Sequence record: MW233709 | DNA: 64,000 bases | Source of the DNA: Escherichia phage UPEC01 | Direction: 5' to 3' (one strand) | Part shown: positions 1 through 64,000 of the stretch, in pieces | Position numbering within the stretch: the stretch's first letter is position 1 | Layout of the letters: every line of letters begins with the position of its first letter | Notes under the pieces: generated by a model | What the model saw: only the letters and a program-made list of their open reading frames with translations | Told to the model about the DNA's origin: nothing | The model's database searches: none | Position numbers and translations under genes: made by a program

Positions 1-8
1 TATCACCG

Positions 9-38
9 GTTTACAAGCTGAACCAACCATGTAATAAT
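9..38 (+). promoter_or_regulatory. early sigma70-type promoter
   Basis: GTTTACA -35-like and TAATAAT -10-like; leader hairpin GTCCTCAT/ATGAGGAC follows. Confidence 0.5.
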
Positions 39-68
39 GTCCTCATACCAACAAATGAGGACATTATC

Positions 69-344
69 ATGGAACACGTTACTACTCATCACATCAAACA
101 AATTCTTATTCAAGCACTCAAAAACAACAACATCAATTTTCCAACCCATGAAATTTTTGATGTGTTATTCAACGAAGTCCAGGGTCAAGTTGCATATTAT
201 GACGTTATCGTTTATCTTTCAGAATTTGAAGTCTACCACCTGACTGAAATTGCTTTCTATCTCTATCGTGGGACTGCAGATTTTACTGGGGTCGTGAATG
301 CAGTTGGCGCATATAAAGAAGTTAAAGAACAAATGCACAATTAA
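69..344 (+). CDS. hypothetical early protein (91 aa)
   Basis: ATG ORF directly downstream of early promoter cassette at 9-38; no recognisable family. Confidence 0.45.
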   Translation: MEHVTTHHIKQILIQALKNNNINFPTHEIFDVLFNEVQGQVAYYDVIVYLSEFEVYHLTEIAFYLYRGTADFTGVVNAVGAYKEVKEQMHN

Positions 345-354
345 TTAAAAAGTA

Positions 355-384
355 GTGTACATCAGTATGGAGTCTATGTATAAT
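355..384 (+). promoter_or_regulatory. early promoter cassette
   Basis: A-run, GTGTACA, TATAAT; -10 lies in loop of 9-bp inverted repeat 363-371/388-396; conserved block GATTCCATACTGAGTTAC 385-402. Confidence 0.55.
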
Positions 385-418
385 GATTCCATACTGAGTT
401 ACCAAACTGGAGAATAAA

Positions 419-574
419 ATGAAACCTGCTCAATATGCAATGACTTTATACCTTGAAGTTAATGGCGATATTACTGAATTTTTTAAATTAATGCAACAGC
501 GCGGAAAAAGTTTTGCAGTTACTGAGCGTCAATTTTACGCTTGCCGTAAAAATACATACAATCGTTATGCGTGA
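419..574 (+). CDS. small hypothetical protein (51 aa)
   Basis: ATG preceded by GGAGAATAAAATG Shine-Dalgarno context shared with other early genes here; below ORF-track size cutoff. Confidence 0.4.
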   Translation: MKPAQYAMTLYLEVNGDITEFFKLMQQRGKSFAVTERQFYACRKNTYNRYA

Positions 575-584
575 GGAAAACAGA

Positions 585-851
585 ATGGATATTAAATTAT
601 ACTACGCCAAACACAAAGTTACAGGTATGGTTGTTGCTGCTATGTATGATGCGTCAGGTGATGGTGATGATATTACTACAGAATTGTCTCTTTCTGAATG
701 TAAATTTCTTCGCCCGCTAGTTGCCTCAAAGCGTGATTTAAAAAAGCTTATTGATGGAAAACTGGATAATGTTGATGGCATAGATATTCTTTATGACCTT
801 CGCACCGCATTGCACAGGGGTCTGATTGAAATAAAAGAGGTGATATTTTGA
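585..851 (+). CDS. hypothetical protein (88 aa)
   Basis: ATG at 585 with GAGGAAAACAGA RBS; track ORF 513 begins with non-ATG codon. Confidence 0.45.
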   Translation: MDIKLYYAKHKVTGMVVAAMYDASGDGDDITTELSLSECKFLRPLVASKRDLKKLIDGKLDNVDGIDILYDLRTALHRGLIEIKEVIF

Positions 852-941
852 GCAGCAAAACCTGGTGTCTTATCTGGATGTTGTGTATCCCAGTAATTTG
901 CGTTTGTTTTAGTTTATTATTAATGAAACTTGCATAAAAGA

Positions 942-970
942 GTGTACATCTCCGGTGGTTGTAGTATAAT
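942..970 (+). promoter_or_regulatory. early promoter cassette
   Basis: GTGTACA ... TATAAT; conserved leader CCTATCAACTACTG. Confidence 0.5.
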
Positions 971-995
971 GAACCTATCAACTACTGGAGATGAT

Positions 996-1112
996 TATGA
1001 AAAAGTTACTTAAAGCCATTTGGAACATGTTTGTACTGTTTGTTGTCCTGAGCATTTTCCCAATTGTTTTTATGATTGACCATGTACGCGTTTACTTTAA
1101 CTATTTCTTTTG
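996..1112 (+). CDS. small hydrophobic peptide (38 aa)
   Basis: ATG after GGAGATGATT RBS, hydrophobic core; very short. Confidence 0.25.
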
Positions 1113-1123
1113 AGGATAATATT

Positions 1124-1330
1124 ATGAATTACAATTCACAATTTCAGAAATCTAATCGTCGCTTTGACTTTATGTTCAAGTTTATTGTGGCAATGATTAT
1201 CCTGATTTTCATTGGTGCCATTGCAATGATTGGTTTCCAGCTCTGGATTGCTGCTGAAGTGTTCACACAAATCCAGGATAATGGTTTGAAGTCTGTTGTT
1301 GATGTAATTTGGAATGGTGCTAAGCAATGA
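1124..1330 (+). CDS. small membrane protein (68 aa)
   Basis: ATG after GAGGATAATATT RBS; central hydrophobic segment IVAMIILIFIGAIAMIGF. Confidence 0.4.
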   Translation: MNYNSQFQKSNRRFDFMFKFIVAMIILIFIGAIAMIGFQLWIAAEVFTQIQDNGLKSVVDVIWNGAKQ

Positions 1331-1572
1331 AACTTTTTAAAGACATTGCAGTTGGTGAAAAATTTGTCCTGGGTAATGGTCAACAACTGATTCGCATTTC
1401 GCCTTTAATGGATAACAGTGAGCGCCCTGTGCGTACTGAAAACTGTTTGGATTATCCTTTTTATCAGAAACGTTTTGCAATTGAAAATAATACTGAGTGC
1501 TTCACAGTTGATGAACTGATGGAATCATCAGAAGAAGTTGACTTGTGGGATGGCGCGGTAGATGTAGAATAG
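1327..1572 (+). CDS. hypothetical protein (81 aa)
   Basis: ATGA start/stop overlap with upstream ORF. Confidence 0.45.
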   Translation: MKLFKDIAVGEKFVLGNGQQLIRISPLMDNSERPVRTENCLDYPFYQKRFAIENNTECFTVDELMESSEEVDLWDGAVDVE

Positions 1573-1601
1573 TGTACAAACTCATGGGAGCAGAGTATAA
1601 T
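1572..1601 (+). promoter_or_regulatory. early promoter cassette
   Basis: GTGTACA ... TATAAT flanked by short inverted repeat. Confidence 0.5.
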
Positions 1602-1639
1602 GTTCCCGTGGATAATAAAATTTAATTGAGGAAAATATT

Positions 1640-1984
1640 ATGTCTAAAGTATTTTTTGGTAATCGCAACATTATGTTCTTTAAACAGATTAGCATATCAG
1701 AAGCATTTGATTTAAGTTATTCAGGTGGTACAAAAGCTGTTAACCTTAAAAATTTGATGTCTGCAGAATTTGCATTCTATCAGGACCCTGAAACTGGTTT
1801 CTATAAATTTATTAAGTTCCGCATGACTATGGACCGCGATTATCGCGATGTTTATTATACAAGTTATGAAAGTGTTGTGAATGCAATTCGTGAAGCTTAT
1901 GGGTTGGATTCGTTGTCTCTTGACCGTCTGTATAATGCAAGCCTTTACACCAGTGGATTTATTTTAGAACAACTACAAAAATAG
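1640..1984 (+). CDS. hypothetical protein (114 aa)
   Basis: ORF with GAGGAAAATATT RBS downstream of early promoter 1572-1601. Confidence 0.5.
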   Translation: MSKVFFGNRNIMFFKQISISEAFDLSYSGGTKAVNLKNLMSAEFAFYQDPETGFYKFIKFRMTMDRDYRDVYYTSYESVVNAIREAYGLDSLSLDRLYNASLYTSGFILEQLQK

Positions 1985-2013
1985 TGTACAAACTCTTGGG
2001 GTCAGAGTATAAT
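1984..2013 (+). promoter_or_regulatory. early promoter cassette
   Basis: GTGTACA ... TATAAT; -10 in loop of inverted repeat GGGGTC 1997-2002 / GACCCC 2014-2019. Confidence 0.55.
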
Positions 2014-2057
2014 GACCCCACTGGAGCACAAAACTTTAACTTACTGAGGAAATTAAT

Positions 2058-2507
2058 ATGACTACTTACATGACCCGTCGTGACGTACTGAATGCTGGTG
2101 CTACCACTGTTGCTTATATCCATAATGGTAATTATGTTGCCGGTCGCCCAACTAAAGAAGCTATCGCTCAACCAGGTTTTTATTTCGTGGTTAAAGGTGA
2201 AGGCGAATCACGTATTGTTGCTGCACGTTTTTATGTTGGTAACCAACGTTCACAACAAGGGTTTGACACTGTATTAAGTCACATCCGCAAACAACGTTCA
2301 CAATTGTCTCGCACAATGGCGAACAATGGTGTTATCTATGAAGTCCTGTTTGTTCCAGTTTCTAAAATGAAACCCCTGACAACTGGTTATGGTAAAGGTC
2401 AAATTGCGATGGCGTTCACTCGCTCACATAGTTCTGATTGCCAGACCCTTTCAGAAATGAATCGCATGCTTGCTGATAACTTTAAATTCATTCTGCAGAG
2501 CTATTAA
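2058..2507 (+). CDS. ndd: nucleoid disruption protein Ndd
   Basis: 149 aa; motifs [50 protein letters not shown] match remembered T4 Ndd (151 aa). Confidence 0.75.
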
Positions 2508-2508
2508 T

Positions 2509-2682
2509 ATGAGACATTTCTTTACAATGGGTTACCTATTTGTTTTAGCCCTATTTGTTATTACAGGAGCCTTTATAGCCTTTGGTGCTCCATTTAATGA
2601 TAAAGTTGCTGTTACTATGTGCTTTAGTGGTGGGTATATCTGTTTTGAACGCTTATGCAAAATGTGTGGTATATATGAGTAA
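2509..2682 (+). CDS. ac: small membrane protein, possible Ac homolog (58 aa)
   Basis: Hydrophobic small ORF between ndd and stp, the position of ac in T4; assignment by position only. Confidence 0.35.
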
Positions 2683-2755
2683 TTTCCATAACGAACATGT
2701 GATGCAATGGCATCGTCATAATCTGAAATTAACCGGCGTCTTCGGACGTCCTTGA
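2675..2755 (+). CDS. stp: Stp peptide (26 aa)
   Basis: Translation [26 protein letters not shown] closely matches remembered T4 Stp ([26 protein letters not shown]). Confidence 0.65.
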
Positions 2756-2762
2756 GGAAAAT

Positions 2763-2918
2763 ATGAATAAATTTGTTCATGGTGTAGCTTTTTTCTGCTG
2801 GTCATTTTTATTTGTTGGAACATTAATAACTGGTGAAACTTCAGTATTTCTGCAGTCAACAGCTCAAGGTGTATTAGCAGTTTTATCACTATTTAAATTA
2901 TTGGATAAAAATGATTAA
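2763..2918 (+). CDS. small membrane protein (51 aa)
   Basis: ATG ORF with hydrophobic N-terminus; below track cutoff. Confidence 0.3.
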   Translation: MNKFVHGVAFFCWSFLFVGTLITGETSVFLQSTAQGVLAVLSLFKLLDKND

Positions 2919-3051
2919 GAAAATCCTGGGCTACTCGTTAGCCCTTGCTGCCTTATTGGTGGCGCTGTATTACGGAGTTGTGTTTGCGTTAGTGCAGGTT
3001 GTGCTTTTTATTTCTGATGCTATAATGGCGGTACATTCGTTAATCTGGTAA
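2911..3051 (+). CDS. small membrane protein (46 aa)
   Basis: ATG overlapping upstream stop; almost entirely hydrophobic. Confidence 0.3.
   Translation: MIKKILGYSLALAALLVALYYGVVFALVQVVLFISDAIMAVHSLIW
3003..3026 (+). promoter_or_regulatory. middle (MotA-box) promoter candidate upstream of gene 52
   Basis: TGCTTT box about 14 bp upstream of TATAAT. Confidence 0.45.
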
Positions 3052-3059
3052 GGTGATAT

Positions 3060-4439
3060 ATGTCTGACGTTTTAAGTATGATGTCCAAACAGTTCAGTGA
3101 TTCCATGGGGACCCTTAACCCCCGCAGTCTAAAAGACATTATTGATGTGGAAGCATTGTCATATGCTATCTACACTGTGGAAGGTCGCGCCATCCCAAAC
3201 ATGATTGATGGTTTTAAACCAGTTCACAGATTTGTTATGGCGAGAGCATTAGACCTGGCGCGTGGTGATAAGAATAAATTCCATAAGGTTGCCTCCATTG
3301 CAGGTGGCGTAGCTGATTATGGTTATCACCATGGCGAAGCATCAGCGGAAGAAGCAACTTCTGGTCTGGTCGCAACATATAAAAATGAATACCCCATGTT
3401 TGATGGGCAAGGCAACTTTGGTTCCAGAATGGTGCCAGAAGCATCATCAGCTCGTTATGTATTCGCACGGGTTTCAAAGAACTTTTATAACTTGTTTAAG
3501 GATACAGAATATGCTCCGGTCCATCCTGATGAAGAACATAAGCCTCCTGCTTTTTATCTTCCTGTTATTCCTACTGTATTACTTAACGCCACTTCTGGGA
3601 TTGCTGTTGGCTTCGCTACTGATATTCTTCCTCATTCGTTCCAGGACGTCAAGGAAGCTGTTAAAGCTATCGTGGAAGGTCGTGAGCCGGTTGCTCCGAA
3701 AGTAAAATATCCAGAATTCCGCGGTAAAGTGGTTGAGCTGGAAGAGCCTGGTAAGTATGAACTTCATGGCACATACAAAATGACCTCCAGGACCCAAATG
3801 GAAATTACTGAAATCCCGGTCCAATGGAACCTGGAAAAGTATACAAGTAAAATCCTGGACCCGCTGGAAGAGAAAGGTTTTATCACCTGGAAAGATAACT
3901 GCGGCGAGCATGGTTTTGGGTTTAAGATTAAATTCCGCAAAGAATACAAGTTGGATGGTACCGAAGAAGAAAATCATGAAAAAATCATGAAAGACTTTGG
4001 TCTGATTGAGAAGCTCTCCCAGAACTTAACAGTGCTTAATCACAAAGGCAAGCTGGCTGAATACACCAACACGCTTGACCTGATTCGCGATTTCGTTGAT
4101 GTCCGTAAGACTTATGTTCAAGTGCGAATTGACAGTAAGATTAAAGAAACTGAAGCAGCATTTAAACTGGCCCGGGCAAAAGTCTTCTTTATTAAAGAAG
4201 TGATTGACGGTAAGGTTGTTATCCAGGGGAAACCTCGTAAGAAGTTGATTGAGGAACTCCAGGCGAGTGAAATATATGGCGATTATGCAGAGAAGTTAGT
4301 GGCGATGAACATCTACCATATGACCTCTGATGAAGCCAAGAAGCTTGCAGACGAAGCAAAGGCTAAGAAAGCTGAGCATGAGTACTGGAAGACAACTGAT
4401 GTTAAAACTGAATACCTTAATGATTTGGAGGCTCTATGA
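3060..4439 (+). CDS. 52: DNA topoisomerase II medium subunit gp52
   Basis: 459 aa; GyrA/ParC-like N-terminal region (AIPNMIDGFKPVHR, YHHGEAS, QGNFGS) as in T4 gp52. Confidence 0.9.
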   Translation: MSDVLSMMSKQFSDSMGTLNPRSLKDIIDVEALSYAIYTVEGRAIPNMIDGFKPVHRFVMARALDLARGDKNKFHKVASIAGGVADYGYHHGEASAEEATSGLVATYKNEYPMFDGQGNFGSRMVPEASSARYVFARVSKNFYNLFKDTEYAPVHPDEEHKPPAFYLPVIPTVLLNATSGIAVGFATDILPHSFQDVKEAVKAIVEGREPVAPKVKYPEFRGKVVELEEPGKYELHGTYKMTSRTQMEITEIPVQWNLEKYTSKILDPLEEKGFITWKDNCGEHGFGFKIKFRKEYKLDGTEEENHEKIMKDFGLIEKLSQNLTVLNHKGKLAEYTNTLDLIRDFVDVRKTYVQVRIDSKIKETEAAFKLARAKVFFIKEVIDGKVVIQGKPRKKLIEELQASEIYGDYAEKLVAMNIYHMTSDEAKKLADEAKAKKAEHEYWKTTDVKTEYLNDLEAL

Positions 4440-4534
4440 GTTTTGGAGTTGAGTTTGCATTGCTTTGTATTTTCGCGGCAATCGCAGGTGTGATTGTTGG
4501 TATGTTTATTGGTAATAAGATAGATAAAGACTAG
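4436..4534 (+). CDS. small hydrophobic peptide (32 aa)
   Basis: ATGA overlap with gene 52 stop; followed by terminator hairpin. Confidence 0.25.
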   Translation: MSFGVEFALLCIFAAIAGVIVGMFIGNKIDKD

Positions 4535-4557
4535 GACCCTTCGGGGTCCTTTTTTAT
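4533..4557 (+). terminator. intrinsic terminator
   Basis: GGACCC-TTCG-GGGTCC hairpin plus T-run. Confidence 0.7.
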
Positions 4558-4568
4558 TTTAAAAAAGT

Positions 4569-4598
4569 AGTGTACAAACCCCTTGTCTTAGGACATAA
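4569..4598 (+). promoter_or_regulatory. early promoter cassette
   Basis: AAAAAGTAGTGTACA ... CATAAT, preceded by terminator hairpin; conserved block 4599-4619. Confidence 0.6.
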
Positions 4599-4648
4599 TG
4601 ATTCCATACTGAGTTACACAATGAATCACAAAAACTTTGGAGAATAAA

Positions 4649-4864
4649 ATGTTTACTGCACAACAGAATGAAGGTCAAGAATACATCAACGCTAAATTCA
4701 AATCTAACAAAGAAGCTTGCTATTATTACTTTGACATGTTCAAACTGGCAAACTCTAAAGAAGAACGTAAACAAGCAATTGATGTGATTGTTTCTACTTC
4801 CCATATGAAACGTACTGTGGTACAATCATATGCATCAAATTATATGAAATCTATTAAGGGATAA
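4649..4864 (+). CDS. hypothetical protein (71 aa)
   Basis: ATG after GGAGAATAAAATG; track start 4637 is TTG. Confidence 0.45.
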   Translation: MFTAQQNEGQEYINAKFKSNKEACYYYFDMFKLANSKEERKQAIDVIVSTSHMKRTVVQSYASNYMKSIKG

Positions 4865-4866
4865 TT

Positions 4867-5475
4867 GTGAACAAGTTAAATTATATCGTTAAATGCTCCC
4901 AGAATGCGCTGCATGAGACTGATGTCAATGCTTTGGTGTTTGTATACAAAAACAACTTCGTGAGTCCAGAGGTTGTTTTAGACCAGCAGAACACATCAAT
5001 TGATAGCGTACAGACATTGTTGAATAACAACTATGTTGAAGCTTCTGGTGATGGTTTGATGATTACAGAAAAGGGTGTTGACCTTATTCTGGATGCAGCT
5101 GAACTTTGGGCGAATGAAAATAATCCTGACCTTCTGGAAGTGAAGAAGACAAGAACAAAACGCGGTGTGACTGATGAAATGGAAGCGACTGCAGAATATA
5201 TCAAAGAGCAATTGTTGTCTATTGGTATTGACTTTAAGAGCATTTCAGAAGACCGCAGCAATCTGATTGTGAAGTTCAAGCGTATCAAGACATTAAAACA
5301 GATTGATGTTCGTCGTGATGGTCAGATTCGCGTACATGCGTATAATACTGAACAAAAGATAGTAAAACAGTTTACAGACGTGGGATTTAGCGTTAAAGTA
5401 GGTGGATTGAATACCTACATTGACAACGTTATGTCAACTGAAAACATTCAACATGTTATTAACATCTTAAAGTGA
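4867..5475 (+). CDS. motA: middle transcription activator MotA-like
   Basis: 202 aa, GTG start; SGDGL.IT motif and position between gene 52 and asiA match T4 MotA (211 aa). Confidence 0.7.
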   Translation: MNKLNYIVKCSQNALHETDVNALVFVYKNNFVSPEVVLDQQNTSIDSVQTLLNNNYVEASGDGLMITEKGVDLILDAAELWANENNPDLLEVKKTRTKRGVTDEMEATAEYIKEQLLSIGIDFKSISEDRSNLIVKFKRIKTLKQIDVRRDGQIRVHAYNTEQKIVKQFTDVGFSVKVGGLNTYIDNVMSTENIQHVINILK

Positions 5476-5485
5476 GGAAATTGTT

Positions 5486-5662
5486 ATGAACATCTATCTG
5501 ATTAAGTACCTAAAAGATGGTAAAGAACGTGATTACCAAATCCCCGCAAAAAATGAATATGATGCGTGTGTTCGCCTTGGTCAGATTCATGGTGATGACC
5601 GTGAATATCGCAATGATGTTGAAATTGAAATCCAATCTGTAACTTTGAAAGTGAGAGGCTAA
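5486..5662 (+). CDS. hypothetical protein (58 aa)
   Basis: ATG with GAGGAAATTGTT RBS right after motA stop. Confidence 0.4.
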   Translation: MNIYLIKYLKDGKERDYQIPAKNEYDACVRLGQIHGDDREYRNDVEIEIQSVTLKVRG

Positions 5663-5664
5663 TC

Positions 5665-5997
5665 ATGAATAAGCTGAATATTGTTAATGAATTGCGCGCT
5701 TGTGTAGAACCTACTCAAGAGGGTTGGGATGTTTGGTATCATGGCGCTTACCTTGGAACTATTGTCAAGGTCAAAGCTGGTCAGTATCTTATCCATCGTC
5801 AGGATGATGCAGTAGCTCCGTTTGGTGCACGCAAGAACTTCATGGCAGCGATTGGTGCCTTTGTTCCAGCAGCATATGAAGTATATAAAGCTGACTATAA
5901 AGAATACCAGGAATCACAACCAGTTATTCGCTCAATTGGTGTTAATAAAGCTCAACAGAAAAGTCTGTGGCAACGTGTTAAAGGTTGGTTCAAATGA
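5665..5997 (+). CDS. hypothetical protein (110 aa)
   Basis: ORF with GAGAGG RBS. Confidence 0.5.
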   Translation: MNKLNIVNELRACVEPTQEGWDVWYHGAYLGTIVKVKAGQYLIHRQDDAVAPFGARKNFMAAIGAFVPAAYEVYKADYKEYQESQPVIRSIGVNKAQQKSLWQRVKGWFK

Positions 5998-6332
5998 TTC
6001 CTATGGAACTAAACTGGGATGGCGAAGGCCATTCCCTTAAATTGATTGAAGAGCAACGTAACGCTTGGGATGAGCGCTGTGCCTTGGTGAATGGTATTAA
6101 GGTAATTTATAACCTTCATCTCCAGATTGATAATGTTCCTCTTGAGTTTGGTATGCAGTTATCACGTTTTCTTGAGATTATTACTATAGAAAAAGTATCC
6201 ATAACTTCGTATGGTGTATGCCAAACAGTTGATATCAAATTGACTTCTTCTGACAAAGGCGAGTTGATTGGTATTGGTGATAAAATTCATGAATTCGTGA
6301 AATATAATGGTTATAAGGTGATTATCAAATGA
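5994..6332 (+). CDS. hypothetical protein (112 aa)
   Basis: ATGA overlap with upstream ORF; track start 5985 is TTG. Confidence 0.5.
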
Positions 6333-6817
6333 ATCCATTAAAAGGTAAAGCATTATCCTTTAAAGAACGGATGACCTTGTTAGATAAAGCTCTTTCTCGT
6401 GAGACTCCTGAAAGTCTCGCTGCTAAATTACAGGCATATGGTGATTACACTGAATATACCGAAGAAGACGTTCTGAAAGAAGTCCCAGAAATCTGTTGGC
6501 AGATTGCACATTGGAATAACAATGAAAAATATCAGCGACGGATTGTATGTGCAGCTAACCGCTTTAAGCTAAAAGATGGTGGGACTCTGGTTATTCCTGG
6601 AGCCAGACATTATTCAAAAGATATGGCAGAAGTGCTTGACCAGGTAAGTGATAAACTTGTGTCAGACCATGTTTGTGGTGATAATCAAGGATTTATTGAC
6701 CAATACAGCAATTACTGGACCCGCGAAGAAGCAATGATTATTGCGACTTATGCAAATCAGGTGCGCATTGAACGTGGCGGTAGTGAGAAAGAACTTTATT
6801 CAGAGGACCTTTACTAA
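6329..6817 (+). CDS. hypothetical protein (162 aa)
   Basis: ATGA-coupled ORF. Confidence 0.5.
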
Positions 6818-7095
6818 TGAATCTTAAGCAACTCCAGATTGATGCAATCGAAAACCATATTAATCATATCAAACGTCTGAACACCATGATGGAAGACAAT
6901 TGGGGAACTTATGTCAACCAACCCGGTTGGGATGCTTTAGACCATGAATATATAAAGGATATTAGTGATAACACATATAGAGTTAGAGAAGGCCTGAAAC
7001 CCTTCCTGCGTGATATGTATATTGCAACAAATAAAGCAATTATTAACTATCTTGAATACCAATTAAGGGAATTGCATGAACAATCTTGTAGCTAA
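6817..7095 (+). CDS. hypothetical protein (92 aa), possible Arn-position gene
   Basis: Size and location between motA and asiA match T4 arn (92 aa); no sequence-level confirmation. Confidence 0.45.
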   Translation: MNLKQLQIDAIENHINHIKRLNTMMEDNWGTYVNQPGWDALDHEYIKDISDNTYRVREGLKPFLRDMYIATNKAIINYLEYQLRELHEQSCS

Positions 7096-7184
7096 ACACG
7101 ATTTCAATAAGGCGTCTGTCCATAAGGACAAGAAGAAAACAGAAATGCAGTCCAAACGTAAGCAGAAGCACAAGGGGAATCACT

Positions 7185-7349
7185 ATGAGTCATAATTTAG
7201 AGAACGCCATCACTGGTCAGCGTATACGCGAGCAAGAGTGCTTTGATGAATTCCTTGGGGCTGATTTTAAGTTCCAGGAACCAATTGAAGATATGTATCA
7301 GACATATGCTGCACAGATGGAAAATCATGTGTACAACCCAGAGGAATAA
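7185..7349 (+). CDS. small hypothetical protein (54 aa)
   Basis: ATG with AAGGGGAAT RBS. Confidence 0.3.
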   Translation: MSHNLENAITGQRIREQECFDEFLGADFKFQEPIEDMYQTYAAQMENHVYNPEE

Positions 7350-7407
7350 TAGTACAATATCCTTACTGAATAATTGAATGTCTTATTGAATACTTGAGTA
7401 AATTAAA

Positions 7408-7683
7408 ATGACTAAATTTGAAATCGTTTCTGAAATTGTTACTGTAACTTCAATTTTGATTAAAACCGACCGGGAAGATATTACGATGAAGCGTGATGTG
7501 TTTATCGCGTTTTTGAATGAGTTGGGATTGAGGAATGAGAATGGGAATGAGTTAAACAACGTATCGTTTAACAAGTTGTTTAAAAGTTTATCTGAAGATG
7601 AAATTGAACAAATCATTGAACAATTTAACGAAGGATTCGAAGATATACATCGTTATCTTATGATGTATACCTCCGGATTCTAA
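7408..7683 (+). CDS. asiA: anti-sigma70 factor AsiA
   Basis: 91 aa; VTS.ILIK..REDI, FIAFLNE.G, FNEGFE..RYL.MYT match T4 AsiA (90 aa). Confidence 0.85.
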   Translation: MTKFEIVSEIVTVTSILIKTDREDITMKRDVFIAFLNELGLRNENGNELNNVSFNKLFKSLSEDEIEQIIEQFNEGFEDIHRYLMMYTSGF

Positions 7684-8333
7684 CGTGTACGTCCGAGCGT
7701 ACGACCTGCTTGTCCACACATAGCAGAAAGCCTATCAAAACCAAGGTTAGGTTTTTGCTTATACCAGTACAGTGAGACTGTACCTGCATAAACGTTCTCT
7801 AGATTAAAGAATGGGCAGCTGAACATATATTCGAAGCTGCTTTTTTTCTTTGTTGGTAAGAATACAGATTCCGTACCGGATTCAAAATAATTACCATTAA
7901 CCCCTGCCAAATATTCCGCTGAAGTCTTATCTATTGGAAACCCACCCAAATTTTTCTCGTCGACTGATTCAGGTAATATCCCCTCGTACCCCACCATATC
8001 CACGAAGTAGTTAAGGTTAGTTGGTCTAAAAGAATATATCGCTGTAAAGTCAGCTCCGCTTGATGAGTGAACTATCTGGATTTGCTCGATAGCTGCAATT
8101 TTAAATCTGTTATCCTGGTCTTGCCTTATCATTTCTGTGTACGAGGCATATGAAGCATCCCTATACGCATCTAAAATTGCATCACCTTTATACCAGATTA
8201 CCGCCATTAAAAATAATAGAACAATAACTAGTACCCGGGAAAAGACAACTTTCCCGGTCGCATTATCTTTAAAAATTCTATCAAGAAGTCCAAAAAGTAG
8301 GTCGGGGATTGAGATTCCTACTTTTGGTTCCAT
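7680..8333 (-). CDS. t: holin T
   Basis: 217 aa; LDR.FKDNATGKV, LEQLQIVH.SS.ADF.A.YSFRP.NLNYFVD match T4 holin (218 aa); downstream of gene 38. Confidence 0.9.
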   Translation of the reverse strand: MEPKVGISIPDLLFGLLDRIFKDNATGKVVFSRVLVIVLLFLMAVIWYKGDAILDAYRDASYASYTEMIRQDQDNRFKIAAIEQIQIVHSSSGADFTAIYSFRPTNLNYFVDMVGYEGILPESVDEKNLGGFPIDKTSAEYLAGVNGNYFESGTESVFLPTKKKSSFEYMFSCPFFNLENVYAGTVSLYWYKQKPNLGFDRLSAMCGQAGRTLGRTR

Positions 8334-8351
8334 ACTTTTCTCCTTTAAAGA

Positions 8352-8359
8352 TATTTATA
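8352..8359 (-). promoter_or_regulatory. late promoter (TATAAATA) for holin t
   Basis: TATAAATA on - strand about 19 nt upstream of t start. Confidence 0.6.
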
Positions 8360-8370
8360 GCGCAAAAGTA

Positions 8371-9144
8371 TTATAGCCAGGAGCCATAGATAGTGCCTGT
8401 AGCACCCCATGTCGGTGAACTTCCGAATACTGCTCTACCAGGAGCACCACCCCCCGACCTGGATAAGTGATTGCCCCATCCGTCGCCACCAGCGCCACCT
8501 GCATCACCTCCATTACCACCGCCAAATTGACTTGTATTACCACCACCACCTGGGCCGTCATAACTAGCATTACCGCCAGGCCAATTAACGCCACCGCCGC
8601 CGAGACCAAATGGTCGACCGCCTCCCCCACCTGCGGTAGAATTTGCAGGCCAACTATTCTGTAATGATACGGCACCGCCGCCGCCACCACCAGAGGCTAT
8701 CACACCATAATTCCAAATGCGAAGTCGTCCACCAATATCATTTTGGATTACGTCGCCACCATTAGTGCCTGGGCTTCCATTTACGCTACCATTACCACCA
8801 CGGCCCCACATATGAACGCCACCATGAATATTCAAAGTAACATATTCGTTAGGGGTATCACCGTACATAAAGAACAACGGAACATCTTTAGTATATGATA
8901 CTAAGTTGCCTGTGATATTAAACACTATAGGAGCACCGCCGGCTTCAAAACAACGGTCACGGAACCATTGACCATTAAAGTTATGGTCAGCTCCAAGAGT
9001 GTGAATTACTTCAACAGAACGGCCGTTCATATTGCTCATCCAAAACGGAATGCTCATTCTTAATCGTTGGGCCGCTCCACCCATCCAATTTTGTCCTGTA
9101 TTAGCTACTGCAGACCCTCCAACCCACGGTCCTACTACTGCCAT
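8371..9144 (-). CDS. 38: long tail fibre adhesin gp38 (T2-type, glycine-rich motifs)
   Basis: Start at [10 protein letters not shown] after GGAGG RBS; conserved N-terminal region ([40 protein letters not shown]) and C-terminal poly-Gly blocks as in T2/T6-type gp38. Confidence 0.85.
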
Positions 9145-9175
9145 ATAAACCTCCAAGGGGCCGAAGCCCCTCTTA

Positions 9176-12100
9176 TTATTTCAACAATGATTTAACTAAT
9201 TTTTTAAGCTCTTCAATCTCTGATTTAAGTTCTGCAATTTCTGCAGTATGCTCGTTGATTGCAGCTGTATTTAAACCAATTACACCGTTATAGTTCAAAC
9301 GAAGTAAAGCTTCACCATCCAGGTCGCCTTCAACTAATTCTGGTAAAATAGCTTGAACTTCTTGAGCTATCAAACCAGCGTTAGGTTCCCATTTCTGATT
9401 ACCTTCTTCATCTGTTCCACGTTTCTGCATATAAGTGTAACCGTTAATTTTAGAAAGCTTCTCAGAAGCATTTTCAAATTTAACGAGGTTCTTTTTAACA
9501 CGAATATCAGAGCGGACATAAACATCACGGACATACGTTGAATAGCTGTCATTCGCCTGAACTAAATGACCATGAGAAACGATAGCTCTTCCGGTTTCTG
9601 TCCAAAAAGCACCAGTTGAATCCCAAAGTCCAGGATGAGATTGATAGCCTGCGCCCCAGCTTGCAATATGTATACTATTGGCAACCATGTTAATTCGACC
9701 ATCACCACCGTGTGATAAGCCTGTATCGTTGTCACCGATGGCGATACTCGGAGTGCCAAGTCCGTTAACAGTACCAACACCGATTGCAGGAGTTTGAATC
9801 AAAGTAGGGCTATAGAATAGTCCAGACGAATGGAATTCAAAAATACCTACAGGCCCATCGCCGCGCTCGGCATTACCTACTCGAATTATAGCTTGTCCCC
9901 AGGCTTGTGGTGTACGTCTAATACCAAGGTCAACAGAAGTAGTATATCCTTGACCAGTAATTACAGAACGGCCTTTAATAATAGGATAATAACTATCTTC
10001 GCCAACGCTACCAAAATCAAGGAAATAAGGTGCTTCTAAGCCCCATTGGTCGCCCCACGCACCAGATTTACGCGCAACCCAGTGAGCACCGTTCATATGA
10101 ATTCGGTCACGGTTTATATTGAATATACTAGTGCCCTGTGGAGATAGAATAACTTCACCGTTAGGGTTGATATTAATACCGCCTTGAGATTGGAAACTCC
10201 AGAAGGCAAGTCCGTTATCAGCACCGCCATTACCGACATACCAGTTATCAGCACCACCTTTTTTACCCTTAACATAGCCCGCTTCATCTGCTGGATAATC
10301 AATAACAACAGCATCCGAGTTGGTTTTAAGAGTTAAACGTCCGGTCATCGTGTCGCCTTCTTTTGAAACACGAGTAGCTATTGCATCGCGAATATTTGTA
10401 GTGTCTCCTGCTGAAGTGAACGTTTTCCAGATATCAGAGAAGATGTTACCATTTTTAGCAATAGTAGCTTCACCACCACCAACCTGAACATTATCGGGGA
10501 AGTTAACTGTACCATCAGCATTAAATCTTGAGGTATGGGCTTGTGTTCCATCTTCTTTAAGATGATGAATAACGAATGTACCTGAATTAATTTCAGTACC
10601 TAAAGACCAAACAGCTTTACCGTTTAAAAACTTCTGTTTGACAATCGGATAATATTTACTTACAGCGTCATCATCAATTTCTTGGAAAATAGGAGCAGCC
10701 TGGCCGTATTGAATATCATATCCACCTGCGCCTGCGCCGTGTCCACCAAATTTAATAAAACCATTTTCAGCAAAAGTTGTATGGCTCAAATCTAGGTCCG
10801 GAATAACCACCTTACCAGTATCTAAAGCCAAACTAAACGGGCGAAGTGGACCGATGTCCCCGGTTTTACCCTCACCAAAGGCTGTTGGAATAATATGAAG
10901 ACTTCCTTCTGAACGACGGAAAATAGCGGCGTAATCGTCGTTCCAAATTCTAAGAGCATTGACCGCATTACCAGCAATAGTGCCGGAGACGTTAACTTCC
11001 TGACCGACATTTATACTTTCGTTTACGCCCAAAGTTCCATTTAAATGGCTTTGAATAGAACCTGAAGTCAGACGTTGATAATATTGAATCCAGCTAGTGT
11101 CATCAGATATTTCCATTACGTTTTTACGGTCGCCATCAACATTAGCAAAGGTATTACCCCAAACGCTGATAGTCATATTATCAACTGAACTATTTCCTGT
11201 AGTATTTCCTTTGAACAACAGAGTAGATGCATTGTTGCGGCCGTCGATATTAACCGAACCGCCGATAACATTAATATCACCTGGAGTAACTAACAATCCG
11301 CCAGCGGTGTTAACGTTTGTAGTGCCTTTACCACGGAAATAGTGGTGGTAATTACCGCCTTGGTAATAACCCAAAAGAGTTTGACCATCACCGTATGCGT
11401 TATTATCATGGTAAGTAACTACAGTTGCCAGAGCATAGTTTTCAGCCGGAGGAGTAGTCAAATCAGTACCATTTACAGAATAACCCATAACCATTTTTCT
11501 AAGACTAGTAGTTTCCGCCGGACCGGAAAGGAAAGTTTTTGTACCGTTGTTTACCGTAAAAAAATATCCATCTTGATGCCATTTAAATCCGGTGTCATTA
11601 TCACCGAGGGCAATTGAAGCTGTTCCTAATTCAGAATATCCTTTGGGGCCGCCTGGGGTGCCTATAGAAATGGAATGGCCCGCTTTCAATCCACCAGACC
11701 ATGTAAACGACCATAGATAGGCCTCTAACCCGTCGCCAGCGTACCAAGTTATTCCATCATTATCTTTAACTTCATGGAAAATACCAGCTCCTACCGCATT
11801 GCGCATCGAACGAAGATGGTTAATTGCTGTTTCGCTTTCGGTTAAAGGAGTGTTGTCAGCCATTGAATAGATATCATAATCACCATCTTTCTTAGCATTG
11901 GTAATAACTTTATCAGTCATAACTGTCGGCGATGAAATAGATTTCCAAGCATTAACTATAGGAGAGGTCAAAATACCATCACCGGAGAAAGAATAGCTGT
12001 GCTCACCGCCTGCTGCGTAATCTTGTACTCGAATATTAACTACCTGGGTTGTCAAACCGGCATTATTTGGAGAAAAGATAATCCCACGTTCACGGTCATT

Positions 12101-12478
12101 GCCATCAAAGAAACGAAGGTGCGAAGTAGAAGCGCTCTTAGAAATCAGTTCGCCACCTTCAGTCATTATCTGACCTGCTGCAATAATATCACGAGTTACA
12201 CGAGCAATTCCAGTTAAATTAAAATTACCTGTCTGGGTAAATGTGCCATTGATGGTATAATCACCGGTTTGATTATAATTGCCTTTATGAATAACGTTAC
12301 CATCGATATTGCCACCCTTAGCAAAACCAAGGTCAATAATAGCTCCGGTATCATCCTTTGTGAATAACAAGCGGTCTTTCAAGTTAATTGCGAGTTCACC
12401 TTCAGCCAATACAGTTGGGGTTGGGCGGACACCAGCAATTTTACTTCTTTTAAATTGTATTTGTTTTAAAGTAGCCAT
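9176..12478 (-). CDS. 37: long tail fibre distal subunit gp37 with C-terminal intramolecular-chaperone-like domain
   Basis: 1100 aa; N-terminus [17 protein letters not shown] identical to T4 gp37; C-terminal ~110 aa (DIRVKKN...[14 protein letters not shown]...[15 protein letters not shown]...[11 protein letters not shown]) resembles S74-type chaperone domains. Confidence 0.9.
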
Positions 12479-12486
12479 AATGCCTC

Positions 12487-13134
12487 TTAATAATATCCAA
12501 AGTCTTGTACGGAGTCTTTAAGAACGATTTGGTCAAAACGAGGCACGTGAGCCGGGTCTGATGCAGGGTTCCTAGAGAAAAAATTGGGCGCTGACAAGTT
12601 TCCTGTCATTGATTGTAATGTACTATTATTTAGTTCCACCTGTTGCTGGTTAGTTACGTTTCCTAAACCAACTTGAGCTTTCGACGGAGTGTTCCCTGGA
12701 GAAAATACACGACCCGAATCATCATAAACTTGACGAGCCAGCGTATCACCCATAACCGTGAATCTTTTGGCTCCGGTTGTAGTATCAGGGTCAAAAATAA
12801 TAAATGGCGTGCCTGTTTCGGTTTCGAAACCAAACGGACCTTTTATACGGAATGAAGCCGTAAATGGTGCACCACCAGTTCTTGCTCCCAACTTAATCCC
12901 ATAACCATTTGTATCGTTAAAGGTCAGACCTTGTTCGAAATATACGTTTGCTTTATAATTACCACCAAGAGCCTTTGAAACGAAATCGTTATCTACTGCC
13001 TGCGGCTTATTATATTCGGAATAAATTTTATAAGTTTTGTAATATACATCATTACTAACTGGTGTTAAAGGGAAATTACCCTGATGCCAAAGGACTGAAC
13101 CTCCAGCGGTTGAACCTAATTTTAAATCAGCCAT
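12487..13134 (-). CDS. 36: long tail fibre hinge protein gp36
   Basis: 215 aa, between genes 35 and 37 (T4 gp36 221 aa). Confidence 0.8.
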   Translation of the reverse strand: MADLKLGSTAGGSVLWHQGNFPLTPVSNDVYYKTYKIYSEYNKPQAVDNDFVSKALGGNYKANVYFEQGLTFNDTNGYGIKLGARTGGAPFTASFRIKGPFGFETETGTPFIIFDPDTTTGAKRFTVMGDTLARQVYDDSGRVFSPGNTPSKAQVGLGNVTNQQQVELNNSTLQSMTGNLSAPNFFSRNPASDPAHVPRFDQIVLKDSVQDFGYY

Positions 13135-13170
13135 TTCAAATCCTCTTCGGTCAGCTTATTCATTATTCAA

Positions 13171-13178
13171 TATTTATA
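13171..13178 (-). promoter_or_regulatory. late promoter for gene 36
   Basis: TATAAATA on - strand between gene 35 terminator and gene 36 start. Confidence 0.6.
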
Positions 13179-13180
13179 AC

Positions 13181-13203
13181 GAAAAAAGGACCCGAAGGTC
13201 CTT
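13181..13203 (-). terminator. intrinsic terminator after gene 35
   Basis: GGACC-TTCG-GGTCC hairpin followed by T-run on - strand. Confidence 0.65.
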
Positions 13204-14332
13204 ATTGTTTTTCTCGAAGTTCGGCTGCATAAATCTTGCCTGCACGTGGAGCTTGTGCATCCGGGAATGTTACAATTGTATTGCCTGTATTTGTTGCATC
13301 GTTTGCATATGACATCCTTATGCCGTTGACACCAAATTCAGCTGGTTTGAACGCTGAGTCACCTCTGGTTATCTCACCAATAACAATATTACGTATTGAC
13401 CCTGTTCCAGTAGCTACAGTTCTTGATGTTACTACCGTAAAGCCATCAGCTCCTGCTGGAATCTCGACATATCTTTCAAAACTCGCCCATGCACCAGCTG
13501 GAACGTTTGTTGCAATATCGATGTTTGTATTTGATATAGGAGAAGTGCTAGGGCTTTTAAAGAATCGAACCGAAGTCCTTACAGTCCCGGCGGCTTTCAG
13601 AGCAGCATCAAATGACATCTGAAACTTCAGATAAAGCATATCCAAAGGCAAAAGGTTATAGCCAGTCATAGGAGTCACCAGGTCCTCTGTGGGGAACCTT
13701 TTAATTGTGGTTGGTGTTCCATCACCTGTTGATGAATACGTGCTCTCGTCTTCCGTTATGCGCACAGGATAGCCTGTTGCTCCTATATCACTAAAGGTAT
13801 CATAAACAACTTCGAGCGGTGTTGAAACATCTTCAACCAACTTCCCGTCATTATACTTAACGTGCTCCGAAACAATTACGTTCCTGCCAGTTATGTAAAA
13901 AGCCGAGTATGATGTGTCAACTTTATCAATCAACCATTTCTCGGGGAATGCTTTTGACCCCTTTAATCGCATCCAGTCAATTAATGTCTGTGAAGCGTTT
14001 AGTTTCCCAGAAGAAATAAAAGCAATCAATCTTCCGGCTGGAACAGATTCCACAAAGGTAATTAATGCCTGACTGATTGCATCATGTGTGCTAGTTAATG
14101 AATAGTTTTTCGTGTTAACAATTTTATTCGTAGTTGTATCAATTTCCAATAGAGTCAGACCATTACCAAAAGTAGTTGGTCCAATTCGTTCATCCTGAAA
14201 TTTGATATACGATTTCACCGTGGAAAGAGTACAGCTCCCTGCTATACTCATTTTAAATTTAACGGCATTATTTTCTGATATAACTGGCGTTTGGACGTAT
14301 CCTTGTCCAAACTCTGCCATAAATTTTTCCAT
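13202..14332 (-). CDS. 35: long tail fibre hinge connector gp35
   Basis: 376 aa, between genes 34 and 36 (T4 gp35 372 aa). Confidence 0.8.
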   Translation of the reverse strand: MEKFMAEFGQGYVQTPVISENNAVKFKMSIAGSCTLSTVKSYIKFQDERIGPTTFGNGLTLLEIDTTTNKIVNTKNYSLTSTHDAISQALITFVESVPAGRLIAFISSGKLNASQTLIDWMRLKGSKAFPEKWLIDKVDTSYSAFYITGRNVIVSEHVKYNDGKLVEDVSTPLEVVYDTFSDIGATGYPVRITEDESTYSSTGDGTPTTIKRFPTEDLVTPMTGYNLLPLDMLYLKFQMSFDAALKAAGTVRTSVRFFKSPSTSPISNTNIDIATNVPAGAWASFERYVEIPAGADGFTVVTSRTVATGTGSIRNIVIGEITRGDSAFKPAEFGVNGIRMSYANDATNTGNTIVTFPDAQAPRAGKIYAAELREKQ

Positions 14333-14340
14333 ATTACCTC

Positions 14341-17300
14341 TTATTCAATCCATTCAAACTTAACGGATTTAGTGGTCGGGTCTGGGATGATACGCACGTT
14401 ACCGATACGCAACCAATCAAGAATGGTTAAGTTCCCCATCGTTGTGTTGTCAGCCGGTAATGCACCAACATCCTCTGCAGACGGAGGGTTATCCGCGGTA
14501 TAAACCATTGCGAAAGTCGTCCATGCTGATTTATTTTTCTGCCATGTACGAGTATAACGAATAGTACCACCGTTCAATCCAGTTGGATAACAAACCCAAT
14601 CTTGATAGCACGAATCCAGCGTATTACCAAACTGAGTTAATGTACCAGGATATTTAATTTGTTTATCACGAACAGAATAGTCAAACCATGTACCACGAAG
14701 TTTTTGCCCAGAACTACCCAAAACCTCATCGCCGAAAGAACCATCATCCAAACGATAACGAATAGCAGGAGAAGCAAAAGTTCCGTTTTCGGTTAACCAA
14801 CCAGAGGCATTCCAAACTTCATCAGTCACCCCAGCAGGTTTGGTTTGAACTGTATCAATGTTTACCTGACGTTTTAACTTCATTGTCCAATAGCCAGGGA
14901 ACTGACTATAAGTCGGTTCATCATTAATATCAACAGACCAGAAGCCGACAGTATCAGCAGTTGGGGCTTGTGCGATAAGACTTGGTTTCGTACCGAATAC
15001 ACGGACCGGAGCATTCACACGGAGCACACCAGACATTGTATCGCCCGCTTGGTTAACAAAGTTTCTATCAACAATCTCAACAGCGTTTTTCTCGGTCAGG
15101 ACTTTAAATGCACCGCCACCATTTGCTATGATATTACCAGCATCAAGAGTTTTGAGCACCAAATTCTGCGAGTTATCACCCAGGGCTAGAGTTGCGCCAG
15201 AAGCTTCACCCGTCGTGGTTGCAATAGTACGACCATTTAGAACGTAATTATTTTTGGCTTGAACATCGTTTCCGGCACTAAGGTTGTTCAGTACAGCAAC
15301 ATTACCCGAGGCGGTGTTTAATGTCAATACGTTAGTCGTATCACCAATAGTCATTGTCGTTCCGGTGGAAGGAGCAGTGATTTTCCACTTGTTAGTTCCA
15401 TTAACAACATTCACAGTTCCGAACGTCGAAGTACCAGCCGTTACATCAGTAAACACCGCAGTGCTCGTCGATACAACCGGAGCAGAGATATTTGTCTGCT
15501 TAGTAAGGGTTAATACACCTTCAACAGTCTGAGCAATATCACGACGAATAAACTGGGTCGAATCGAGGTTATCCAGTTTTTCAGCATTAACAGCCATCGC
15601 ATTTATCGGTAAGAAGTTTTGCAATACGCGGTTTAATTCGTAAGGCGAAACTGCATATCCAGATTTCGCATAGCTAACCAGTTTACTTGGGTCCGGGGTA
15701 TATACACCACCCTCATATGTAAATCCTGCACCGGTCGTTGTAGTTGCGGCCGAAGTAGCTGTGCCAGAAGATAAACGAACAAATCCGCGCAGTGTTTCAG
15801 ATGCTTCCCAAGTTGTTTCTGTTTGTGCAATATATTTCAGCGCAGACGGACTGATGGCCAAGACTTTTGATGTGCCTGCTGTTGCTTCTGCGTTTGTCGC
15901 GATGCGAACAATACCTTCGGCATTTTCAGTAGCTTTTTTCGACATCAATTTAAGCGGGGTAACGATTGTTTTATCGTCAGTGCCGGTATTGACTTCACCC
16001 TGAGTTGCTAATCTTGCTGTACCACGTTGAGTCTCATTTGCTTCAAGAATATTCAGGCTATAATGGTCCCAGAGCGTCCCTGTTTCTACTAAACCACTTA
16101 ATGCATTAACAGAAGTACGAGCAGTATTATTAAATCTAGTTTTAATTTTTAATGGAGTTGAGATACGAGTATCATCAGTTCCAGTATCAAATTCTGATTG
16201 CGTAGCAATCTCGGCTATGCCGGTTAACGTTTCTGATGCTTTACGGTCATTTAACGTTTTAGGAGTCACAGCTCTGGTATAATCGGTTCCTGCATTTGTT
16301 TCTGTCTGAGTGGCAATCTCGATTAAACCAATACGAGAATCAAGAGCTGTTTTACGATGCAACATCTCCGGAGTAACAACAGCGTTTGACCAGCCAGCTT
16401 GTGATGTACCTGCAATTACTTCACTTTCAACGGCCAGAATAACTGCGCCCTGTTGAGTGTAAGTAGCTTTGTATTGGTCAAGAGCTTTCGGAGAAATTAC
16501 CAGATTAGTGGTATTCTTATTATAAACGTTTGTACCATTTAATTCACGCGAAGCAGCTGGAGTTGCACCAGTGGTCGGGACGTAAGTCACGATACCGGAC
16601 AGCGATTCTGAGCCCTGACGCGCTTGCAGTTTCTTTGGAGTGATAATTGTGGTATCATCTACACCTGCATCAGTTTCTTGCTGTGTGGCGAGTTCTGCGA
16701 GCCCACGTCTCGTTTCTGTTGCCGTACGTTCATTGAGTTTTTTCGGAGAAATAATTACATCGTCAACAAATGCAAAATCACTGTTCTGATTTACCTGGGC
16801 AGTCGTTGCGATTCTGGCAATGCCTCGTTGGTTCTCTTTAGCAACACGGTTGGCCAAAGTCTGAGGAGTAATTGCTAGTTCTTTTTCTGGGTTATTTTCA
16901 TGGTCAACGTTTGCCTGAGTCTGGTTTGCCAGGGCAATAACACCAAGACGAGCACGCGTGGAATCATTTAATGAGTCAACTCGTTCAACAGTCGGAACGT
17001 TTTGAGCAACAACCCAATAACTTGTTCCAGACACTTTATCTTCTGCATAAGACAATTCAATAACCGGAGTATAACTGATGTCACCATTAAAGGTCAATGA
17101 ATCAACAAATACCCAAGTTGTATCTGGTGGATACTCGGAGCGTTTAGGGAATTGCAACAATTTAATGTCGGATGCAATCTTATCACCAGCAGCAGCTCTT
17201 ATATTAACAGTCTGTGATTTGCGGAGATAGTTCAGTGCAATTTTAACAATGTCACCTTGCAAAACATCCGTTGGCAAATCGATATTAATCGTCGCTGGAG

Positions 17301-18297
17301 TTGAGTTATCTTCACCAAATACAATGACACTTTCGTTCGGTAAAAGTTTAACGTTATCACGAATAACGCGAAGACGAGTTTTAAAATCACCGTCCCAAAC
17401 ATACCAAAGTTTTTCGGCGGCATTATAAACAAAGAAGCCATCACCTGTGGTGCGGAATTCCATTTGATGCTGTCCAGCTTTACCAAGACTGGAACTGGAG
17501 TCAAAGGTTTCAACCATCAGGTGGAATGTTGGTCCCAGGCCATCGATATCAACAGATTTGACAATATCACCCTGATTCGCATACTTAGGAAGAATGAAAG
17601 TAATCGGTGCACCAGTTGTATAACGACGCATAATAAAGTCGCCGGCTTGTGCATGGAAACGACCAGTTGATGGTTCTACTCTGATGCCACGTTCTTCGTT
17701 GCCAGCTTCCCAAAATTGCCATAAGCGGTTTGAAAAGATAAGCATGTTATAAGAGAATGGTTTGGTAATTAAAACTTCTGAATACTGATTACCAAAACGA
17801 ACAATCTTTTGGTTACCGCCGCCTGGTACGTTGCTTGACTGCACTTTAATTTCGTTGTAACCAACATTGCCGCCGATATCTTTAATAACGATGGTATCGC
17901 CATCGACCGGGTTTGTAGGTAATGTAAATGTGGTAAAGCTTGCAGCTGAGTCGACTGCGATAAATTCACCGGAGCTAAGCTGACGAGTTGGAGATGCAAC
18001 AGTTTCCCATTTAGGGTCAGTACGAGTTGCCAACCAATACTGAGGGGTAAATGCTCCTGCTGGAGCATCAATATCACGTTGAGCAACCCAAATACGGTTA
18101 TCATTAATAACTGCGAAGTTCTTTTTGTATCCACGCGTTGCATCATATTGTTGAACTGTGTTTTCTTCTATAAAGAAATCTACGTTAACGCCGTCTGACA
18201 AAACTGAGTAATCAGCTTTCGCGACATTAATGACTTTCTCACCAGCAGCATCGAGACCGGATGTTGCTCTGAATGCTGGTTTTAAAATATCGGCCAT
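14341..18297 (-). CDS. 34: long tail fibre proximal subunit gp34
   Basis: 1318 aa; long conserved blocks (QENTVQQYD.TRGY, IFSNRLWQ, PTVERVDSLNDSTRARLGVIALA, C-terminal RYTRTWQK.K.AWTTF...VKFEW.E) match T4 gp34. Confidence 0.9.
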   Translation of the reverse strand: MADILKPAFRATSGLDAAGEKVINVAKADYSVLSDGVNVDFFIEENTVQQYDATRGYKKNFAVINDNRIWVAQRDIDAPAGAFTPQYWLATRTDPKWETVASPTRQLSSGEFIAVDSAASFTTFTLPTNPVDGDTIVIKDIGGNVGYNEIKVQSSNVPGGGNQKIVRFGNQYSEVLITKPFSYNMLIFSNRLWQFWEAGNEERGIRVEPSTGRFHAQAGDFIMRRYTTGAPITFILPKYANQGDIVKSVDIDGLGPTFHLMVETFDSSSSLGKAGQHQMEFRTTGDGFFVYNAAEKLWYVWDGDFKTRLRVIRDNVKLLPNESVIVFGEDNSTPATINIDLPTDVLQGDIVKIALNYLRKSQTVNIRAAAGDKIASDIKLLQFPKRSEYPPDTTWVFVDSLTFNGDISYTPVIELSYAEDKVSGTSYWVVAQNVPTVERVDSLNDSTRARLGVIALANQTQANVDHENNPEKELAITPQTLANRVAKENQRGIARIATTAQVNQNSDFAFVDDVIISPKKLNERTATETRRGLAELATQQETDAGVDDTTIITPKKLQARQGSESLSGIVTYVPTTGATPAASRELNGTNVYNKNTTNLVISPKALDQYKATYTQQGAVILAVESEVIAGTSQAGWSNAVVTPEMLHRKTALDSRIGLIEIATQTETNAGTDYTRAVTPKTLNDRKASETLTGIAEIATQSEFDTGTDDTRISTPLKIKTRFNNTARTSVNALSGLVETGTLWDHYSLNILEANETQRGTARLATQGEVNTGTDDKTIVTPLKLMSKKATENAEGIVRIATNAEATAGTSKVLAISPSALKYIAQTETTWEASETLRGFVRLSSGTATSAATTTTGAGFTYEGGVYTPDPSKLVSYAKSGYAVSPYELNRVLQNFLPINAMAVNAEKLDNLDSTQFIRRDIAQTVEGVLTLTKQTNISAPVVSTSTAVFTDVTAGTSTFGTVNVVNGTNKWKITAPSTGTTMTIGDTTNVLTLNTASGNVAVLNNLSAGNDVQAKNNYVLNGRTIATTTGEASGATLALGDNSQNLVLKTLDAGNIIANGGGAFKVLTEKNAVEIVDRNFVNQAGDTMSGVLRVNAPVRVFGTKPSLIAQAPTADTVGFWSVDINDEPTYSQFPGYWTMKLKRQVNIDTVQTKPAGVTDEVWNASGWLTENGTFASPAIRYRLDDGSFGDEVLGSSGQKLRGTWFDYSVRDKQIKYPGTLTQFGNTLDSCYQDWVCYPTGLNGGTIRYTRTWQKNKSAWTTFAMVYTADNPPSAEDVGALPADNTTMGNLTILDWLRIGNVRIIPDPTTKSVKFEWIE

Positions 18298-18328
18298 GTG
18301 CTTTATCCTTATTGATTTGGTATATGTG

Positions 18329-18336
18329 TATTTATA
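18329..18336 (-). promoter_or_regulatory. late promoter for gene 34
   Basis: TATAAATA on - strand 32 nt upstream of gene 34 start. Confidence 0.6.
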
Positions 18337-18337
18337 T

Positions 18338-18365
18338 TGCTTTAAAATTTTTATGCTAATATAAT
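18338..18365 (+). promoter_or_regulatory. promoter upstream of rnh (sigma70-like or middle)
   Basis: TTGCTT, 17-bp spacer, TATAAT. Confidence 0.45.
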
Positions 18366-18393
18366 CGAGTCAACTAATTGAACAGAGGTTCAT

Positions 18394-19338
18394 ATGAATT
18401 TAGATTTTTTACTCCCTGAAGAAGACCGTCAAAAAGAAGGTTTTCAGTTACTCGATTTTAGTCAGCTCATCATGGCTGCAGCCTTCCAGGAATTCGGCAA
18501 AGACGCTGGTTATCCAAAGGTAACAACCGCAATGACCCGGCACCTGGTTCTGAACTCCATCAGAAAAAATATTGTGCAGTTCAAGAAGCTCGGTTATACG
18601 ATTCCAATTATTTGTGTTGATAACTCGAAGAATGGCTATTGGCGCCGGACGAAATCTTATTATTATAAGAAAAACCGTGCGAAAGCTCGTGAAGAGTCTC
18701 AATTCGATTGGGAAGGTCTACATGCTGCCATGCACATCATCATCGATGAAATGGAAAAACATATGCCTTACATCGTGATGAATATAGATAAAGTCGAGGC
18801 TGATGACCATATTGCGGTATTAACGAAGTTGCTCACCGGTCTAGGGCATCCGGTTATGATTGTTTCTTCGGATGGTGACTTTACCCAGTTGCATAAATTC
18901 CCTGGGGTAAAACAATGGTCCCCGATGCAGAAAAAATATGTAAAAACAAAATCTGGCGATGCCCTTATGGATTGCGTAACAAAAGTTGTTAAAGGCGACA
19001 AAAAAGATAACGTGTCAAGCATCAAAGTTCGTGGTGATTTTTATTACACTCACGAAGAAGGTGAACGTACTCCACCGACCCGTGCTGCTGAGCTTGAACA
19101 AATTGCGCTCAACTATTACGACCACGACGTCTTGAAAACGCTTTTAACAGAAGAGCAATATAATAGATTCTGTGAAAACCAATTGCTGATTGATATGGAC
19201 TTTATCCCAACGGAAATATCCGCTTCAATCTTAGAACGATATAATAACTACGTTATTCCAGCAAAAAGTAAAGTTTATCCTTACTTTGTTAAGTCTGGTC
19301 TGTCTAAACTAACTGCAAATATTGCTGAATTTTATTAA
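18394..19338 (+). CDS. rnh: RNase H (5-prime to 3-prime exonuclease)
   Basis: 314 aa; GYWRR..YYYKKNR.KAREES.WDWEG, SSDGDFTQLHK, KGDKKDNV.S.KVR match T4 RNase H. Confidence 0.9.
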   Translation: MNLDFLLPEEDRQKEGFQLLDFSQLIMAAAFQEFGKDAGYPKVTTAMTRHLVLNSIRKNIVQFKKLGYTIPIICVDNSKNGYWRRTKSYYYKKNRAKAREESQFDWEGLHAAMHIIIDEMEKHMPYIVMNIDKVEADDHIAVLTKLLTGLGHPVMIVSSDGDFTQLHKFPGVKQWSPMQKKYVKTKSGDALMDCVTKVVKGDKKDNVSSIKVRGDFYYTHEEGERTPPTRAAELEQIALNYYDHDVLKTLLTEEQYNRFCENQLLIDMDFIPTEISASILERYNNYVIPAKSKVYPYFVKSGLSKLTANIAEFY

Positions 19339-19346
19339 GGTATATT

Positions 19347-19616
19347 ATGAAAGAGAAAAAAGTGAAAGTTGAATTTTGTCCTGATACCCACGGCGCTGAA
19401 CTGGCCAAGCTGATTAAAGCTGCTTCCGATACTAAATTAAAAATGGAAGCATACGCGGACGAAATTAAAGACCTTAAAGATAAGGCAAAAACTGAATTAG
19501 GTGTTGACGGCAAGATGTTCAATACGCAGCTCGGCCTGTATCATAAAGGCACTCGTGAACGTTTTGAAGATGAAAAAACCGAAGCTGTGGAGCTCTATGA
19601 TGTCCTCTTTAGTTAA
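19347..19616 (+). CDS. dsbA: dsDNA-binding protein DsbA
   Basis: 89 aa basic protein between rnh and gene 33 (T4 DsbA 89 aa). Confidence 0.8.
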   Translation: MKEKKVKVEFCPDTHGAELAKLIKAASDTKLKMEAYADEIKDLKDKAKTELGVDGKMFNTQLGLYHKGTRERFEDEKTEAVELYDVLFS

Positions 19617-19890
19617 TTTCGATACACAGAAAACTGAATCGCCTTCCGGGGCGATTAGTAAACAGCAAAACGGGCTTGATATTGAAGCCATGGTTGAGTC
19701 AACTGAAATGTCTTATCTGGAAGCTACGACTGCCTGGTTGGAAGAACGTGGTGTTCCTGAGGGTAATTTTGCTCGATATATCCCGGCAGGAATCATTGAT
19801 AAGATTATGAACGAAGCATATGATGATAACTTGCTTCGTCCGAGTATGTCTCGTACACAGAAAACTAATACGCTGGACTTTTTGTTATGA
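19597..19890 (+). CDS. 33: late promoter transcription accessory protein gp33
   Basis: ATG at 19597 overlapping dsbA 3-prime end; KIMNEA....LLRPSM.R..KTN.LDFL matches T4 gp33 C-terminus. Confidence 0.75.
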   Translation: MMSSLVNFDTQKTESPSGAISKQQNGLDIEAMVESTEMSYLEATTAWLEERGVPEGNFARYIPAGIIDKIMNEAYDDNLLRPSMSRTQKTNTLDFLL

Positions 19891-20555
19891 TTACGATTCG
19901 CATGCCTCCAAATAACAACCGATATATAAATGGTAAATCAGTATACCAACTGTACTTATCCATCAAACAGCATTTTTCGGGTCGTTATGATATTATCAAA
20001 TATAACTGGACCATGCGAATCTCCGATAGTGCTTATCAAAAACGTCGCGATAAGTATTTTTTCGAAAAGCTTAGCGATAAGTACACTCTCAAAGAATTAA
20101 CGTTAATATTCATGTCAAACCTGGTTGCGAACCAGGATGCATGGATAGGCGATATAAGTGATGCCGATGCTCTGATATTTTATAGAGAATACATTGGTAG
20201 ACTTAAAAGAATTAGACAAGTATACGAAGATGATATAAAGAACATCTATTACTTCAGTAAGAAAGTCGAAGTCAAATCGCTCCAAGAGATTTTCGAGTAT
20301 AATACTAAAGTGAACACAAGTTATATTTTCAAACTTCTCCAATCGAATGTTATCTCATTTGAAACGTTTTGTTTGCTTGATTCATTTTTAGGTATTATAA
20401 ATAAACATGATGAACAGACTAACGACTTGGTTTGGGAAAAGTATTCAACCAAACTAAATGCCTATAAGAAAATCTTAAATATAGATTCTCTTGAAGCTCG
20501 TAAATTGTTCATCGAGACCGTTAAAAACTGTCAAATAACGCTTCAATCACTTTGA
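19887..20555 (+). CDS. 59: helicase loader gp59
   Basis: 222 aa; near-identity blocks to T4 gp59 (YI.GKSVY.LYL.IKQH, KRRDKYFF.KLS.KY.LKEL, NLVANQDAWIGDISDADAL.FYREYIGRLK, SYIFKLLQSN.ISFETF). Confidence 0.9.
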   Translation: MITIRMPPNNNRYINGKSVYQLYLSIKQHFSGRYDIIKYNWTMRISDSAYQKRRDKYFFEKLSDKYTLKELTLIFMSNLVANQDAWIGDISDADALIFYREYIGRLKRIRQVYEDDIKNIYYFSKKVEVKSLQEIFEYNTKVNTSYIFKLLQSNVISFETFCLLDSFLGIINKHDEQTNDLVWEKYSTKLNAYKKILNIDSLEARKLFIETVKNCQITLQSL

Positions 20556-20615
20556 AGTATAATTAATACGTAATCAAAACAACTGCTAAAAATCAAATAA
20601 TCTAAGGAAAATCAT

Positions 20616-21527
20616 ATGTCTATGTTTAAACGTAAAAACCCTGCTGACCTGGCTGCTTCCCTTAACGCTCTGAAAGGTGGTGCTGGTTTCTCTTCTGACG
20701 ATAAAAAAGAATGGAAACTGAAAGATACTGATGGTGTCGGCTCTGCGGTTATTCGTTTCCTGCCTTCTAAGAATGAAGAAAATCCATCTCCGTTCATCAA
20801 GCTCGTTAACCACGGCTTTAAAAACGCGGGTCAATGGTATATTGAAAACTGTACTTCTACTCACGGTGATTATGAAAACTGTCCTGTGTGTGCGTACATG
20901 AATAAGAATGACCTGTACAATACAAACGAATCCGAATATCGTAAACTGAAGCGTAATACTTCTTACTGGGCTAACATCCTGGTCATTAAAGACCCTGCTG
21001 TTCCGTCTAATGAAGGTCAAGTATTCAAATACCGCTTCGGCAAGAAAATCATGGACAAAATCAACCAGATGGTTGAAGTCGATGTTGACATGGGTGAAAC
21101 TGCTATCGATGTAACTTGTCCGTTTGAAGGTGCGAACTTCGTACTGAAATCTAAAATGGTTTCCGGTTATAAAAACTACGATGATTCCAAATTCATGAAC
21201 CAGTCTGAAATCGCTGGTATCAATGATGAAGCATTCCAGAAAAAACTTTGGGACGAAATGTCTGACCTGAATGAATTGCTGGTATTTAAATCTCTTGAAG
21301 AGAATCAGAAGAAATTCTCTAAAGTAATGGGTACGGCTGCTCTCGGTGGTGCTGCTTCTAAAGCTGCTGCGCAAGCCGATAAACTGGGCGCTGACCTGGA
21401 CGATTTTGATAAAGATATGGAAGACTTCACTTCCAGCAAACCTGCTAAGTCTGAACGCACTGCGACTGCTCCAAGCACTCCAGAGCCTTCTGATGATGGT
21501 CTTGACGACCTTCTGGCTGGCCTTTAA
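20616..21527 (+). CDS. 32: ssDNA-binding protein gp32
   Basis: 303 aa; [43 protein letters not shown], acidic C-terminus; matches T4 gp32. Confidence 0.95.
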
Positions 21528-21532
21528 TATAA

Positions 21533-21557
21533 GGGGACCTTCGGGTCCCTTTTTTAT
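21533..21557 (+). terminator. intrinsic terminator after gene 32
   Basis: GGGACC-TTCG-GGTCCC hairpin plus TTTTTTATTTT. Confidence 0.75.
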
Positions 21558-21569
21558 TTTCAAAAAGTA

Positions 21570-21599
21570 GTGTACAAGTCCCTTGAGCTAAGGCATAAT
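21570..21599 (+). promoter_or_regulatory. early promoter cassette
   Basis: AAAAAGTAGTGTACA ... CATAAT right after gene 32 terminator. Confidence 0.6.
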
Positions 21600-21637
21600 G
21601 ATTCCATCAACTACTGATAACAACTGAGGAAATAAAA

Positions 21638-22000
21638 ATGGAAATCGGCAAAAAATATGAGTTCAATCCACATCGTATTAAATCTTTCATTGATATTAGT
21701 TCATCGAATGCTAGTATGGTTGACATCATCCAAGAAAATGGCGGTTGGTTTGAAGTTAAATCAATATCAAGTGCAGACGGCTATGATTATGTAACCGAAA
21801 TCATTTGTGCTAATGGTGCAATCTATAATGATGATGGCATGGGTGATGATTATTTTGAACTTAGTGAAGAAGAGTTTTATTGCTTCCGTGAATACTCTAG
21901 TTATACAAAAACACCTTCAGGGGCGGTTTCTATTAATTGTGTTGTAGATGTTAATAACGTCGACCAAATCATTGAACTTCTACAAAAAGCTTTCAAATAG
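21638..22000 (+). CDS. hypothetical protein (120 aa), paralog of 22350-22718
   Basis: ORF after early promoter; shares GK.Y.F..., DYFEL.E.EF motifs with 22350 ORF. Confidence 0.5.
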   Translation: MEIGKKYEFNPHRIKSFIDISSSNASMVDIIQENGGWFEVKSISSADGYDYVTEIICANGAIYNDDGMGDDYFELSEEEFYCFREYSSYTKTPSGAVSINCVVDVNNVDQIIELLQKAFK

Positions 22001-22002
22001 CA

Positions 22003-22033
22003 GTTTACAACGGGTCTATGATTATGTTATTAT
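22003..22033 (+). promoter_or_regulatory. early promoter cassette
   Basis: GTTTACA ... TATTAT with inverted repeat GGTCTAT/ATAGACC. Confidence 0.5.
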
Positions 22034-22062
22034 AGACCTATCAACTACATGAGGAAAATAAA

Positions 22063-22290
22063 ATGGCTAAGGTTAATATTGATATCGTTGATTTTGAATA
22101 CACTTACGAAGTTATTCGTAATCGGTATCCTTCTTTGTGTATGACTTACATTAAAGATACTGAAGTCTTTGGTATTCAAATTGAAGTCCAAGGTCCTCTT
22201 GAAGATATTACCCGCTTTATGCAAAATGAATATTGTGACGGTATGTACCCAGAAGACGCTGAATTTTATATGGGTTTGATTCAAGCTTAG
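22063..22290 (+). CDS. hypothetical protein (75 aa)
   Basis: ORF after early promoter 22003-22033. Confidence 0.45.
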
Positions 22291-22319
22291 TATACAAACC
22301 AACTGGAACATGATAATAT
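22290..22319 (+). promoter_or_regulatory. early promoter cassette
   Basis: GTATACA ... GATAATAT inside inverted repeat GGAACAT/ATGTTCC. Confidence 0.5.
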
Positions 22320-22349
22320 GTTCCCTCAATTGAATATGAGGAAATTAAA

Positions 22350-22718
22350 ATGATGGAAACTGGTAAATTTTACGTATTAGACCCTGCTGCCAAAAAACAA
22401 TTCATCGCTGGTAGTCCTGATGACAATTCGCGTATGATTAAGTTGATGGAACAACATGGTAGTTCCTTCAAAGTCCTGGACATGTGCTTTATTGATGGCG
22501 ATTATTTTGTTGAAAAAGTTGAAATGAAAGATGGCACCATCCTGGATAGTATGGATGGTGCTGATGAGTACTTTGAACTCGCTGAATGGGAATTCCGTCA
22601 CTTCATAGAAGTAGATGGTGATGCTCCTGATGTTGATACCCAAACCATTCATGTGCAAGTCAATCACAAAAATGCAGCAGAAGTCATTGCACTGATTAAA
22701 GCAACTTTTGGGGTCTAA
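22350..22718 (+). CDS. hypothetical protein (122 aa), paralog of 21638-22000
   Basis: ORF after early promoter; N-terminal GKFY...KKQFIAG motif also present in 34673 ORF. Confidence 0.5.
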   Translation: MMETGKFYVLDPAAKKQFIAGSPDDNSRMIKLMEQHGSSFKVLDMCFIDGDYFVEKVEMKDGTILDSMDGADEYFELAEWEFRHFIEVDGDAPDVDTQTIHVQVNHKNAAEVIALIKATFGV

Positions 22719-22719
22719 C

Positions 22720-22974
22720 ATGACTAAAGATGATTTCCTGGATGCAGTAGAAAAAGCAAGCGAACAGTTTGAAGTAATGGGTGTACGAGTTCATAAAGAC
22801 AGAAATTATGGTCTGGATGTTCAAACATACTCATTATGGCTTGTTGGTGAGCACAGTCTTGCAACCAATCTGGTGATGGGTATGGATGTTCATCCTTTAT
22901 TAGTTAAGTTCAGAAGTATGGAAAAAGCCACCAAGGAAATGATTAAACTTGGCAAATGGCTTGATAAAATTTAA
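22720..22974 (+). CDS. hypothetical protein (84 aa)
   Basis: ATG at 22720; track start 22708 is TTG. Confidence 0.45.
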   Translation: MTKDDFLDAVEKASEQFEVMGVRVHKDRNYGLDVQTYSLWLVGEHSLATNLVMGMDVHPLLVKFRSMEKATKEMIKLGKWLDKI

Positions 22975-22980
22975 AAAGTA

Positions 22981-23010
22981 GTGTACAACCAAATGGGGCT
23001 ATGACATAAT
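22981..23010 (+). promoter_or_regulatory. early promoter cassette
   Basis: AAAAAGTAGTGTACA ... CATAAT; conserved block variant 23013-23030. Confidence 0.6.
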
Positions 23011-23051
23011 GGTCCCATACTGAGTTAACAACTAAAACCCTGGAGAATAAA

Positions 23052-23291
23052 ATGAAATTACAACGTGAGAGCATCAAAGATTCAGAAGTTAAAGGCAAAT
23101 GGTACTTCACAATCCAGGGTAACAATCCAGAAGCTCTGGAAAAAGCTGAAGAAACTTTATGCGCGATGGGTTGGAAAGATGAGTGCGATGGTTGCCCTCT
23201 TTATGAAGATGGTAGCTCATCTGGTTTCTGGATTCACCACTCTGACGTTGACCAATTTAAAGCTGACTGGAAAGTTGCTAAGAAAGCGTGA
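23052..23291 (+). CDS. hypothetical protein (79 aa)
   Basis: ORF with GGAGAATAAAATG RBS after early promoter 22981-23010. Confidence 0.5.
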   Translation: MKLQRESIKDSEVKGKWYFTIQGNNPEALEKAEETLCAMGWKDECDGCPLYEDGSSSGFWIHHSDVDQFKADWKVAKKA

Positions 23292-23301
23292 GGAAAATAT
23301 A

Positions 23302-25077
<1,776 letters not shown>

Positions 25078-25078
<1 letters not shown>

Positions 25079-25275
25079 TGAATATTCGTATAGTAAACAA
25101 TAGATACGGCACCAATGAGGTGCTGTTTGAAAAAATGAACATAAGTCTCGATGAACTGCCTAAAGAGAAAACAACGATTTTTGTCCAGGGTAAAGAACTT
25201 TATGTTATGCGTGTTATTAAATCGTATGAATATGATGATTTCAATCGGTCTATCTGGTTTATTGTCGAGGTATAA
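25078..25275 (+). CDS. hypothetical protein (65 aa)
   Basis: TAATG-coupled ORF after td. Confidence 0.4.
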
Positions 25276-25336
25276 TGAAAATTCAAATTGCCGGTATTTT
25301 ATTTCTGGCCGTAATGGTCGGGCTTAACTTCCTACT

Positions 25337-25636
25337 ATGAAAGCCTGTCGGGTTGTTAACAAATATCAATCCGACTTTGATGTGAATATTCAACGGGGTA
25401 CCATGTGGGGAAATCCATATAAAGATGGTACCCGAGAAGAAAACATAAAGAACTTTAAAGAATATTTCATAGCAAAGATTAAATCGGGTGAAATCAAAAG
25501 AGAACATCTTGAAACTCTCCGCGGAATGCGATTAGCCTGCACATGCAAACCGAAGTCATGTCATGGCGACGTTATCGCTCTGGTCGTTAACAAACTTTTC
25601 AAAGACACCTTTTCGCTCGAGGATTTGGGTACATAA
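25337..25636 (+). CDS. hypothetical Cys/His-motif protein (99 aa)
   Basis: WGNPY and CTCKPKSCHGD motifs; family assignment not certain. Confidence 0.45.
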   Translation: MKACRVVNKYQSDFDVNIQRGTMWGNPYKDGTREENIKNFKEYFIAKIKSGEIKREHLETLRGMRLACTCKPKSCHGDVIALVVNKLFKDTFSLEDLGT

Positions 25637-25645
25637 ATACGATTC

Positions 25646-25669
25646 CGCTTCAGGGCACTGTGATATAAT
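25646..25669 (+). promoter_or_regulatory. middle promoter candidate
   Basis: CGCTTCA box, 13 bp, TATAAT. Confidence 0.4.
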
Positions 25670-25695
25670 TATTTAAAATTTAATGAGAGGAAATT

Positions 25696-25941
25696 ATGAA
25701 TTTACGATTTAAACGCCAGTCAGGCGAAGTCATTTTTGAAATGCCACAATTTACCGAACAGGATTTACCTGCACCAAATTCTTATATCACTATTGACGGA
25801 ATCAAATTTCTGGCCAAACGACATGAACGTGTCTACTGTCATGATTCAGCCGGTGATGTCCAGTCATATTTTGACATCACTGTCCAGTCAGAAGAAGAAT
25901 ATAATGATGAAATGACTTCGGAACTACCAGAGACAATTTAA
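25696..25941 (+). CDS. hypothetical protein (81 aa)
   Basis: ORF with GAGAGGAAATT RBS downstream of promoter 25646-25669. Confidence 0.45.
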   Translation: MNLRFKRQSGEVIFEMPQFTEQDLPAPNSYITIDGIKFLAKRHERVYCHDSAGDVQSYFDITVQSEEEYNDEMTSELPETI

Positions 25942-25974
25942 GGTTCCCAACCCTTTTGAACTATAGAGGAAAAC

Positions 25975-28230
25975 ATGCAAGTACAAAAAAGTAGTGGTGT
26001 ATCCCAAGATTTTGATGGCCAGAAAATTATTAAAGTTCTTTCTTGGTCATGTGAAGGAACCAATATCGACCCATACGAATTATACGAAACAATCAAACCA
26101 CATCTGCGCGATGGCATGACTACTCGCGATATTCAGACGGTTATCATCAAAGTGTCTGCTGGGCTTATCTCGGTTGAAGAACCAGATTACCAATATGTTG
26201 CAGCCAAAGCTACGATGTTTGCTCTGCGTAAAGATGTTTACGGACAATTTGAGCCGCGTTCTTTTATTGACCAGATTTCTTATTGTGTTAATGAAGGCAA
26301 ATACGACCCGGAGCTGTTGTCAAGCTACTCCGCCGAAGAGATTACTTATCTGGAATCTCGTATCAAACACGAACGTGATTTTGACTTGACTTATGCAGGC
26401 GCGATGCAGCTTAAAGAAAAATACCTGGTTAAAGATAAAACCACTGGGAAAATCTACGAGACTCCGCAATTCGCTATCATGGCTATCGGCATGGCACTGC
26501 ACCAGGATGAACCAACGGACCGCCTGAAGCACGTTTGCCGTTTTTATGATGCAGTATCCACCCGACAGGTTTCGTTGCCCACACCTATCATGGCGGGCGC
26601 CAGAACACCTACCAGGCAGTTCAGTTCATGTGTGGTTATCGAAGCGGCTGACTCCCTGAAGTCAATTAATAAGACTGCTAATTCAATCATCGAATATATC
26701 AGTAAGCGTGCAGGTATCGGTATCAACGTTGGCATGATTCGTGCTGAAGGTTCGAAAATCGGTATGGGCGAAGTCAAGCATACTGGTGTTATTCCGTTCT
26801 GGAAACATTTCCAAACGGCTGTTAAATCATGTTCACAAGGTGGAATCCGTGGCGGCGCTGCTACTGCTTATTATCCTATTTGGCATTTGGAAGTTGAAAA
26901 TTTACTCGTTCTGAAGAACAACAAGGGCGTTGAAGAAAACCGCATCAGACATATGGACTATGGTGTCCAGCTGAATAACCTGATGATGGAACGACTGGCT
27001 AAGAATGATTACATCACTCTGTTTAGTCCACACGAAGCTGGCGGTGAATTGTATTATTCATATTTTGATAACCCGGATAAATTCCGCGAGTTATATGAAG
27101 CCTTAGAAAAAGACCCGACAGTTCGCAAGAAACGTATCAAAGCAAAAGATGTATTTGAATTATTCATGACCGAACGTTCCGGTACGGCCAGGGTTTATCC
27201 GCAGTTCGTCGATAACGTGAATGACTACACTCCGTTCATCCGTGACAAGGCTCCGATTCGTCAATCAAACCTTTGCTGCGAAATTGCAATCCCGACTACT
27301 GATGTGAACAGCGAAGACGCTGAAATCGGATTGTGCACATTGTCCGCATTTGTTCTGGATAGTTTTGACTGGCAGGACCAAGATAAGATTAATGAACTGG
27401 CCGAAGTTCAAGTTCGGGCTCTTGACAACCTGTTGGACTATCAGGGTTATCCGGTTAAAGAAGCTCTGAAAGCCAAAAAACGCCGCAACCTGGGTGTTGG
27501 GGTTACTAACTATGCTGCATGGTTGGCAAGCAATTTCGCTTCCTACGCTGATGCAAACGATTTAACGCATGAACTGTTTGAGAGATTACAATATGGCCTT
27601 ATCCGTGCATCAATCAAGCTCGCCAAAGAAAAAGGACCTTGCGAATATTATTCAGACACTCGTTGGGCTCGAGGCGAATTACCTATCGACTGGTACAATA
27701 AAAAGATTGACCAAATCGCAGCTCCAAACTACGTTTGTGACTGGGCGCAGTTGCGGGAAGACCTGGTTGAACATGGCATCCGTAATAGCACATTATCAGC
27801 ACTTATGCCTTGTGAGTCATCTTCCCAAGTTTCTAACAGTACAAACGGTATCGAACCTCCGCGTGGACCAGTCTCTATTAAAGAGTCAAAAGAGGGTTCC
27901 TTTAATCAAGTCGTGCCCAATATTGAGCACAATAAAGGATTGTACGATTACGCATGGGTGCTAGCTAAGCAAGGTAACAAACCTTATCTGACACAAGTCG
28001 CGATTATGCTGAAATGGGTATGTCAATCAGCTTCAGCGAATACATATTATGACCCGCAGAATTATCCGAAAGGAAAAGTTCCGATGTCTGTTATGCTTGA
28101 CGACCTGATGTACTTCTGGTATTTTGGTGGAAAAAACCTTTATTATCATAACACTCGAGATGGTTCCGGAACAGACGATTACGAAATCGAAGCTCCTAAA
28201 GCAGAAGACTGCTCCGCCTGTAAACTTTGA
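25975..28230 (+). CDS. nrdA: ribonucleotide reductase class Ia large subunit NrdA
   Basis: 751 aa; ATP-cone N-terminus, catalytic NLCCEI, C-terminal redox Cys pair; T4 NrdA 754 aa. Confidence 0.95.
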   Translation: MQVQKSSGVSQDFDGQKIIKVLSWSCEGTNIDPYELYETIKPHLRDGMTTRDIQTVIIKVSAGLISVEEPDYQYVAAKATMFALRKDVYGQFEPRSFIDQISYCVNEGKYDPELLSSYSAEEITYLESRIKHERDFDLTYAGAMQLKEKYLVKDKTTGKIYETPQFAIMAIGMALHQDEPTDRLKHVCRFYDAVSTRQVSLPTPIMAGARTPTRQFSSCVVIEAADSLKSINKTANSIIEYISKRAGIGINVGMIRAEGSKIGMGEVKHTGVIPFWKHFQTAVKSCSQGGIRGGAATAYYPIWHLEVENLLVLKNNKGVEENRIRHMDYGVQLNNLMMERLAKNDYITLFSPHEAGGELYYSYFDNPDKFRELYEALEKDPTVRKKRIKAKDVFELFMTERSGTARVYPQFVDNVNDYTPFIRDKAPIRQSNLCCEIAIPTTDVNSEDAEIGLCTLSAFVLDSFDWQDQDKINELAEVQVRALDNLLDYQGYPVKEALKAKKRRNLGVGVTNYAAWLASNFASYADANDLTHELFERLQYGLIRASIKLAKEKGPCEYYSDTRWARGELPIDWYNKKIDQIAAPNYVCDWAQLREDLVEHGIRNSTLSALMPCESSSQVSNSTNGIEPPRGPVSIKESKEGSFNQVVPNIEHNKGLYDYAWVLAKQGNKPYLTQVAIMLKWVCQSASANTYYDPQNYPKGKVPMSVMLDDLMYFWYFGGKNLYYHNTRDGSGTDDYEIEAPKAEDCSACKL

Positions 28231-28268
28231 TATAATTATGCTCATGGATGAGCTATTGAGGAAATAAA

Positions 28269-29447
28269 ATGAGTACAGTTTTTAATACCACTCCAGTGGA
28301 TGTTTTAGCCGAGCCGATGTTCTTCGGTTCTGGATTGGGGATTGCACGTTATGATATCCAGCGCCATAAAGTTTTCGAAGAATTAACAGAAAAGCAATTA
28401 TCATTCTTCTGGCGACCTGAGGAAGTCAACCTGATGATGGATGGAGCTCAATTTAATAAGCTTCCTGAACATCAACAAAATATTTTTACCAACAACCTGA
28501 AATACCAATCACTTCTGGATAGTATCCAGGGTCGTGCTCCAGCTGCAGCATTAGCCGCATTAGTTTCTGACCCGAGTCTTGATACATGGATTCAGACCTG
28601 GACATTCAGCGAGACAATTCACTCTCGTTCTTATACGCACATCATGCGAAATCTCTATACGGACCCGGCGAAGGTATTCGACGAAATCCTGTTAGATGAT
28701 GCAATCATGAAGCGCGCAGAATCCATTGGTCATTACTATGATGATGTTCTGAATAAAACTCGTCAATGGCAAAACCAGATTGCTTTTGTTGAACTGGCCA
28801 AAGAAACTCCCGAAGCGGACGAACGTTTGGAACGAGCTATCAAACAAGAAGCTATCGCCAAACGAGCATTGATGAAGTCTCTTTATCTCTGCCTGCATGT
28901 TATTAACGCCCTGGAAGCTATTCGTTTTTATGTATCTTTTGCATGTACTTTCAACTTCCATAAGAACATGGAAATCATGGAAGGTAATGCGAAGATAATG
29001 AAGTTCATCGCCCGTGATGAACAGCTCCACCTTAAGGGGACCCAATATATTCTTCGTCAGCTGCAAACTGGTGTTGACGGTGACGAATGGGTTAAAATCG
29101 CACACGAATGTGAAGCAGAAGCCGCAGCCATTTTCATGGAAGTTAATCGCCAGGAAAAAGAATGGGCCGTGCATCTGTTTAAAGATGGTGGGCTCCCTGG
29201 GTTGAGCGTCGAGATTCTTAACCGGTTCATCGATTACCTGACGGTTTCTCGTATGAAGCAATGTGGTCTCCCTTGTGAAATCGTGTTAGAATCTACTAAG
29301 CACCCGATTCCATGGATTCGCGAATATCTTAACTCTGATAATGTGCAATCTGCACCACAAGAAGTTGAGTTGTCTGCTTACCTGGTAGCCCAGATTGACA
29401 ATGACGTCGATGAGAATGTTCTTGCTGGTTTCCGTAAATATCTATAA
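28269..29447 (+). CDS. nrdB: ribonucleotide reductase small subunit NrdB (uninterrupted)
   Basis: 392 aa continuous ORF with di-iron/tyrosyl radical motifs (ETIHSRSY, ARDEQLH); no intron unlike T4. Confidence 0.95.
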   Translation: MSTVFNTTPVDVLAEPMFFGSGLGIARYDIQRHKVFEELTEKQLSFFWRPEEVNLMMDGAQFNKLPEHQQNIFTNNLKYQSLLDSIQGRAPAAALAALVSDPSLDTWIQTWTFSETIHSRSYTHIMRNLYTDPAKVFDEILLDDAIMKRAESIGHYYDDVLNKTRQWQNQIAFVELAKETPEADERLERAIKQEAIAKRALMKSLYLCLHVINALEAIRFYVSFACTFNFHKNMEIMEGNAKIMKFIARDEQLHLKGTQYILRQLQTGVDGDEWVKIAHECEAEAAAIFMEVNRQEKEWAVHLFKDGGLPGLSVEILNRFIDYLTVSRMKQCGLPCEIVLESTKHPIPWIREYLNSDNVQSAPQEVELSAYLVAQIDNDVDENVLAGFRKYL

Positions 29448-29449
29448 GG

Positions 29450-29470
29450 AAAGGGCTTCGGCCCTTTTTG
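29450..29470 (+). terminator. intrinsic terminator after nrdB
   Basis: AAGGGC-TTCG-GCCCTT plus T-run. Confidence 0.65.
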
Positions 29471-29473
29471 CCC

Positions 29474-29884
29474 ATGAAACAAATCGCTGATGAATACAGT
29501 TTTATAAAATACGCGGAGTTAGAGTTAGTCGATGGTAAAATCCCTATTCTTACTCTCGCGAACAAGAAAAATGTTATCTATGCTATTTCAGTTGATGATG
29601 AACTAGTGTATATTGGTAAGACGAACAACCTTAAGAAGCGTATCAACTATTACCGGACTGCGATTAACCGAATCGACCAGACGAGCGATTCAAACAAATC
29701 CCGGATGATACATGAAGCTTTACAAGAAGGTAAAAAGGTGGTATTCTATGCACGACAATGTTTCAATCTGTCAATGACCAATGAACTTGGCACAATGTCA
29801 GTCGAAACGATGTCTCTGGAAGAGCCGATGTTCATCAAGCTTTTTAATCCCCCGTGGAATTACCAACATAAGGTGAAGAAATGA
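29474..29884 (+). CDS. denA: endonuclease II (GIY-YIG family) DenA
   Basis: 136 aa from ATG 29474; VYIGKT.NL.KRINYYRTAINR and C-terminal KLFNPPWN match T4 DenA. Confidence 0.8.
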   Translation: MKQIADEYSFIKYAELELVDGKIPILTLANKKNVIYAISVDDELVYIGKTNNLKKRINYYRTAINRIDQTSDSNKSRMIHEALQEGKKVVFYARQCFNLSMTNELGTMSVETMSLEEPMFIKLFNPPWNYQHKVKK

Positions 29885-31017
29885 TTGAATTATATGATAA
29901 CTTAATGAAGCTTTGCGCCGAATCCGATAAAGGTAAGTTTTTCTATACGGATTTTGTTTCTCCATTTGAAACTAAGTTCCGCATCTTTAGCTATAACTAT
30001 GCTTCCTATAGTGATTGGCTTCTTGATGATGCGCTGGAGTGTCGTGGCATTATGTTTGAAATGGATGACAATGGTCCAGTTCGCATTGCCGCCCGTCCTA
30101 TGGAAAAATTCTTTAATCTGGGTGAGAATCCAATGACCATGGACCTTAACCTTGATGAGGTTGTCCTGGTTACTGCAAAAGCTGATGGTAGCTTGGTTTC
30201 TACTTATATGGACCAGACTAATATCGCCTTTAAATCCAAAGGGTCAATCAAAAGCTCCCAAGCTGCTGAATCCTTGCAGGTGTTTAAACAAGAGCATCGC
30301 AGTGCATTCAGGGCTCGCGTAACTGAAATCACTGAAGCTGGTTATACATGCAATATGGAATATGTTGCACCAACCAACCGCATTGTTTTGCCTTACCAGG
30401 AACGTGACCTGATTTTACTGAACGTTCGCCATAATGAAACTGGTGAATATATTCCTTATCAGGAACTGTTCAAAGATGCTGCGCTCCGTCCTTTCCTGGT
30501 TGAAGCATATGACCCGGCGAGCATTGAGAATGTTCGTGGTATGAAAGAGATTGAAGGCTTCGTCTATGAGCTGGCAAGTGGTCAGAAGTTCAAGATGAAA
30601 ACAGAATGGTATTGTGCTCTGCATCATACTAAAGACTCCATTAATAATAATGAGCGACTGTTTGAAGTTGTTGTTGCTGGCGGGGCAGATGATGTTATTG
30701 CCATGTTTACTGGCGATACTTATGCTCGCGAAAAAGTTAATGCCTTTACTGTAACGCATCTGGATTATCTGTCCAATACATTGGGATTGTTGCTTGATGC
30801 TCAGAAACAACTGGCAGGAAAAGACCGACGCGAGTTTGCGATTAAAGGTCAAGAGTTGTGCAAACCATACCCGGGATTGTTCTCCGTATTAATGAACACC
30901 TATCAACGCCCACAGGAAACTGAACAAACGATTGCTCAAATCAATAAAGTTTTCCTTAAAAATCATAAACTTTACATTCCGTCGGACTACCAAGCGGAAG
31001 TAATCCTTCCTGAATAA
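29881..31017 (+). CDS. rnlA: RNA ligase 1 (RnlA, gp63)
   Basis: 378 aa; RIFSYNYASYSDWLL.DALECRGIMFEMD, KADGSLVSTY (KxDG), IVL.YQE match T4 RnlA. Confidence 0.9.
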   Translation: MIELYDNLMKLCAESDKGKFFYTDFVSPFETKFRIFSYNYASYSDWLLDDALECRGIMFEMDDNGPVRIAARPMEKFFNLGENPMTMDLNLDEVVLVTAKADGSLVSTYMDQTNIAFKSKGSIKSSQAAESLQVFKQEHRSAFRARVTEITEAGYTCNMEYVAPTNRIVLPYQERDLILLNVRHNETGEYIPYQELFKDAALRPFLVEAYDPASIENVRGMKEIEGFVYELASGQKFKMKTEWYCALHHTKDSINNNERLFEVVVAGGADDVIAMFTGDTYAREKVNAFTVTHLDYLSNTLGLLLDAQKQLAGKDRREFAIKGQELCKPYPGLFSVLMNTYQRPQETEQTIAQINKVFLKNHKLYIPSDYQAEVILPE

Positions 31018-31027
31018 TAAAAAAGGG

Positions 31028-31057
31028 GTGTACAAGCCCCTCCTTTCTATACATAAT
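31028..31057 (+). promoter_or_regulatory. early promoter cassette
   Basis: GGTGTACA ... CATAAT; leader TCCATCAACTACTGA. Confidence 0.55.
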
Positions 31058-31088
31058 GGTTCCATCAACTACTGATGAGGACTAAAAC

Positions 31089-31322
31089 ATGTTAAACTTA
31101 ATTACAAATGAAAGAGTTACACAGGCATATGGTGACAGTAATGACGGAATCTATGTCTACAAGGGAGACCGCCGGATTGGTTTCATTACTGACCTGAAGG
31201 CCAAATTGTTAAAAGAACTGAAAGCTCAAACAGGTGATTCTGGGTTTAGAGCAAGAGCCAAAAAGAAAGATGAACGCCTGGGTGCCAACTCTTTTGGTCC
31301 CCGGGGTTACAACCGCTACTAA
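31089..31322 (+). CDS. hypothetical protein (77 aa), N-terminal paralog of following alc-like ORF
   Basis: Shares YGD..DGIYVYKG...IG..TDL.AKL with 31336 ORF. Confidence 0.45.
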   Translation: MLNLITNERVTQAYGDSNDGIYVYKGDRRIGFITDLKAKLLKELKAQTGDSGFRARAKKKDERLGANSFGPRGYNRY

Positions 31323-31335
31323 TGAGGAAAATATT

Positions 31336-31839
31336 ATGGATATGCAACTGATTTCAAATGAAATGATTGTCAATGAATATGGTGACCGTCATGACGGAAT
31401 TTATGTCTATAAAGGGACCAAGAAAATTGGTCTCATGACTGACTTGCGGAAAAAACTCGCCTCCGATAAAAAGTTGAAGGCGAAACAAAAAGAATATCGT
31501 GATAAAAAATCAGAAGAGCGGAAAGAAGCACTGCATGAATCTGTTCCTGAAATGGTTGACTTCTTAAAGAACCATTTGGTTAAATATGATGCAGAAGTGT
31601 TCATCAATCAGACCCAACCTAATGTGCATATCAATGGATGTGTTTGTTATGTTGTGGTTGAACCCCTGACACTTCAACACCGTCTGGGAATTAAACACCC
31701 AGTGTTGACCCAGGATGATATGGCGGATGAAGTTGGTAATCAGTTCCGCATTTCAGCATCTGACAGTACAAATCACATCCTCCTGAATGGTTTATCCCAG
31801 GATGATATTGTTGAGGTAATCATCAAGTTATGCAAATAA
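31336..31839 (+). CDS. alc: Alc-like protein (167 aa)
   Basis: Exactly 167 aa and between rnlA and pseT.3 as T4 alc; no sequence-level recall. Confidence 0.45.
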   Translation: MDMQLISNEMIVNEYGDRHDGIYVYKGTKKIGLMTDLRKKLASDKKLKAKQKEYRDKKSEERKEALHESVPEMVDFLKNHLVKYDAEVFINQTQPNVHINGCVCYVVVEPLTLQHRLGIKHPVLTQDDMADEVGNQFRISASDSTNHILLNGLSQDDIVEVIIKLCK

Positions 31840-32183
31840 GTAATCTCACTGCAGGGCTTATGCTCGCCCTGGTAGTAACTGCTGGTAGTGGTTTCTATCT
31901 AAAAGCAAAAGTGGATAATCTCAAGACAGCGGTGGCGGAAGTCACCAAAGTCGCAGAAGATAATGCGAAAAATCTACAATCAGTAAAAGACCAGGTTAAT
32001 CAAATTAATCTCCTTGACCAACAGCGCCAGGAATATGTTGAACACCTGCAGAAGGAAAATGATAAACTTCGCGCAGATGCAAAACGTACTAAGGTTGTGG
32101 CAGCGAAGCCTAAATTAGTTGAAAAACAGATTAATCAGTCTTTTGATAAGTTCGCCCAGGACTTCCAGGAGCTCACCAAATGA
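31830..32183 (+). CDS. i-spanin (PseT.3-like)
   Basis: N-terminal TM helix then long coiled-coil; ATGA-coupled to downstream lipoprotein; T4 pseT.3 position. Confidence 0.6.
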   Translation: MQISNLTAGLMLALVVTAGSGFYLKAKVDNLKTAVAEVTKVAEDNAKNLQSVKDQVNQINLLDQQRQEYVEHLQKENDKLRADAKRTKVVAAKPKLVEKQINQSFDKFAQDFQELTK

Positions 32184-32470
32184 TGAAATCTATCATGGCA
32201 GTATGTTTGGCTATTGGACTCGTTTCATGTGCCCAGAAGCCCGTTGTGGAGCCCACAATCCAAGTTCATCCTAATTGGCCTGTTGCATTGGCTGATTACA
32301 AACAGCAATGGGAAGTTAAGGTAATTGAGGGTCAAGCCTGGGTTGGCATGCCTTTTGAAGCATCGCAAGAATTCAGGATTTGGATGAATGATGTAAAAAG
32401 GTATGTACATGACCAAAAAGGTATGTTATGTTATTATCGTTCTGAACTAAAAGAGGAACGTTGCAAATGA
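32180..32470 (+). CDS. o-spanin lipoprotein (PseT.2-like)
   Basis: Signal peptide with lipobox LVSC, short periplasmic protein with conserved Cys; T4 pseT.2 position. Confidence 0.6.
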   Translation: MMKSIMAVCLAIGLVSCAQKPVVEPTIQVHPNWPVALADYKQQWEVKVIEGQAWVGMPFEASQEFRIWMNDVKRYVHDQKGMLCYYRSELKEERCK

Positions 32471-32570
32471 TAGAGTGTAGCCTTGGTTGGGATATTGTTA
32501 GATTTGGTGCATTCTGTTTTTGTTTTGGAATTGCGGCCACTTTATGTGTTCAAGGTCTTTTTGGAAAGTA

Positions 32571-32598
32571 GTGTACAAACTCTTGGGAGCATTATACT
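32571..32598 (+). promoter_or_regulatory. early promoter cassette
   Basis: GTGTACA ... TATACT in loop of inverted repeat GGGAGC/GCTCCC. Confidence 0.5.
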
Positions 32599-32634
32599 CT
32601 GCTCCCACGGATTATAAAATTTGAGGAAATTATT

Positions 32635-33856
<1,222 letters not shown>

Positions 33857-33857
<1 letters not shown>

Positions 33858-34054
33858 TGAATAATATCGAAAAGATTTTTCGTACAATCGAAGAAATTGA
33901 AAAACGTAAATGCTTTTTCTTCGGCGTATGGCCTTTAACCGATGGACGTATTGGCCTGGATGTAATGGACTATAAAGATGAAGACAAGGTCGATGGCGGT
34001 ATCTTTAAATCCGCTCCAGAACTCTTGACCTTCTTGGAAGAACATTATGTATAA
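33857..34054 (+). CDS. hypothetical protein (65 aa)
   Basis: ATGA-coupled ORF. Confidence 0.4.
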
Positions 34055-34262
34055 CAAACACCATGAAGTTGAAGAAGAAGCTTATAAAGAGCTTCAGAAA
34101 CTGGTAGGGCAGAATATGTCTCCTGCTCTTATCAACAACCTGGCTGCACTGCGTAATGACCTCAATGAACGGTACAAGGGCGAATATTATGTTGAATTCG
34201 TTCCGCTGACTGAAGTCATTGACCGATTTATTGTTAATGTCAAGGTGCATACCGTCCATTAA
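34047..34262 (+). CDS. hypothetical protein (71 aa)
   Basis: Overlapping-coupled ORF. Confidence 0.4.
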   Translation: MYNKHHEVEEEAYKELQKLVGQNMSPALINNLAALRNDLNERYKGEYYVEFVPLTEVIDRFIVNVKVHTVH

Positions 34263-34287
34263 CGCTTTAAAAATTTTATGTTATAAT
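34263..34287 (+). promoter_or_regulatory. middle promoter candidate with conserved leader
   Basis: CGCTTTA box, 14 bp, TATAAT followed by GGGGTCTAGGTCC...GGATAC. Confidence 0.5.
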
Positions 34288-34333
34288 GGGGTCTAGGTCC
34301 TTTGGATACCCCAATAACTAAGCGAGAAAAGAA

Positions 34334-34612
34334 ATGTTTCCTACATATTCTGAAATTGTTAAAGTAGTTTTTAGTCAGATTGTATCTGATTATCTATACG
34401 AAAGCGTCGACGTGTCGACTGAACTAAAGGTGCATGGTCGTTTGTCTGCTATTCTGGAAATCATGTTCCCAGATGCAGTTGATGCAATCACTGTTCAACT
34501 CACACCTGGTGCAGCATTTGCAATTGTTCCGTTTAAAATTGATAACCACATTTTGGCTATTTCATGCAAAATGGACTTCCAGAAACAAACGGTAGTTGTC
34601 GAAGCAATTTAA
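34334..34612 (+). CDS. hypothetical protein (92 aa)
   Basis: ORF downstream of MotA-box-type promoter 34263-34287. Confidence 0.45.
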   Translation: MFPTYSEIVKVVFSQIVSDYLYESVDVSTELKVHGRLSAILEIMFPDAVDAITVQLTPGAAFAIVPFKIDNHILAISCKMDFQKQTVVVEAI

Positions 34613-34614
34613 GT

Positions 34615-34643
34615 GTTTACTTTCACCACGGATGGTGTATAAT
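34615..34643 (+). promoter_or_regulatory. early promoter
   Basis: GTTTAC, 17-bp spacer, TATAAT; hairpin CACCA/TGGTG in spacer. Confidence 0.55.
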
Positions 34644-34672
34644 GAATTTCATCAACACATGAGGAAAACAAA

Positions 34673-35215
34673 ATGAGTAATTTCTTTGAAGAAGGCAAGT
34701 TTTACAAGTTCGCATCTGAAAATGCCAAAAAACAGTTTATTGCCGGAGGCTGGGCAGCTAATTACCAAATTGCCAAATACATCGGTATGACTCCGTTTGA
34801 AGTTAAGATTGTCCCTGATACTGCTAGCGGTGGAAGAAAAGTTTGTGAGATTCGTTTGATTGATGAAAAGAATTTTGTGGATTTGGCAAAAATATCTGGT
34901 GCAGAAAACAGGCATCATGGGGCAATGTTTGTTTCTGCTGGTCCATTGTCTGATGAATTTGATTATTTCATCCAAGCGGAAGTTGGCGTTAAGCCAGAAG
35001 TTGAACCTGTGCCAGTAAAACTTGCATCAGTTTGGAAATTGCTTGTGGTTAAAAATGGCAAGATTGAGATTAACTCTCGTCATGTGTCAAAAGAATATGC
35101 GGAAGGCGAAGCAGAGCGTCTGTTAAACCATGGTACTGCAGAAGATTGCTATATTATCAAAGGCGATATCACAAAAGCTTCTATCATTAAACAAGTAAAA
35201 CAGGAGACAATCTGA
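34673..35215 (+). CDS. hypothetical protein (180 aa)
   Basis: ORF after early promoter 34615-34643; N-terminal GKFYKF...KKQFIAG motif shared with 22350 ORF. Confidence 0.5.
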   Translation: MSNFFEEGKFYKFASENAKKQFIAGGWAANYQIAKYIGMTPFEVKIVPDTASGGRKVCEIRLIDEKNFVDLAKISGAENRHHGAMFVSAGPLSDEFDYFIQAEVGVKPEVEPVPVKLASVWKLLVVKNGKIEINSRHVSKEYAEGEAERLLNHGTAEDCYIIKGDITKASIIKQVKQETI

Positions 35216-35460
35216 TGCTTAGCGAAACCCCAATTACTGTTGAAGAGTTCCACGAAAAAGTGAAAGCATTCGCTCAAGCGATGATTAACCGTGTATCAGA
35301 GCGATTCCCTAATGCGACTTTGCAAGTTATTCAGGAATCTGCACGCAGTTTTATGATTGTCATTAATCCGAAAATTACTCTAAAAGGTGGTGACCAATTG
35401 ACCCAACTGAAATTGGGTTCTGATGGTCTGGTTGAAGCGCAGCGAGTGTATATTCAATGA
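35215..35460 (+). CDS. hypothetical protein (81 aa)
   Basis: Coupled ORF. Confidence 0.45.
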   Translation: MLSETPITVEEFHEKVKAFAQAMINRVSERFPNATLQVIQESARSFMIVINPKITLKGGDQLTQLKLGSDGLVEAQRVYIQ

Positions 35461-35792
35461 TGAATTTAATGGATATTTTCCAGGAAGCACTTAAAAATGA
35501 TTTGGGTGACCATCGTAAGTTGGACCCGGAGACAGCCGCATTTATCAAAGTAACGCTTGCGAATGATGCTCTGTTTAAAAGTATTCACCCAAGTAATTAT
35601 GATGCGGTTGTTATTACAGAAGCTCCTGTAGAAATTGGTGAGCGAATGTTTGGGGTGATTTTTGGCGATAAGAAAAAACGCTTCAGCGACGGTGATAGTA
35701 TAATTACAACACATGTTAAGAGCATTACTAAATTGCGACATGAATTATATCGTGTTGAAACTATTAAAACCAATTATCTCGTGGTGATGTAA
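35457..35792 (+). CDS. hypothetical protein (111 aa)
   Basis: ATGA-coupled ORF. Confidence 0.45.
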   Translation: MMNLMDIFQEALKNDLGDHRKLDPETAAFIKVTLANDALFKSIHPSNYDAVVITEAPVEIGERMFGVIFGDKKKRFSDGDSIITTHVKSITKLRHELYRVETIKTNYLVVM

Positions 35793-36374
35793 ATGAAACC
35801 AACTACTGTTCTGCAAATCGCATACCTTGTATCTCAAGAATCCAAATGTTGCTCCTGGAAAGTGGGAGCTGTTATTGAAAAGAATGGCCGCATTATTTCT
35901 ACAGGGTATAATGGTTCCCCTGCGGGTGGGGTTAACTGTTGCGAGCATGCGGAAGAGCAAGGTTGGTTACTGAATAAACCTAAACCTGTTCTCGTCCCTG
36001 GTCATAAGCCAGAATGTGTGAGATTCAGTAAGGTTGACCGTTTTGTATTGGCGAAAGCCCATCGCGAAGAACATTCTGCATGGTCAAAGAACAACGAAAT
36101 TCATGCCGAGCTTAATGCGATTCTGTTCGCAGCCAGAATGGGTTCATCAATTGAAGGCGCTACTATGTATGTGACGCTTTCTCCTTGCCCTGATTGTGCA
36201 AAGGCAATTTCTCAATCAGGAATCAAGAAATTGGTTTACTGTGAAACGTATGATAAGAATATTCCTGGTTGGGATGATATCCTGAAGAACGCGGGAATTG
36301 AGGTGTTCAATGTGCCTAAGCGTAGTTTAGACAAATTGAACTGGGAAAACATTAACGAATTTTGTGGTGAATAA
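35793..36374 (+). CDS. cd: dCMP deaminase
   Basis: 193 aa; zinc-binding HAE and PCxxC motifs (CEHAEEQ, SPCPDCAKAI); size identical to T4 Cd. Confidence 0.9.
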   Translation: MKPTTVLQIAYLVSQESKCCSWKVGAVIEKNGRIISTGYNGSPAGGVNCCEHAEEQGWLLNKPKPVLVPGHKPECVRFSKVDRFVLAKAHREEHSAWSKNNEIHAELNAILFAARMGSSIEGATMYVTLSPCPDCAKAISQSGIKKLVYCETYDKNIPGWDDILKNAGIEVFNVPKRSLDKLNWENINEFCGE

Positions 36375-36607
36375 TGAAATTTCGTCTAGTTAAGTTTTCA
36401 GGTCTGAACTCAAAAGGTGAAAACCTGGTAGCCTTTTCAGTAGAATATAAAAAGTACTTTTTCTCTCGTTGGAAATCGTACTATAAATCTGAGTGGGTTC
36501 GCGCCGAAATGAAATATAAAACGGTGCCTATTCTTGATAATTGTCATAGCCTATTAAGAGCTCTAAAAGAGCGTAATGCAACAACCATTAAAACTGTTTT
36601 GGAATAA
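36374..36607 (+). CDS. hypothetical protein (77 aa)
   Basis: TAATG-coupled ORF. Confidence 0.4.
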   Translation: MKFRLVKFSGLNSKGENLVAFSVEYKKYFFSRWKSYYKSEWVRAEMKYKTVPILDNCHSLLRALKERNATTIKTVLE

Positions 36608-36609
36608 TT

Positions 36610-36909
36610 ATGATTTTAACTGAACAAGAAACAATTCGTCTCCGTGAAAAAGTCAAGACTATTTTGTCTGTTGGTTTTCACGAAGTTCTGTTTGAAAAAG
36701 CAGATGGTAGCATCCGTCGTATGACTTGTACTCGCGACCTGGACCTGCTGCCGTATAAAGAAATCCAGACCCCTGGACCAGAAGCTCATAAAGAACCAGT
36801 TAGCTATATCCGGGTATTTGATACCAAGCTTAATGAATGGCGTTCATTCTGTTTCAATAAATTGATTTCCGTGAATGGACTACAGACCGAGACACTGCTT
36901 GTCCTTTAA
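36610..36909 (+). CDS. hypothetical protein (99 aa)
   Basis: ORF. Confidence 0.45.
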   Translation: MILTEQETIRLREKVKTILSVGFHEVLFEKADGSIRRMTCTRDLDLLPYKEIQTPGPEAHKEPVSYIRVFDTKLNEWRSFCFNKLISVNGLQTETLLVL

Positions 36910-36940
36910 TGCTTCAAACGGTGCGTGTTATTATTAATAC

Positions 36941-37288
36941 ATGACCAAACAACATGGATTAAATATGGAATTACCAATTAAAGCAGTAGGTGAATATATT
37001 ATTTTGGTTTCTGAGCCAAAGCAAGCTGGTGATGAAGAAACTACGGCATCAGGTATCGTTATCGGAAAACTCCATCAGGGTGAAATCCCAGAGATGTGTG
37101 AAGTATTTTCGATTGGTCCGGATGTTCCTGAAGGTTTCTGTGAAGTGGGTGATTTGACTCCTCTTCCGGTTGGCAAGATTGCAAACGTTCCACATCCTCT
37201 GGTTGCTCTGGGACTTAAGCAGGCTAAAGAAGTTAAGCAGAAATTTGTGACCTGTCATTATAAAGCTGTTCCTTGTCTTTATAAGTAA
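36941..37288 (+). CDS. 31: co-chaperonin gp31 (GroES-like)
   Basis: [63 protein letters not shown] match T4 gp31; start could be 36965. Confidence 0.9.
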
Positions 37289-37297
37289 AATTAGCGT

Positions 37298-37305
37298 TAT
37301 AAATA
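37298..37305 (+). promoter_or_regulatory. late promoter candidate upstream of rIII-like gene
   Basis: TATAAATA on + strand. Confidence 0.4.
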
Positions 37306-37445
37306 ATAATATGGATTGGCTGCCGGACCCGTTAGTTAACCGGAGAATCCTAAACGGTGGACTACAACTGAGAGACTTGCCGAAAGGAAGTGAAATTCAG
37401 AAGAACGTGTCCACCAAATATTCACCTCGTATTGAGGCTTCTAAA

Positions 37446-37700
37446 ATGTCTTTAAATAAACAATTACAACACGCTCTTGAACTGCAACGCACTGCATGGA
37501 ATAACGGTCACGAAAACTACGGCGCATCTATTGATGTTGAAGCCGAAGCACTGGAAATTCTGCAGTATTTCAAACATCTTAACCCGATTCAAACCGACCT
37601 TCGCGCAGTGCTCGAAGCAAAAGATGAACTGAAATTTGCTAAGCCGCTGGCATCTGCTGCGCGTAAAGCTGTTCGTCATTTTGTCGTAACCCTGAAGTAA
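37446..37700 (+). CDS. rIII: rIII-like lysis inhibition accessory protein (84 aa)
   Basis: ATG with GAGG RBS; 84 aa right after gene 31, as T4 rIII (82 aa); assignment positional. Confidence 0.4.
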   Translation: MSLNKQLQHALELQRTAWNNGHENYGASIDVEAEALEILQYFKHLNPIQTDLRAVLEAKDELKFAKPLASAARKAVRHFVVTLK

Positions 37701-38097
37701 GCTGTAGGTGATTCGCTACCTTAGTGCGGCTAGAAAATCGAGGAGCCGCCGAATTATCTGATTAATGATTTGCGAATCATTATAGTTTTAGACCCCGATA
37801 ATTTTGTGGTGTACCTCTTGAATGTTATTCTTATAGCGGCAAGTGCATGCTACCCCGAGGTGATGGCCAATCGGGAGTACGCCTCAAGGCCTATATATCC
37901 ATCAGTATATATCTTATCCTCGAGAAATCGAACCCGGAACCTTTAAGCTAACGGTGTGCAACAGATAAGAGCTATAAGGTATGATGACGAGGTTTATGGT
38001 TATCCTGTCGTTAAATATCCGAAACCTAATGTTCCCTTCGAGGGCTTGCGCAGGCAATGCCAATAAGTCCTGCATTCTATTTTAAAGAGAATTTAAT

Positions 38098-38259
38098 ATG
38101 GCTAAGAAAGAAGTTAAAGTTGTTGATGGCTCCTCCAAACGCGATGGTTACAAGCGTGCGTCCAACAAGCGAATCAATCAGGTAACTGATAAACTTCAGG
38201 CTCGTGCTCGTGCGGTATTGCGTGCCGATGCAGCTTGCTTTGGTAAGCCGAAAGCATAA
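38098..38259 (+). CDS. small highly basic protein (53 aa)
   Basis: ATG ORF MAKKEVKVVDGSSKRDGYKRASNKR...; followed by strong terminator 38265-38290. Confidence 0.4.
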   Translation: MAKKEVKVVDGSSKRDGYKRASNKRINQVTDKLQARARAVLRADAACFGKPKA

Positions 38260-38264
38260 GTTCA

Positions 38265-38290
38265 GGGACTCTTCGGAGTCCCTTTTTTAT
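38265..38290 (+). terminator. intrinsic terminator
   Basis: GGGACTC-TTCG-GAGTCCC plus TTTTTTATTTT. Confidence 0.75.
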
Positions 38291-38304
38291 TTTCCATAAA
38301 GGGG

Positions 38305-38333
38305 TTTACAACAGGGTTGGTCCAGTGCATAAT
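38305..38333 (+). promoter_or_regulatory. early promoter cassette
   Basis: GTTTACA ... CATAAT after terminator; conserved block 38334-38354. Confidence 0.6.
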
Positions 38334-38374
38334 GATTCCATACTGAGTTACACAATAAAACACTGGAGAATAAA

Positions 38375-38743
38375 ATGAAAATCAATCTTAACTCATACAT
38401 CAAAGGTAAAGACCACGACGGTTACAAAGCCATTGAAACTAAAGAAATGCAATGGCACTTGTATAAAGAACAATTTGAATTCGTTTCTTGCATGACTCCA
38501 GAAGGTCCTTCTGATGACTTCTCCTGGAAAATTATGGTAACAAACTTTTTTACTGGTGATACCTACGAACTGAAAACTTTGATTCTTGGTAAGATTCGTT
38601 GTAAGACCTATGAAGATGAAGAAACTGGTTATTCTGAAGATGTTACATGGTATCAAAATGGTCGCACCACTGCTGATGATTTGATTGAAAAAATGAAAGC
38701 TAAGGGTGAATTAAATTTAGATAATTGGATTAAAGTCGCATAA
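38375..38743 (+). CDS. hypothetical protein (122 aa)
   Basis: GGAGAATAAAATG RBS after early promoter 38305-38333. Confidence 0.5.
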   Translation: MKINLNSYIKGKDHDGYKAIETKEMQWHLYKEQFEFVSCMTPEGPSDDFSWKIMVTNFFTGDTYELKTLILGKIRCKTYEDEETGYSEDVTWYQNGRTTADDLIEKMKAKGELNLDNWIKVA

Positions 38744-38747
38744 AACA

Positions 38748-38776
38748 GTTTACTTTGGTACAGGTTATGATATTAT
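38748..38776 (+). promoter_or_regulatory. early promoter cassette
   Basis: GTTTAC, 17-bp spacer, TATTAT; 9-bp inverted repeat 38757-38765/38779-38787 brackets -10. Confidence 0.55.
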
Positions 38777-38814
38777 AGACCTGTACCAACAAATGAAAAC
38801 AACTGGAGAATAAA

Positions 38815-39180
38815 ATGAACTACATCAACTTTGAACGCAAATATGTTTCTAACTGCATCCCAGGTTCTTCTGAAGTTATTTGCTTGTGGAAACATAAAAA
38901 TGGTTCAGTGTGCGAAATTGAGCAGTATATGACTCCTAACTACGTTTATATGCGATTTGAAAATGGTATCACTCTTTCAATCACTATGACTGGTTCAACT
39001 TTTAAAATTGCTTTAGATGATGATTTCCGTGAACGTGATTTAGGGACTCATCCTTGCTGGAATGGTGTTAATCGCAAGCTGTTGGTTAAAACTTGGATTC
39101 GTCATATCCTGGGTAACAAAGCAAAACCTGAACACCTGGAAGCAATCTTTGATGTAGTTCTTAATGAATTTGATATCTAA
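38815..39180 (+). CDS. hypothetical protein (121 aa)
   Basis: GGAGAATAAAATG RBS after early promoter 38748-38776. Confidence 0.5.
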   Translation: MNYINFERKYVSNCIPGSSEVICLWKHKNGSVCEIEQYMTPNYVYMRFENGITLSITMTGSTFKIALDDDFRERDLGTHPCWNGVNRKLLVKTWIRHILGNKAKPEHLEAIFDVVLNEFDI

Positions 39181-39217
39181 TCTTAAATGGGGGCGAAAGC
39201 CCCTTGAGGAAAATACT

Positions 39218-39505
39218 ATGTTTATGACTACTTACTTTGATACACGTAAAAATTTCTGTGAAGTTGTTTTCTCTAAAAAAGGCCCTAATGTTCCTGCTGG
39301 GTGTGAACCAACACGCGATTCCATTAAGAACTATGTTGATGTAGTTTGCCCAGTTGAATTCAGGACTGTTAATGGACGTGATACTCTGGCAATCACCAAG
39401 CTTAGACGCGACATTGATATTGACCCAATTGCGGCGCGGGAAATTAATTCATCTGATATTAATGGCGGTAATGTTAAATCGCGCGGTTTCCTGACGAGGT
39501 TCTAA
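39218..39505 (+). CDS. hypothetical protein (95 aa)
   Basis: ATG at 39218 after GAGGAAAATACT RBS and GNRA hairpin. Confidence 0.45.
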   Translation: MFMTTYFDTRKNFCEVVFSKKGPNVPAGCEPTRDSIKNYVDVVCPVEFRTVNGRDTLAITKLRRDIDIDPIAAREINSSDINGGNVKSRGFLTRF

Positions 39506-39699
39506 TGCAACTATTCTTATCACAAACAGTTCAGTTAAAAGGTGTGGGTATTCCTGGAATGATTTCTAAGGTCTTACCTGCTTTTAAATTGGGTAATAAC
39601 CAAATTAAAGAAGCCTATGTAGTCCTGTGGGTTGATGGAACTGAAGATGTTCGCATGGACGGTGAACTGTCTGTAATCAAATGTTTAAGGCGAGGATAA
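39505..39699 (+). CDS. hypothetical protein (64 aa)
   Basis: TAATG-coupled ORF. Confidence 0.4.
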   Translation: MQLFLSQTVQLKGVGIPGMISKVLPAFKLGNNQIKEAYVVLWVDGTEDVRMDGELSVIKCLRRG

Positions 39700-39700
39700 T

Positions 39701-39913
39701 ATGTTTAAGAAACTGATTCAGAAAATTTTGGGCACAGAAATGGTTGAAGTTACTTATCGCGTAACTGACGTGAGTCCATGGGCCCGAAATATTGAACCAT
39801 ATACTAAAACAATTAAAATGCTGAAATCTGACGGTGGATTATCTATTAAAGACCGTCTACCTGGTTATGGTCATTGGGCTGATGTAGATATTATCAGTGT
39901 CAAAGATGTCTGA
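39701..39913 (+). CDS. hypothetical protein (70 aa)
   Basis: ORF with GAGG RBS. Confidence 0.4.
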   Translation: MFKKLIQKILGTEMVEVTYRVTDVSPWARNIEPYTKTIKMLKSDGGLSIKDRLPGYGHWADVDIISVKDV

Positions 39914-40364
39914 GTTAGAAATCAGAAGCAATTTCCCATGGCCATCATGTGCATTAAGTAACTTTGCTAAATGGCCTTTTGTTATGGATGGCATCCAGTT
40001 TGGAGGTCTTGAAGGCTTCCTCCAAGGGTGTAAGGTGAGAAATCATGAACAACAAAAACGTATATTTGGGATGTCCGGTCTGGCCGCACAACAAACTGGA
40101 AGAGCTTATGCTAGAGCTGCGGACCGTGGGACGCTTTTCTGGCTTGGAATTCCCTTTTCAAGATACTCTGCATCATGGAAAGAGTTGTATACAAATGCTT
40201 ATTTTGAAGCAGCGCTTCAAAACAAAGGATTCCGCGACGCATTACAAGCTACAAAGGGCAAAGTTTTAAAGCATTCGATGGCGAGCCACCTTACTGTTCA
40301 TGATACAATATTGACTGAACAAGAATTTATTGACATACTTAACCAATTGAGAGATGCATTATGA
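39897..40364 (+). CDS. NADAR-like (YbiA/DUF1768-like) protein, candidate N-glycosidase / ADP-ribose processing enzyme
   Basis: 155 aa; SNFAKWPF..DG..F...E...Q..K pattern and overall length resemble NADAR/YbiA-family domains; from memory of family motifs, not verified. Confidence 0.45.
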   Translation: MSKMSELEIRSNFPWPSCALSNFAKWPFVMDGIQFGGLEGFLQGCKVRNHEQQKRIFGMSGLAAQQTGRAYARAADRGTLFWLGIPFSRYSASWKELYTNAYFEAALQNKGFRDALQATKGKVLKHSMASHLTVHDTILTEQEFIDILNQLRDAL

Positions 40365-41185
40365 AACCCGTTATTTTAACAGATATTGATGGCGTATGTT
40401 TGTCATGGCAGTCTGGCTTGCCTTATTTCGCCCAAAAATATAATTTACCCCTGGAACATATCCTTAAGATGATTCAGGATGAAAAATTTGTGACCCCTGG
40501 TAAACTGTTCAATTGTGATGAAGAGTTGGGAGCACAGTTGATTGAGAAATATAACTGTTCAGATTTTATTCGCTATTTGTCTCCTTACGCAGATGCATTA
40601 GGGGTTATTAATAACCTCAAAGAGCAATATGATTTTGTGGCTGTTACGGCTCTGGGTGATTCCATTGATGCCCGTCTGAATCGTCAATTCAACCTGAATG
40701 CTTTGTTCCCTGGCGCATTTAAAGAAGTGATGATGTGCGGCCATACAGCCTCTAAAGAAGAGTTATTTCAGAAAGCGAAGACCAAATATAATGTCGTTTG
40801 TTATATTGATGACCTTGCACACCATTGCGACCATGCGAGTGAAATCCTTGAAGTCCCGGTTTATTGGATGGCTCGTGGCGAACGTGATGCTATTCCTAAA
40901 ACAGCTTCCAAAGTTTTTAATTGGGACGATGTTGCTGGACAGCTTAAGTTGAAACACAAAGATGAACCGGTCAAACCCGAATTCACCCCAGATGAACTCC
41001 GTAAACTGGAAGAGTTGTTTCGTGAAAGTCGACGTCTTCAACAACAAATGCAGCAAGGATGGCAACCAGGTCAACCATGGACCCCTGGATATAATCCAGC
41101 ATATCCATATCAATATGGCCAGCGCGTAGGTACTGGTATTGAATACTGGTACAATCAACCGACCGGTGGCCAAGGGGGTAATTGA
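40361..41185 (+). CDS. HAD-superfamily hydrolase-like protein with Q/P/Y/G-rich C-terminal tail
   Basis: 274 aa; N-terminal ILTDIDGV (DxDG HAD motif I), later CYIDD; C-terminal 50 aa low-complexity. Confidence 0.5.
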   Translation: MKPVILTDIDGVCLSWQSGLPYFAQKYNLPLEHILKMIQDEKFVTPGKLFNCDEELGAQLIEKYNCSDFIRYLSPYADALGVINNLKEQYDFVAVTALGDSIDARLNRQFNLNALFPGAFKEVMMCGHTASKEELFQKAKTKYNVVCYIDDLAHHCDHASEILEVPVYWMARGERDAIPKTASKVFNWDDVAGQLKLKHKDEPVKPEFTPDELRKLEELFRESRRLQQQMQQGWQPGQPWTPGYNPAYPYQYGQRVGTGIEYWYNQPTGGQGGN

Positions 41186-41463
41186 TGTTTGTCGTTCATA
41201 CTATTTCTGACCGTGGCCCAACTACCACGATGGATTACGGTCATGTTAACCAGTTTATTCGTCATGTGAATCATAATTACTCGTTTGATATTAATCCGGC
41301 TAAAGATAATCCTGTTTGGCGGGAATGTGTTGAACAAGGATTTATCTATGTTCACTTCATGACTAAAATGAAACCAGATGGTGCAACTAAATTTGTGCTC
41401 ACTTATCATAAGCGTCTGGATTTGCTTTTGGAAGACGTGGCATATAATAGAGTCAACGACTAA
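41182..41463 (+). CDS. hypothetical protein (93 aa)
   Basis: ATGA-coupled ORF. Confidence 0.45.
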   Translation: MMFVVHTISDRGPTTTMDYGHVNQFIRHVNHNYSFDINPAKDNPVWRECVEQGFIYVHFMTKMKPDGATKFVLTYHKRLDLLLEDVAYNRVND

Positions 41464-41472
41464 GAGGTGATT

Positions 41473-43014
41473 ATGATTTTAGATATTTTAAATGAAATTG
41501 CTGCAACCGATTCTACTAAAGAGAAACAAGCTATTCTGGAATCGTATTCTGATAATGAAACCCTTAAACGCGTGTATCGTTTGACATATTCCAAAGGCAT
41601 CCAGTTCTATATCAAGAAATGGCCAAAACCTGGGGCAACGTCTCAAAGCTTTGGCATGTTGAATATCGATGATATGCTTGACTTTATCGAATTCACATTA
41701 GCCGCGCGTAAATTAACAGGTAATGCTGCAATCGAGGAATTATCTGGCTATATTGCTGATGGTAAAAAAGCAGATGTTGAAGTCCTGCGCCGTGTGATGA
41801 TGCGTGACCTGGAATGTGGTGCATCCGTATCGATTGCGAATAAAGTTTGGAAAGGTTTAATTCCTGAGCAGCCACAGATGCTCGCTTCTTCTTATGATGA
41901 AGCAGGTATTGCCAAGAACATTAAGTTCCCGGCCTTTGCACAATTGAAAGCCGATGGCGCCAGGTGTTTTGCAGAAGTTCGTGGCGATGAGTTGGATGAT
42001 GTTCGATTGCTATCCCGAGCTGGTAACGAATACCTTAAGCTTGACCTCCTTAAAAAGGAATTGATTGAAGCTACCCGTGAAGCGCGTGAGAGACATCCTG
42101 AGGGCGTTTTAATTGATGGCGAGTTAGTATACCATGAACAGAAAGTAGCTCCCCAGAATGACGGTTTGGGCTTCCTTTTTGACGATATGCCTGAGCTTAG
42201 CAAAGCAAAAGAATTTGCAGAATTTGCAGAATCAAGAACCTTTTCAAATGGGCTGGCAAACAAATCATTGAAAGGAACTATTTCTGCAACAGAAGCTTCT
42301 TGCATGAAATTTCAGGTTTGGGATTATGTTCCACTGATTGAAGTCTATTCTGATGTTAAGATTCTCAATCCATTGAAATATGATGTGCGTTTTTCTGTTC
42401 TGGAAAAAATGATTGCAGATAACGTGGTGCTGCATGGTTTCGACCGCATGATTCTGATTGAAAACCATGTTGTTAACAATCTCGATGAAGCGAAGGTTAT
42501 CTATAAGAAATATGTGGATGAAGGCCTTGAAGGTATTATCCTTAAGAACATGGCATCGATTTGGGAAAACAAGCGCTCAAAGAACTTGTACAAGTTCAAA
42601 GAAGTAATTGACATTGCAATGGAAATCATTGGATATTACGAGCACGATAAAGACCCGAATAAGATTGGCGGTGTTGTGCTTCGTTCTTCTTGTGGTAAGA
42701 TTACAAATAACTGTGGTTCTGGCTTTAAAGACACAACTCAAGTTAAAGATAAGAAAACCAAAAAATGGGTTACTATTCCGATTGAGGAGCGTCATGAAAT
42801 GGACCGTGAAGCCTTGATGGTTAAAGCTCGTAAAGGTGAATTGGTTGGAATGATTGCCGACTGTGAATGTAATGGTTGGTTGACTTCCGAGACTCGTAAA
42901 GATAATACGGTTGCATTGTTCCTGCCGATTATCAAAGGGTTCCGTTTCGATAAAGACCATGCAGACACATTCGAAGATGTATTTGGCGACTGGGCAAAGA
43001 CCGGGTTAAAATAA
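41473..43014 (+). CDS. 30: ATP-dependent DNA ligase gp30
   Basis: ATG at 41473 after AAGAGG RBS; KADGAR adenylation motif and long stretches identical to T4 ligase. Confidence 0.95.
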   Translation: MILDILNEIAATDSTKEKQAILESYSDNETLKRVYRLTYSKGIQFYIKKWPKPGATSQSFGMLNIDDMLDFIEFTLAARKLTGNAAIEELSGYIADGKKADVEVLRRVMMRDLECGASVSIANKVWKGLIPEQPQMLASSYDEAGIAKNIKFPAFAQLKADGARCFAEVRGDELDDVRLLSRAGNEYLKLDLLKKELIEATREARERHPEGVLIDGELVYHEQKVAPQNDGLGFLFDDMPELSKAKEFAEFAESRTFSNGLANKSLKGTISATEASCMKFQVWDYVPLIEVYSDVKILNPLKYDVRFSVLEKMIADNVVLHGFDRMILIENHVVNNLDEAKVIYKKYVDEGLEGIILKNMASIWENKRSKNLYKFKEVIDIAMEIIGYYEHDKDPNKIGGVVLRSSCGKITNNCGSGFKDTTQVKDKKTKKWVTIPIEERHEMDREALMVKARKGELVGMIADCECNGWLTSETRKDNTVALFLPIIKGFRFDKDHADTFEDVFGDWAKTGLK

Positions 43015-43017
43015 CAA

Positions 43018-43038
43018 AAGGGCTTCGGCCCTTTTTTA
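43018..43038 (+). terminator. intrinsic terminator after gene 30
   Basis: AAGGGC-TTCG-GCCCTT plus T-run. Confidence 0.7.
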
Positions 43039-43039
43039 G

Positions 43040-43047
43040 TATAAATA
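43040..43047 (+). promoter_or_regulatory. late promoter for alt
   Basis: TATAAATA 26 nt upstream of alt start; consistent with Alt being a virion protein. Confidence 0.6.
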
Positions 43048-43072
43048 CATCATATTTTATAAGGAACCTATT

Positions 43073-45133
43073 ATGTCTGAACAATTAAATGAACTCTTTG
43101 ACAAATATATCGAAGCCTTCGGTTATCCTGTCATTAATATGAACCCAAAATACAAGGTCCCACAGGTTTGGCAATTCGGTGTTCCTGGGACAAATTCTCT
43201 TATGGCTCGTTTGATGCAATTCACGGGCAAAGAAACGGTTAAACAATATAAACGCGGTGATGCGATTGCCGAGGTATTTCTGTTATCCGGGACTTCACAT
43301 GGCCATGCTATTCCTCTGAAGGGTGGTCTAGGTGAAAAACCTCTTGACGCGATTAACCTGATTTTTGTTACAGTCTGGGAAAGCATTAAACTAGGTAAAC
43401 CTGATGTAGTCTTGTTCCGTTTCCCATCCAAAAAGATGAAAGGACAAGACCAAGCTGTTATTCGTATTATGAATCGACTGATTCAAATGAAAACCAGCGG
43501 ACGTTATCATGTTCTTCCGAATGCTTCTGGCCTCGGTAAAAAGAACGCTTATGTAATTATGTACAAAAAGGGTGTTGACCTGCTTTCGGTTGATGGTATG
43601 CCACCAGTCCCTGAGAAATATCAAAAAGTTGAAACTAAAGTTGGCGATGTATTCACCAATAAAGATACAGGCGCGCAAGTCTCCAAACAAGAAATCGCAG
43701 CCGAAGTTCTGATTAACGCAGCAAACAAAAAGACCGACGCAGCTGTTGCCCAGAAAACTAAAATCAGTCGCCGAGCTATTGCACAAGCCCAGTACGCACC
43801 AAGTGATTCCGTGCCAGAAGGTTGGGACGAAATTGATGCAGAAGCTGCTAAGTTTAGTCGACCGGCTACGGCAGAACTTATCGATGATTATGAAGAACTG
43901 GAAATTTTTGTTCGACCTTCCGAAACGAATACTATGGCTCGTATGCGCGCCGCGGATACGGCTATGCGAGCAAATGGTGTTTGGAAAGAAGAAATTCGTG
44001 TTGAAGACTCTGACCCAATTTTTAACCGTATGCATCGTGAACTTAAACGTGCCCCAGTTGGTAGCATGAAGCAGATGCAGATTTTTGCCGAATCATGCGC
44101 AGAGATTCTTAACCTTCGCAAAGCCGCATTTATCGAAAGAAAAATGAATGATGCTCCTCCTAACCTGGATGCAGCCACTTATGCAGCCTCGCTCTGGGAA
44201 AAAGAATACACAAGCGCCATTCGTGTTGCAGTTAAAGACTTTGCCGAAGAAGCATCAGAAAATACTCTTAATTTCACAGCAGGGTATACTGACAACCGTT
44301 TCCATTATGGCCAGCGAGAAGCAATTGCAGATTATTGTGGAGCAAACTATGCCGATATTAATAATTATTTGATGGGCAAATATTATGAAGAAGAAGCTGA
44401 ATTCCTAAATCTAGACAGAGTTGTCGAAACAATTAAGGAATTGGATTCGGCCTTTGAAATTGGACATAAGTTGCCGCCTAATACAACTCTTTGGCGTGGT
44501 CAATATTTAAATGTTCCTACATTTGATAAAATTAAGCAATCGAAATTATTTTATTTCAGGAACTATGTATCAACGTCGTTTAAACCGATTATCTTTGGTG
44601 GTTGGGTGGCGAACGTTGCTATGGCTGCAGTTCATCAGGACTATCGTGATGGGACATCTTTCCAGGCTGATGACGAAATTGTTTTACCAGATATGCCGGA
44701 TGCACGCCGCGACCACGTAATGATGCATGTTGGTTGGAAAATTTCTGGGGCGGACTTAATTAACGTAATTGTTCCTGGGGAATTGTCAAGCAACCCGTCC
44801 GAGCAGGAAGTTATTCTTCCTCGTGGGACTGTAGTTAAGATTACCAAAATTACTGATGCTTCGTATCAAGGAAACGCGAACGTCAAAATGCTGGAAGCTG
44901 ATATCCAGACTACGGACCAACTGGATGAAAATGCAGTTATCTATGATGGCGATGTGTTGATGGAAACTGGTGAGCTTGTCGTTTATCAGGGCGAGGAAAC
45001 AGAAGAGCCAGTAGAATCTGTTGACTTTGCATCGTTTGCATCCTCTGGTGTAACGAAGAAAGTCAATCAAGGTCTTGGTATTCTTGCTAGTTGTATTAAT
45101 TTGGAAGCTATTCCTCCTAAATTCCTTTCGTAG
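43073..45133 (+). CDS. alt: ADP-ribosyltransferase Alt (virion-injected)
   Basis: 686 aa; ART catalytic triad elements LWRGQ (Arg), YVSTSF (STS), EQEVILP (Glu); N-terminal L-x-E prohead-protease-type site; late promoter upstream; position between 30 and 54. Confidence 0.75.
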   Translation: MSEQLNELFDKYIEAFGYPVINMNPKYKVPQVWQFGVPGTNSLMARLMQFTGKETVKQYKRGDAIAEVFLLSGTSHGHAIPLKGGLGEKPLDAINLIFVTVWESIKLGKPDVVLFRFPSKKMKGQDQAVIRIMNRLIQMKTSGRYHVLPNASGLGKKNAYVIMYKKGVDLLSVDGMPPVPEKYQKVETKVGDVFTNKDTGAQVSKQEIAAEVLINAANKKTDAAVAQKTKISRRAIAQAQYAPSDSVPEGWDEIDAEAAKFSRPATAELIDDYEELEIFVRPSETNTMARMRAADTAMRANGVWKEEIRVEDSDPIFNRMHRELKRAPVGSMKQMQIFAESCAEILNLRKAAFIERKMNDAPPNLDAATYAASLWEKEYTSAIRVAVKDFAEEASENTLNFTAGYTDNRFHYGQREAIADYCGANYADINNYLMGKYYEEEAEFLNLDRVVETIKELDSAFEIGHKLPPNTTLWRGQYLNVPTFDKIKQSKLFYFRNYVSTSFKPIIFGGWVANVAMAAVHQDYRDGTSFQADDEIVLPDMPDARRDHVMMHVGWKISGADLINVIVPGELSSNPSEQEVILPRGTVVKITKITDASYQGNANVKMLEADIQTTDQLDENAVIYDGDVLMETGELVVYQGEETEEPVESVDFASFASSGVTKKVNQGLGILASCINLEAIPPKFLS

Positions 45134-45135
45134 GG

Positions 45136-45165
45136 GTTTACAAGCACAAGGAAGTGCGATACAAT
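45136..45165 (+). promoter_or_regulatory. early promoter
   Basis: GTTTACA, 17-bp spacer, TACAAT. Confidence 0.55.
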
Positions 45166-45196
45166 GTTCATATCAATTGCACATGAGGAAAACAAA

Positions 45197-45487
45197 ATGA
45201 AATCATCTTTTCGCTTTAATGGTCAGGAACTGGTAGTTGAGAATGTTATCCCGGCTTCAGAAGAGTTTGACAGCGCGGTGGGTAATGAACTGCGGCGTGT
45301 GTTTGGCGAAGATAAGAAGTTTGACCTTCGCCCTGTTGAAAACTTTGTAAATTCTGAACAAACAGAAAATATTTTTAATGGTGTAGTAACTGGGCAACTT
45401 GAATCTGAAGCACCAATTGCAATTACAGTCTTTGCTAAGAAAGAAGTTGTAATGACTGCAGCAGGTTTCATTTCATTCCGCAAATAA
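45197..45487 (+). CDS. hypothetical protein (96 aa)
   Basis: ATG after GAGGAAAACAAA RBS and early promoter 45136-45165. Confidence 0.45.
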   Translation: MKSSFRFNGQELVVENVIPASEEFDSAVGNELRRVFGEDKKFDLRPVENFVNSEQTENIFNGVVTGQLESEAPIAITVFAKKEVVMTAAGFISFRK

Positions 45488-45516
45488 AAAAGGGACCTTC
45501 GGGTCCCTTTCTTTTT
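45485..45516. terminator. bidirectional intrinsic terminator
   Basis: AGGGACC-TTCG-GGTCCCT flanked by A-run and T-run, between convergent 45197 ORF and gene 54. Confidence 0.7.
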
Positions 45517-46474
45517 ATAATATACGTTGACTTCCACCAGAGACTGTTCTCCCAGAACCAGTGAACGTATTGTACAGACTTGTTAATCCAGATTGAGCAC
45601 CAGACAAGCGGCTCAATCTGGCAACTTCTGAGTTCAAGTTGTTATCTGAACTAATACCAGATACACCTTTAATAACCTTATCTTCCAACCATTCCAATGC
45701 CGCAGCTCTTCCCACCGCACCAGTTGACATAACGCGATAAGCAAAAGTCACATCAAATGTAGCTATCTGATTATCCCCTTCATAACTCAATTCAGGTGCA
45801 GATACACTTACAGGAACACAACCAGTTAACATAACAACCGTATGCGGTAACCCATTACGCGAATGAAGGTTAACCTGAATATCAGCTTCAACGTCTTCAG
45901 GCAAGGCCCTTAGCTGGGTAACTGGGTCCTGTACAGAGTTGACCCAATCGTTAAATGCTCTAAAGTTCCCTGCCTCTGAATCCATTCTAAAGCTCAATAC
46001 CAACGGAGAATATTCTCTCCCGGTTATCTTGATATTTGGTGCATTATGGTTAAGGTCCATTTCGTAGTTCAATGTGTTATCCGGAAGCTTAACAGAGTGA
46101 ACTAATAGACCAGCCGTTGGATAAGCCATATTAAAGAAATCAAGCAGGTAAGTACCAACCTCAAATTCCCCTAGTAACGATTGCACAACACGGTTACTCA
46201 TTGCCCCGATAAGATATTTGCTTATCCCTGATTTGCGAATAAGCTTTTGTGTCCCGGCAGTAACAAGAGTTGTTATCCCCTGAGTTAAGTCACCTTGTGT
46301 TAATCCGAACCAATCTGAGTTAACAGGAAGGTTACTGAATAATGCGCCACCGAACTGGTCCAGAAGATTCTGAGATTTGGAGGAAGGCGTGGTCGCGAAG
46401 ACCACACTAAAAAGGTTATTCCTCTGCAAGTCGATATTAATCGCTTGTGTTTGAAATTCTTGTAAAGTAAACAT
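45515..46474 (-). CDS. 54: baseplate tail tube initiator gp54
   Basis: 319 aa; order 51-27-28-29-48-54 and sizes match T4. Confidence 0.8.
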   Translation of the reverse strand: MFTLQEFQTQAINIDLQRNNLFSVVFATTPSSKSQNLLDQFGGALFSNLPVNSDWFGLTQGDLTQGITTLVTAGTQKLIRKSGISKYLIGAMSNRVVQSLLGEFEVGTYLLDFFNMAYPTAGLLVHSVKLPDNTLNYEMDLNHNAPNIKITGREYSPLVLSFRMDSEAGNFRAFNDWVNSVQDPVTQLRALPEDVEADIQVNLHSRNGLPHTVVMLTGCVPVSVSAPELSYEGDNQIATFDVTFAYRVMSTGAVGRAAALEWLEDKVIKGVSGISSDNNLNSEVARLSRLSGAQSGLTSLYNTFTGSGRTVSGGSQRIL

Positions 46475-47568
46475 TAGAAACCTTCCGCATATAGTGAGCC
46501 ACGGTTAAGCGTAATGATTTCACGGAAAGTGATTTCAAGTACAAAAGTCGATGGCAGGTTAGGAGCAATAGCTAATCCACCGAAATGACCATCCGGAGAT
46601 TTATCGAATCTTATGCTCTGAATCTGACATGGCCCAAATAGCTCCCCACGGCCATCGTACGAGCTTGTATCACCGAAGTTGCGGATATACCAGATAGTAG
46701 GGTTAGAGACCACCAGAACGTTCGTTAGGAAGCTTGTTATCTCTTCACCGAGCAACTTGCCGTCAAAGTTATCGATTGCTTCCTTTTTGAAGGTGGATTT
46801 ATACCATGTATCGATTTTATCTTTCAGCTCGGAAGCAAACGAACTTTTACCGGTTTCCCCATAGGAGTAATAGTTAAAAATCTCGTATATCTTCACTATC
46901 TGGATTAAGTCCTGGGCCGAACGTGGAGTCATTTCCCAGGTGTAAACTTTTGTCCTGTTATCAGGACCAGCATACATGCTTCGCGCGGTTGTGTAAATCT
47001 GTTCGCCGTGGTCGGCCATTACACCATTTGTAACTGATTCGAGGGCGCCGAAAACTGCAGTCGATGCGATGTTACTAAGAATACCTGTAGCTGAGCCGCC
47101 ACCTTTCGTAATAAGAGATTCACCAACATCGTTGAATCGGTGCGATACGGATTCTACATCAGACTTCGAACGAGGCAACAGGATATTTGCAACAGCGTTT
47201 GAATCAAAACTTTTACCTGTTGAGCCAGCGCCGGTTAATTTCGATTTAGCAAAAGATGTTAAACTTTTAACCGGGTTAAATGAAGCACCATTGGAAACTT
47301 TCTTTAATGAAGTCAATTGGCTTGACCTGTCTGAGCGTAATTCCGGAGATGTTCTTGAACTGAAATTGTATGCCGTGAATAACAGACCATTTTTATAAAG
47401 GTCATTAACTCGCATATCATCTGAAGAATCATTACCGGAAGCTCGTTCTGCTGGATATTGCGCCACAATAGTAGCTTGAGTCTGGGCAGCTTTTGACTGC
47501 CCAGCGGAGGTCTTAGAACCTCCGTTAAATAAACCCGCAATATCAATATCGAGTTCTTTTACTTTCAT
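46474..47568 (-). CDS. 48: baseplate tail tube cap gp48
   Basis: 364 aa, identical size to T4 gp48; synteny. Confidence 0.8.
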   Translation of the reverse strand: MKVKELDIDIAGLFNGGSKTSAGQSKAAQTQATIVAQYPAERASGNDSSDDMRVNDLYKNGLLFTAYNFSSRTSPELRSDRSSQLTSLKKVSNGASFNPVKSLTSFAKSKLTGAGSTGKSFDSNAVANILLPRSKSDVESVSHRFNDVGESLITKGGGSATGILSNIASTAVFGALESVTNGVMADHGEQIYTTARSMYAGPDNRTKVYTWEMTPRSAQDLIQIVKIYEIFNYYSYGETGKSSFASELKDKIDTWYKSTFKKEAIDNFDGKLLGEEITSFLTNVLVVSNPTIWYIRNFGDTSSYDGRGELFGPCQIQSIRFDKSPDGHFGGLAIAPNLPSTFVLEITFREIITLNRGSLYAEGF

Positions 47569-47576
47569 GTTATTCC

Positions 47577-49322
47577 TTAGTTAATTCTCGTGGCCTGTCT
47601 CATGCCAGGGGCAGGGGTTGAACTTTGAGGAGGCATATTGTATTGCGTCCTGGAAGTCTTCTGAATATTATTGACCGTGTTAATTTGTGCCTGAGCTGGT
47701 ACATCCTTGTATTTATTTTCTTTGGCCTTCATGCCTTCGTCAACCTTCGCAGCTTGTTGTGCATCCGGAGAAGTCTTAACATCCGGCGGTTTAACTTTCG
47801 GTTCGTCTTTGAACTTCTCGAGAGACTTATCAAGTTTTTCCAACAGGGCGCGCATATTCAGGTCTTTCGGAGCCCCACCTTTTGCCATAGCTGGGTCAGC
47901 TAATTGTTTTTCAATTTTAGCTCTCATTTCCATCGCATTCTTTTTATCGGTTGCGTCTGGCTTCATTAGGTTGTCAGCAGTTTGGGTCAAACGAATAATA
48001 TCAGCCTGTGCTTTGTCACGCTTCTTGAAATAGTCCAGACGTTCTTCTTCTGGAAGGTCTCTGAAGCTTGTGTCAATACCACCCGCGCGAAGCTGGTCAG
48101 CTTGTTCCTTGGTAAGGTTACCATATTTTTCGGCTTGATTAATTAGTTCAGGTTTATCCTTATACTTCTTATTCATCTTCTCTGCAGCTTCCATTGCTTC
48201 GGCCGAACGTTTGTCATGATATTTTGCTATCTTGGTTTGGTCTTCATCATCCAGAGTTGCCCCTGTATTTTGCTGATAAGACATCAAAGCTGAGGCTTCC
48301 ACATTATCTGCTAAATCGCCCATCCCAGGGATTTTGCTTAAGATAGCTGAAATCAGTTTCGAAATACCAAGCATAAGAAGTTGAGCCATGTTCTTCGTTA
48401 AGTTGACCATTCCGCGAATAATCGCTTCGGCTAATCCTAACCAGTTCCTTTCACTAAACATCGCTTCGGCGTTCTTAGCCCAAGTCATTAGTCCTTCAAG
48501 CAACGGTCCCCATTCTTTGAACTTATCATTAAATTCGGCCCAGCCTTTTTCGAATTGCTTCATGAAATATTGGAAGTAAACTCGTATTGCATCGATACCG
48601 AATACCAACAACAATAATCCACCAATAAGCTTGGCTGCTTCGGCTGCTGCCGTAATTGTATATTTGAATAGCATCCCGGAGATTCGGTCAGCTACAGAAA
48701 TCGATGCCTTAAATCCTTTTTCGGTTATCTTCGAAAGGGTATCAAGCTTATCACCAAGTGACCAGGTATTAGTCTCTTTACCTTCTGCATCGTTTTTTGG
48801 CTGTTCTGGTTCCGGAATGAAGTCTGCATCGGGCTTTTTTTCTTCTGGCGGTATGAGCGCTGGAACGCTCGCTGTGGGCTTATTCTCTTCAGGCTCTGGT
48901 AGTGCATCCTCCACAGGTTTAAGGCTTTCAGAACCAGCCACAGGAGACGTGACGCCTATTTTACCGCTTATCATTGCACTGAGTTTGTCGAGCTTATCCG
49001 AGAGAATATCCGTGAGGTTTTTAATCCCTTGTTGAGTCTTCTCGGTGGCTTCGGCCGTTAGTTCGACCCCAGCACTGATATCCTGGAGGACCCCATTGTT
49101 GGTCTGGATATTCTCAATAATCTGATTACCCTTATCCTCAATAGCTTCCGATACAAGTTCGGTTGCAGCTTGAGTATTTGTAAGAGTTGTATTCAGATTC
49201 GATAATTCATCATTCTGTTCAGCAGAGAGGGCTTCCGCCCTCCTTTGTGGTGCTAATTCTTCGATAAGCTTTTTATTAGGTCCACCGCGTCTGAAGCTCG
49301 TTTGTTCGGAGTTTTTATTCAT
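47577..49322 (-). CDS. 29: tail length tape-measure protein gp29
   Basis: 581 aa, extended helical, Ala/Lys/Glu-rich; T4 gp29 590 aa; synteny. Confidence 0.75.
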   Translation of the reverse strand: MNKNSEQTSFRRGGPNKKLIEELAPQRRAEALSAEQNDELSNLNTTLTNTQAATELVSEAIEDKGNQIIENIQTNNGVLQDISAGVELTAEATEKTQQGIKNLTDILSDKLDKLSAMISGKIGVTSPVAGSESLKPVEDALPEPEENKPTASVPALIPPEEKKPDADFIPEPEQPKNDAEGKETNTWSLGDKLDTLSKITEKGFKASISVADRISGMLFKYTITAAAEAAKLIGGLLLLVFGIDAIRVYFQYFMKQFEKGWAEFNDKFKEWGPLLEGLMTWAKNAEAMFSERNWLGLAEAIIRGMVNLTKNMAQLLMLGISKLISAILSKIPGMGDLADNVEASALMSYQQNTGATLDDEDQTKIAKYHDKRSAEAMEAAEKMNKKYKDKPELINQAEKYGNLTKEQADQLRAGGIDTSFRDLPEEERLDYFKKRDKAQADIIRLTQTADNLMKPDATDKKNAMEMRAKIEKQLADPAMAKGGAPKDLNMRALLEKLDKSLEKFKDEPKVKPPDVKTSPDAQQAAKVDEGMKAKENKYKDVPAQAQINTVNNIQKTSRTQYNMPPQSSTPAPGMRQATRIN

Positions 49323-49833
49323 TTAGGAGTTCCATTATTTTCAGTAACCCCTTAACAGGACCATTCGGGCCCGGGATTGCTAATGTGCTTGTTATATCGT
49401 CTGCCCACTTAGCAACAAAAGCAGGCATATCCAGAAAGTCTGGAACATCTTCCCCGAGATAAAGGGTCTCCAGGAGATTGTCAACTGGTCCGAATTCTTC
49501 ATACGGTTTATTGGAGCGGAATTTAAATGTCTTTCCTTGATAAGAGAATTCAAGGCGCTGACAGATATAAACATCATCCAGCTTATATGTAAACCCATCA
49601 ATCTCACGTTTGTCTTTTAGCTTACCATTAAATTCCAGAAGATGTAAAGATACAAAGTCGGATTCGGCTGCTGTAAGATTAGGGAATATCGATTGCATAA
49701 TCTTTCTTAATGCAACATAAGGATTAGGTTCGTTTTTAATCAGATTGTGATGCTTGAGTCCAAGCTTGGGAACGTGAATCTCTTTATCACCCAGCTGTAT
49801 TTTCTTCGTCGGCAGAATCAGTTTTAAGTTCAT
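49315..49833 (-). CDS. 28: baseplate hub distal subunit gp28
   Basis: Start at ATG 49833 with GAAGG RBS (172 aa; T4 gp28 177 aa); overlaps 3-prime end of gene 27. Confidence 0.6.
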
Positions 49834-50956
49834 TTTTAACCTTCGGTGGTTCTTCAACTTCGATAGGCTTACCATTGGTAAACATATAGAGGTTTGTAAT
49901 TGATGTATTGTTACTCACTTCATGAATAACTTCGTCTACGTAAAAATCATATTTGAATTGGTTCTTAGGGTCAAAGAAATTTATCTTATCACCCGGGGTC
50001 AGTTCAAAGTTCCCGTATGTTTTGCAATGTGCGTAACCGTCATATTGTGACATGGTTATTAATCGCTGAGCTTCCTCGAAACCATTTCGGTATGTGTAAT
50101 CTGCATAGCCCCCGGAACGAGATACCAGAATACTGTTTTGTCCTTCCCCAAAAGTTATTCTGGTTGCGTTCTTATCAAGGAATGAATGCGCATACACGGT
50201 TGCGTTTTCATATGGTTTTCTTGTATGTTGGTTCGCCTTTGTTAACCATTCAAAATCGAAGGCTAAAGGAGTAGTCAGGTTTTGTACAAATTGCCCAACC
50301 AATCGAGGTTCCCCCACCACAAAATTAATTGGCTCTTGTGATGTTAGCCATTCATAATCCTGGATACTTATTCCATCAATATCTTCCCATACAAAAACAA
50401 ATTTATCAGTTTCTACCGACAGGCCAACTTCCCTTATGAATTCCATATATTGGTTCATCGAATCACACCATGGAACGTTAGGAGCATAAACGTTTATGCC
50501 GTTTATTGGTGGGGAAAGTAATGGTCTATCTTGATAAATTACCCCGGTCATTTCGACTAATGTTTCCTGTACGCTCGGGTAAAACATACGACTAAATTTC
50601 AAGTCTTCAATTTCGTGAATAGGAGCCAGCTGAATTGTAATTATGTTATCACCCTTTGAATCCACGGAAACAGCAAAGTGTTTACTTCCATATATTCTGG
50701 ATTGGGTTCGGTCGGAGTTAGCATTCTTAACAGAAATCTGAATAACCTGTTCACCATTCATTTTTGTATGCAGGTTTTTCGTATCATAGAATTGCAAGAG
50801 CCCCTCGTTTCTTCCATAAAGGGAATCACGCATGGTTAACGTTGTAAAGGTGGCAGCTAGTTCCACAAAACGGTGTTCAAGCCATGCATCATAATCTTCG
50901 TAAAGGCGGATGCTGATATTAGGAAAGCCTTCACGCTGCATAGATTTAACTGTCAT
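49787..50956 (-). CDS. 27: baseplate hub subunit gp27
   Basis: 389 aa; [44 protein letters not shown] matches T4 gp27. Confidence 0.8.
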
Positions 50957-51705
50957 TTTTTCAAGTCCTTCTCAACTAGTGATAAAGCAATACCTCGTTC
51001 AATAGGAATCATATGCATGATGCTATCTAGCGAATATTGATTCTTTACCAGCAAGTGGTTAATTTGATAAAATATAAAGACTTCATCCGGGTTAAGGATA
51101 AGCTTAAAGACGTCAAGCAGGTCAGTATATTCGGTTTTGTGCTTTTCACAACAGCCATATGTAAATGGAAGATAAACCGAATGCATTTTCTTAAGGAGTG
51201 CTTCGAGGCTCTCTATATCAATTGCATCGATAACCTGCATCTTTGTTTCTTCAGGGAGGTCTTCCCAATTGTATTTTTGTTCCGAGTCTTCGACGGTCTG
51301 GATGGTATTCAATACAAGCTCTGACTTATCTTTATATTCCACTTCAGGGAACTTAAACTGTATTTTTATCCCGGCGGTTTCCATCGTTGGATTTACTAAT
51401 GGACCCTGATTCATGTTAAACAAAGTCTGCTTTGTCTTTTTACATTTTTGACATTCAAACGCTACCGGGACTTTTGTCTTACCGATAGAGGAAGTGAATA
51501 CCTTCAGGAATATGTAAGGCCTCCATGCTTTTGGATATTCTCCAAAATAATCTTCCAACAGTTCGTCTAATAATTGTTTTTGTTCTTCGACGGGTTTGTT
51601 GTTCATGTCGTTTCGCACAAGCAGTAAATCACGGTAATCAGCGACTGTAAACGGTTTGAAACGATGAACTCCGTCTGGCATTTCACATCTTACGATATTG
51701 GCCAT
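50953..51705 (-). CDS. 51: baseplate hub assembly catalyst gp51
   Basis: 250 aa (T4 gp51 249 aa); synteny; late promoter upstream. Confidence 0.7.
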
Positions 51706-51729
51706 AGAATCCCCTTTTATCTTTATTGA

Positions 51730-51741
51730 TATTTATAAATA
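51730..51741. promoter_or_regulatory. overlapping divergent late promoters (genes 51 and 26)
   Basis: Palindrome TATTTATAAATA gives TATAAATA on both strands between divergent genes 51 and 26. Confidence 0.6.
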
Positions 51742-51758
51742 CAGTAAAGGAGCAAATT

Positions 51759-52382
51759 ATGACTTATGAATTTATTGTCCAAATTAAAAATAAAACTATA
51801 AATTGTAGGGCTTTTACCTTGCGCGAATACAAAGATTTGCTTCAGGCAAAATTAGAAAAGCGTATGGAACCTGCAATAATTGAACTGCTTAATAAATGCA
51901 CTGATGCTAAAGGGCTAAACAAACAGGAAGCCGAGCTGCTTCTTATTAATCTCTGGGCAAATAGTCTCGGAGCTGTTAACGTCGAGCATACATGGGTATG
52001 TGAGTGCGGAAAGGAACAAGATATTCCTGTGACTATAAGTCGCGCAAACATCGTGGATGAGTCTGAAGTTATTCGTGATTTCGGGGCGTTTAAAATTAAA
52101 TTCCGTTATCCTGGGCTATTTGAAGACGGTGATAAAGGAAAAATGATTGCTTGCTGTATCGAATATATTATCACGGAAGGCGGTGAGCGCATCGTTGTTG
52201 ATGACTTAAATGAAGCCGAAATCGAGGACCTGTACAATGCAATTACCCTCGATGATATAAATGCACTAACAGAAGAACTTCTCAAGCCACAGGTCCAAAT
52301 GGCTATTCCTATCTCTTGCGAGTGTGGAGCACATTCTGTCCATGTAATTAAGGGGCTTAAAGAATTCTTTAAGTTTATGTAA
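51759..52382 (+). CDS. 26: baseplate hub subunit gp26
   Basis: ATG at 51759 after AAAGGAG RBS (207 aa; T4 gp26 208 aa); divergent from gene 51. Confidence 0.7.
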   Translation: MTYEFIVQIKNKTINCRAFTLREYKDLLQAKLEKRMEPAIIELLNKCTDAKGLNKQEAELLLINLWANSLGAVNVEHTWVCECGKEQDIPVTISRANIVDESEVIRDFGAFKIKFRYPGLFEDGDKGKMIACCIEYIITEGGERIVVDDLNEAEIEDLYNAITLDDINALTEELLKPQVQMAIPISCECGAHSVHVIKGLKEFFKFM

Positions 52383-52772
52383 ATGAATATAAACAAAATG
52401 TATAGCGATGTGTCTCCCGACTTATCTACAAGTTGGGATAAAGACGTTGCTAAAGTAACCGGTGCAAGGTCTGTTAAGAACAGTCTTCTGGGAATAATCA
52501 CCACAAGAAAAGGGTCAAGGCCTTTTATGCCTGAATTTGGATGTGATATAAGTAATCAGCTTTTTGAGAATATCACTCCATTAATCACAGATACCATTAA
52601 ACGCAACATCGTCTCCGCTGTGCGGAACTTTGAACCAAGGATAAGCAATCTACAGGTTGCAGTTGTCCCTATGTATGATGATAACTCCATTATCGTAACG
52701 GTTCAGTTCAGCATTGTTGATGACCCTGATACCCTCGAACAAATCAGGATTCAGCTAAGTCAAAACGGTTAA
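52383..52772 (+). CDS. 25: baseplate wedge subunit gp25
   Basis: 129 aa (T4 gp25 132 aa); synteny. Confidence 0.75.
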   Translation: MNINKMYSDVSPDLSTSWDKDVAKVTGARSVKNSLLGIITTRKGSRPFMPEFGCDISNQLFENITPLITDTIKRNIVSAVRNFEPRISNLQVAVVPMYDDNSIIVTVQFSIVDDPDTLEQIRIQLSQNG

Positions 52773-52797
52773 TGCTTTAATTTTATGGCTGTATAAT
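52773..52797 (+). promoter_or_regulatory. middle promoter candidate upstream of uvsY
   Basis: TGCTTTA box, 14 bp, TATAAT followed by GGTTCTAGACCC...GGATAC. Confidence 0.55.
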
Positions 52798-52825
52798 GGT
52801 TCTAGACCCTTACATTGGATACATT

Positions 52826-53260
52826 ATGAAAACAGAGATTGAATATAAGTTGGAAGTCTTTCAGGACGAGTTAGATGCAGATTTAAAAATTGATGGTACA
52901 CAACTTCAATATGAAACACAAAACAACGTTTTGTTGCATAGCAAATGGTTGAGATTGTATACCAACTGCAAGAAAGAAATAATGCGTCTTGAGATTCAGA
53001 AGAAAACTGCACTGAAAAAACGACTAGACCATTATACGGGAAGGGGTGACCCAGGGGAAGAAGTATGCATGGATGTGTACGAGAAGTCAGAATTGAAAAC
53101 AGTCATGGCCGCAGATTCAAGCGTGTTGAAGATTGATACTTCAATTCAATATTGGGCACTGCTCCAGGACTTCTGTAGCGCTGCATTAGATGGTGTTAAG
53201 TCACGAAGTTTCGCACTTAAACATATGTTAGAAATAAGACAATTTGAGGCGGGCAAGTAA
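52826..53260 (+). CDS. uvsY: recombination mediator UvsY
   Basis: ATG 52826; LQYE..NNV.L.SKWL, RLE.QKK.ALK.RLD.Y.GRGD, SLQYW..L.DFCS.ALD..KSR.FA.KH....R.FEAGK match T4 UvsY. Confidence 0.9.
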   Translation: MKTEIEYKLEVFQDELDADLKIDGTQLQYETQNNVLLHSKWLRLYTNCKKEIMRLEIQKKTALKKRLDHYTGRGDPGEEVCMDVYEKSELKTVMAADSSVLKIDTSIQYWALLQDFCSAALDGVKSRSFALKHMLEIRQFEAGK

Positions 53261-53493
53261 TGCGATATTCTATCGACGATGCGTTTAACCAAGACGAAGA
53301 GTTCGAAGAAGAAATTAAGTATATGATGAAGGAATGGAAATTGAATCGTGCAGATATTCGTATCTGCGCTGACCACCCTTGTGGTGAAGATGTTATCTAT
53401 GTTAAAGGTAAATTTGCGGGATACATCGATGATGCGTTCTATTCTCACAATATGGGAATAGATACTGGTATGAGATACTTTAAGGAAAATTAA
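53260..53493 (+). CDS. hypothetical protein (77 aa)
   Basis: ATGA-coupled to uvsY. Confidence 0.45.
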   Translation: MRYSIDDAFNQDEEFEEEIKYMMKEWKLNRADIRICADHPCGEDVIYVKGKFAGYIDDAFYSHNMGIDTGMRYFKEN

Positions 53494-53604
53494 ATGAAAA
53501 ATATTAGTAAGATTCTCGACGAGATGGTTATCTCTGCAAACCGAATAACCGAAATTGTTAATGAGATGAAAGCTCGTGCTGCTATTATGAAGAGCACTAA
53601 ATAG
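53494..53604 (+). CDS. small hypothetical protein (36 aa)
   Basis: TAAATG adjacency to upstream stop; very short. Confidence 0.25.
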   Translation: MKNISKILDEMVISANRITEIVNEMKARAAIMKSTK

Positions 53605-53632
53605 ATATGTAAGTTTAACTGAGGAGACAATC

Positions 53633-53800
53633 ATGTCAGATAAGATTTGTGTTGTCTGTAAAACTCCAATCGATTCTGCATTGGTTGTGGATACAGACCA
53701 AGGTCCGGTGCATCCGGGCGCCTGTTATAATTATGTTCAGAGTTTGCCAGTTACGGAAAATACAGAAGAGCAACTGAACGAGACCCAACTTTTAATTTAG
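53633..53800 (+). CDS. small Cys-containing protein (55 aa)
   Basis: ATG after GAGGAGACAATC RBS; CVVC...C motif; followed by terminator. Confidence 0.35.
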   Translation: MSDKICVVCKTPIDSALVVDTDQGPVHPGACYNYVQSLPVTENTEEQLNETQLLI

Positions 53801-53825
53801 CTAGTGTTGTTAACCATTTTTGGTT

Positions 53826-53855
53826 TTGCCCCTTCCTTTTGGTTGGGGCCTTTTT
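53826..53855 (+). terminator. intrinsic terminator candidate
   Basis: GCCCC...GGGGC stem followed by CTTTTTATTTA. Confidence 0.45.
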
Positions 53856-53857
53856 AT

Positions 53858-54085
53858 TTAGAAATCTTCGTCTTCGTCTTCGTCCATATCCTCAAGCTCG
53901 GCACGTTTACCGGCAAGAGCGTCACGAACACTGATATCATCGGAATCTTTCAGTTCAGCTTCTTTGCTGCGTTTCTTATAATAGCCTTCCAACTCCTTCA
54001 GACCGTCCATGGTCTGACAGGAACCAATCTTAGCCATAAAGCCTTCAATTGATGCTTCGTACATAATTTCTTCGAAGGATTTCAT
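53858..54085 (-). CDS. UvsW.1-like small acidic protein
   Basis: 75 aa with acidic tail DMDEDEDEDF; T4 UvsW.1 is 76 aa and follows uvsW. Confidence 0.5.
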   Translation of the reverse strand: MKSFEEIMYEASIEGFMAKIGSCQTMDGLKELEGYYKKRSKEAELKDSDDISVRDALAGKRAELEDMDEDEDEDF

Positions 54086-54780
54086 TATATTTCCACCTGT
54101 TTAATTAAATTTCTGATTTTATATAAAGAAAGCCCCGTTGCTACAGAAGCTTGCTTCATCGAACCATATTCAATCCCGTTTAAAACCACTTTCTTAGCGG
54201 CAGGATTTTTGGATGGGTCTTTATAACGTTCTTTTGCTTTATCTGAAATTTTCTTTGATGCTTCTGGTGTATGTGATTTACCATACATCCAATTACCTTC
54301 ACCTTTATTTCTTTCGGATATAGCTTGACATTGTGCTTGAGAGTATTTATACGGATTCGCTTTCTTTGTCGCAGATATTTTATCGGCCCAAGTTATTTTG
54401 CGACCCTTTAATAATTGGCTCATATATTCTTTATGTTCTTCAGTATGGTGCTTACCATAAAAAGGATTGCCTTCACCAGTCTGAAGAACTGACATTTGTC
54501 TACGCTCCCATCCATACGATTTATTGAATTGTCGTTGATGTGTTCGAGAGCTCATACCCATAGCAATGACGGCCTTTATAAGACCGTAATGATTGGGATG
54601 AATTTTGGCCAATAATTTATGTGCAATAAAATGTTCTTCCGGAGTAAGGTTGACTCTGTTTTCTTGTGTATCAGGTCCACCCATACATTCTGGAATGATA
54701 TGGTGAGATTCCGTGTATCCAATCGGTTTGGAAGCCTTTCGGCTCCCAATTAAATCATCATATATTTTTTGATAATTCAA
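54085..54780 (-). CDS. HNH homing endonuclease with NUMOD-like repeats
   Basis: 231 aa; HNH core (GYTESHHIIPECMGGPDTQENRVNLTPEEHFIAHKLL) and repeated G-x-GNPFYGK-HT-E motifs; inserted between uvsW and uvsW.1. Confidence 0.85.
   Translation of the reverse strand: MNYQKIYDDLIGSRKASKPIGYTESHHIIPECMGGPDTQENRVNLTPEEHFIAHKLLAKIHPNHYGLIKAVIAMGMSSRTHQRQFNKSYGWERRQMSVLQTGEGNPFYGKHHTEEHKEYMSQLLKGRKITWADKISATKKANPYKYSQAQCQAISERNKGEGNWMYGKSHTPEASKKISDKAKERYKDPSKNPAAKKVVLNGIEYGSMKQASVATGLSLYKIRNLIKQVEI
54089..54107. repeat. 19-bp direct repeat, copy 1
   Basis: Exact match to 54781-54799. Confidence 0.9.
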
Positions 54781-56276
54781 ATTTCCACCTGTTTAATTAC
54801 ATAGTTAAAACGTTCATCAGCATATCGTTGTATACGTTCAAGGCCATGTTTTAGGGCAAAGTTCAAATGAACATATTTCTTTTTAGCATTTGCCGATTTA
54901 GGTTTAACACCCATATCATCAACGATATCAAAAACGTTTGCTTGTGATTTGGATTCATGTTTTCTAAGCACACGACCAATTGTCTGGAGTACAATTACCT
55001 TTGACTTGACCGGGTGAGCGAAAATAATATGATGGAGGTTTTTAACGGAAATCCCCGTTGAGAATACACCATATGAAGCTACAACAATAATTCCCTTTCC
55101 ATTCTCTGCCATGACCTTCAGAGCATTACGAGTTTCGGTATCGACTTCCCCAGAAACATAATACACTTTTTCATGACCAGCTTCCTTAAGCATTTCAAAC
55201 ATCGATTTACCATGCTCGATATTCTTAAACATCAAAAAGACGTTTTCATCTTTTTTAGAAAGCTTGAGTGCAAGGTTTGTTACCCATTTATTTCGGCGTG
55301 CAGCTTTTGTAATTACCTTGATTTCATCCTGATAAGTTTTACCTTTCATTTTAACGGTGAATTCATCAGGGTAACGAAGGAAAATACTATTTATTTTAAG
55401 GTCAGTAACCTGACCATCTTCCATTAATTTAGATGTTGATACTGGTTTAAAGATATCACCAAACAGACCCATATATTGCATAAGGTTGGCTTTGCCATCA
55501 CGGAGTGAACCTGACAGACCAAATTTAAACATGCAATTCGTAAGGCCTTCGATAACCGTCGAAATCGATTTACCTGTAGCCATATGACATTCGTCATTCA
55601 TAAACTGACCGAACTGTTCAAACCATTCTTTAGGTTGTTTTACAGCCGTCTGATAAGTCGATACATAAATCATCGCATCAGAATCGCGTTTAGTCCCGGA
55701 ACGAATACCCAGACAAGCTGCACGAGGGAAAAGCCGATAATCAACAAAGTCATTAATCATCTGGTCAACAAGGGCCGTTGTAGGAACAAGGATAAGTACC
55801 TTGCCTTCATAGTTCTCGAGATAATATCGCGCCAGAAGCGCCTGGATGAGGCTTTTACCTGCAGACGTAGGTAAGTTCAGAATCTTTCTTCTGTTGACCA
55901 GACCATCATATACGGCGTCAGATTGATACCAATGGGGCGTTATCTTGGTATTGCCTGAATAGATTTCTTTTGACTCGACCCATTTGTCGAATTCTTCGCG
56001 AGAGATTTCTTCTTTCTCGGTGATTTGCGGGTCAATCCAGAATGAATAACCAAACTGGTCAGCGAACTTTTTAATTTGATTAACCAAACCGTATGGTAAT
56101 TTACGATTGTAATCCAGGAGGCGGATTCGTCCGTCCCAAACTCCCTGCTTGAACTTTGGATTGAAGCGATAGTTTTCAGCTTCGAAGCTGAAGTAATCAC
56201 GGAGTTCGTAGAAGATTCCATCTTCACATTCAACATGCACGTGACTAAAATTTAGAAAGTTGATTTTAATATCCAT
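54777..56276 (-). CDS. uvsW: DNA helicase UvsW
   Basis: Start at MDIKINF (ATG 56276) matching T4 UvsW N-terminus; helicase motifs LNLPTSAGKS, DECH; late promoter at 56305-56312. Confidence 0.9.
   Translation of the reverse strand: MDIKINFLNFSHVHVECEDGIFYELRDYFSFEAENYRFNPKFKQGVWDGRIRLLDYNRKLPYGLVNQIKKFADQFGYSFWIDPQITEKEEISREEFDKWVESKEIYSGNTKITPHWYQSDAVYDGLVNRRKILNLPTSAGKSLIQALLARYYLENYEGKVLILVPTTALVDQMINDFVDYRLFPRAACLGIRSGTKRDSDAMIYVSTYQTAVKQPKEWFEQFGQFMNDECHMATGKSISTVIEGLTNCMFKFGLSGSLRDGKANLMQYMGLFGDIFKPVSTSKLMEDGQVTDLKINSIFLRYPDEFTVKMKGKTYQDEIKVITKAARRNKWVTNLALKLSKKDENVFLMFKNIEHGKSMFEMLKEAGHEKVYYVSGEVDTETRNALKVMAENGKGIIVVASYGVFSTGISVKNLHHIIFAHPVKSKVIVLQTIGRVLRKHESKSQANVFDIVDDMGVKPKSANAKKKYVHLNFALKHGLERIQRYADERFNYVIKQVEI
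54781..54799. repeat. 19-bp direct repeat, copy 2
   Basis: Exact match to 54089-54107. Confidence 0.9.
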
Positions 56277-56304
56277 GATGATTCCAAGGTAATAAATATA
56301 TCTA

Positions 56305-56312
56305 TATTTATA
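56305..56312 (-). promoter_or_regulatory. late promoter for uvsW
   Basis: TATAAATA on - strand 29 nt upstream of ATG 56276. Confidence 0.55.
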
Positions 56313-56330
56313 CACTAACCGAGGTTCATC

Positions 56331-56996
56331 ATGATTGACAAGAACTACATTGAGGAAATTCGTGTCCTCGAGAAAAAAGAAGCCAAAGAAAAATTAGCCG
56401 AATACGCAGCATCACTTGGTGTTGATGTTAAGAAAACAAAAACCTTTGATAATATGTTGGCCGACCTGGAAGCAGGACTTAAAGCATTTGCTGACATGCC
56501 TATGCCTGATGATAATGAAGGCCTGAGCATCACTGACCTTATCGACGCCGATGATGAATTGTCAGGTGCTAAATTTGATGGCGACGAGTCAGCTAAAGAA
56601 GAAGCTAAACTCTTATTTGATGCTCCAACCGAAGCAAAGGTTGAAGTTGTTGAAATCGAAGAACCAGTTGTTGTGGTTGAAGAAGATGTTCCTTTTGTCG
56701 AAGAAAAGTTCGAAGCGGCTGTTGCTAAGGTTATCGAATCTGAAAAACCTGTATTTGCTCTGCCAAAAAACTTTAGCCCGAATTTAATGCTTATTGGTAA
56801 GAACCCTGGATTCTGTACTGTTCCATGGTGGATTTATCAGTGGATTGCCGAGACTCCAGATTGGAAAGAACGTCCAACTGCTTTCCCACATCCCACCGCG
56901 CACCAAACTCTATTCAGTTTGATTTATTACATCAATCGTAATGGGTCTGTTCTAGTACGAGAAACTCGTAACTCATCTTTTGTCACTTTAAAATAA
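56331..56996 (+). CDS. inh: prohead protease inhibitor Inh-like
   Basis: 221 aa acidic protein between uvsW and hoc (T4 Inh 226 aa); positional. Confidence 0.55.
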   Translation: MIDKNYIEEIRVLEKKEAKEKLAEYAASLGVDVKKTKTFDNMLADLEAGLKAFADMPMPDDNEGLSITDLIDADDELSGAKFDGDESAKEEAKLLFDAPTEAKVEVVEIEEPVVVVEEDVPFVEEKFEAAVAKVIESEKPVFALPKNFSPNLMLIGKNPGFCTVPWWIYQWIAETPDWKERPTAFPHPTAHQTLFSLIYYINRNGSVLVRETRNSSFVTLK

Positions 56997-57005
56997 GGGT
57001 TTATT

Positions 57006-58139
57006 ATGGCTTATACCGTAACTATTGCTCCTTTGGCGGCTACGGCCGTTATTGGAGCAACAACCAATTTCACTGCGACCGGTTCCGGTGCTGCAGCTGA
57101 AGGTACCGAATCATTTGTCTGGACCGTTGATGGCGTTCCTCAATCTTCTGTGACTGCTGCAATGGATTATGTTGCTGTTGGTCCAGCAGGCAGTAAGACT
57201 ATTAAAGTTGTTGCAACAACTACACCAGCGGACGGCGAACCAGAAACAGCTGAAGCCGAAACAACTTTAACTATCCAGAATAAAACAATGCCTGCTATTA
57301 CATTGACTTTAGACCCGGCCTCTGTTACTAAAGAAGTGGGGCAATCTCAAGTTGTTACTGCTAACGTGACAGGCGCTCCTTCTGGTGCAACAATCGCTTA
57401 TGTTTGGAAACGAAATGCCGACGTAATCGCAGGTCAAACTGGTAAAACTATTACCGTCACCGAATCAGCAGAAGCAAATTATACATTGAACTGTGAAGTT
57501 ACTGTTTCTGCACCCGATTATAATAATGGCACCGCATCTAAAGGAGCTGCGGTAACTTTTGTTAAGAAAACTATGTCGGGTGTTTCTGTTACTTTAGCAC
57601 CAACCTCTATTAATGTTCCTGAAGGAACTCCGGCTTCATTTAAAGCAGATGTAGTTGGCGCACCGAGTGGAGCTACTTTTGCCTATTCTTGGAAGAAAGA
57701 CGGTTCTCCTGTAGTTGGCACCACGGATACTTTAGCAATCGATACAAGCGCCGAAGGTTCCCAGTTAATTGAAGTTTCTGTTGTTGTATCTGCTACAGAT
57801 TATAATCCTGTTACAGTTACCAAAACCGGTAATGTAACAGTCACGGCTAAAGTCGCACCAGTTCCAGAGGGTGAACTACCTTACGTTCATCCGCTGCCAG
57901 TTCGTAATTCAGCTTATATCTGGTGTGGTTGGTGGGTTATGGATGAAATTCAGAAAATGACTCTTGCTGGACAAGACTGGAAAACCGATGACCCAGATAG
58001 CCCGTATTATTTGCACCGATATACACTTCAAAAAATGATTACCGACTATCCAGAGGTTGATGTACAGGAATCTCGTAATGGTCGAATTATTCATCGCACC
58101 GCTTTAGAAACTGGTATTATATACGATTACGTTTATTAA
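57006..58139 (+). CDS. hoc: highly immunogenic outer capsid protein Hoc
   Basis: 377 aa; Ig-like repeats and C-terminal capsid-binding block (YNPVTVTKTGNVTVTAKVAP.PEGELPYVHPLP...AYIWCGWWVMDEIQKMT) near-identical to T4 Hoc. Confidence 0.9.
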   Translation: MAYTVTIAPLAATAVIGATTNFTATGSGAAAEGTESFVWTVDGVPQSSVTAAMDYVAVGPAGSKTIKVVATTTPADGEPETAEAETTLTIQNKTMPAITLTLDPASVTKEVGQSQVVTANVTGAPSGATIAYVWKRNADVIAGQTGKTITVTESAEANYTLNCEVTVSAPDYNNGTASKGAAVTFVKKTMSGVSVTLAPTSINVPEGTPASFKADVVGAPSGATFAYSWKKDGSPVVGTTDTLAIDTSAEGSQLIEVSVVVSATDYNPVTVTKTGNVTVTAKVAPVPEGELPYVHPLPVRNSAYIWCGWWVMDEIQKMTLAGQDWKTDDPDSPYYLHRYTLQKMITDYPEVDVQESRNGRIIHRTALETGIIYDYVY

Positions 58140-58142
58140 TTA

Positions 58143-58172
58143 AAAAGGGACCTTCGGGTCCCTTTATTTTTA
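58143..58172 (+). terminator. intrinsic terminator after hoc
   Basis: GGGACC-TTCG-GGTCCC plus T-run. Confidence 0.75.
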
Positions 58173-58307
58173 TGGTACTGAGCAAACGTTGTCTGGACCC
58201 TTTCTCCAGTGAGTCTTTGTGGTCATACCATAACAATTGTTCATCTGACATAAAACTCCTGTTTACAAGTTAAAAATTCCATGTTAAGATAGCTTCACTA
58301 ACTCAAC

Positions 58308-58511
58308 ATGAGAATCATTATGGATAAGGTTAAAGTACATTTTCTGCATGAATCTGGCATGACATTTATTGAAATCGCCAAGGTATTAGGCGGGACTGCT
58401 AAAGAGATGGCAAAAGCCTGGGTTGATGTAGAACAAGCCAAAGCTAAATTTAAAGCGAAAGAAAAGATTGTTTATCGTAAACGTTTGAATAACAAAAAGG
58501 TGAAGAAATGA
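58308..58511 (+). CDS. hypothetical protein (67 aa)
   Basis: ORF between hoc and rnlB (T4 24.3 position); alternative start 58320. Confidence 0.45.
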   Translation: MRIIMDKVKVHFLHESGMTFIEIAKVLGGTAKEMAKAWVDVEQAKAKFKAKEKIVYRKRLNNKKVKK

Positions 58512-58771
58512 CATTCGCAGAAGAACTACGCCAAATGGCAAAAGAGTCACAAGATAAAGTTGCAAATGACTTTATTGCTATATTCCGCAAAGTGGCTATT
58601 GCCGCCGCTGAAAATGGCAAAGATTTTGTTAATATGGCAGTTTCTGAAAAAGAATATGAAGAAGGCAATCGTGGAAAAATATCTGATTTTCTGCGGGCAG
58701 AAAAATTTACATCATTTACCTGGAATTTTGATTGGCAAGAAAACAAGCCAACATTGTATGTAAAATTCTGA
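58508..58771 (+). CDS. hypothetical protein (87 aa)
   Basis: ATGA-coupled ORF (T4 24.2 position). Confidence 0.45.
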   Translation: MTFAEELRQMAKESQDKVANDFIAIFRKVAIAAAENGKDFVNMAVSEKEYEEGNRGKISDFLRAEKFTSFTWNFDWQENKPTLYVKF

Positions 58772-58777
58772 CCTTTT

Positions 58778-58803
58778 TGCTTCAAATAAAATTGTGGTAT
58801 AAT
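58778..58803 (+). promoter_or_regulatory. middle promoter candidate upstream of rnlB
   Basis: TGCTTCA box, 15 bp, TATAAT followed by GGTTCTAGACC...CGATAC. Confidence 0.5.
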
Positions 58804-58901
58804 GGTTCTAGACCTTCCGATACGATTAATTTCTTTTCAGAGAAAGAAAGTATAGAGAGTCTAATTTATAATGATATTTATAACATCAAAAGTGAGAGAT
58901 T

Positions 58902-59909
58902 ATGTTTAAGAAATACAACAGCCTTGAAAATCACTATAACAACAAGTTCATTGAAAAGATTCGCCTGCAAGGCTTCACCAACGGTGAATGGGTAGCTCGT
59001 GAAAAGATTCATGGTACCAACTTTTCATTAATCATTGAACAAGACAATGTGACATGTGCGAAACGCACTGGACCTATCCTACCTGCAGAAGATTTTTATG
59101 GTTATGAAATTGTATTAAAGAACTATGCAGATTCTATTAAATCTGTACAGAAACTTTTGCAGGATATTAATTACCAGGCATATCAGATTTATGGCGAGTT
59201 TGCTGGTACAGGTATTCAGAAGAATGTGAATTACGGCGATAAAGATTTCTATGTGTTTGATATCCGCGTTACTAAAGAAGATGGTTTTGAATCCGTCCTG
59301 ACTGACACACTTATGGAAGCCTTTTGTATTATTCATAAGTTTAAAGTTGCTCCGCGCCTGGCTACTGGTAGCTTTGAAGACCTTATTAAGCTACCTAATG
59401 ACCTGGATTCTGTGGTCCCTGATTACAATTTTACAGTGGATAATGCAGGATTGACTACAGCAAATACCACTGATTTTGATGCAAAGGTGGAAGGTAAAGT
59501 ATTCACTGCTGAAGGATTTGTATTAAAACCTGATGTTCCTGCCTGGTTACCTAACGGCGAGCGTGTGGCGATTAAATGCAAGAACTCTAAATTCAGCGAA
59601 AAGAAAAAGTCTGATAAGCCTATTAAGGCCGCTGTTGTGTTGTCCCAGGAAGACCTGGATATTTTATGGCAGTTCACTGATTACGTGACTGTTAACCGTA
59701 TTAATAATGTTATCAGTAAAATTGGGGAAGTATCGCCGAAGGATTTTGGGAAGGTAATGGGTTTGACTGTCCAGGATATCCTGGAAGAAGCTGGTCGTGA
59801 AGGCCTTGAATTGACCCAGTCAGAAAATCCTGTTGAAGTTAAAAAGCAACTTATCACAAATGTAAGAGAAACATTAAGACATGTTTGGATTGCATTAATT
59901 AGTGAATAA
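58902..59909 (+). CDS. rnlB: RNA ligase 2 (RnlB)
   Basis: 335 aa; [29 protein letters not shown] (KxHG), [22 protein letters not shown] near-identical to T4 Rnl2. Confidence 0.9.
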
Positions 59910-59910
59910 A

Positions 59911-59940
59911 AAAAAGGGCCGCAAGGCCCTTATTCTTTTT
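59911..59940. terminator. bidirectional intrinsic terminator
   Basis: AGGGCC-GCAA-GGCCCT flanked by A-run and T-run, between convergent rnlB and gp24 paralog. Confidence 0.7.
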
Positions 59941-61213
59941 CCAGTGGCGGAAGTTTAACGCCAAGATAAGAACTCAATTGGCTTTGGTTAGCCATCTTAT
60001 CCATATCAGCCCCATCAATAAGGCGGGCTTCTTTATCGTCTTTAGCAACGGTATAGGGGTTCGCTGTCAATGCATAACGAGCTAACAGTGCAACCGTAGG
60101 CTGTAAGCTTTCAGGGTCAACAATAACCTTGAATTCTCCGACCGATGTATCCCCCTCATCATCAACTTCGCTAAGTCCTTCCGTATAAGGCGCATAATAC
60201 AAAGATGCGACCGTCTGACCTTCACCCATATCAGCATTTACACCGACAATAACATAATCACATGGACTATTCATATCTGCGTAAAGAGGCAAACCGTTCT
60301 TCAGAACACCATAGGCTAATTCATCCTGGTCTTCCTTTTTCTCAACCCAGCCAGAAGCGGCTAAAATAGCTGCACAACGGGAAGAAGCAACCGCATATGT
60401 ACCAGCAAACGAAGTCTGACGTTGAACTGCAGAATTCATTTCACACATATAATAATACAGGGTTCGTGCGCGGTCCTGTGCGTTATCATATTTCGGGTCA
60501 GTGAGATTCAACACACCTTTTTCAGAAACACCTTGTACCTTGAAGCGAGAACTAACAGTAATAAGGGATTGCAATACATCCTTATTAATTTCCTCTGCCA
60601 TTTGAATGCCGAGAATATTATCGATGAAGTCTGTTGCATCGAAACCGTTTGCTTCCAGGTCCTGAGCAAGCTCGACAGTTAAAGAAGTTTTCAACTTTCT
60701 GGATTTAACTTCAGTCTGCCATTTATCGATACGGAAACCAGCTTCAGCAATTTCAGGATGCCCCTTTTCAAATTTATCAGTGAAAGCAGCATCTGACATC
60801 ATTCTTATATGTCCAGCAGCAATGGCTTCAGAAATAACTTCACCTAAATCAGTTTCGAGTGTCCCGGCAAAGGGGGAAGCTTCCAGAACTTTGAATACAA
60901 CGCTTTCAAACTGAAACATATCGCCGACTGCATAAGCTTCATCTTTGTTCGTAAATTCTGGAATATTCTTACGCTCGAACATACCAATCTGACCTGCAAA
61001 TGTTGCTCCACCGAGATATGTCATTTTATCATCTGGGTTCAGAACACGAACACCATACAACGCTGCAACAGGCTGTGTAGTTTTCTGTTCGGCAACGAGT
61101 GCTTTAAAAATTCGTTTATTCGTGGCCTGGGTATAAGAAAGCAAATTAGGACGGGCGACCTGGTTGGCCGCCGTTAATGTTGATTCGTGAATTAGTGCGT
61201 TAATCTTTTGCAT
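59930..61213 (-). CDS. gp24-like capsid vertex protein, diverged tandem paralog
   Basis: 427 aa; alignable end-to-end with adjacent gp24 (KSRKLKT.LTVELAQD.EANGF, INKDVLQSLITVS, ANPYTVAKDDKEAR.ID) at roughly half identity. Confidence 0.8.
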   Translation of the reverse strand: MQKINALIHESTLTAANQVARPNLLSYTQATNKRIFKALVAEQKTTQPVAALYGVRVLNPDDKMTYLGGATFAGQIGMFERKNIPEFTNKDEAYAVGDMFQFESVVFKVLEASPFAGTLETDLGEVISEAIAAGHIRMMSDAAFTDKFEKGHPEIAEAGFRIDKWQTEVKSRKLKTSLTVELAQDLEANGFDATDFIDNILGIQMAEEINKDVLQSLITVSSRFKVQGVSEKGVLNLTDPKYDNAQDRARTLYYYMCEMNSAVQRQTSFAGTYAVASSRCAAILAASGWVEKKEDQDELAYGVLKNGLPLYADMNSPCDYVIVGVNADMGEGQTVASLYYAPYTEGLSEVDDEGDTSVGEFKVIVDPESLQPTVALLARYALTANPYTVAKDDKEARLIDGADMDKMANQSQLSSYLGVKLPPLEKE

Positions 61214-62494
61214 TTACGCCTCATAAATGATTGGCGGAAGTTTAACACCGAGCAGATAAGACATATTGCTCTGACCGGCCATTAAATCCATATTGGTTGC
61301 ATCGATAATACGAGCTTCTTTATCGTCTTTAGCAACGGTGTAAGGGTTAGCTGAAAGTGCATAACGAACCATCAAAGAGATAGCTGGTTGCAAACTGTCA
61401 GGGTCCACAATGACTTTAAACGCGCCTACATGCTCTTCATCATCTAAGTCCAGGCCTTCGGTATAAGGAGCATAGAAGATTGAGCCTACGACTTCGTTTC
61501 CGCCGTAATTTTCTTTAACGCCAACGGTTACATAATCCAATGGACTGTTAACATCACAGAATACAGGAAGACCATTAATCAAATAACCGTACGCTGTTTC
61601 AGGAAGCCACTGTTCGTCTTCAGGTTTATGCTTCAGCCAGCCAGAACCGGCCAACATAGCAGCAACACGGCTGGAGGCAACAACAAAGGTACCGGAATAA
61701 GATGTAGTTTTCTGAATTTCGGAGTTCATTTCGCAAACCAGTTCGTACAGTTTACGTGCGCCTTCTGGAGCTGCATCATATGTTAAATCGATGGTGCCAT
61801 TGTCAGAAACACCAGTTACTTTATAACGCTTGGAAACGGTAATAAGAGACTGAAGAACATCTTTGTTAATTTCATCTGCCATAATAGTAGCAAGCAGGTC
61901 TTCCAGGAAAGCAGGAGCATTAAAGCCATTTGCTTCCATATCCTGAGCAAGCTCAACAGTTAATGCAGTTTTCAATTTACGGGATTTAACAGGAGCATTC
62001 CATTTATTAACCTGGAATACAGCGTTACTAATTTCAACATCACCGGCTTCAAATTTCTCGGTGTGCGCTGCATCAGGAACCAAACGAATGGTTAATGCAA
62101 TAAGACCTTCTTGCAGAACATCTGATAATACAGTTTCGGTAGTCGATGCAAATGGATTATCAACCAGAGCTTTGTAAACGATATTTTGGTATTTTACATA
62201 TTCGCCTTTAGCAACAGGCTGAGTGGCTGTAGTTAATTCTGGAATAGTTGTACGGTCTTTAGAACCGACTTCGCCTCCATAAGTAGCGCCCGTCTGGAAA
62301 CTGAATTCATTATCAGGAGTAAGATATTTAACACCATACAGTGCAGCAACAGGCTGGTTAGTACGTTGTTCAGCGATGATATCGCGGTAAATCAATTTAG
62401 TCGTAGCGCGGGTCAAAGCAACAAGATTCGGGCGGCCCAATGAGTTGCTGGTAGTAATAGTTGACTCGCGCAGTAATTTGTTAATCTTTGCCAT
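61214..62494 (-). CDS. 24: capsid vertex protein gp24
   Basis: 426 aa; near-identical blocks to T4 gp24 (MAKIN.LLREST.T.SNS.GRPNLVALTRATTKLIY, QPVAA.YG.KYL.PDNEF). Confidence 0.9.
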   Translation of the reverse strand: MAKINKLLRESTITTSNSLGRPNLVALTRATTKLIYRDIIAEQRTNQPVAALYGVKYLTPDNEFSFQTGATYGGEVGSKDRTTIPELTTATQPVAKGEYVKYQNIVYKALVDNPFASTTETVLSDVLQEGLIALTIRLVPDAAHTEKFEAGDVEISNAVFQVNKWNAPVKSRKLKTALTVELAQDMEANGFNAPAFLEDLLATIMADEINKDVLQSLITVSKRYKVTGVSDNGTIDLTYDAAPEGARKLYELVCEMNSEIQKTTSYSGTFVVASSRVAAMLAGSGWLKHKPEDEQWLPETAYGYLINGLPVFCDVNSPLDYVTVGVKENYGGNEVVGSIFYAPYTEGLDLDDEEHVGAFKVIVDPDSLQPAISLMVRYALSANPYTVAKDDKEARIIDATNMDLMAGQSNMSYLLGVKLPPIIYEA

Positions 62495-62520
62495 TTGCGC
62501 TTTCCTTTTGTGATATACTT

Positions 62521-62528
62521 TATTTATA
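62521..62528 (-). promoter_or_regulatory. late promoter for gene 24
   Basis: TATAAATA on - strand upstream of gene 24 start at 62494. Confidence 0.6.
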
Positions 62529-62534
62529 AAAGTT

Positions 62535-62564
62535 GTTTACAACCAGATTAAGATAAGACATAAT
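62535..62564 (+). promoter_or_regulatory. early promoter cassette
   Basis: GTTTACA ... CATAAT; conserved block 62565-62582. Confidence 0.6.
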
Positions 62565-62605
62565 GATTCCATACTGAGTTAACAAACAAAACCTGGAGTT
62601 TAAAA

Positions 62606-62887
62606 ATGAACAAAGCAACTTTCCTTCTGAACACCTTTAAAAAATTGGAAATTGAAGTTATTGCATTGGTCAACAAATACCCAAATGGCGTTAATGGTAA
62701 TGCTCTGAACAAACTAGTTAAAAAATATGAAAACTTAGCATATGACACTGATTTCTGGTGGAATGGTAATTATTCTACTCACACTAAAGATAAAAATGGT
62801 AACTGGTTGAAACTTCAAGAAAACAATGTTAACTTCAGAGACCTCATCAAGCGCCGGGTAGAAGTTCATTTAAATGGTATGGTATGA
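62606..62887 (+). CDS. hypothetical protein (93 aa)
   Basis: ORF after early promoter 62535-62564, flanked by bidirectional terminator; occupies T4 segD position between genes 23 and 24. Confidence 0.5.
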   Translation: MNKATFLLNTFKKLEIEVIALVNKYPNGVNGNALNKLVKKYENLAYDTDFWWNGNYSTHTKDKNGNWLKLQENNVNFRDLIKRRVEVHLNGMV

Positions 62888-62892
62888 AAACA

Positions 62893-62920
62893 AGAAAGGG
62901 ACCTCAAGGGTCCCTTTTTA
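62893..62920. terminator. bidirectional intrinsic terminator
   Basis: GGGACC-TCAA-GGGTCCC flanked by A/T runs, between convergent 62606 ORF and gene 23. Confidence 0.7.
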
Positions 62921-62937
62921 TTTAACTTAATCTAAGA

Positions 62938-64000
62938 TTAAATTCCTTTAACATATACGCGGCGGAAGTAACCGTTCAAGCCGAGGCTGTTAACGATGTC
63001 CGGCATGCCGTTTTGAATACGCTTGGTCGGAGCCTGAGCTGTCGGGTCAGCGAACGGGTTAATACCGATACCGTAACGGGTTTTGAAGCCCATAACCGGC
63101 TGGAAGTTTTTCGGGTCAGAGCCACGCAGCGGAGTCAGTGCAACATATGGTGCATAGTAGATACCAGCATCCATTTCGTTAGCGCCTTTGTAACCGATGG
63201 TGAAGTAGTCTGCACGAGCATACTGGTCGATATAGACACGGTATTTGCCACCCAGAACACCAGCGAACACAGCTTTAGTGGTGTCAACGTTGAAACCTTT
63301 ACCCAGACCCTGAGCAGCATAAGATACGGAGGTATCAACTGCAGCCAGTACGTTAACTACGTTACGGGAAGCGATGATGAAGTTACCTGCACCACGGCCA
63401 GTCTGACGAGCGATTTCAGCAGCTTCTTTGTCAATCTGGAACAGTAAAGCTTTGAAGCTTTCACCAGCCCAACGAGCACCACGGATATCAATCGGGTCCT
63501 GGAAGTCAAACACACCAGCTTTAGCGCCAACGGTGTTGGTCATACCAGATTTACCAACCTGAGCGGAGTAGTTAATCCAATCGATAACTTCGCGGTTGAT
63601 TTCCAGCATAATTTCGGTAGCCAGAATACCACTCAATTCAGCATCAGCATCCATACCGTGGACAGCGCGGAGGTCCTGCGCCAGTTCGATAGAGTAGCTT
63701 GCTTTAAGCTGACGGGATTTAGCTTCGATAACTTGTTTGTCGATGCGGAAGCCCATTTCGTTCCACGGGTTATCAGTAGAACCGTTAAAGCCTTCCTGCA
63801 ATTCGGCGATAGAGGTAGCCATACCTTCAGCGATTTCTGCCAGCTTACCAGCTTCGAGCAGTTTGGTAACTTCAGCGTCAAGTTTAGCAGCATCAGTAGC
63901 GGCGGCATCGACGGTTACAGCTTCAACAGCCTGGTAGTGCGCAGAACCGGTTGCTTCGAAGAAGTGTGAATAAATTTTACCAACGGTAAGAACTTTGCTT
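62938..64000 (-). CDS. 23: major capsid protein gp23 (C-terminal part; 5-prime end beyond window)
   Basis: Reading frame open to window edge; translated region matches T4 gp23 (...HYQAVEAVTVDAAATDAAKLDAEVTKLLEAGKLAEIAEGMATSIAELQEGFNGSTDNPWNEMGFRIDKQVIEAKSRQLKA...RRVYVKGI). Confidence 0.95.
   Translation of the reverse strand, partial: SKVLTVGKIYSHFFEATGSAHYQAVEAVTVDAAATDAAKLDAEVTKLLEAGKLAEIAEGMATSIAELQEGFNGSTDNPWNEMGFRIDKQVIEAKSRQLKASYSIELAQDLRAVHGMDADAELSGILATEIMLEINREVIDWINYSAQVGKSGMTNTVGAKAGVFDFQDPIDIRGARWAGESFKALLFQIDKEAAEIARQTGRGAGNFIIASRNVVNVLAAVDTSVSYAAQGLGKGFNVDTTKAVFAGVLGGKYRVYIDQYARADYFTIGYKGANEMDAGIYYAPYVALTPLRGSDPKNFQPVMGFKTRYGIGINPFADPTAQAPTKRIQNGMPDIVNSLGLNGYFRRVYVKGI

Follow-up and report, generated by a model that had tools for sequence, protein, structure and literature searches.

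The window analyzed here is a stretch of 64,000 nucleotides of Escherichia phage UPEC01 (sequence record MW233709). Its source is a Gaprivervirus-type T4-like phage, and the 3.7 kb of the locus that were compared are 100% identical to Escherichia virus TH41 and 95–97% identical to the Gaprivervirus phages VR20 and SP18. Two small genes, frd.2a and frd.2b, lie in the early region between gene 32 and frd, a location that is syntenic with T4, SP18, VR20, and JS10, and a third gene of interest, ORF3, lies about 12 kb away from the pair (Table 1). The order of frd.3 and frd.2 is swapped relative to T4. The frd.2b product would have 121 instead of 122 residues if the second ATG (22353) were the start.

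Table 1. Features of the gene 32-frd region and of the ORF3 locus (positions in the window)
Feature	Position	Strand	Description
gp32	20616-21527		
Gene 32 terminator	21531-21552		
Early-promoter-like cassette upstream of frd.2a	21571-21599	+	TGTACA, 17 nt, CATAAT; directly past the gene 32 terminator; stem-loop weak
frd.2a	21638-22000	+	120 aa, pI 4.2; type-A Frd.2; ortholog of T4 Frd.2 (79% identity); Pfam PF03197, E 2.4e-35
PeSL-type cassette upstream of frd.3	22004-22039	+	TTTACA, 18 nt, TG-TATTAT; 11-bp stem-loop (22012-22039) over the −10 box
frd.3	22063-22290	+	PF05798; outside the Frd.2 family; sits between the two Frd.2 copies
Cassette upstream of frd.2b	22291-22323	+	TATACA, 15 nt, GATAAT; 7-bp stem-loop (22306-22323) encloses the −10 box
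frd.2b	22350-22718	+	122 aa, pI 4.45; type-B Frd.2 (Dhakavirus/Gaprivervirus type); PF03197, E 4.9e-32
Small ORF 3′ of frd.2b	ends 22974		phrog_4423; true start probably ATG 22720
Cassette upstream of frd.1	22982	+	T4-early-type motif; 10-bp stem-loop over the −10 box
frd.1	23052-23291		DUF5417
Further small ORF	between frd.1 and frd		
frd	23640-24221		
Early-promoter cassette upstream of ORF3	34616-34643	+	TTTACT, 16 nt, TATAAT; short CACCA/TGGTG stem between the boxes
ORF3	34673-35215	+	180 aa; between cd.3 and cd.2; equivalent to JS98 orf212 and VR7 gp232

frd.2a and frd.2b Are Full-Length Paralogs of the T4 Frd.2 Family

The products of frd.2a and frd.2b align over their full length at 31% identity, with 50% positives (BLASTP, E 2e-14), and each is the only significant match of the other among the 488 ORFs of the window (phmmer, reciprocal E ∼5e-12). 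The earlier note had described the two as similar along their whole length and had named a lack of significant pairwise similarity as what would speak against this; both searches bear the description out. Indeed, the motifs singled out there (GK.Y, YFEL.E.EF, and the C-terminal N....I.L...F) fall on invariant or near-invariant columns of a 21-sequence family alignment, which comprise G5, K6, Y8, Y74-F75-E76-L77, E81-F82, F85, N108, L115, and F120. Both proteins match phrog_622 (Frd.2) and score far above the Pfam gathering cutoff of 29 bits that defines membership in PF03197 (FRD2), with 121.6 bits for frd.2a and 111 bits for frd.2b. Judged by these alignments, the two genes are true paralogs, each a copy of T4 frd.2. 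The pair is already known, as frd.2a and frd.2b in the public annotation of SP18 and JS10. Frd.2 is thus a named family, and the wider GoF/MotB.1/Frd.2 family with its LSm-like N-terminal domain, some 80–90 residues predicted to fold as a bent antiparallel sheet or barrel of five strands, has been defined and is conserved across Tevenvirinae (Kim et al., 2025, PMC12152347); neither had been recognized in the earlier note.

In T4, Frd.2 is likewise acidic, has about 120 residues, and is encoded in the gene 32-frd region; frd.2a is its ortholog, whereas frd.2b, at 32% identity to T4 Frd.2, is a full-length paralog with the same architecture. T4 has one copy, located after frd.3, whereas in UPEC01 two copies flank frd.3, with the T4-type copy before it. 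The same two lineages are present in SP18 (Gaprivervirus) and JS10 (Dhakavirus). frd.2a is 98% identical to SP18 frd.2a, and frd.2b is 89% identical to SP18 frd.2b and 84% identical to the JS10 gene labelled "frd.2a." Unlike in UPEC01, the two SP18 copies are adjacent, without frd.3, and in JS10 the type-B copy precedes the type-A copy, the latter being just 57% identical to frd.2a.

ORF3 Is Related to the Pair through Its N-Terminal Domain

The earlier note had also proposed ORF3 as a third member, from a motif shared at its N terminus. Pairwise evidence for this is weak. BLASTP aligns ORF3 with frd.2b over 32 residues only (E 1e-4) and finds no match to frd.2a, and the phmmer similarity of ORF3 among window ORFs has an E value of 0.007. 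ORF3 has no Pfam match and hence stands outside PF03197, a search of NCBIfam gave no match, and the C-terminal half of the protein is unrelated to Frd.2. Such data could be read as a short motif shared by convergence or chance, with ORF3 unrelated to the pair. Profile comparisons argue strongly against that reading. The ORF3 and Frd.2 families align over 85 columns in hhalign (E 5.3e-6, probability 86%), spanning ORF3 residues 5–107 and Frd.2 residues 2–93 and including an EF.YF motif. ORF3, whose own PHROG is phrog_5804 (2e-69), matches phrog_622 at 1.4e-4, and reciprocally Frd.2b matches phrog_5804 at 1e-3; phrog_3710 is matched by both ORF3 and frd.2a. Furthermore, goF profiles match ORF3 (phrog_2980 at 1e-8; hhalign to the T4 GoF alignment, E 5e-5), and ORF3 is the best match among window ORFs when T4 GoF is the query. 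The predicted order of secondary-structure elements in the N-terminal halves is identical, and the ORF3 model finds a GoF protein of phage VR7 by structure (see below). A chance origin of the similarity is therefore very improbable. ORF3 is a homolog of the Frd.2 pair over its N-terminal ∼100 residues, with support at the profile level, and the third member suggested earlier holds as a distant relative. The homology extends well past the N-terminal motif that had first been noticed.

Like other members of the GoF/MotB.1/Frd.2 family (PMC12152347), ORF3 combines an N-terminal five-strand barrel, as predicted, with a variable C-terminal domain and a phage-restricted distribution, and it matches both the GoF profiles and a GoF model. 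Unlike them, it is longer (180 residues), near neutral instead of acidic, and carries a C-terminal domain of its own, and its gene lies between cd.3 and cd.2, not near gene 39. The recognition of ORF3 as a GoF-like protein whose C-terminal domain is its own is an addition of the present analysis. Proteins of the ORF3 type are annotated as unnamed hypothetical proteins and occur in Gaprivervirus and Dhakavirus only, in 83 records.

The links within the wider family differ in strength. Compared directly by profiles, Frd.2 and GoF match weakly (E 0.005, probability 7.5%), and profile comparison did not recover a link of MotB.1 to the window proteins. Single-sequence word-indexed searches return close relatives only, and a mixed alignment is needed to draw in GoF and MotB.1.

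Two further ORFs were considered as a fourth member, 419-574 and 585-851, from weak phmmer matches to Frd.2b (E 0.046 and 1.6, respectively). The first has no PHROG match, the second belongs to the unrelated phrog_2390, and both were rejected. Searching the window with a broad family HMM recovers no ORF beyond the three.

The Family Is Small and Confined to Phages

An exhaustive profile search with ORF3, GoF, and Frd.2 against 1.84 billion representative proteins yielded, at E ≤ 1e-3, no more than 90 representatives, and in some of these the N-terminal domain occurs two or three times within a single protein. All ten of the ten clusters sampled were phage-named or contained at least one phage-sized contig. 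The GoF/MotB.1/Frd.2 family is phage-restricted and small.

The earlier note had proposed the distribution across T4-like phages as a check. Frd.2 is conserved among phages: tblastn locates relatives in at least 887 phage records, at 969 places, and around 80 records hold more than one copy. The Vequintavirinae phage A7_1 carries three tandem copies, so the family reaches beyond Tevenvirinae, which the present analysis adds to the published description. Frd.2 is also unusually variable; even among Tequatrovirus alleles, identity to frd.2a spans 34–78%.

Predicted Structures Share an N-Terminal Barrel

Structure prediction had been put forward in the earlier note as a further check, and the AF2 models of Frd.2b and ORF3 show the same N-terminal fold order of one strand, two helices, and four strands. 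The Frd.2b model (pLDDT 87.8, from a 40-sequence alignment) has a strand at residues 7–10, helices at 12–21 and 23–36, and strands at 39–48, 51–59, 64–66, and 85–88. The ORF3 model is of moderate confidence overall (pLDDT 69.9), with its N-terminal blocks mostly at 73–92, and places a strand at 10–13, helices at 16–24 and 28–37, and strands at 42–49, 54–62, 86–89, and 99–102. The common domain of ∼90–100 residues is thus predicted to be a small SH3/LSm-like β-barrel whose first strand is followed by two inserted helices.

The C-terminal parts of the models differ. In Frd.2, the prediction continues with a lower-confidence acidic linker and a short strand, and an amphipathic helix (109–120 in Frd.2b) closes the C terminus. 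In ORF3, where the GoF/Frd.2-type domain occupies roughly residues 1–105, a disordered or low-confidence linker (106–118) would lead to a different and larger domain, a separate strand-strand-helix-strand unit at ∼121–163 (about 119–165).

Searching predicted viral structures (BFVD) with the ORF3 model by Foldseek gave 40 matches at E ≤ 1e-3, all of them uncharacterized phage proteins. T4-like phages that infect a variety of hosts account for most, and the matches include the VR7 protein labelled "GoF putative mRNA metabolism modulator." Against the PDB, Foldseek found nothing significant for either of the two models (best E 0.6 and 1.3), the top, non-significant neighbors being FeoA, Tudor, and chromo domains, and no PDB sequence was matched in a profile search at E ≤ 10. 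In its modelled form, the small, bent, five-stranded antiparallel barrel resembles Hfq/Sm (LSm) proteins and the SH3-like barrels of FeoA and Tudor. It departs from Hfq/Sm in the two helices that the models of the window proteins insert after strand 1, and Frd.2 is strongly acidic, lacks the Sm motifs, and has no significant sequence or structure match to that group.

Promoter Cassettes and the Origin of the Two Copies

As the earlier note had read from the sequence, frd.2a and frd.2b each stand behind a promoter cassette of their own, and so does ORF3. Strongly strand-specific and enriched, the T4-early-type motif (T[GTA]TAC[AT], 14–18 nt, NAT[AT]AT) occurs 18 times on the plus strand and once on the minus strand, compared with 3.5 ± 1.9 in shuffles; five of these copies open the cassettes before frd.2a, frd.3, frd.2b, frd.1, and ORF3 (Table 1), and each of the five is followed by GAGGAAA...ATG. 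Early expression of all three genes is predicted from these upstream σ70-type early-promoter motifs. A generic σ70 scan of the locus showed no enrichment over shuffles (12 versus 8.5 ± 2.9) and left the frd.2b cassette uncalled; with its 15-nt spacer, this cassette may be a weak promoter.

The cassettes are of the PeSL type, whose modular shuffling has been demonstrated in RB49/phi1 (Arbiol, Comeau, Krisch et al., 2010, PMC2839356). As in PeSLs, a σ70-like early promoter whose −10 box is overlapped or closely adjoined by a stem-loop is followed by a Shine-Dalgarno sequence and ATG, small non-essential ORFs in hyperplastic regions are flanked, and homology between genomes breaks at these points. 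Unlike the PeSLs of RB49/phi1, the UPEC01 stems are short, at 7–11 bp, without the GGGG...CCCC that is typical there, the stem-loop is weak for ORF3, and the frd.2a cassette is nearly stemless. In UPEC01, recombination between cassettes is a possibility suggested by genome comparison.

That comparison shows a different gene order in every lineage considered, with the breakpoints located at the cassettes. From gene 32 onward, the order is frd.3, frd.2, frd.1 in T4; type B, type A, orf, frd.3, frd.1 in JS10; type A, type B, orf, frd.1 in SP18; and type A, frd.3, type B, orf, frd.1 in UPEC01. Blocks of DNA homology between genomes stop within the intergenic cassettes, and the cassette before the first Frd.2 gene of JS10 matches the UPEC01 frd.3 cassette at 88%. 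Across the locus, identity to JS10 is 85% for frd.3, 84% for frd.2b, 92% for the next ORF, 95% for frd.1, and 71% for gp32. frd.2a stands apart, with only 57% identity to the JS10 type-A copy compared with 84–95% for its neighboring genes. Since it is 79% identical to T4 Frd.2, frd.2a is a T4-like gene in an otherwise Dhakavirus-like neighborhood. Mosaics occur at the level of domains too: phage LF82-1 has two copies whose N-terminal domains are 58% identical and whose C-terminal tails differ, one being T4-like.

The earlier note had explained the pair by cassette-driven duplication and divergence, and such an origin in place is not supported by these data: both lineages coexist in JS10, in the opposite order, and frd.2a is far closer to T4 than to the JS10 copy. 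The low mutual identity of the two copies and their closer relatives in other genera (79% in T4, 84% in JS10) mean that the duplication is old, and type A (T4-like) and type B (Dhakavirus-like) are ancient paralogous lineages. We infer that the present layout would have arisen by shuffling of PeSL cassettes together with substitution of a T4-like allele for the type-A copy, and not by duplication on the spot. The xenologous origin that this gives to the type-A copy, itself an ancient paralog, is drawn from a handful of genomes and from identity values rather than a reconciled phylogeny; it appears, together with the placement of ORF3, as what the present analysis adds.

Both Frd.2 copies are functional and evolve under purifying selection, though they are less tightly constrained than gp32 and frd. 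Pairwise dN/dS values of the Frd.2 copies against SP18, VR20, and JS10 are 0.13–0.23, those of gp32 and frd, calculated with SP18 and VR20, are 0.01–0.04, and by the same measure there is no sign of gene-wide positive selection in either copy. The earlier note had regarded the region as an arms-race locus, a description that these gene-wide values leave unsupported, although individual sites could differ. In its full form, the arms-race reading would have a recent local tandem duplication followed by fast divergence under conflict with host defenses, the proteins being anti-defense or counter-defense factors. The spread of Tequatrovirus alleles, the records with two or more copies (and three in tandem in the Vequintavirinae phage), the mosaics of N- and C-terminal domains, and the setting in a hyperplastic, cassette-rich early region would all suit it. 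However, copies that share only 31% identity and have closer relatives elsewhere are not what a recent duplication would leave, dN/dS does not exceed 1, and neither Pfam, PHROG, nor NCBIfam gave a match to a known defense or anti-defense family. We therefore hold a recent arms-race duplication to be quite unlikely, and favor old lineages rearranged by cassette shuffling.

Acidity and the Proposed Role of the Family

Frd.2 proteins of T4-like phages have pI values of 4.2–4.7 (about 4.3) and net charges of −9 to −15, mostly located in the barrel, where the net charge is −7 to −14. In A7_1, one of the three copies is milder (pI 5.05, net charge −5). ORF3 is near neutral, with a pI of 6.45 and a net charge of +2 in its N-terminal part.

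The functional background of the family comes mainly from GoF. A reporter mRNA with the gene 41 5′UTR is stabilized, with a longer half-life, by the mutant GoF(D25Y) only, wild-type GoF and MotB.1 being inactive in the RNA reporter assay, and AlphaFold3 gives no confident multimers or hexamers for GoF or MotB.1 (PMC12152347). Taken with the fold, called LSm-like by Kim et al. (2025), and with the near-neutral charge of ORF3, the effect of GoF(D25Y) could suggest that all three window proteins are genuine RNA chaperones of the Hfq/Sm kind, which would form rings, bind RNA directly, and stabilize or remodel phage or host transcripts. Several observations count against this. The acidity of Frd.2, and of its barrel in particular, argues against basic faces; there is no match to a Pfam LSM or Hfq family at E ≤ 1 and no Hfq/Sm chain among the top 50 Foldseek matches in the PDB; the two helices are placed between strands 1 and 2 and are not the N-terminal Sm helix; and neither the AlphaFold3 results nor the inactivity of wild-type GoF and MotB.1 in the reporter assay fits such a chaperone. 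A role of this kind is, in our judgment, unlikely.

Since Frd.2 acidity makes for a poor fit to an Hfq-like RNA-binding surface, a basic protein partner is favored. Judged from net charge, such a partner, perhaps a host factor that binds or processes RNA, would be more likely than naked RNA, and this argument against direct RNA binding by Frd.2 is a further addition to the published picture.

The account that joins these observations, and which we consider probable, is that the three genes encode members of the GoF/MotB.1/Frd.2 family, belong to old lineages, were arranged by cassette shuffling, and have a putative post-transcriptional role in host takeover. As a tentative mechanism, the Frd.2 pair and ORF3 would be early accessory proteins of host takeover, the barrel would serve as a binding module, and, by analogy with the GoF(D25Y) mutant, the proteins may act post-transcriptionally on mRNA metabolism. 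The two Frd.2 paralogs and ORF3 would then probably have different specificities, although our confidence in each of these steps is low.

A more specific proposal, in our view improbable, is that Frd.2-type proteins are acidic SH3-like decoys that neutralize particular basic nucleic-acid-binding proteins of the host, or a defense sensor, with ORF3 as a distinct effector class. Candidate targets would be an RNA-degradosome component, Rho, or an Hfq-type factor. If Frd.2 proteins were decoys, the two to three divergent copies and the swapping of halves and cassettes would match host variation, and ORF3 would attach a new C-terminal domain to the shared barrel.

Given that the pair and the family are already annotated and published, the genomic observation itself is ordinary and the additions made here are modest. 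Two old lineages side by side, a differently tailed third relative, and the acidity of the pair nevertheless provide handles for finding a partner or a phenotype. The phenotypic data on T4 frd.2 point in two directions. In a CRISPRi-ART screen, which knocked down genes across the T4 genome, frd.2 was the only T4 gene without a known function that was called "Fit" (PMC11879866), a lone call that a decoy function would also explain. This call conflicts with the behavior of T4 frd.2 amber mutants, which plate normally (PMC12152347), and it might reflect polar effects on the downstream genes frd and td.

Probable exchange of the frd.2a segment

The order of frd.2 and frd.3 in the window is inverted relative to that in T4, and the segment carrying frd.2a, the T4-type copy of the gene, has the highest DNA identity to T4 within the locus (80%; gene 32 and frd reach 67-70%). 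Because the order is swapped and this segment is the most T4-like DNA of the locus, comparison of the sequences suggests that the frd.2a segment is an exchanged cassette. Further upstream, gene 32 directly follows gene 59, as in VR20 and JS10, whereas in SP18 and T4 the homing endonuclease gene segG lies immediately upstream of gene 32.

T4-early-type promoter motifs are strongly biased in orientation across the whole window (18 on the + strand, one on the − strand), and those on the + strand look like repeated promoter-early stem-loop (PeSL)-like cassettes throughout the early regions. Several of these motifs are nearly identical; TGTACAAAC.C.TGGG...AGTATAAT, for example, is present at both 1573 and 1985.

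Positions of features in the window and in comparison phages
Feature	DNA	Position	Strand
Early-type promoter motifs (examples)	window	356, 943, 1573, 1985, 4571, 31029, 38305, 62536	+
51-aa ORF	window	419-574	
phrog_2390 gene (88 aa), after the 51-aa ORF	window	585-851	
Gene 59-gene 32 junction	window	19887-20616	
Inverted frd.2/frd.3 order	window	21622-22284	
ORF after frd.2b, as called	window	22708-22974	
Type-A Frd.2 gene	VR20	1439-1702	
Adjoining Frd.2 copies	LF82-1	1553-2363	
Tandem Frd.2-family genes	A7_1	2115-3248	

Gene boundaries and a rejected family member

The ORF after frd.2b, the type-B copy, was called mechanically from a TTG that overlaps the end of frd.2b. Its true start is probably the ATG at 22720: residue 5 is the first position covered by the PHROG match, and in SP18 and VR20 the counterparts are annotated as 255 bp. 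The type-A Frd.2 gene of VR20 is annotated as only 264 bp, without the N-terminal ~32 codons found in the window copy; either its start may have been mis-called or the gene may be damaged.

The 51-aa ORF has a faint similarity to the Frd.2b helix region (FFKLMQQRGKSFAV). With this similarity weak and no match in the PHROG search, its membership of the Frd.2 family is unsupported, and it may represent either an orphan ORF or a remnant.

Domain arrangement and range of the Frd.2 family

The two Frd.2 copies of phage LF82-1 have N-terminal domains that are 58% identical and C-terminal tails that differ, one of them nearly identical to that of T4; these sequences point to an exchange of N- and C-terminal halves by recombination. 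In some other family members, including P0218 (274 aa) and P0265 (354 aa) from the profile search, the N-terminal barrel domain occurs two or three times within one polypeptide, and such proteins are fused tandem repeats, not tandem genes.

A7_1, a non-T4-like phage of the Vequintavirinae, carries three Frd.2-family genes in tandem (124, 119 and 125 aa), and the range of the family therefore extends outside the Tevenvirinae, contradicting the confinement to that group implied by the title of Kim et al. (2025; PMC12152347).

Follow-up and report, generated by a model that had tools for sequence, protein, structure and literature searches.

The stretch of DNA analyzed here (the window) comprises 64,000 nucleotides of Escherichia phage UPEC01 (sequence record MW233709), numbered from its first letter. 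Our subject is a pair of adjacent genes on its + strand, alcb and alc, found at the positions that a preliminary description, prepared without database searches, had given for ORFs of 77 and 167 amino acids (Table 1). When positions 30900–31900 were compared with relatives by megablast, TH41 and PSD2001 were 100% identical and 31 other records were 93–99% identical, which places the source in the genus Gaprivervirus (the SP18/VR7-like T-even phages of the Straboviridae). Judging by the neighboring genes, the order at the locus is that of the T4 rnlA-alc-pseT block. Within this otherwise collinear block, the interval between pseT.2 and pseT is a variable slot (32470–32952 in the window; 3070–3555 in L001, 3070–3715 in L002 and 3638–4135 in L020), where the small ORFs differ among the window, SP18, VR7 and metagenomic relatives.

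Table 1. Genes and features of the alcb/alc locus, in window coordinates.
Feature	Position	Strand	Description
denA-like GIY-YIG gene	starts 29468	+	upstream neighbor
rnlA	29881–31017	+	directly 5' of the alcb/alc pair
Terminator-like hairpin AGGGGTGTACAAGCCCCT	31024–31041	+	overlaps the -35 element
Early-type promoter-like site	31028–31057	+	-35 GTGTACA (31028–34), 17-nt spacer, -10 CATAAT (31052–57); consensus scan
Left duplication copy	31060–31306	+	~28 nt of 5'UTR with Shine-Dalgarno, plus about 70–72 codons
alcb Shine-Dalgarno GAGGA	31077–31081	+	7 nt 5' of the ATG
alcb CDS	31089–31322	+	77 aa, 8.7 kDa, pI 9.9
alcb codons 1–45	31089–31223	+	Alc N-terminal mini-domain (predicted helix 7–14, beta-hairpin 22–32) and start of helix
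alcb codons 46–77	31224–31319	+	basic Gly/Pro-rich tail, not recognizably Alc-like, predicted disordered (pLDDT ~50)
Tail motif G-A-N-S-F-G-P (residues 65–71)	31281–31301	+	shared by the three AlcB lineages as G[AR]NSFGP
Right duplication copy	31307–31548	+	alc 5'UTR plus alc codons 1 to ~71
alc Shine-Dalgarno GAGGA	31324–31328	+	starts 2 nt past the alcb stop (TAA, 31320–22)
alc CDS (parent gene)	31336–31839	+	167 aa; Pfam ALC, PHROG 1253, synteny
Alc C-terminal alpha/beta domain (residues 87–167)	31594–31836	+	predicted; absent from AlcB
pseT.3 and pseT.2		+	two spanin genes 3' of alc; small ORF after them
pseT polynucleotide kinase	starts 32952	+	downstream end of block

The preliminary description had proposed that the short ORF is an N-terminally derived, truncated paralog of its neighbor, produced by a local partial duplication, and that the neighbor may be Alc. 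Pairwise alignment by BLASTP gave 31 identities over 64 positions (48%) between AlcB and Alc with an E value of 2e-16, a significant match. The shared residues that it listed are indeed common to both proteins, namely N7 E8, Y14 G15 D16, D19 G20 I21 Y22 V23 Y24 K25 G26, I30 G31, T34 D35 L36 and K39 L40; the exception is the alanine of its AKL, which differs. Additionally, the Pfam family ALC (PF17527; curated gathering score 25 bits) matched residues 2–59 of AlcB at profile positions 3–62 of 177 (42.5 bits, E 7e-11), and it matched the 167-aa ORF from end to end (E 7e-49). This full-length match, the rnlA-alc-pseT.3 gene order and an identity of ~55% to T4-type Alc together identify the larger gene as Alc.

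The repeat is not confined to coding sequence. At the DNA level it extends ~28 nt 5' of each ATG and includes the Shine-Dalgarno sequence (CTACTGATGAGGA upstream of one gene, CTACTAATGAGGA upstream of the other), and because it covers these upstream nucleotides it reflects a tandem duplication rather than a chance resemblance. Thus the partial duplication proposed earlier is borne out by the protein and Pfam matches and by a DNA repeat that reaches into the 5'UTR. Read from the alignment, the duplicated unit is ~247 bp and consists of part of the alc 5'UTR and about 70 codons; the boundaries of its left copy are approximate (~±5 nt), having been placed by DNA alignment against 31307–31577 and by comparison of the intergenic sequence across lineages. 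The 3' end of alcb (…GGT TAC AAC CGC TAC TAA TGAGGA) is the duplicated 5'UTR translated as protein. Since the final alcb codons originate in this way, we treated the MAFFT placement of the NSFGP of the AlcB tail under the conserved N-x-T-Q-P motif of Alc as an artefact. The two copies are now only 57–59% identical in DNA, which makes the duplication ancient. We also looked for recent gene conversion between alcb and alc and saw none, at this level of identity and with the longest identical runs being 10–16 nt.

A promoter-like site lies upstream of both genes (Table 1), and the duplicated segment begins 3' of its -10 element, so alcb and alc should be carried on one early bicistronic message. 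The pattern GTTTAC[AT]-17-TAnnAT, which we take to be the T4 early-promoter pattern, also stands directly after the rnlA stop codon in two uncultured lineages described below (L020 and L025), in L022, and in JS98, T2 and IME523. The alcb Shine-Dalgarno is homologous to the site 5' of alc in phages that have no alcb, and is therefore the ancestral ribosome-binding site of alc. Directly after the rnlA stop there is also a GC-rich hairpin followed by CCTTTCT; it was found in all Gaprivervirus sequences and was absent from the other lineages compared. A search of positions 30800–32000 against Rfam gave no match to any family.

The existence of alcb is not new, the gene having been annotated since 2010. 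The SP18 GenBank record of that year names the pair alcb and alca, describes alcb as 'similar to N-terminal region of bacteriophage JS98 Alc', and encodes an AlcB (ADO19581.1) that is 100% identical to that of the window. In VR7 the gene is called ORF243c (VR7ORF243c), and the protein has a PHROG family of its own, phrog_17715, which matches AlcB residues 1–77 over profile positions 1–77 (E 2.9e-53); Alc matches PHROG 1253. All of these are the same gene with no structural difference, and the prior record consists of annotation only: our literature search found no functional, evolutionary or structural study of alcb. One GenBank record (EAWsc9) labels the product a 'PRC domain-containing protein', a label that we reject, as no Pfam or NCBIfam PRC model matched even at E ≤ 10. 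What is added here is the age of alcb and the selection on it, the conservation of a new motif in its tail, the way its domains relate to those of Alc, and its location, together with alc, 3' of one early-type promoter.

To define the state of the gene across the genus, we collected alcb from 15 genomes in addition to the window and found an intact 77-codon frame in 16/16. A 90%-identity cluster from a collection of 15 billion proteins has 38 members; among the 15 listed, 14 are 77 aa long and one is an 88-aa call from an alternative start. The position of alcb between rnlA and alc, on the same strand, is seen in the window and also in 15 genomes from GenBank or IMG/VR and at 3 metagenomic loci. 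The preliminary description had left the presence of the gene in related phages to be checked, and it is there, intact, in all 16 Gaprivervirus genomes sampled as well as in the two uncultured lineages.

The substitutions within the genus show that alcb is under purifying selection. Pairwise dN/dS (Nei-Gojobori) was 0.105 for the whole gene and 0.03 for tail codons 46–77, compared with 0.11 for alc codons 1–55, 0.045 for the remainder of that gene and 0.08 for rnlA at its 3' end. Synonymous changes account for 16 of 23 polymorphic sites in alcb, against an expectation of 22.5% (P = 2e-6), and in the tail for 11 of 14, the other 3 being non-synonymous (P = 3e-5). As the strongest conservation within the genus falls in the new tail and not in the Alc-like part, a key activity of the protein may lie in the tail.

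The same substitution pattern bears on the start of alc. The alc frame is open upstream as far as a GTG at 31234 (window positions 31234–31335), which is why alc is annotated in places as a protein of 189 or 201 aa overlapping alcb (records CJ20, vB_YenM_P8 and DCP80; clusters P0003 and P0004). Third-position changes of alcb fall on position 2 of the extended alc frame, and the long calls are therefore unsupported; the pattern fits the alcb frame, and we rejected the longer starts.

Within Alc itself, the N-terminus (31336–31500, codons 1–55; L001–L015) occurs as two haplotypes, …NEYGD…TKKIGLM and …DVYGD…SKNVGFL. They are 82% identical in DNA, with pS at 0.34 over this part and 0.07 in the rest of alc, a distribution that suggests mosaic recombination. 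We looked for co-evolution of AlcB with the Alc N-terminus and saw none, the haplotypes assorting independently of the AlcB variants. Two frameshifted alleles were also noted. In a metagenomic ENA contig of 9.3 kb (P0002), a 35-nt deletion destroys the alcb tail and shifts the frame into the alc start; in the Tequatrovirus-type phage vB_EcoM-G28 (P0028), alc is recorded as frameshifted, at 63 aa. Each of these may be a null allele that exists in nature or a product of faulty assembly.

Outside the genus, alcb has divergent orthologs. In two uncultured lineages (L020/L021 and L025), whose Alc is 76–77% identical to that of the window, an ORF of 77 or 78 aa with an ALC domain occupies the same place. 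The AlcB of the L020 and L025 lineages is 45% identical to the AlcB of the window, at a distance where synonymous sites are saturated. All three lineages have nevertheless kept the length, the N-domain core and the tail, GF…R-x-G-[AR]-N-S-F-G-P-x-G-x-N-[KR]-[FY]-stop. Pfam ALC covers only about residues 1–48 of the divergent proteins, scoring 29.5 bits for the L020 ortholog and 23.2 bits, slightly under the cut-off of 25, for that of L025. When either protein was used as a tblastn query, the best match was Gaprivervirus AlcB over its full length. Between lineages, dN is 0.35–0.6 for AlcB and 0.16–0.20 for Alc, so that AlcB evolves ~2.5–3 times faster; this would fit a changed function as well as it fits a common partner.

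In the P0007 lineage, JS98, T2 and IME523, rnlA is followed directly by alc without alcb. From this distribution we conclude that AlcB originated in the common ancestor of the two uncultured lineages and Gaprivervirus. The P0007 lineage, with an Alc of 64% overall identity (75–85% for the C-terminal domain), groups in the Alc tree as sister to those that carry alcb, and by its position it may either never have had AlcB or have lost it. We considered whether the single P0007 gene is a collapsed alcb/alc chimera and rejected the idea, its N-domain being 36–42% identical to AlcB and no closer to it than to Alc. Across related lineages, alignments and identity matrices show the N-terminal 80 residues of Alc diverging far faster than its C-terminal domain (52% against 75% identity between Gaprivervirus and P0007, and 48% against 85% between P0005 and P0007); the N-terminal part thus appears, from these comparisons, to be the fast-evolving or exchanged part of the protein.

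Searches of large collections returned the same genes. In each of three independent tblastn runs against the phage collection, the matching places outnumbered the records by exactly 35, and all of the records listed with two places were Gaprivervirus, among ~800–1000 alc-bearing records. On these counts, two alc-type copies appear to be confined to Gaprivervirus in that collection. An HMM search of 1.84 billion representative proteins detected no other family of short Alc N-terminal proteins, the only short matches being a frameshifted AlcB, the frameshifted T4-type alc of phage G28, and the L025 ortholog. Further examples were likewise not forthcoming from a scan of IMG/VR, which gave three known genomes only, or from a word-indexed protein search with AlcB, which gave only its own cluster.

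To compare the domain content of the two proteins, we modeled them with AlphaFold2. The Alc model (from a 23-sequence alignment) has a pLDDT of 91.7 and consists of an N-domain (helix 8–15, beta-hairpin 23–33), a 47-residue, highly charged helix (34–80) and a C-terminal alpha/beta domain (87–166). No sequence relatives of Alc were found in the PDB; the closest solved fold to the predicted C-terminal domain is the C-terminal double-wing domain of T4 MotA. In the AlcB model the N-domain is as in Alc, with pLDDT above 90 for residues 10–40, and is followed by a shorter helix and a disordered tail. All AlcB proteins keep the invariant Alc N-domain residues G15, D19, G20, I21, G31, D35 and L36. The pI is 9.9–10.1 for AlcB and 10.5–11.6 for its tail, compared with 6.4 for Alc. 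AlcB thus lacks the full Alc architecture (N-domain, long helix and C-terminal domain, profile positions 1–177), and we regard it as a fragment-paralog and not as an Alc, because only profile positions 3–62 are matched and the model has no C-terminal domain. According to the models, AlcB is one Alc module that was kept while the spacer helix and C-terminal module were not. The alternatives 'decoy' and 'regulator', which the preliminary description had offered for the short paralog, both fit this predicted domain content.

Compared with T4 Alc (PF17527, PHROG 1253), which terminates host transcription on cytosine DNA, AlcB is homologous over the N-terminal ~46–62 residues, and alcb shares with alc its locus, promoter and ancestral ribosome-binding site. 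AlcB differs in lacking the spacer helix containing KQKEY and all of the C-terminal domain, ~60% of Alc, and in having a new basic tail (pI 9.9 as against 6.4). Transcription termination can therefore not be assumed for AlcB.

A comparable arrangement is known from microProteins, or dominant-negative truncated paralogs, such as Id in relation to bHLH factors and LITTLE ZIPPER in relation to HD-ZIPIII, which are eukaryotic and titrate their partners by heterodimerization. AlcB has the structural hallmarks of this class, in that its parent is multi-domain, one module is kept and the effector module is gone; by analogy, it could be viewed as a small, single-domain derivative of a multi-domain regulator that retains the interaction module. 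The likeness may not extend to heterodimerization: the part of the AlcB helix that could dimerize is not conserved among the AlcB lineages. In the L020 and L025 proteins, prolines and glycines from about residue 46 onward must bring the helix to an end there, and heterodimerization through the long helix is weakened as a candidate mechanism.

Within T4, a comparison can be made with Srh and Srd. These small T-even early proteins, annotated as decoys, are believed to target RNA polymerase through mimicry of part of a larger protein that binds it; the T4 record describes srh as a 'decoy of host sigma32'. Srh and Srd each look like one stretch of a host sigma factor, AlcB is derived from a protein of the phage itself, and there is no sequence relationship between them. 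T4 MotA has an N-terminal domain that binds RNA polymerase and a C-terminal double-wing domain that binds DNA. The predicted models suggest a similar two-module logic for Alc, of which AlcB would keep the N-terminal module only.

What the N-terminal module might do is indicated by work on Alc. Alc binds RNA polymerase (PMC2939025; PMC2988021), and the paf mutations that block its action, beta R368H/C and P345S/P372L, map to the main-channel mouth, between upstream and downstream DNA (PMC2939025). From the paf position, RNA polymerase-bound Alc could read cytosine modification (PMC2939025); its mechanism is reported as unsolved (PMC2988021). The placement of the paf site between the two DNA arms suggests a dock-plus-sensor arrangement, and the predicted layout of Alc, a dock, a rigid spacer and a second domain, fits such a picture. 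The N-domain of Alc could, instead of being an RNA polymerase dock, be an oligomerization or intramolecular module.

Taken together, these data establish the duplication, its age and the purifying selection on alcb, along with the predicted domain content and the placement of both genes 3' of one conserved promoter-like site. They lead us to propose that selection has maintained alcb as a genuine early gene and that AlcB docks on the partner of Alc, modulating shut-off; we put the probability of this reading at roughly 40%. The gene arose by an ancient tandem duplication of the alc 5'UTR and about the first 70 codons. According to the models, its 8.7 kDa product keeps the N-terminal mini-domain (helix plus beta-hairpin) with the core YGDxxDGIYVYKGxxxIGxxTDL and has lost both the charged, rigid helix that serves Alc as a spacer and its MotA-like C-terminal domain, carrying the basic, disordered G[AR]NSFGP tail instead. 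We infer that the gene is expressed early from the promoter of alc, using the ancestral ribosome-binding site, and that its product docks through the N-domain onto the partner of Alc, most plausibly the paf surface of the host RNA polymerase beta subunit. Once docked, AlcB may modulate the shut-off of host transcription, either through competition with Alc or because its new tail is thereby placed there. Weighing against this proposal are the faster evolution of AlcB than of Alc between lineages, the stronger conservation of the tail than of the Alc-like part within the genus, the P0002 deletion, and the lack of linkage between AlcB and Alc N-terminal haplotypes.

The conservation of the tail also allows a different reading, in which AlcB has been neofunctionalized. 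The N-domain would then be a mere scaffold, and the activity would reside in the basic G[AR]NSFGP tail, whose target would be nucleic acid or some other protein of host or phage and whose role would have nothing to do with Alc-mediated termination. Consistent with this, dN/dS is lowest in the tail (0.03), and no long stretch other than its motif is conserved in all three lineages, while the N-domain diverges quickly between lineages, to 44–58% identity. Furthermore, the tail is basic (pI 10.5–11.6), Gly/Pro-rich and predicted to be disordered, as is typical of a short linear motif. Set against these points are the seven N-domain residues listed above, G15 to L36, which are retained in every AlcB, and the apparent physical and transcriptional tie of alcb to alc in all lineages. 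Additionally, the tail motif occurs only once in a six-frame translation of TH41 and gives no clue to a partner. We judge this reading to have some chance of being correct, although we do not favor it.

A further possibility is that AlcB acts against Alc, blunting or redirecting it through occupancy of the docking site or through binding, and so sparing phage transcription. This idea starts from what may be an absence of hydroxymethylcytosine in these phages. According to two papers, Gaprivervirus has retained alc, denB and dCTPase but has no dCMP hydroxymethylase, the product of gene 42 (PMC12115623; PMC8056088), and T4 with cytosine DNA needs alc mutations (PMC12115623). Indeed, tblastn of the complete TH41 genome found no homolog of T4 gp42, beta-glucosyltransferase or Dam (best E 0.7), while it did detect gp56 dCTPase (67% identity) as well as UvsX and Imm. 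Between imm and uvsX, where T4 has gene 42, beta-gt and segA, the TH41 genome (L027–L030; positions 115192–117453) contains a 167-aa ORF with a lipoprotein-like signal (MKKLAIAAVMLLSGC…). With the hydroxymethylase lost, Gaprivervirus is presumably without hydroxymethylcytosine, and the phage collection yields alcb from this genus alone (the 35 extra matches of the three tblastn runs).

Several observations speak against an anti-Alc role. A promoter common to an inhibitor and its target is hard to square with the purifying selection on Alc (dN/dS 0.05–0.11), and the association with the missing hydroxymethylase amounts to a single evolutionary event. The Acinetobacter phages ZZ1 and 133, which bear Alc and are reported to have no gp42 (PMC8056088), are not among the two-copy records. 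Moreover, Gaprivervirus DNA may carry another modification that already blocks Alc. We therefore consider it unlikely that AlcB serves self-protection. A more specific version joins this idea to the docking proposal: by occupying or re-tuning the Alc dock on RNA polymerase, AlcB would let a T-even lineage without hydroxymethylase keep an active Alc. We hold this to be more doubtful still; were it so, either phage DNA would be spared or the DNA chemistry that triggers termination would be changed, and AlcB would amount to the RNA polymerase-docking half of Alc, dissected out by nature.

Two readings do without a function of the AlcB protein. In one, alcb would be a leader ORF whose translation sets the level of Alc by coupling at the TAA/TGA-GAGGA junction, the peptide itself being irrelevant. 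The alcb stop is 13 nt from the alc ATG in the window and 10 nt from it in VR7-type genomes and in L020 and L025, where the stop is the TGA within TGAGGA. As the stop adjoins or sits inside the alc Shine-Dalgarno in every lineage, translational coupling is possible on this arrangement. However, alc has a good ribosome-binding site of its own, and it is the amino-acid sequence of AlcB that is conserved, with dN/dS of 0.1, an excess of synonymous changes (P = 2e-6) and a 7-residue motif kept across saturated synonymous divergence. A pure leader function is thus highly improbable. The other reading, a decaying and functionless remnant, had been suggested by the preliminary description and would suit the truncation relative to Alc and the frameshifting deletion of the P0002 contig, but we reject it, since the gene is intact in all sampled genomes and conserved in length in three lineages, its dN/dS is ~0.1, its orthologs persist despite saturated synonymous divergence, and the 57–59% DNA identity of the copies makes the duplication ancient; P0002 apart, neither a disrupted or variable-length frame nor a dN/dS near 1, the marks of a pseudogene, was found.

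In terms of phage biology, alcb is by its distribution a clade-specific change at the alc locus, and its association with the missing hydroxymethylase rests on one evolutionary event. Because AlcB is found in the one Tevenvirinae genus that has alc, denB and dCTPase without dCMP hydroxymethylase, it is a candidate piece of that puzzle. Should it have no link to Alc, AlcB would be one more conserved small early phage protein. As its most likely role we infer that of a stand-alone docking module that acts on the Alc/RNA polymerase pathway. A natural, selected, stand-alone Alc N-terminal module offers a ready-made domain dissection and a handle on the mechanism of Alc.

Follow-up and report, generated by a model that had tools for sequence, protein, structure and literature searches.

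A conserved start region shared by a subclass of MotA-type middle promoters of T4-like phages

Anatomy of the promoters

The 64,000 nucleotides of Escherichia phage UPEC01 analyzed here (record MW233709; hereafter the window) come from a T4-like Gaprivervirus genome (Tevenvirinae). They encode homologs of both MotA, the trans-activator of the middle promoter class (4867..5466, plus strand, with the Pfam domains MotA_activ and MotCF and 33% identity to T4 MotA), and AsiA, the co-activator and anti-sigma factor (7426..7674, plus strand, 53% identity to T4 AsiA by tblastn). A preliminary description of the sequence had placed middle promoters at 34263-34310, 52773-52820, and 58778-58825, and all three are found there. 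They lie on the plus strand with a common layout: a MotA box, a spacer of 12–13 bp, the hexamer TATAAT, and GG(G)(G/T)TCTAG(A/G)(T)CC.

The first site lies upstream of cd.3 (DUF7355; ORF 34334-34612). Its MotA box, CGCTTTA (34263..34269), is separated by 12 bp from TATAAT (34282..34287), and the start module (34288..34309) opens with GGGGTCT (34288-34294), a discriminator of 7 nt because of one extra G. This is followed by AGGTCCTTTGGATAC, with a predicted +1 A at 34295, then AGGTCCTTTGG and GGATAC (34304-34309). The second site occupies the slot of T4 PuvsY/oriF, between gene 25 and uvsY, with its MotA box (TGCTTTA, 52773..52779) directly 3′ of the gene 25 stop codon and TATAAT (52792..52797) after 12 bp. 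In its start module (52798..52822), the discriminator GGTTCT precedes AGACCCTTACATTGGATAC, with the predicted +1 A (52804), then AGACCCTTACATT and GGATAC (52817-52822); the latter probably overlaps a weak ribosome-binding site of uvsY, the ATG of which is at 52826. At the third site, the MotA box TGCTTCA (58778..58784) is followed after 13 bp by TATAAT (58798..58803), preceded by TGG (an extended −10). The start module (58804..58823) consists of GGTTCT, a predicted +1 A at 58810, and AGACCTTCCGATAC, and a leader of 92 nt leads to the rnlB ATG at 58902.

The MotA-box/−10 pattern of the preliminary description stands, but not its spacing of about 14 bp: the measured values are 12, 12, and 13 bp, in agreement with the T4 rule of 12 ± 1 bp. 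The contexts of the three boxes (TTAACGCTTTA, TTAATGCTTTA, and TTTTTGCTTCA) fit (a/t)(a/t)(a/t)TGCTTtA centered near −30, and the C for T at the cd.3 site is within the published tolerance (PMC2988021). Together with the encoded MotA and AsiA, this anatomy supports the assignment of the three sites as MotA/AsiA-dependent middle promoters, with dependence in vivo predicted from homology to T4. T4 PuvsY, PnrdC.7, and P34i, which work by sigma appropriation, likewise combine (T/C)GCTT(T/C)A, 12–13 bp, and TATAAT with motA and asiA.

A looser member of the group lies outside the range of the preliminary description, at 16039..16080 on the plus strand, and is the ortholog of T4 P34i/oriG. It has TGCTTCA, 13 bp, TATAAT (16059-16064), GGTCCC, and a predicted +1 A at 16071 followed by AGAGCGTCCC, and it is antisense within gene 34 (ORF 14341-18297, minus strand). 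This antisense promoter is present in T4, RB69, and the window; a search for it in JS98 found none.

Conservation of the start region

The gapped patterns TATAATGG N1-2 TCTAG N1-2 CC and TATAATGG..TCTAG..GATAC match the window only at the cd.3, uvsY, and rnlB sites (expected matches, 0.00 for both in 100 dinucleotide-preserving shuffles), and the last two share 17 identical bases, TATAATGGTTCTAGACC. When 5-mers are counted without bias in the 18 nt 3′ of the −10, over every MotA-type promoter in this lineage, TCTAG comes first (4 observed versus 0.06 expected, p = 3e-7). In the window and in TH41, the full GGTTCTAGACC occurs at these promoters only, and the shorter core TCTAGGTCC has one further copy, in coding sequence at 10791.

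The class exceeds the three members first described: it has at least 7–8 in this lineage and, over four genera (T4, RB69, JS98, and Gaprivervirus), at least 24, with the consensus TATAAT-GGTTCT|A(G/A)G(T)CC-TTCC. The block keeps a fixed register relative to the −10 throughout the 24 tabulated sites, +1 coming after 6 nt (7 at the cd.3 site). The conserved columns, counted over the 23 sites in which +1 comes after 6 nt, are G-6 (23), G-5 (19), T-4 (17), T-3 (19), C-2 (20), T-1 (19), and A+1 (21). The spacers between MotA box and −10 are unrelated in sequence from site to site. The T4 members are at (+)11897, 53325, (+)76000, 115371, and 153011, with orthologs in JS98, RB69, and Gaprivervirus/TH41; at uvsY of further lineages, GG(G/T)(T/C)C(T/C)|A is kept while all flanks differ. 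Hence, the conservation beyond the promoter hexamers is real and is held at orthologous promoters of related genera, as the preliminary description had supposed.

Any two members are 59–70% identical over −6..+6, whether from the same or different genomes or sites. Some sites within a genome are much closer: T4 srd/modA and uvsY have 21 nt in common, Gaprivervirus uvsY, rnlB, and 3/2 have 17, RB69 uvsY and 3/2 have 18, and JS98 nrdC.6 and 18/19 are identical at 22 of 24 nt. The most enriched core word also changes with the lineage, from CTAAG in T4 to CTAGG in JS98 (also in RB69) and CTAGA in Gaprivervirus. An extended −10 (TGn) is found in 13 of the 24 sites and is not enriched, so these promoters are not simply optimized in every element.

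Several members are antisense: the one between srd and modA and the one between genes 3 and 2 in four of four genera each, and the 18/19 intergenic one in JS98 and TH41. The cd.3 site is found in Gaprivervirus and one Dhakavirus-like contig, and is absent from JS98 and T4. In T4, P24.3 and PrnlB have other start regions and cd.3 has no promoter, whereas here both rnlB and cd.3 carry promoters of the family. At the T4 members of the family, the start region is homologous (TATAATGAATCT|AAGTCC in T4 versus TATAATGGTTCT|AGACC here). The published consensus of T4 middle promoters reaches no further than the −10, with TGn added in about half of them, and a subclass defined by a conserved discriminator and initial transcribed block is absent from the reviews consulted.

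The preliminary description had located TCTAGA at the expected start site, and the starts mapped for T4 PnrdC.7 (53325), PuvsY (115371), and P34i (153011) agree (PMC2988021 Table 1), as all three correspond to the predicted A directly after TCT or CCC. The start of T4 PnrdD+ (46440) is the A one base 3′ of the predicted one. By homology, +1 would thus lie in the center of the putative palindrome (TCT|AG), and the starts of the three promoters would be at 34295, 52804, and 58810.

The symmetry itself is not conserved. TCTAGA is found only in Gaprivervirus, T4 having TCTAAG, RB69 and JS98 having TCTAGG, TTTAGG, or CCTAGG, and the 34i sites CCCAGA. Even at the three promoters of the window, the dyad is imperfect beyond TCTAGA, and only half of it would be in the RNA because transcription starts at its center. 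The structured 5′ end also proposed finds no support, since the leaders fold no better than shuffled sequences (z-scores from −1.2 to +1.1). Nor do family leaders fold better than other middle-promoter leaders (minimum free energies of −3.1 and −3.9 kcal/mol, respectively), the Rfam search of the leaders gave no match, and the hairpin partner at the cd.3 site is altered in relatives without compensation. As for GATAC, which had been included in the conserved block, it is largely lineage specific: its distance to the block ranges from 3 to 7 nt at the three sites, close relatives have GGATAC, GAATAAC, or GGATAAT at cd.3, and elsewhere it recurs only sporadically (e.g., RB69 uvsY). Given an unconserved dyad, leaders that fold no better than shuffled sequence, and a largely lineage-specific GATAC, what is conserved is therefore the discriminator together with the first 10–17 transcribed bases.

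Interpretations of the start module

We hold with moderate confidence that the three promoters belong to a conserved subclass of MotA/AsiA middle promoters of Tevenvirinae, the start module of which acts at the level of promoter and RNA polymerase. From the observed anatomy, conservation, and T4 start position, we infer contacts with RNA polymerase and an effect on its activity. The shared unit would comprise the discriminator GGTTCT, the start A, and the pyrimidine-rich, G-poor first 10–17 transcribed bases, A(G/A)G(T)CC-TTCC.., with the palindrome as a by-product of the start context, neither operator nor RNA hairpin. The G residues at −6/−5 would be bound by sigma-70 region 1.2, an aid where the −35 contact is missing. 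The pyrimidine run TTCT, the purine A at position 7, and G+2 would restrict initiation to one base and keep the 5′ end uniform, and the pyrimidine-rich first transcribed bases would probably tune promoter escape. Selection on the consensus would hold the dispersed copies alike, probably with occasional short gene conversion, because the near-identical pairs of sites differ from genome to genome.

The module fits known rules. A GGG discriminator sets the start 7 bp after the −10, Y-1/R+1 is preferred, and G+2 belongs to the core recognition element (PMC5730371); sigma region 1.2 reads a GGGA placed 3′ of the −10 (PMC3526302). The positions −6 to −4, directly 3′ of the −10, are G-rich here (GGGG at the cd.3 site, GGT at the uvsY and rnlB sites). 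The family resembles promoters with the GGGA discriminator and the core recognition element in G-6/G-5 directly after a consensus −10, a start exactly 7 bp on, T-1/A+1, and, in this phage, G+2. It differs in having T instead of A at −3, and T4 has GAATCT at two sites and A instead of G at +2, so known polymerase preferences are matched only in part. The effect of G-rich discriminators through sigma region 1.2 is also modest in the E. coli enzyme (about 7–10 fold; PMC3526302). Moreover, conservation extends far past +2, to about +10 to +17. We know of no sequence-specific contact of RNA polymerase that far downstream. The polymerase-level reading also leaves unexplained the presence in the subclass of both R-loop origin promoters and many antisense promoters, as well as the lineage shifts among CTAAG, CTAGG, and CTAGA, because the host polymerase is the same.

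The origins suggest a less likely alternative, that the start module marks middle promoters whose transcripts remain as R-loops or act in some other way as RNA and not as mRNA. They would prime replication, as at oriF and oriG, and in late-gene clusters would place a primer end on the non-transcribed strand. Both T4 R-loop origin promoters, PuvsY and P34i, are in the family (PMC2988021, PMC3016281), sharing its discriminator and start A. The uvsY site and 16039-16071 are their orthologs in position and sequence and, like oriF (ori(uvsY)) and oriG (ori(34)), have a MotA-type promoter, the DNA behind which may be comparably A+T-rich. Origin activity is defined by experiment, through plasmid replication and a persistent R-loop; the two sites here are candidate origins. 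Unlike them, the cd.3 and rnlB sites have no known origin counterpart. Many members (srd/modA, 3/2, 18/19, and the antisense 34i) are unable to serve adjoining genes, but those of uvsY, rnlB, cd.3, and nrdC.7 are in ordinary mRNA positions. A+T content at +11..+100 is 70.5% in the family versus 64.8%, a comparison confounded by intergenic location; among mapped T4 promoters alone it is 72.4% versus 67.9% (p = 0.06). An active origin (five are named: oriA, C, E, F, and G; PMC3016281) lies within 0–6 kb of each of the five clearest T4 sites (11.9, 53.3, 76.0, 115.4, and 153.0 kb), a weak association that is post hoc, is expected by chance at about 4%, and uses coarse origin maps. The published view runs counter to this alternative: oriF and oriG have "little homology," the literature stressing their lack of common sequence, R-loop formation is independent of specific downstream sequence, and the plasmid screens reviewed isolated only these two origins (PMC3016281). 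In addition, P34i matches the family in the discriminator and AGA only, not in the remaining block. G-rich RNA usually favors R-loops, but the leaders are the opposite, C-rich and G-poor.

It is unlikely that the functional unit is instead a 5′ RNA element, namely the first 10–17 nt (AGACCUUCC.. or AAGUCCUUCC..), single-stranded and pyrimidine-rich, which could bind a protein (S1, Rho, or a phage factor) or determine 5′-end-dependent decay. Conservation does reach +10..+17, as in TTCCGATAC, common to Gaprivervirus rnlB (the third site of the window) and RB69 uvsY, and in TTCCATT(A/C)A at the 3/2 sites of T4, RB69, and JS98. Small indels between +1 and (T)CC-TTCC are tolerated, which is easier to reconcile with an RNA element than with a rigid DNA site. 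The leaders are unstructured, the pyrimidine run 5′ of +1 would give a uniform 5′ end, and positions +4..+25 are G-poor (9% versus 17%) and C-rich (26% versus 17%), although the C enrichment results partly from the motif definition. Yet the best-conserved columns, −6..−1, are untranscribed, and a search for a complementary target co-varying with the lineage variants found none. Several members have no ORF and, where there is one, its start codon is 22 to about 100 nt away, which makes a translational role unlikely.

The preliminary description had also suggested a protein-binding site, and a phage DNA-binding protein over +1 could in principle turn this subset of promoters on or off. This is quite improbable, although the block lies where repressors act and each lineage has its own core word, perhaps the outcome of co-evolution with a phage factor, because the host polymerase is shared. 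The dyad is not kept among members, the internal length varies (AGACC, AGGTCC, AAGTCC, and GACC), and pairwise identities show little effect of lineage (0.70 versus 0.64). The restriction of GGTTCTAGACC to these promoters, with the one coding-sequence copy of its core, also counts against an operator. No such factor is, to our knowledge, known in T4.

T4-type phages reportedly carry promoter-stem-loop cassettes (PeSL/PmSL; Arbiol 2010, Comeau 2014), which are also short dispersed promoter repeats, possible recombination substrates, and in some cases beside variable genes. In these, a terminator stem-loop lies just 5′ of the promoter and similarity is upstream of or over the hexamers, whereas here the extra conservation is 3′ of the −10; an inverted-repeat search of about 100 bp 5′ of the three sites (with a terminator scan at the rnlB site only) found no stem-loop. 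A functionless cassette of shared ancestry, homogenized by recombination between such repeats, is very unlikely: near-identical pairs over 17–21 nt that differ between genomes, the patchy cd.3 site, and the proposal of promoter motifs as recombination substrates (PMC4122927) favor it, but spacers and distal leaders are unrelated at the same sites, so that a conversion tract would have to cover the same stretch of about 20 bp every time, and the block is kept at orthologous sites across genera with flanks saturated with change.

Possible link with replication origins

Start selection by the polymerase remains our preferred explanation. A rather doubtful extension of the origin-priming alternative is that GGTTCT|AG(N)CC-TTCC is the signature of a dispersed set of "primer" promoters, with MotA-dependent transcripts persisting as RNA-DNA hybrids, beyond oriF and oriG, at the srd/modA, 3/2, and 18/19 antisense and nrdC.7 sense promoters. 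In late-gene clusters, the antisense RNA would pair with the non-transcribed strand of late genes. The sliding clamp gp45 activates late promoters from that polarity. If this were true, these primer sites would couple origin firing to late transcription, and the module would provide the sequence rule that has long been sought for the formation of R-loops at the origins of T4.

Three middle promoters with a common start region

The sites S1 (34263-34309), S2 (52773-52822) and S3 (58778-58823), all on the plus strand, are present as the preliminary description had them, and the gapped patterns match exactly these three, with none expected in shuffled sequence. S1 (CGCTTTA, 12 bp, TATAAT, GGGGTCT, AGGTCCTTTGGATAC) lies ahead of cd.3 (ORF 34334-34612, DUF7355). 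S2 (TGCTTTA, 12 bp, TATAAT, GGTTCT, AGACCCTTACATTGGATAC) extends from the stop codon of gene 25 to 4 nt before the ATG of uvsY (52826), and S3 (TGCTTCA, 13 bp, TATAAT, GGTTCT, AGACCTTCCGATAC) lies 92 nt ahead of rnlB. In kind they are ordinary MotA middle promoters, one of them orthologous to a classic promoter and origin of T4. They share a block comprising the discriminator and the first transcribed bases, GGTTCT·A(G/A)G(T)CC-TTCC, where the point precedes +1. An unbiased 5-mer count over the first 18 nt downstream of the −10, taken across all MotA-type promoters of the lineage, has TCTAG on top (p = 3e-7). The remaining MotA-type promoters of the window have A/T-rich start regions, unrelated to the block.

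Around S1 the sequence shows 100% identity to Escherichia virus TH41 and 97% to Shigella phage SP18, both Gaprivervirus (Tevenvirinae). Because the window departs from TH41 outside about 29-64 kb, TH41 serves only as a proxy for the genome outside the window, and such sites stand for the lineage, not for the exact phage. Over 1-28722, identity to TH41 (L125) falls to 83-98% in blocks across the tail-fibre and early region, with a gap at 9307-10341; the window is not TH41 and looks like a mosaic relative. The plus strand of the window matches the T4 minus strand, i.e., the strand of the T4 early and middle genes. Encoded in the window are AsiA (7426-7674, +) and a MotA homologue (4867-5466, +) with both Pfam MotA domains; this protein is only 33% identical to T4 MotA, although the MotA boxes do not differ from those of T4.

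Some other features of the region deserve mention. A 231-residue ORF with NUMOD3 motifs, a DNA-binding module of homing-endonuclease type (54088-54780, −), lies between uvsW (54777-56315) and a separate uvsW.1-like C-terminal piece (about 53900-54076). Endonuclease content varies between close relatives, since in SP18 an annotated homing endonuclease (2072-2797 of locus L001, −; compared with window about 33200-33760) overlaps the end of pseT, whereas in the window pseT (32952-33857) is followed directly by cd.4. A second repeated promoter cassette, AGTAGTGTACA..(G)TATAATGA(T/A)TCCATACTGAGTT, lacks a MotA box and occurs, always on the plus strand, at window 350-420 and in TH41 at about 43500 of L124 and about 7480 of L125. 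It looks like a class of early promoters with a conserved start region of its own, and is probably the other cassette class of the preliminary description.

A family across four genera

The block is not confined to a class of three sites but marks a wider family at other loci of T4-like genomes. Members were found by an IMG/VR pattern scan for the block after MotA boxes, followed by whole-genome scans; chance matches in unrelated viruses dominate the former, and only the T4-like contigs of roughly 170 kb are informative. By tblastx, the matches in T4-like genomes fall at orthologues of uvsY, rnlB and cd.3 and at new places. The block is kept at orthologous promoters in T4, RB69, JS98 and Gaprivervirus, with at least 24 members in these four genera.

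In T4, TATAAT is followed by GAATCT·AAGTCCTTCC at (+)11897 (srd/modA intergenic, antisense), GGTTCT·AAGCCC at 53325 (PnrdC.7), GGGTCT·AAGTCCCTTCC at (+)76000 (gene 3/gene 2 intergenic, antisense), GAATCT·AAGTCC at 115371 (PuvsY, which is oriF) and GGTCCC·AGAGAGTTCC at 153011 (P34i, which is oriG, antisense in gene 34). JS98 has an antisense member at srd/modA, GGTTCT·AGGTTC at nrdC.6, GGTCCT·AGGTCTGTTCC at 3/2 (antisense), GGTTTT·AGGTTC at 18/19 (intergenic, about 99.75 kb in L239, minus strand, antisense), GGGTCT·AGGTCCTTCC at rnlB and GGTCCT·ATGG at uvsY. RB69 has members at srd/modA and 3/2 (both antisense), rnlB and 34i, and GGTTTT·AGGTCCTTCCGATAC at uvsY. Besides S1-S3, Gaprivervirus, represented by TH41, has GGTTCT·AGACCTTTTG at 3/2 (antisense), GGTTCT·GACCTTTG at an nrdC.7-like locus, GGTTCT·AAGGTC at srd/mod (antisense) and GGTTCT·ACGG at 18/19 (L123 4810-4860, +, antisense). 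The 18/19 member of JS98 and TH41 lies between the tail sheath and tail tube genes, where T4 has only late promoters. The window itself holds the P34i/oriG orthologue at 16039-16080 (+; TGCTTCA, 13 bp, TATAAT, GGTCCC·AGAGCGTCCC), antisense inside tail-fibre gene 34 (ORF 14341-18297, minus strand) and near-identical to T4 P34i up to +4.

Two of the T4 sites, at NC_000866 11866-11910 (+) and 75968-76015 (+), are MotA-type with a perfect TATAAT and lie on the "late" strand. Both are conserved in RB69, JS98 and TH41, and neither figures among the 58 published middle promoters; possibly they are antisense promoters that have escaped notice in the best-studied phage.

Among the 23 of 24 tabulated sites with a 6-nt register, G occupies −6 in 23/23 and −5 in 19, T occupies −4 in 17 and −3 in 19, and C−2, T−1 and A+1 are found in 20, 19 and 21, respectively. 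In still more distant lineages uvsY keeps GG(G/T)(T/C)C(T/C)·A with every flanking base changed. Spacers between MotA box and −10 show no similarity between family sites, and an extended −10 is present in 13/24, equal to middle promoters generally. Identity between any two members over −6 to +6 is 59-70%, regardless of whether genome or site is the same. After the −10, the most enriched word is CTAAG for T4, CTAGG for JS98 and TCTAG/CTAGA for Gaprivervirus, and near-identical pairs of sites over 17-21 nt occur, which pair depending on the genome. These patterns hint that the sites undergo some gene conversion or co-evolve with a phage factor, which is kept as a hint because the same-genome excess is small (0.70 vs 0.64 pairwise), too modest for strong concerted evolution.

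Start point and nature of the conserved unit

Hinton's review tabulates the start sites of 58 T4 middle promoters (Table 1, PMC2988021). It places the start of PnrdC.7, PuvsY and P34i on the A that immediately follows TCT or CCC, and that of PnrdD+ on an A one base downstream of this position (GAATCTG·A). Counted from the −10, these starts are the seventh base. By homology, starts are predicted at 34295, 52804, 58810 and 16071 in the window. The palindrome had been placed at the expected start, and the mapped T4 starts of homologous promoters indeed fall on the equivalent of its central A, so TCTAGA straddles +1 and only its 3′ half enters the RNA. That the family is a MotA-promoter subclass starting at this central A is very probable.

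The preliminary description holds as observation and only in part as interpretation, since neither its conserved dyad nor its structured 5′ end survives. The dyad varies: TCTAAG in T4, TCTAGG, TTTAGG or CCTAGG in RB69/JS98, CCCAGA at 34i. Leaders folded from +1 or −6, including any hairpin formed by the palindrome or GATAC, are no more stable than shuffles and do not differ from other middle-promoter leaders; the pairing partner in S1 is altered in relatives without compensation, and Rfam has no match in the whole window. The shared GATAC recurs at RB69 uvsY, but varies at cd.3 among close relatives and is replaced at rnlB in a Gaprivervirus-like contig (L102). It is most readily taken as the end of a longer module, TTCC(G/A)(A/T)TA(C/A), and in S2 it probably overlaps a weak ribosome-binding site.

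The block keeps a fixed register to the −10, and the columns best conserved in it, −6 to −1, are not transcribed; it should therefore act at the promoter. A G-rich discriminator is read by sigma region 1.2 with a start 7 bp after the −10, and other start-site determinants are a pyrimidine at −1, a purine at +1 and G at +2 (PMC5730371, PMC3526302); the block fits these. The best explanation, to which we give about an even chance, is a core-promoter start module. The discriminator would contact sigma region 1.2 and set the start 7 bp after the −10, and, since the run TTCT before +1 offers no purine ahead of the A at position 7, a uniform 5′ end is expected. An extra sigma-discriminator contact could plausibly help where a promoter class gave up its −35 contact. 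However, only a modest effect is reported for the E. coli polymerase, two of the T4 sites have GAA and T4 has A at +2, and conservation reaches +10 to +17, a distance at which the target can only be promoter escape or the RNA.

Less probably, the start module would mark promoters that prime replication by forming R-loops, beyond oriF and oriG; we consider this unlikely. The family includes the two promoters of T4 that are known to drive R-loop origins. It also takes in three or more other orthologous positions in intergenic DNA where the promoter opposes all neighbouring genes: four genera have srd/modA and 3/2, two have 18/19. The plus-strand T4 members of this group are the two outside the published 58. 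Taken singly, each indication for this reading is weak, and P34i fits the block only partly. DNA after family promoters is somewhat richer in A+T, a confounded result, and the five clearest T4 sites each lie 0-6 kb from one of the five origins that Kreuzer and Brister name as active (PMC3016281), a post hoc proximity expected by chance in about 4%. Furthermore, the leaders are C-rich, not G-rich, and according to that review R-loop formation needs no specific sequence.

Other candidates fail. S1-S3 are not PeSL/PmSL cassettes, because an inverted-repeat search reveals no stem-loop like that of these cassettes within about 100 bp upstream of S1-S3, nor does a terminator scan upstream of S3. A small antisense RNA with its own terminator is rejected as no conserved terminator follows the 3/2 promoter in T4 or TH41, and a search for trans targets that could pair with the 5′ block and vary with the lineage gives only chance matches in the compared genomes, apart from a match conserved in the ipIII coding sequence, which shows no co-variation with lineage.

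Implications for middle promoters and origins

T4 middle promoters have so far been defined by just the MotA box and the −10. A full-text literature search for the motif string matched no paper, and a conserved start-region module defining a subclass appears undescribed in the literature reachable for this analysis. The block is conserved over four genera, also at intergenic promoters whose orientation suits no nearby gene. Because the rules of R-loop formation are described as an open question and origins as lacking a common motif (PMC3016281), the family offers a direct experimental handle: a block common to both origin promoters would supply concrete, mutable sequences for testing the R-loop origin question. 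Should its role be limited to tuning the stability of the open complex and the precision of the start, the block would refine promoter anatomy only modestly, and would even then be of use in annotating and engineering T4-like phages.

Follow-up and report, generated by a model that had tools for sequence, protein, structure and literature searches.

What lies between rIII and the next gene of a T4-like phage, in an interval that seems to encode no protein? The question is raised by positions 37701-38097 (hereafter the gap) of a 64,000-nt stretch of the genome of Escherichia phage UPEC01 (MW233709), which is referred to as the window. An initial annotation of this DNA had found no plausible ORF in the gap and had considered that it might hold a small RNA or a structured leader, or be what is left of a deleted gene. 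The phage is a Gaprivervirus of the T4 family, with 97% identity to Shigella phage SP18 and 99.9% to Escherichia virus TH41. As detailed below, the gap is very probably a functional structured RNA that contains a homologue of the antitoxin RNA ToxI.

The rIII-30.9 locus

Genes of the locus are arranged on the + strand in the order cd, 31.2, 31.1, 31, rIII, the gap, a homologue of T4 gp30.9, a terminator, an early promoter and 30.8. The landmarks that frame the gap are the following:

37298-37305, + strand, T4-type late-promoter motif TATAAATA, 5' of rIII
37446-37700, + strand, rIII, encoding a lysis-inhibition accessory protein of 84 aa
38098-38259, + strand, homologue of T4 gp30.9, 53 aa
38264-38293, + strand, intrinsic terminator ending the rIII-30.9 transcript
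38305-38333, + strand, early promoter, 5' of 30.8

The rIII gene matches phrog_1457 (E = 4.7e-42) and is annotated as such in phages MN01 and VR7. Downstream of the gap, the Lys/Arg-rich 53-aa ORF noticed in the initial annotation is a real gene, since it belongs to phrog_1427 and is annotated as gp30.9 in SP18 and VR7. Equally real is the strong terminator reported after it, which consists of an 8-bp stem (38264-38283) and a T-run (z = -4.09). This terminator and the early promoter that follows, detected in a promoter/terminator scan, form a cassette with further copies elsewhere in the window; an internal repeat search found no repeats of the gap itself elsewhere in the window.

Within the gap, the promoter/terminator scan returned no promoter-like and no terminator-like site, including at the degenerate early promoter that had been suspected there. 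Between 37298-37305 and 38305, there are just weak 9/12 promoter matches, all of them outside the gap, and the closest site upstream from which a transcript could span rIII, the gap and 30.9 is the late promoter at 37298-37305, a motif present 12 times in the window versus 4.6 expected. Because no signal is found inside the gap, while a late promoter lies upstream and a terminator follows 30.9, we infer that all three are co-transcribed. The gap would then be the intercistronic part of an rIII-30.9 mRNA, judging from the layout of promoters and terminators alone.

The AlphaFold2 prediction for gp30.9 shows a basic N-terminal tail followed by one long helix (residues 17-48, pLDDT 72). Its family is tiny, with 11 clusters among 1.84 billion representatives, and no match to gp30.9 was found in Pfam, NCBIfam or the PDB. 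The predicted tail and helix are compatible with RNA binding, though not informative.

A conserved RNA on the + strand

The longest ORFs touching the gap encode 58 aa (TTG start, 37770-37946, + strand) and 53 aa (37914-38075, - strand), several others being of 34-36 aa. All of them straddle module junctions that vary even between close relatives such as VR7 and T4, and homologues of the gap differ by 1-nt and 2-nt indels within modules, so that these ORFs are not conserved genes and the initial impression of a region lacking a plausible ORF holds. As a side remark, several genome annotations place spurious small ORFs on this RNA, one of which is labelled 'glucan branching enzyme'.

The gap is matched by 995 of 50,697 phage records, and its conservation follows three blocks. 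Block A (37701-37826) and block C (37981-38097) are 87-91% identical in T4, where they are joined directly, giving a 244-nt rIII-30.9 spacer. Block B (37827-37980) is missing from both T4 and VR7, the latter carrying an unrelated 53-nt module (m3) in its place, and is 85-96% identical in T4-like phages of Klebsiella, Enterobacter, Serratia and Erwinia. Codon position 3 of gp31, rIII, 30.9 and 30.8 is only 44-67% identical in the same genome pairs in which the modules reach 85-96%, which means that the gap modules are constrained much more strongly than synonymous sites. In evolutionary terms, these alignments show strong purifying selection on the modules.

What is selected is the RNA. Folding of the whole gap is unremarkable, with an MFE z-score of -0.78, and its stability is not significant on either strand; the case for structure therefore rests on comparative evidence and not on thermodynamics. 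Covariation in three modules described below (B, m2 and m4) is far above that of shuffled and slid controls. Moreover, G·U cells largely outnumber A·C cells in the paired alignments (45:2 for B and 32:4 for m2, with a further count of 36:10), an excess that indicates that the selected form is the + sense RNA, and neither the DNA nor the antisense strand. Taken together, these comparisons show the gap to be a functional and modular structured RNA of the + strand, made of at least six modules that fold independently. The proposal of a structured leader or small RNA was thus right in kind, as a structured RNA, and had not foreseen the mosaic of modules, the mimic of ToxI or the fact that T4 carries most of these modules.

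Structure of the modules

The modules recognized in the window, from 5' to 3', are:

37706-37739, + strand, m1, single ToxI-like unit (pseudo-ToxI), AGGTGATTCGCTACCTTAGTGCGGCTAGAAAATC
37740-37817, + strand, m2, irregular hairpin of 78 nt
37830-37978, + strand, B, closed four-way-junction domain of 145 nt
37984-38029, + strand, m4, H-type pseudoknot
38031-38048, + strand, m5a, hairpin GUUCCCUUCGAGGGCUUG with conserved flanks
38050-38073, + strand, m5b, hairpin GCAGG...CCUGC with a conserved 14-nt loop, CAAUGCCAAUAAGU
38074-38092, + strand, weak hairpin AUUCU...AGAAU over the Shine-Dalgarno (SD) region of 30.9

The m2 hairpin is composed of helix a (GAGG/CCUC), helix b of 12 bp, and an apical helix, UAAUGAUU-UGCG-AAUCAUUA (37763-37782). 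The local palindromes that had drawn attention to this region find their explanation here: TAATGATT/AATCATTA (37763-37770 / 37775-37782) is the apical helix of m2, and the element GGTGTACC is a portion of its 3' strand. In alignment A2, 99% of the cells at paired positions are indeed paired and 7 of 24 pairs are changed on both sides, with none of 500 shuffles as good and only 0-1 for slid controls; m2 also has an MFE z-score of -3.15.

The B domain is backed by covariation and by a covariance model (R1). Its P1 stem (CUUAUAGC/GCUAUAAG) encloses P2-P7 and leads into a perfect four-way junction to P2/P3, P4 and P5/P6/P7, with a GNRA-type loop on P6 and invariant unpaired stretches (AAGUGCAU, CUCAAG, GCUAACGG and GCAACAGAU). 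RNAalifold and pair counts support 44 pairs, 99% paired and 16 of them changed on both sides (0/500 shuffles as good; slid controls 0-2), and P1 is rebuilt from differing flanking sequence in each phage context. In a Klebsiella phage with 44-63% identity at codon position 3 of the flanking genes, B is 96% identical. Just one copy is present in the window, where R1 scores 173 bits (E = 5e-39) and its runner-up 13.9 bits, and about 400 of 50,697 phage records contain B. The B signature GCTAACGGTGNGCAACAGAT has no match in 185,579 bacterial and archaeal genomes. In IMG/VR, 19 of 20 matches correspond to the same locus on T4-like contigs, the exception (L050) lying in a coding region. Among metagenome matches to the signature, 14 of 15 were confirmed by R1 as typical B (no hit for L072), and nearly all are putatively T4-like, going by the length of their contigs.

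In m4, a bulged stem of 8-9 bp is capped by a loop that pairs with a stretch located 22 nt downstream. S1 is formed by 37984-37992 with 38004-38011, S2 by the loop at 37993-38001 with 38023-38029, and loop 3 is A-rich (UUAAAUAUCCGA). S2 takes quite different forms among phages, for instance UUAGUAGUU/AACUACUAA in L059, UUGUGAG/CUCACAA in L021 and GUUGGUU/AACCAAC in L030. With a pseudoknot notation (alignment A3), the covariation score is 0.327 versus 0.14 for shuffled alignments (0/500 as good) and at most 0.138 for slid controls, and in a duplex test cognate loop/tail pairs outscore non-cognate ones (permutation p < 1e-4). Two helices, pairing of the loop with a downstream stretch, and covariation are precisely what characterizes an H-type pseudoknot, and m4 displays all three.

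The two m5 hairpins differ in what is conserved. For m5a, found once in the window and as one copy per locus in 40 of 61 loci, covariation is seen in the stem (CCC/GGG, GCC/GGC or CCUC/GAGG), between conserved flanks. For m5b, the stem is replaced and the loop kept, as with AACUGG/CCAGUU in L028 and L029, where the loop is unchanged; longer variants are found at the same place in other genera. No complementarity to other sequences of the window was detected for this conserved loop. Lastly, the SD hairpin is present in 12 of the 12 leader types that were folded, with a predicted stability that is marginal here (-0.7 kcal/mol) and goes down to -6.3 in others.

A ToxI homologue at the 5' end

The first module, m1, can be drawn as a 5-bp hairpin with a bulged U, followed by an A-rich 3' tail, GAAAAUC, that is identical in genuine ToxI repeats. 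When a 40-nt m1 query was compared by blastn with 72,556 plasmids, ToxI tandem arrays were retrieved in 7 of them (E = 3e-3), including arrays of 13 copies in plasmid pPA21A of P. atrosepticum and of 4 copies in an E. coli IncX4 plasmid, both immediately 5' of a gene annotated 'type III toxin-antitoxin system ToxN/AbiQ family toxin'. The reciprocal search of phages with a genuine plasmid ToxI dimer matched the feature annotated 'pseudo-ToxI' in phage phiTE, as well as the exact position of m1 in Gaprivervirus. Identity between m1 and the IncX4 ToxI unit is 31/37, and the T4 version of m1, at 25/37, is the most diverged copy.

Variants of m1 were also compared with ToxI arrays, including those collected upstream of four further ToxN homologues. 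The m1 of Klebsiella phages best matches (29/30) the ToxI unit AGGTGATTTGCTACCTTTAAGTGCAGCTAGAAATTC of the 6-kb E. coli plasmid L085, a unit that we take to be identical to the canonical Pectobacterium ToxI; that of Enterobacter phage CIP9 best matches a plasmid ToxI of Enterobacter hormaechei (29/31); and that of L041 is closest to the ToxI of a Serratia plasmid (27/30), two of the changes, G>A and C>U, being on opposite arms of the hairpin as drawn here. Such lineage-matched variants suggest selection on mimicry, or repeated exchange with plasmids, and not an inert relic.

By sequence, m1 is homologous to ToxI, the antitoxin RNA that keeps the endoribonuclease ToxN inactive in type III ToxIN systems, which are toxin-antitoxin systems acting by abortive infection. 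It shares homology with the repeat of about 36 nt and, as a ToxI-like unit in non-coding DNA of a lytic phage, corresponds to what is called a pseudo-ToxI in phages. The organization of a toxIN operon is not found around it: genuine ToxI arrays, whose repeats are cut into monomers by the toxin, comprise 2.9-13 copies, while m1 is single in the window and is found once per locus in the loci that were read by eye, and it is followed by m2 and the other modules, then by 30.9, and not by a terminator and a toxN/abiQ gene.

Searches for relatives of the other modules

The remaining modules were searched for among known RNAs. With Rfam 15, the whole window was without a hit at gathering thresholds, and permissive thresholds brought up nothing relevant in 37250-38400 (E <= 10) or in eight diverse homologous loci (E <= 1), while ARAGORN detected no tRNA or tmRNA gene in the window; these checks, which the initial annotation had proposed, thus yielded no match. 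Similarly, blastn searches with the gap and with m4 plus m5 found no match in 5,426 complete E. coli genomes, matches of the m2-B-m4-m5 part of the window in 72,556 plasmids did not exceed chance level, nor did those of a 2.5-kb composite assembled from diverse module variants, and a ToxN-anchored search of representative genomes revealed no relatives. At the level of sequence and covariance models, B, m2, m4 and m5 match no described family. B also seemed to resemble part of E. coli tmRNA, the PK1 region (AAG-UGCAUGC...CGAGG), as well as the loops of the hairpin ribozyme, but neither Rfam nor ARAGORN supported this and the idea was dropped.

A mosaic of exchangeable modules

Comparison of loci reveals that the same modules are combined in different ways. 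Their order is m1-m2-m4-m5 in T4, m1-m2-m3-m4-m5 in VR7 and m1-m2-B-m4-m5 in the window, but B-m4-m5 in L059 and m4-m1-B-m5 in Enterobacter phage CIP9 (L058). In L022, just m5a-m4, a small hairpin and the SD hairpin are found, and m1 is missing from JS98-type and Karamvirus loci, in which the rest of the leader is kept. On this comparative basis, it is clear that modules have been swapped, lost or reordered as cassettes between phage genera.

The presence of the RNA also parallels that of 30.9. Every 30.9-bearing locus examined contains both m4 and m5a, and in L038, where rIII is followed at once by a terminator, 30.9 and all of the RNA are absent; the RNA thus travels with 30.9 and not with rIII. 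In addition, phi92-like phages have taken up a copy of the leader RNA, of the T4 type, into their tRNA (stable-RNA) operon. This copy is nearly identical to that of T4, with a 13-bp microhomology at the junction, and looks like the product of a recent recombination accident at this microhomology. The phi92 junction also prompted the idea that m1 could derive from a tRNA, which was rejected: as a rough estimate, two genomes of about 150 kb should share a 13-nt identity by chance.

Possible functions of the leader RNA

We favour, with a confidence only slightly above even, a combined mechanism in which an anti-ToxN RNA decoy, m1, is embedded in a structured leader of 30.9. According to a published model, the host toxI RNA is no longer made during infection and decays, which frees ToxN, a toxin with a reported GAAAU cleavage motif (PMC10853763). 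The phage transcript would then supply m1 as a ToxI look-alike that binds the freed ToxN and keeps it inactive, as was shown experimentally for the phiTE pseudo-ToxI (PMC3475682), and the m1 variant of each phage lineage would resemble the ToxI circulating on plasmids of comparable hosts. In turn, the core that is always present (m4, m5a and the SD hairpin) would most likely act in cis on the translation or stability of the 30.9 message, and the optional modules m2, B and, in VR7, m3 would most likely bind other proteins or ligands. The searches described above point to a decoy in the case of m1 only, since plasmids, E. coli genomes and Rfam yielded no homologue of any other module, and the marginal SD hairpin argues little for cis control of 30.9 in the window phage.

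Several observations on phages and ToxIN also bear on the decoy. Wild-type phiTE has 1.5 units and is still aborted, escape being observed only after expansion to 4.5-5.5 units (PMC3475682). T4 overcame E. coli toxIN only through experimental evolution, and T4-like phages block toxIN via a protein, TifA (PMC9391042, PMC10853763). That m1 is a single unit where phiTE needs 4.5-5.5, that T4 is sensitive to toxIN and has the most diverged m1, and that some lineages are devoid of m1 all speak against the decoy.

Part of the evidence would also suit a leader that acts purely in cis, i.e., a translational or stability operator of 30.9, possibly bound by gp30.9 in the manner of the autoregulation of T4 gene 32; the ToxI-like unit would then be an inert relic of earlier recombination with a toxIN plasmid. 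The RNA always lies directly 5' of 30.9 and is not found where this gene is missing, its invariant core combines the SD hairpin with a pseudoknot and another hairpin, gp30.9 resembles many RNA-binding proteins in being small, basic and helical, and one ToxI unit may be insufficient to neutralise ToxN (PMC3475682). However, an inert relic should decay like synonymous sites (44-67%), whereas m1 keeps its hairpin by changes on two arms and tracks ToxI variants by lineage. A variable module order, m4 preceding both m1 and B in L058 but following B in L059 and in the window, would also be odd for one operator, B far exceeds in size any phage operator that is generally known, and the SD hairpin is very weak in the window phage. 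We consider a purely cis-acting leader unlikely, while giving it real weight. An array of trans-acting RNAs, in which several or all modules are independent decoys or sponges for different RNA-binding defence or host proteins, would account for the beads-on-a-string architecture, where every module is self-closed and P1 of B is rebuilt in each context, as well as for the cassette exchange at fixed junctions, the demonstrable mimicry of an antitoxin by m1 and the capture of a T4-type copy in the phi92-like tRNA operon. Nonetheless, no module apart from m1 resembles a known antitoxin or defence RNA, internal promoters and terminators were not found in the gap and there is no sign of processing, and the phi92 copy is so close to that of T4 that it looks like a recent recombination accident; this explanation appears quite improbable to us. 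A similarly low credence is given to the bolder proposal of an RNA-based anti-defence island between rIII and 30.9 in phages of the T4 family, a cassette array whose members m1, m4, B, m2 and m3 would each neutralise a different RNA-binding immunity or host factor and would be acquired, lost and retuned in the course of an arms race with host plasmids. If this were true, B would be the ligand or decoy of a defence protein not yet recognized as RNA-controlled.

Considered on its own, B has features that are typical of riboswitch aptamers and small ribozymes, such as a multi-helix junction, invariant unpaired nucleotides, a GNRA-type loop, and extreme sequence conservation across genera, and could therefore be imagined to sense a metabolite or signal and modulate downstream expression. 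This is nevertheless very improbable: no Rfam riboswitch or ribozyme model matches it even at E = 10, it is optional (absent from T4 and VR7), and, instead of an aptamer coupled to an expression platform, B is found at a variable position with about 120 nt of other modules before the 30.9 start and no alternative expression-platform pairing was seen. As for the remnant of a deleted gene envisaged at the outset, or more generally a decayed gene, a spacer evolving neutrally or an element that acts as DNA (an origin or a recombination site, for example), one could invoke the ordinary folding energy of the whole region and the lack of an annotated feature in any record. Yet conservation exceeds that of the synonymous sites of neighbouring genes and compensatory base-pair changes are far above controls, every reading frame is broken by indels, and related phages have no intact gene at this position but carry other combinations of the same RNA modules. 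The G·U asymmetry moreover indicates that the single-stranded + sense RNA is selected and not duplex DNA, and we attach practically no weight to explanations of this kind.

Comparison with known systems

T4 is among the best-studied viruses, yet its spacer carrying m1, m2, m4 and m5 is unannotated: the T4 RefSeq record has no feature in these 244 nt. A review of post-transcriptional control in T4 does not mention rIII, 30.9 or the rIII-30.9 leader, and refers to the pseudoknot of the gene 32 leader as the only such viral example (PMC3014915). Likewise, rIII, 30.9 or a ToxI-like sequence in T4 are not mentioned in the articles dealing with T4 and toxIN (PMC9391042, PMC10853763), nor is a ToxI-like unit of T4-family phages in a study of T4-like Serratia phages facing ToxIN. 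Within the literature searched, whose coverage is incomplete, no earlier description of this leader RNA was found. B and m4, with their boundaries and base pairs defined, are well-supported candidates for new RNA families.

The closest structural parallel to m4 is the gene 32 leader pseudoknot of T4, which serves in translational autoregulation and is also of the H-type, conserved by covariation and located tens of nt 5' of the AUG (PMC3014915); m4 ends 68 nt before the AUG of 30.9. The two pseudoknots have no sequence similarity, and m4 is followed by structured hairpins instead of an unstructured A/U-rich tract. With regard to the mobility of the modules, a parallel can be drawn with the promoter-early stem-loops (PeSL), mobile regulatory cassettes of T4-type phages reportedly described by Arbiol, Comeau and Krisch in 2010. 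Like the gap modules, PeSL are short, conserved non-coding cassettes shuffled by recombination, and a repeated cassette of this kind, the unit of terminator and early promoter, follows 30.9. In contrast to PeSL, the gap modules are single-copy and promoterless, and are constrained as RNA structure and not as promoter DNA.

In the case of m1, the hairpin with a bulged U and the A-rich GAAAAUC tail are common to genuine ToxI, from which m1 differs by being borne by a lytic phage, without a tandem array or a downstream terminator and toxN, and by a loop that is 2 nt shorter. The phiTE pseudo-ToxI is, like m1, a phage-encoded, intergenic and non-coding copy of a ToxI repeat (PMC3475682). However, phiTE is not a T4-type phage, and its 1.5 tandem units work only after expansion, whereas m1 is exactly one unit, sits among structured modules in the putative rIII-30.9 mRNA, and is conserved, with lineage-specific variants, in several genera of Tevenvirinae. 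If m1 is a ToxN decoy, these lineage-matched variants would be a record of phage-plasmid co-evolution. Finally, TifA (T4 gp61.4) is a counter-defence of the T4 family with the same target, ToxN, as that proposed here for m1, but it is a protein that binds both ToxN and RNA (PMC9391042, PMC10853763), while m1 would be an RNA mimicking the antitoxin. Should m1 indeed act as such a decoy, phages of the T4 family would possess, besides TifA, a second and RNA-based route against ToxIN.

A near-identical copy in unrelated phages

A copy of four of the gap's RNA modules, nearly identical to that of T4, was found in the phi92-like phages (Justusliebigvirus), which are unrelated to T4. It comprises the ToxI-like unit m1, the long hairpin m2, the pseudoknot m4 and the m5 hairpins, and is located as follows:

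Escherichia phage PD06, 2292-2636 of the compared locus: module copy
phi92 (NC_023693), 890-1236 of the compared locus: module copy

In these phages, where the inserted fragment is annotated as "rIII", the copy sits within a cluster of tRNA genes, with tRNA-Gly and tRNA-Gln as its neighbours. The insert is 331 bp long and circularly permuted relative to the T4 arrangement, the final 27 codons of rIII being joined to the ATG of 30.9. On both sides it is bordered by a 13-bp direct repeat, TTTATTGGAGATT, which takes in the first bases of tRNA-Gln, and related isolates such as KKE7M have the corresponding empty site, without the m1-m2-m4-m5 insert. The phi92-like insert looks like a circularised T4 fragment that integrated via microhomology.

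Annotation and flanking elements of the gap

Many GenBank records place "hypothetical proteins" of 30-40 aa on the RNA modules of the gap, and some even a "1,4-alpha-glucan branching enzyme"; these small ORF annotations are probably artefacts. Over-extension is also the probable origin of the 129-aa rIII annotated in SP18, which starts at an upstream ATG (37311); the 84-aa form is annotated in T4, VR7 and MN01. The spacer of about 157 nt between gene 31 and rIII (37289-37445) contains a late promoter, as well as a hairpin (CACCUC-guau-UGAGG) predicted to sequester the rIII Shine-Dalgarno (SD) site.

Within module B, the four-way-junction domain, the P6 hairpin (UCGA-GAAA-UCGA; loop at 37921-37932) displays GAAAU, the reported cleavage motif of ToxN (PMC10853763). 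This may be a coincidence, since the loop varies among phages, with GUAA or AUAA in others.

Downstream of 30.9, a unit made of a terminator, an early promoter and an SD sequence (38265-38380) is a dispersed repeat, whose copies share 75-91% identity. Regions of the window similar to this cassette are:

near 377-424
4534-4651
21534-21607
23005-23057
62559-62610

This cassette is also the precise insertion point, in SP18, of an additional gene between 30.9 and 30.8, gp30.6A (2553-2903 of the SP18 locus), which is absent from the window. The terminator-promoter cassette resembles the PeSL mobile regulatory cassettes of T4-type phages.

ToxI-like units in other phages

A ToxI dimer search of phage records yielded further ToxI-like units in Vibrio phages JSF10 and JSF12, Klebsiella phages pzk-kv7 and KP2025, "phage Eos", Salmonella phage SE131 and Yersinia phage TG1. 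The genomes in these records measure about 90-150 kb, whereas those of T4-like phages are close to 170 kb. The occurrence of such units in genomes of quite different sizes suggests that mimicry of the RNA antitoxin may be more widespread than the single case of phiTE.
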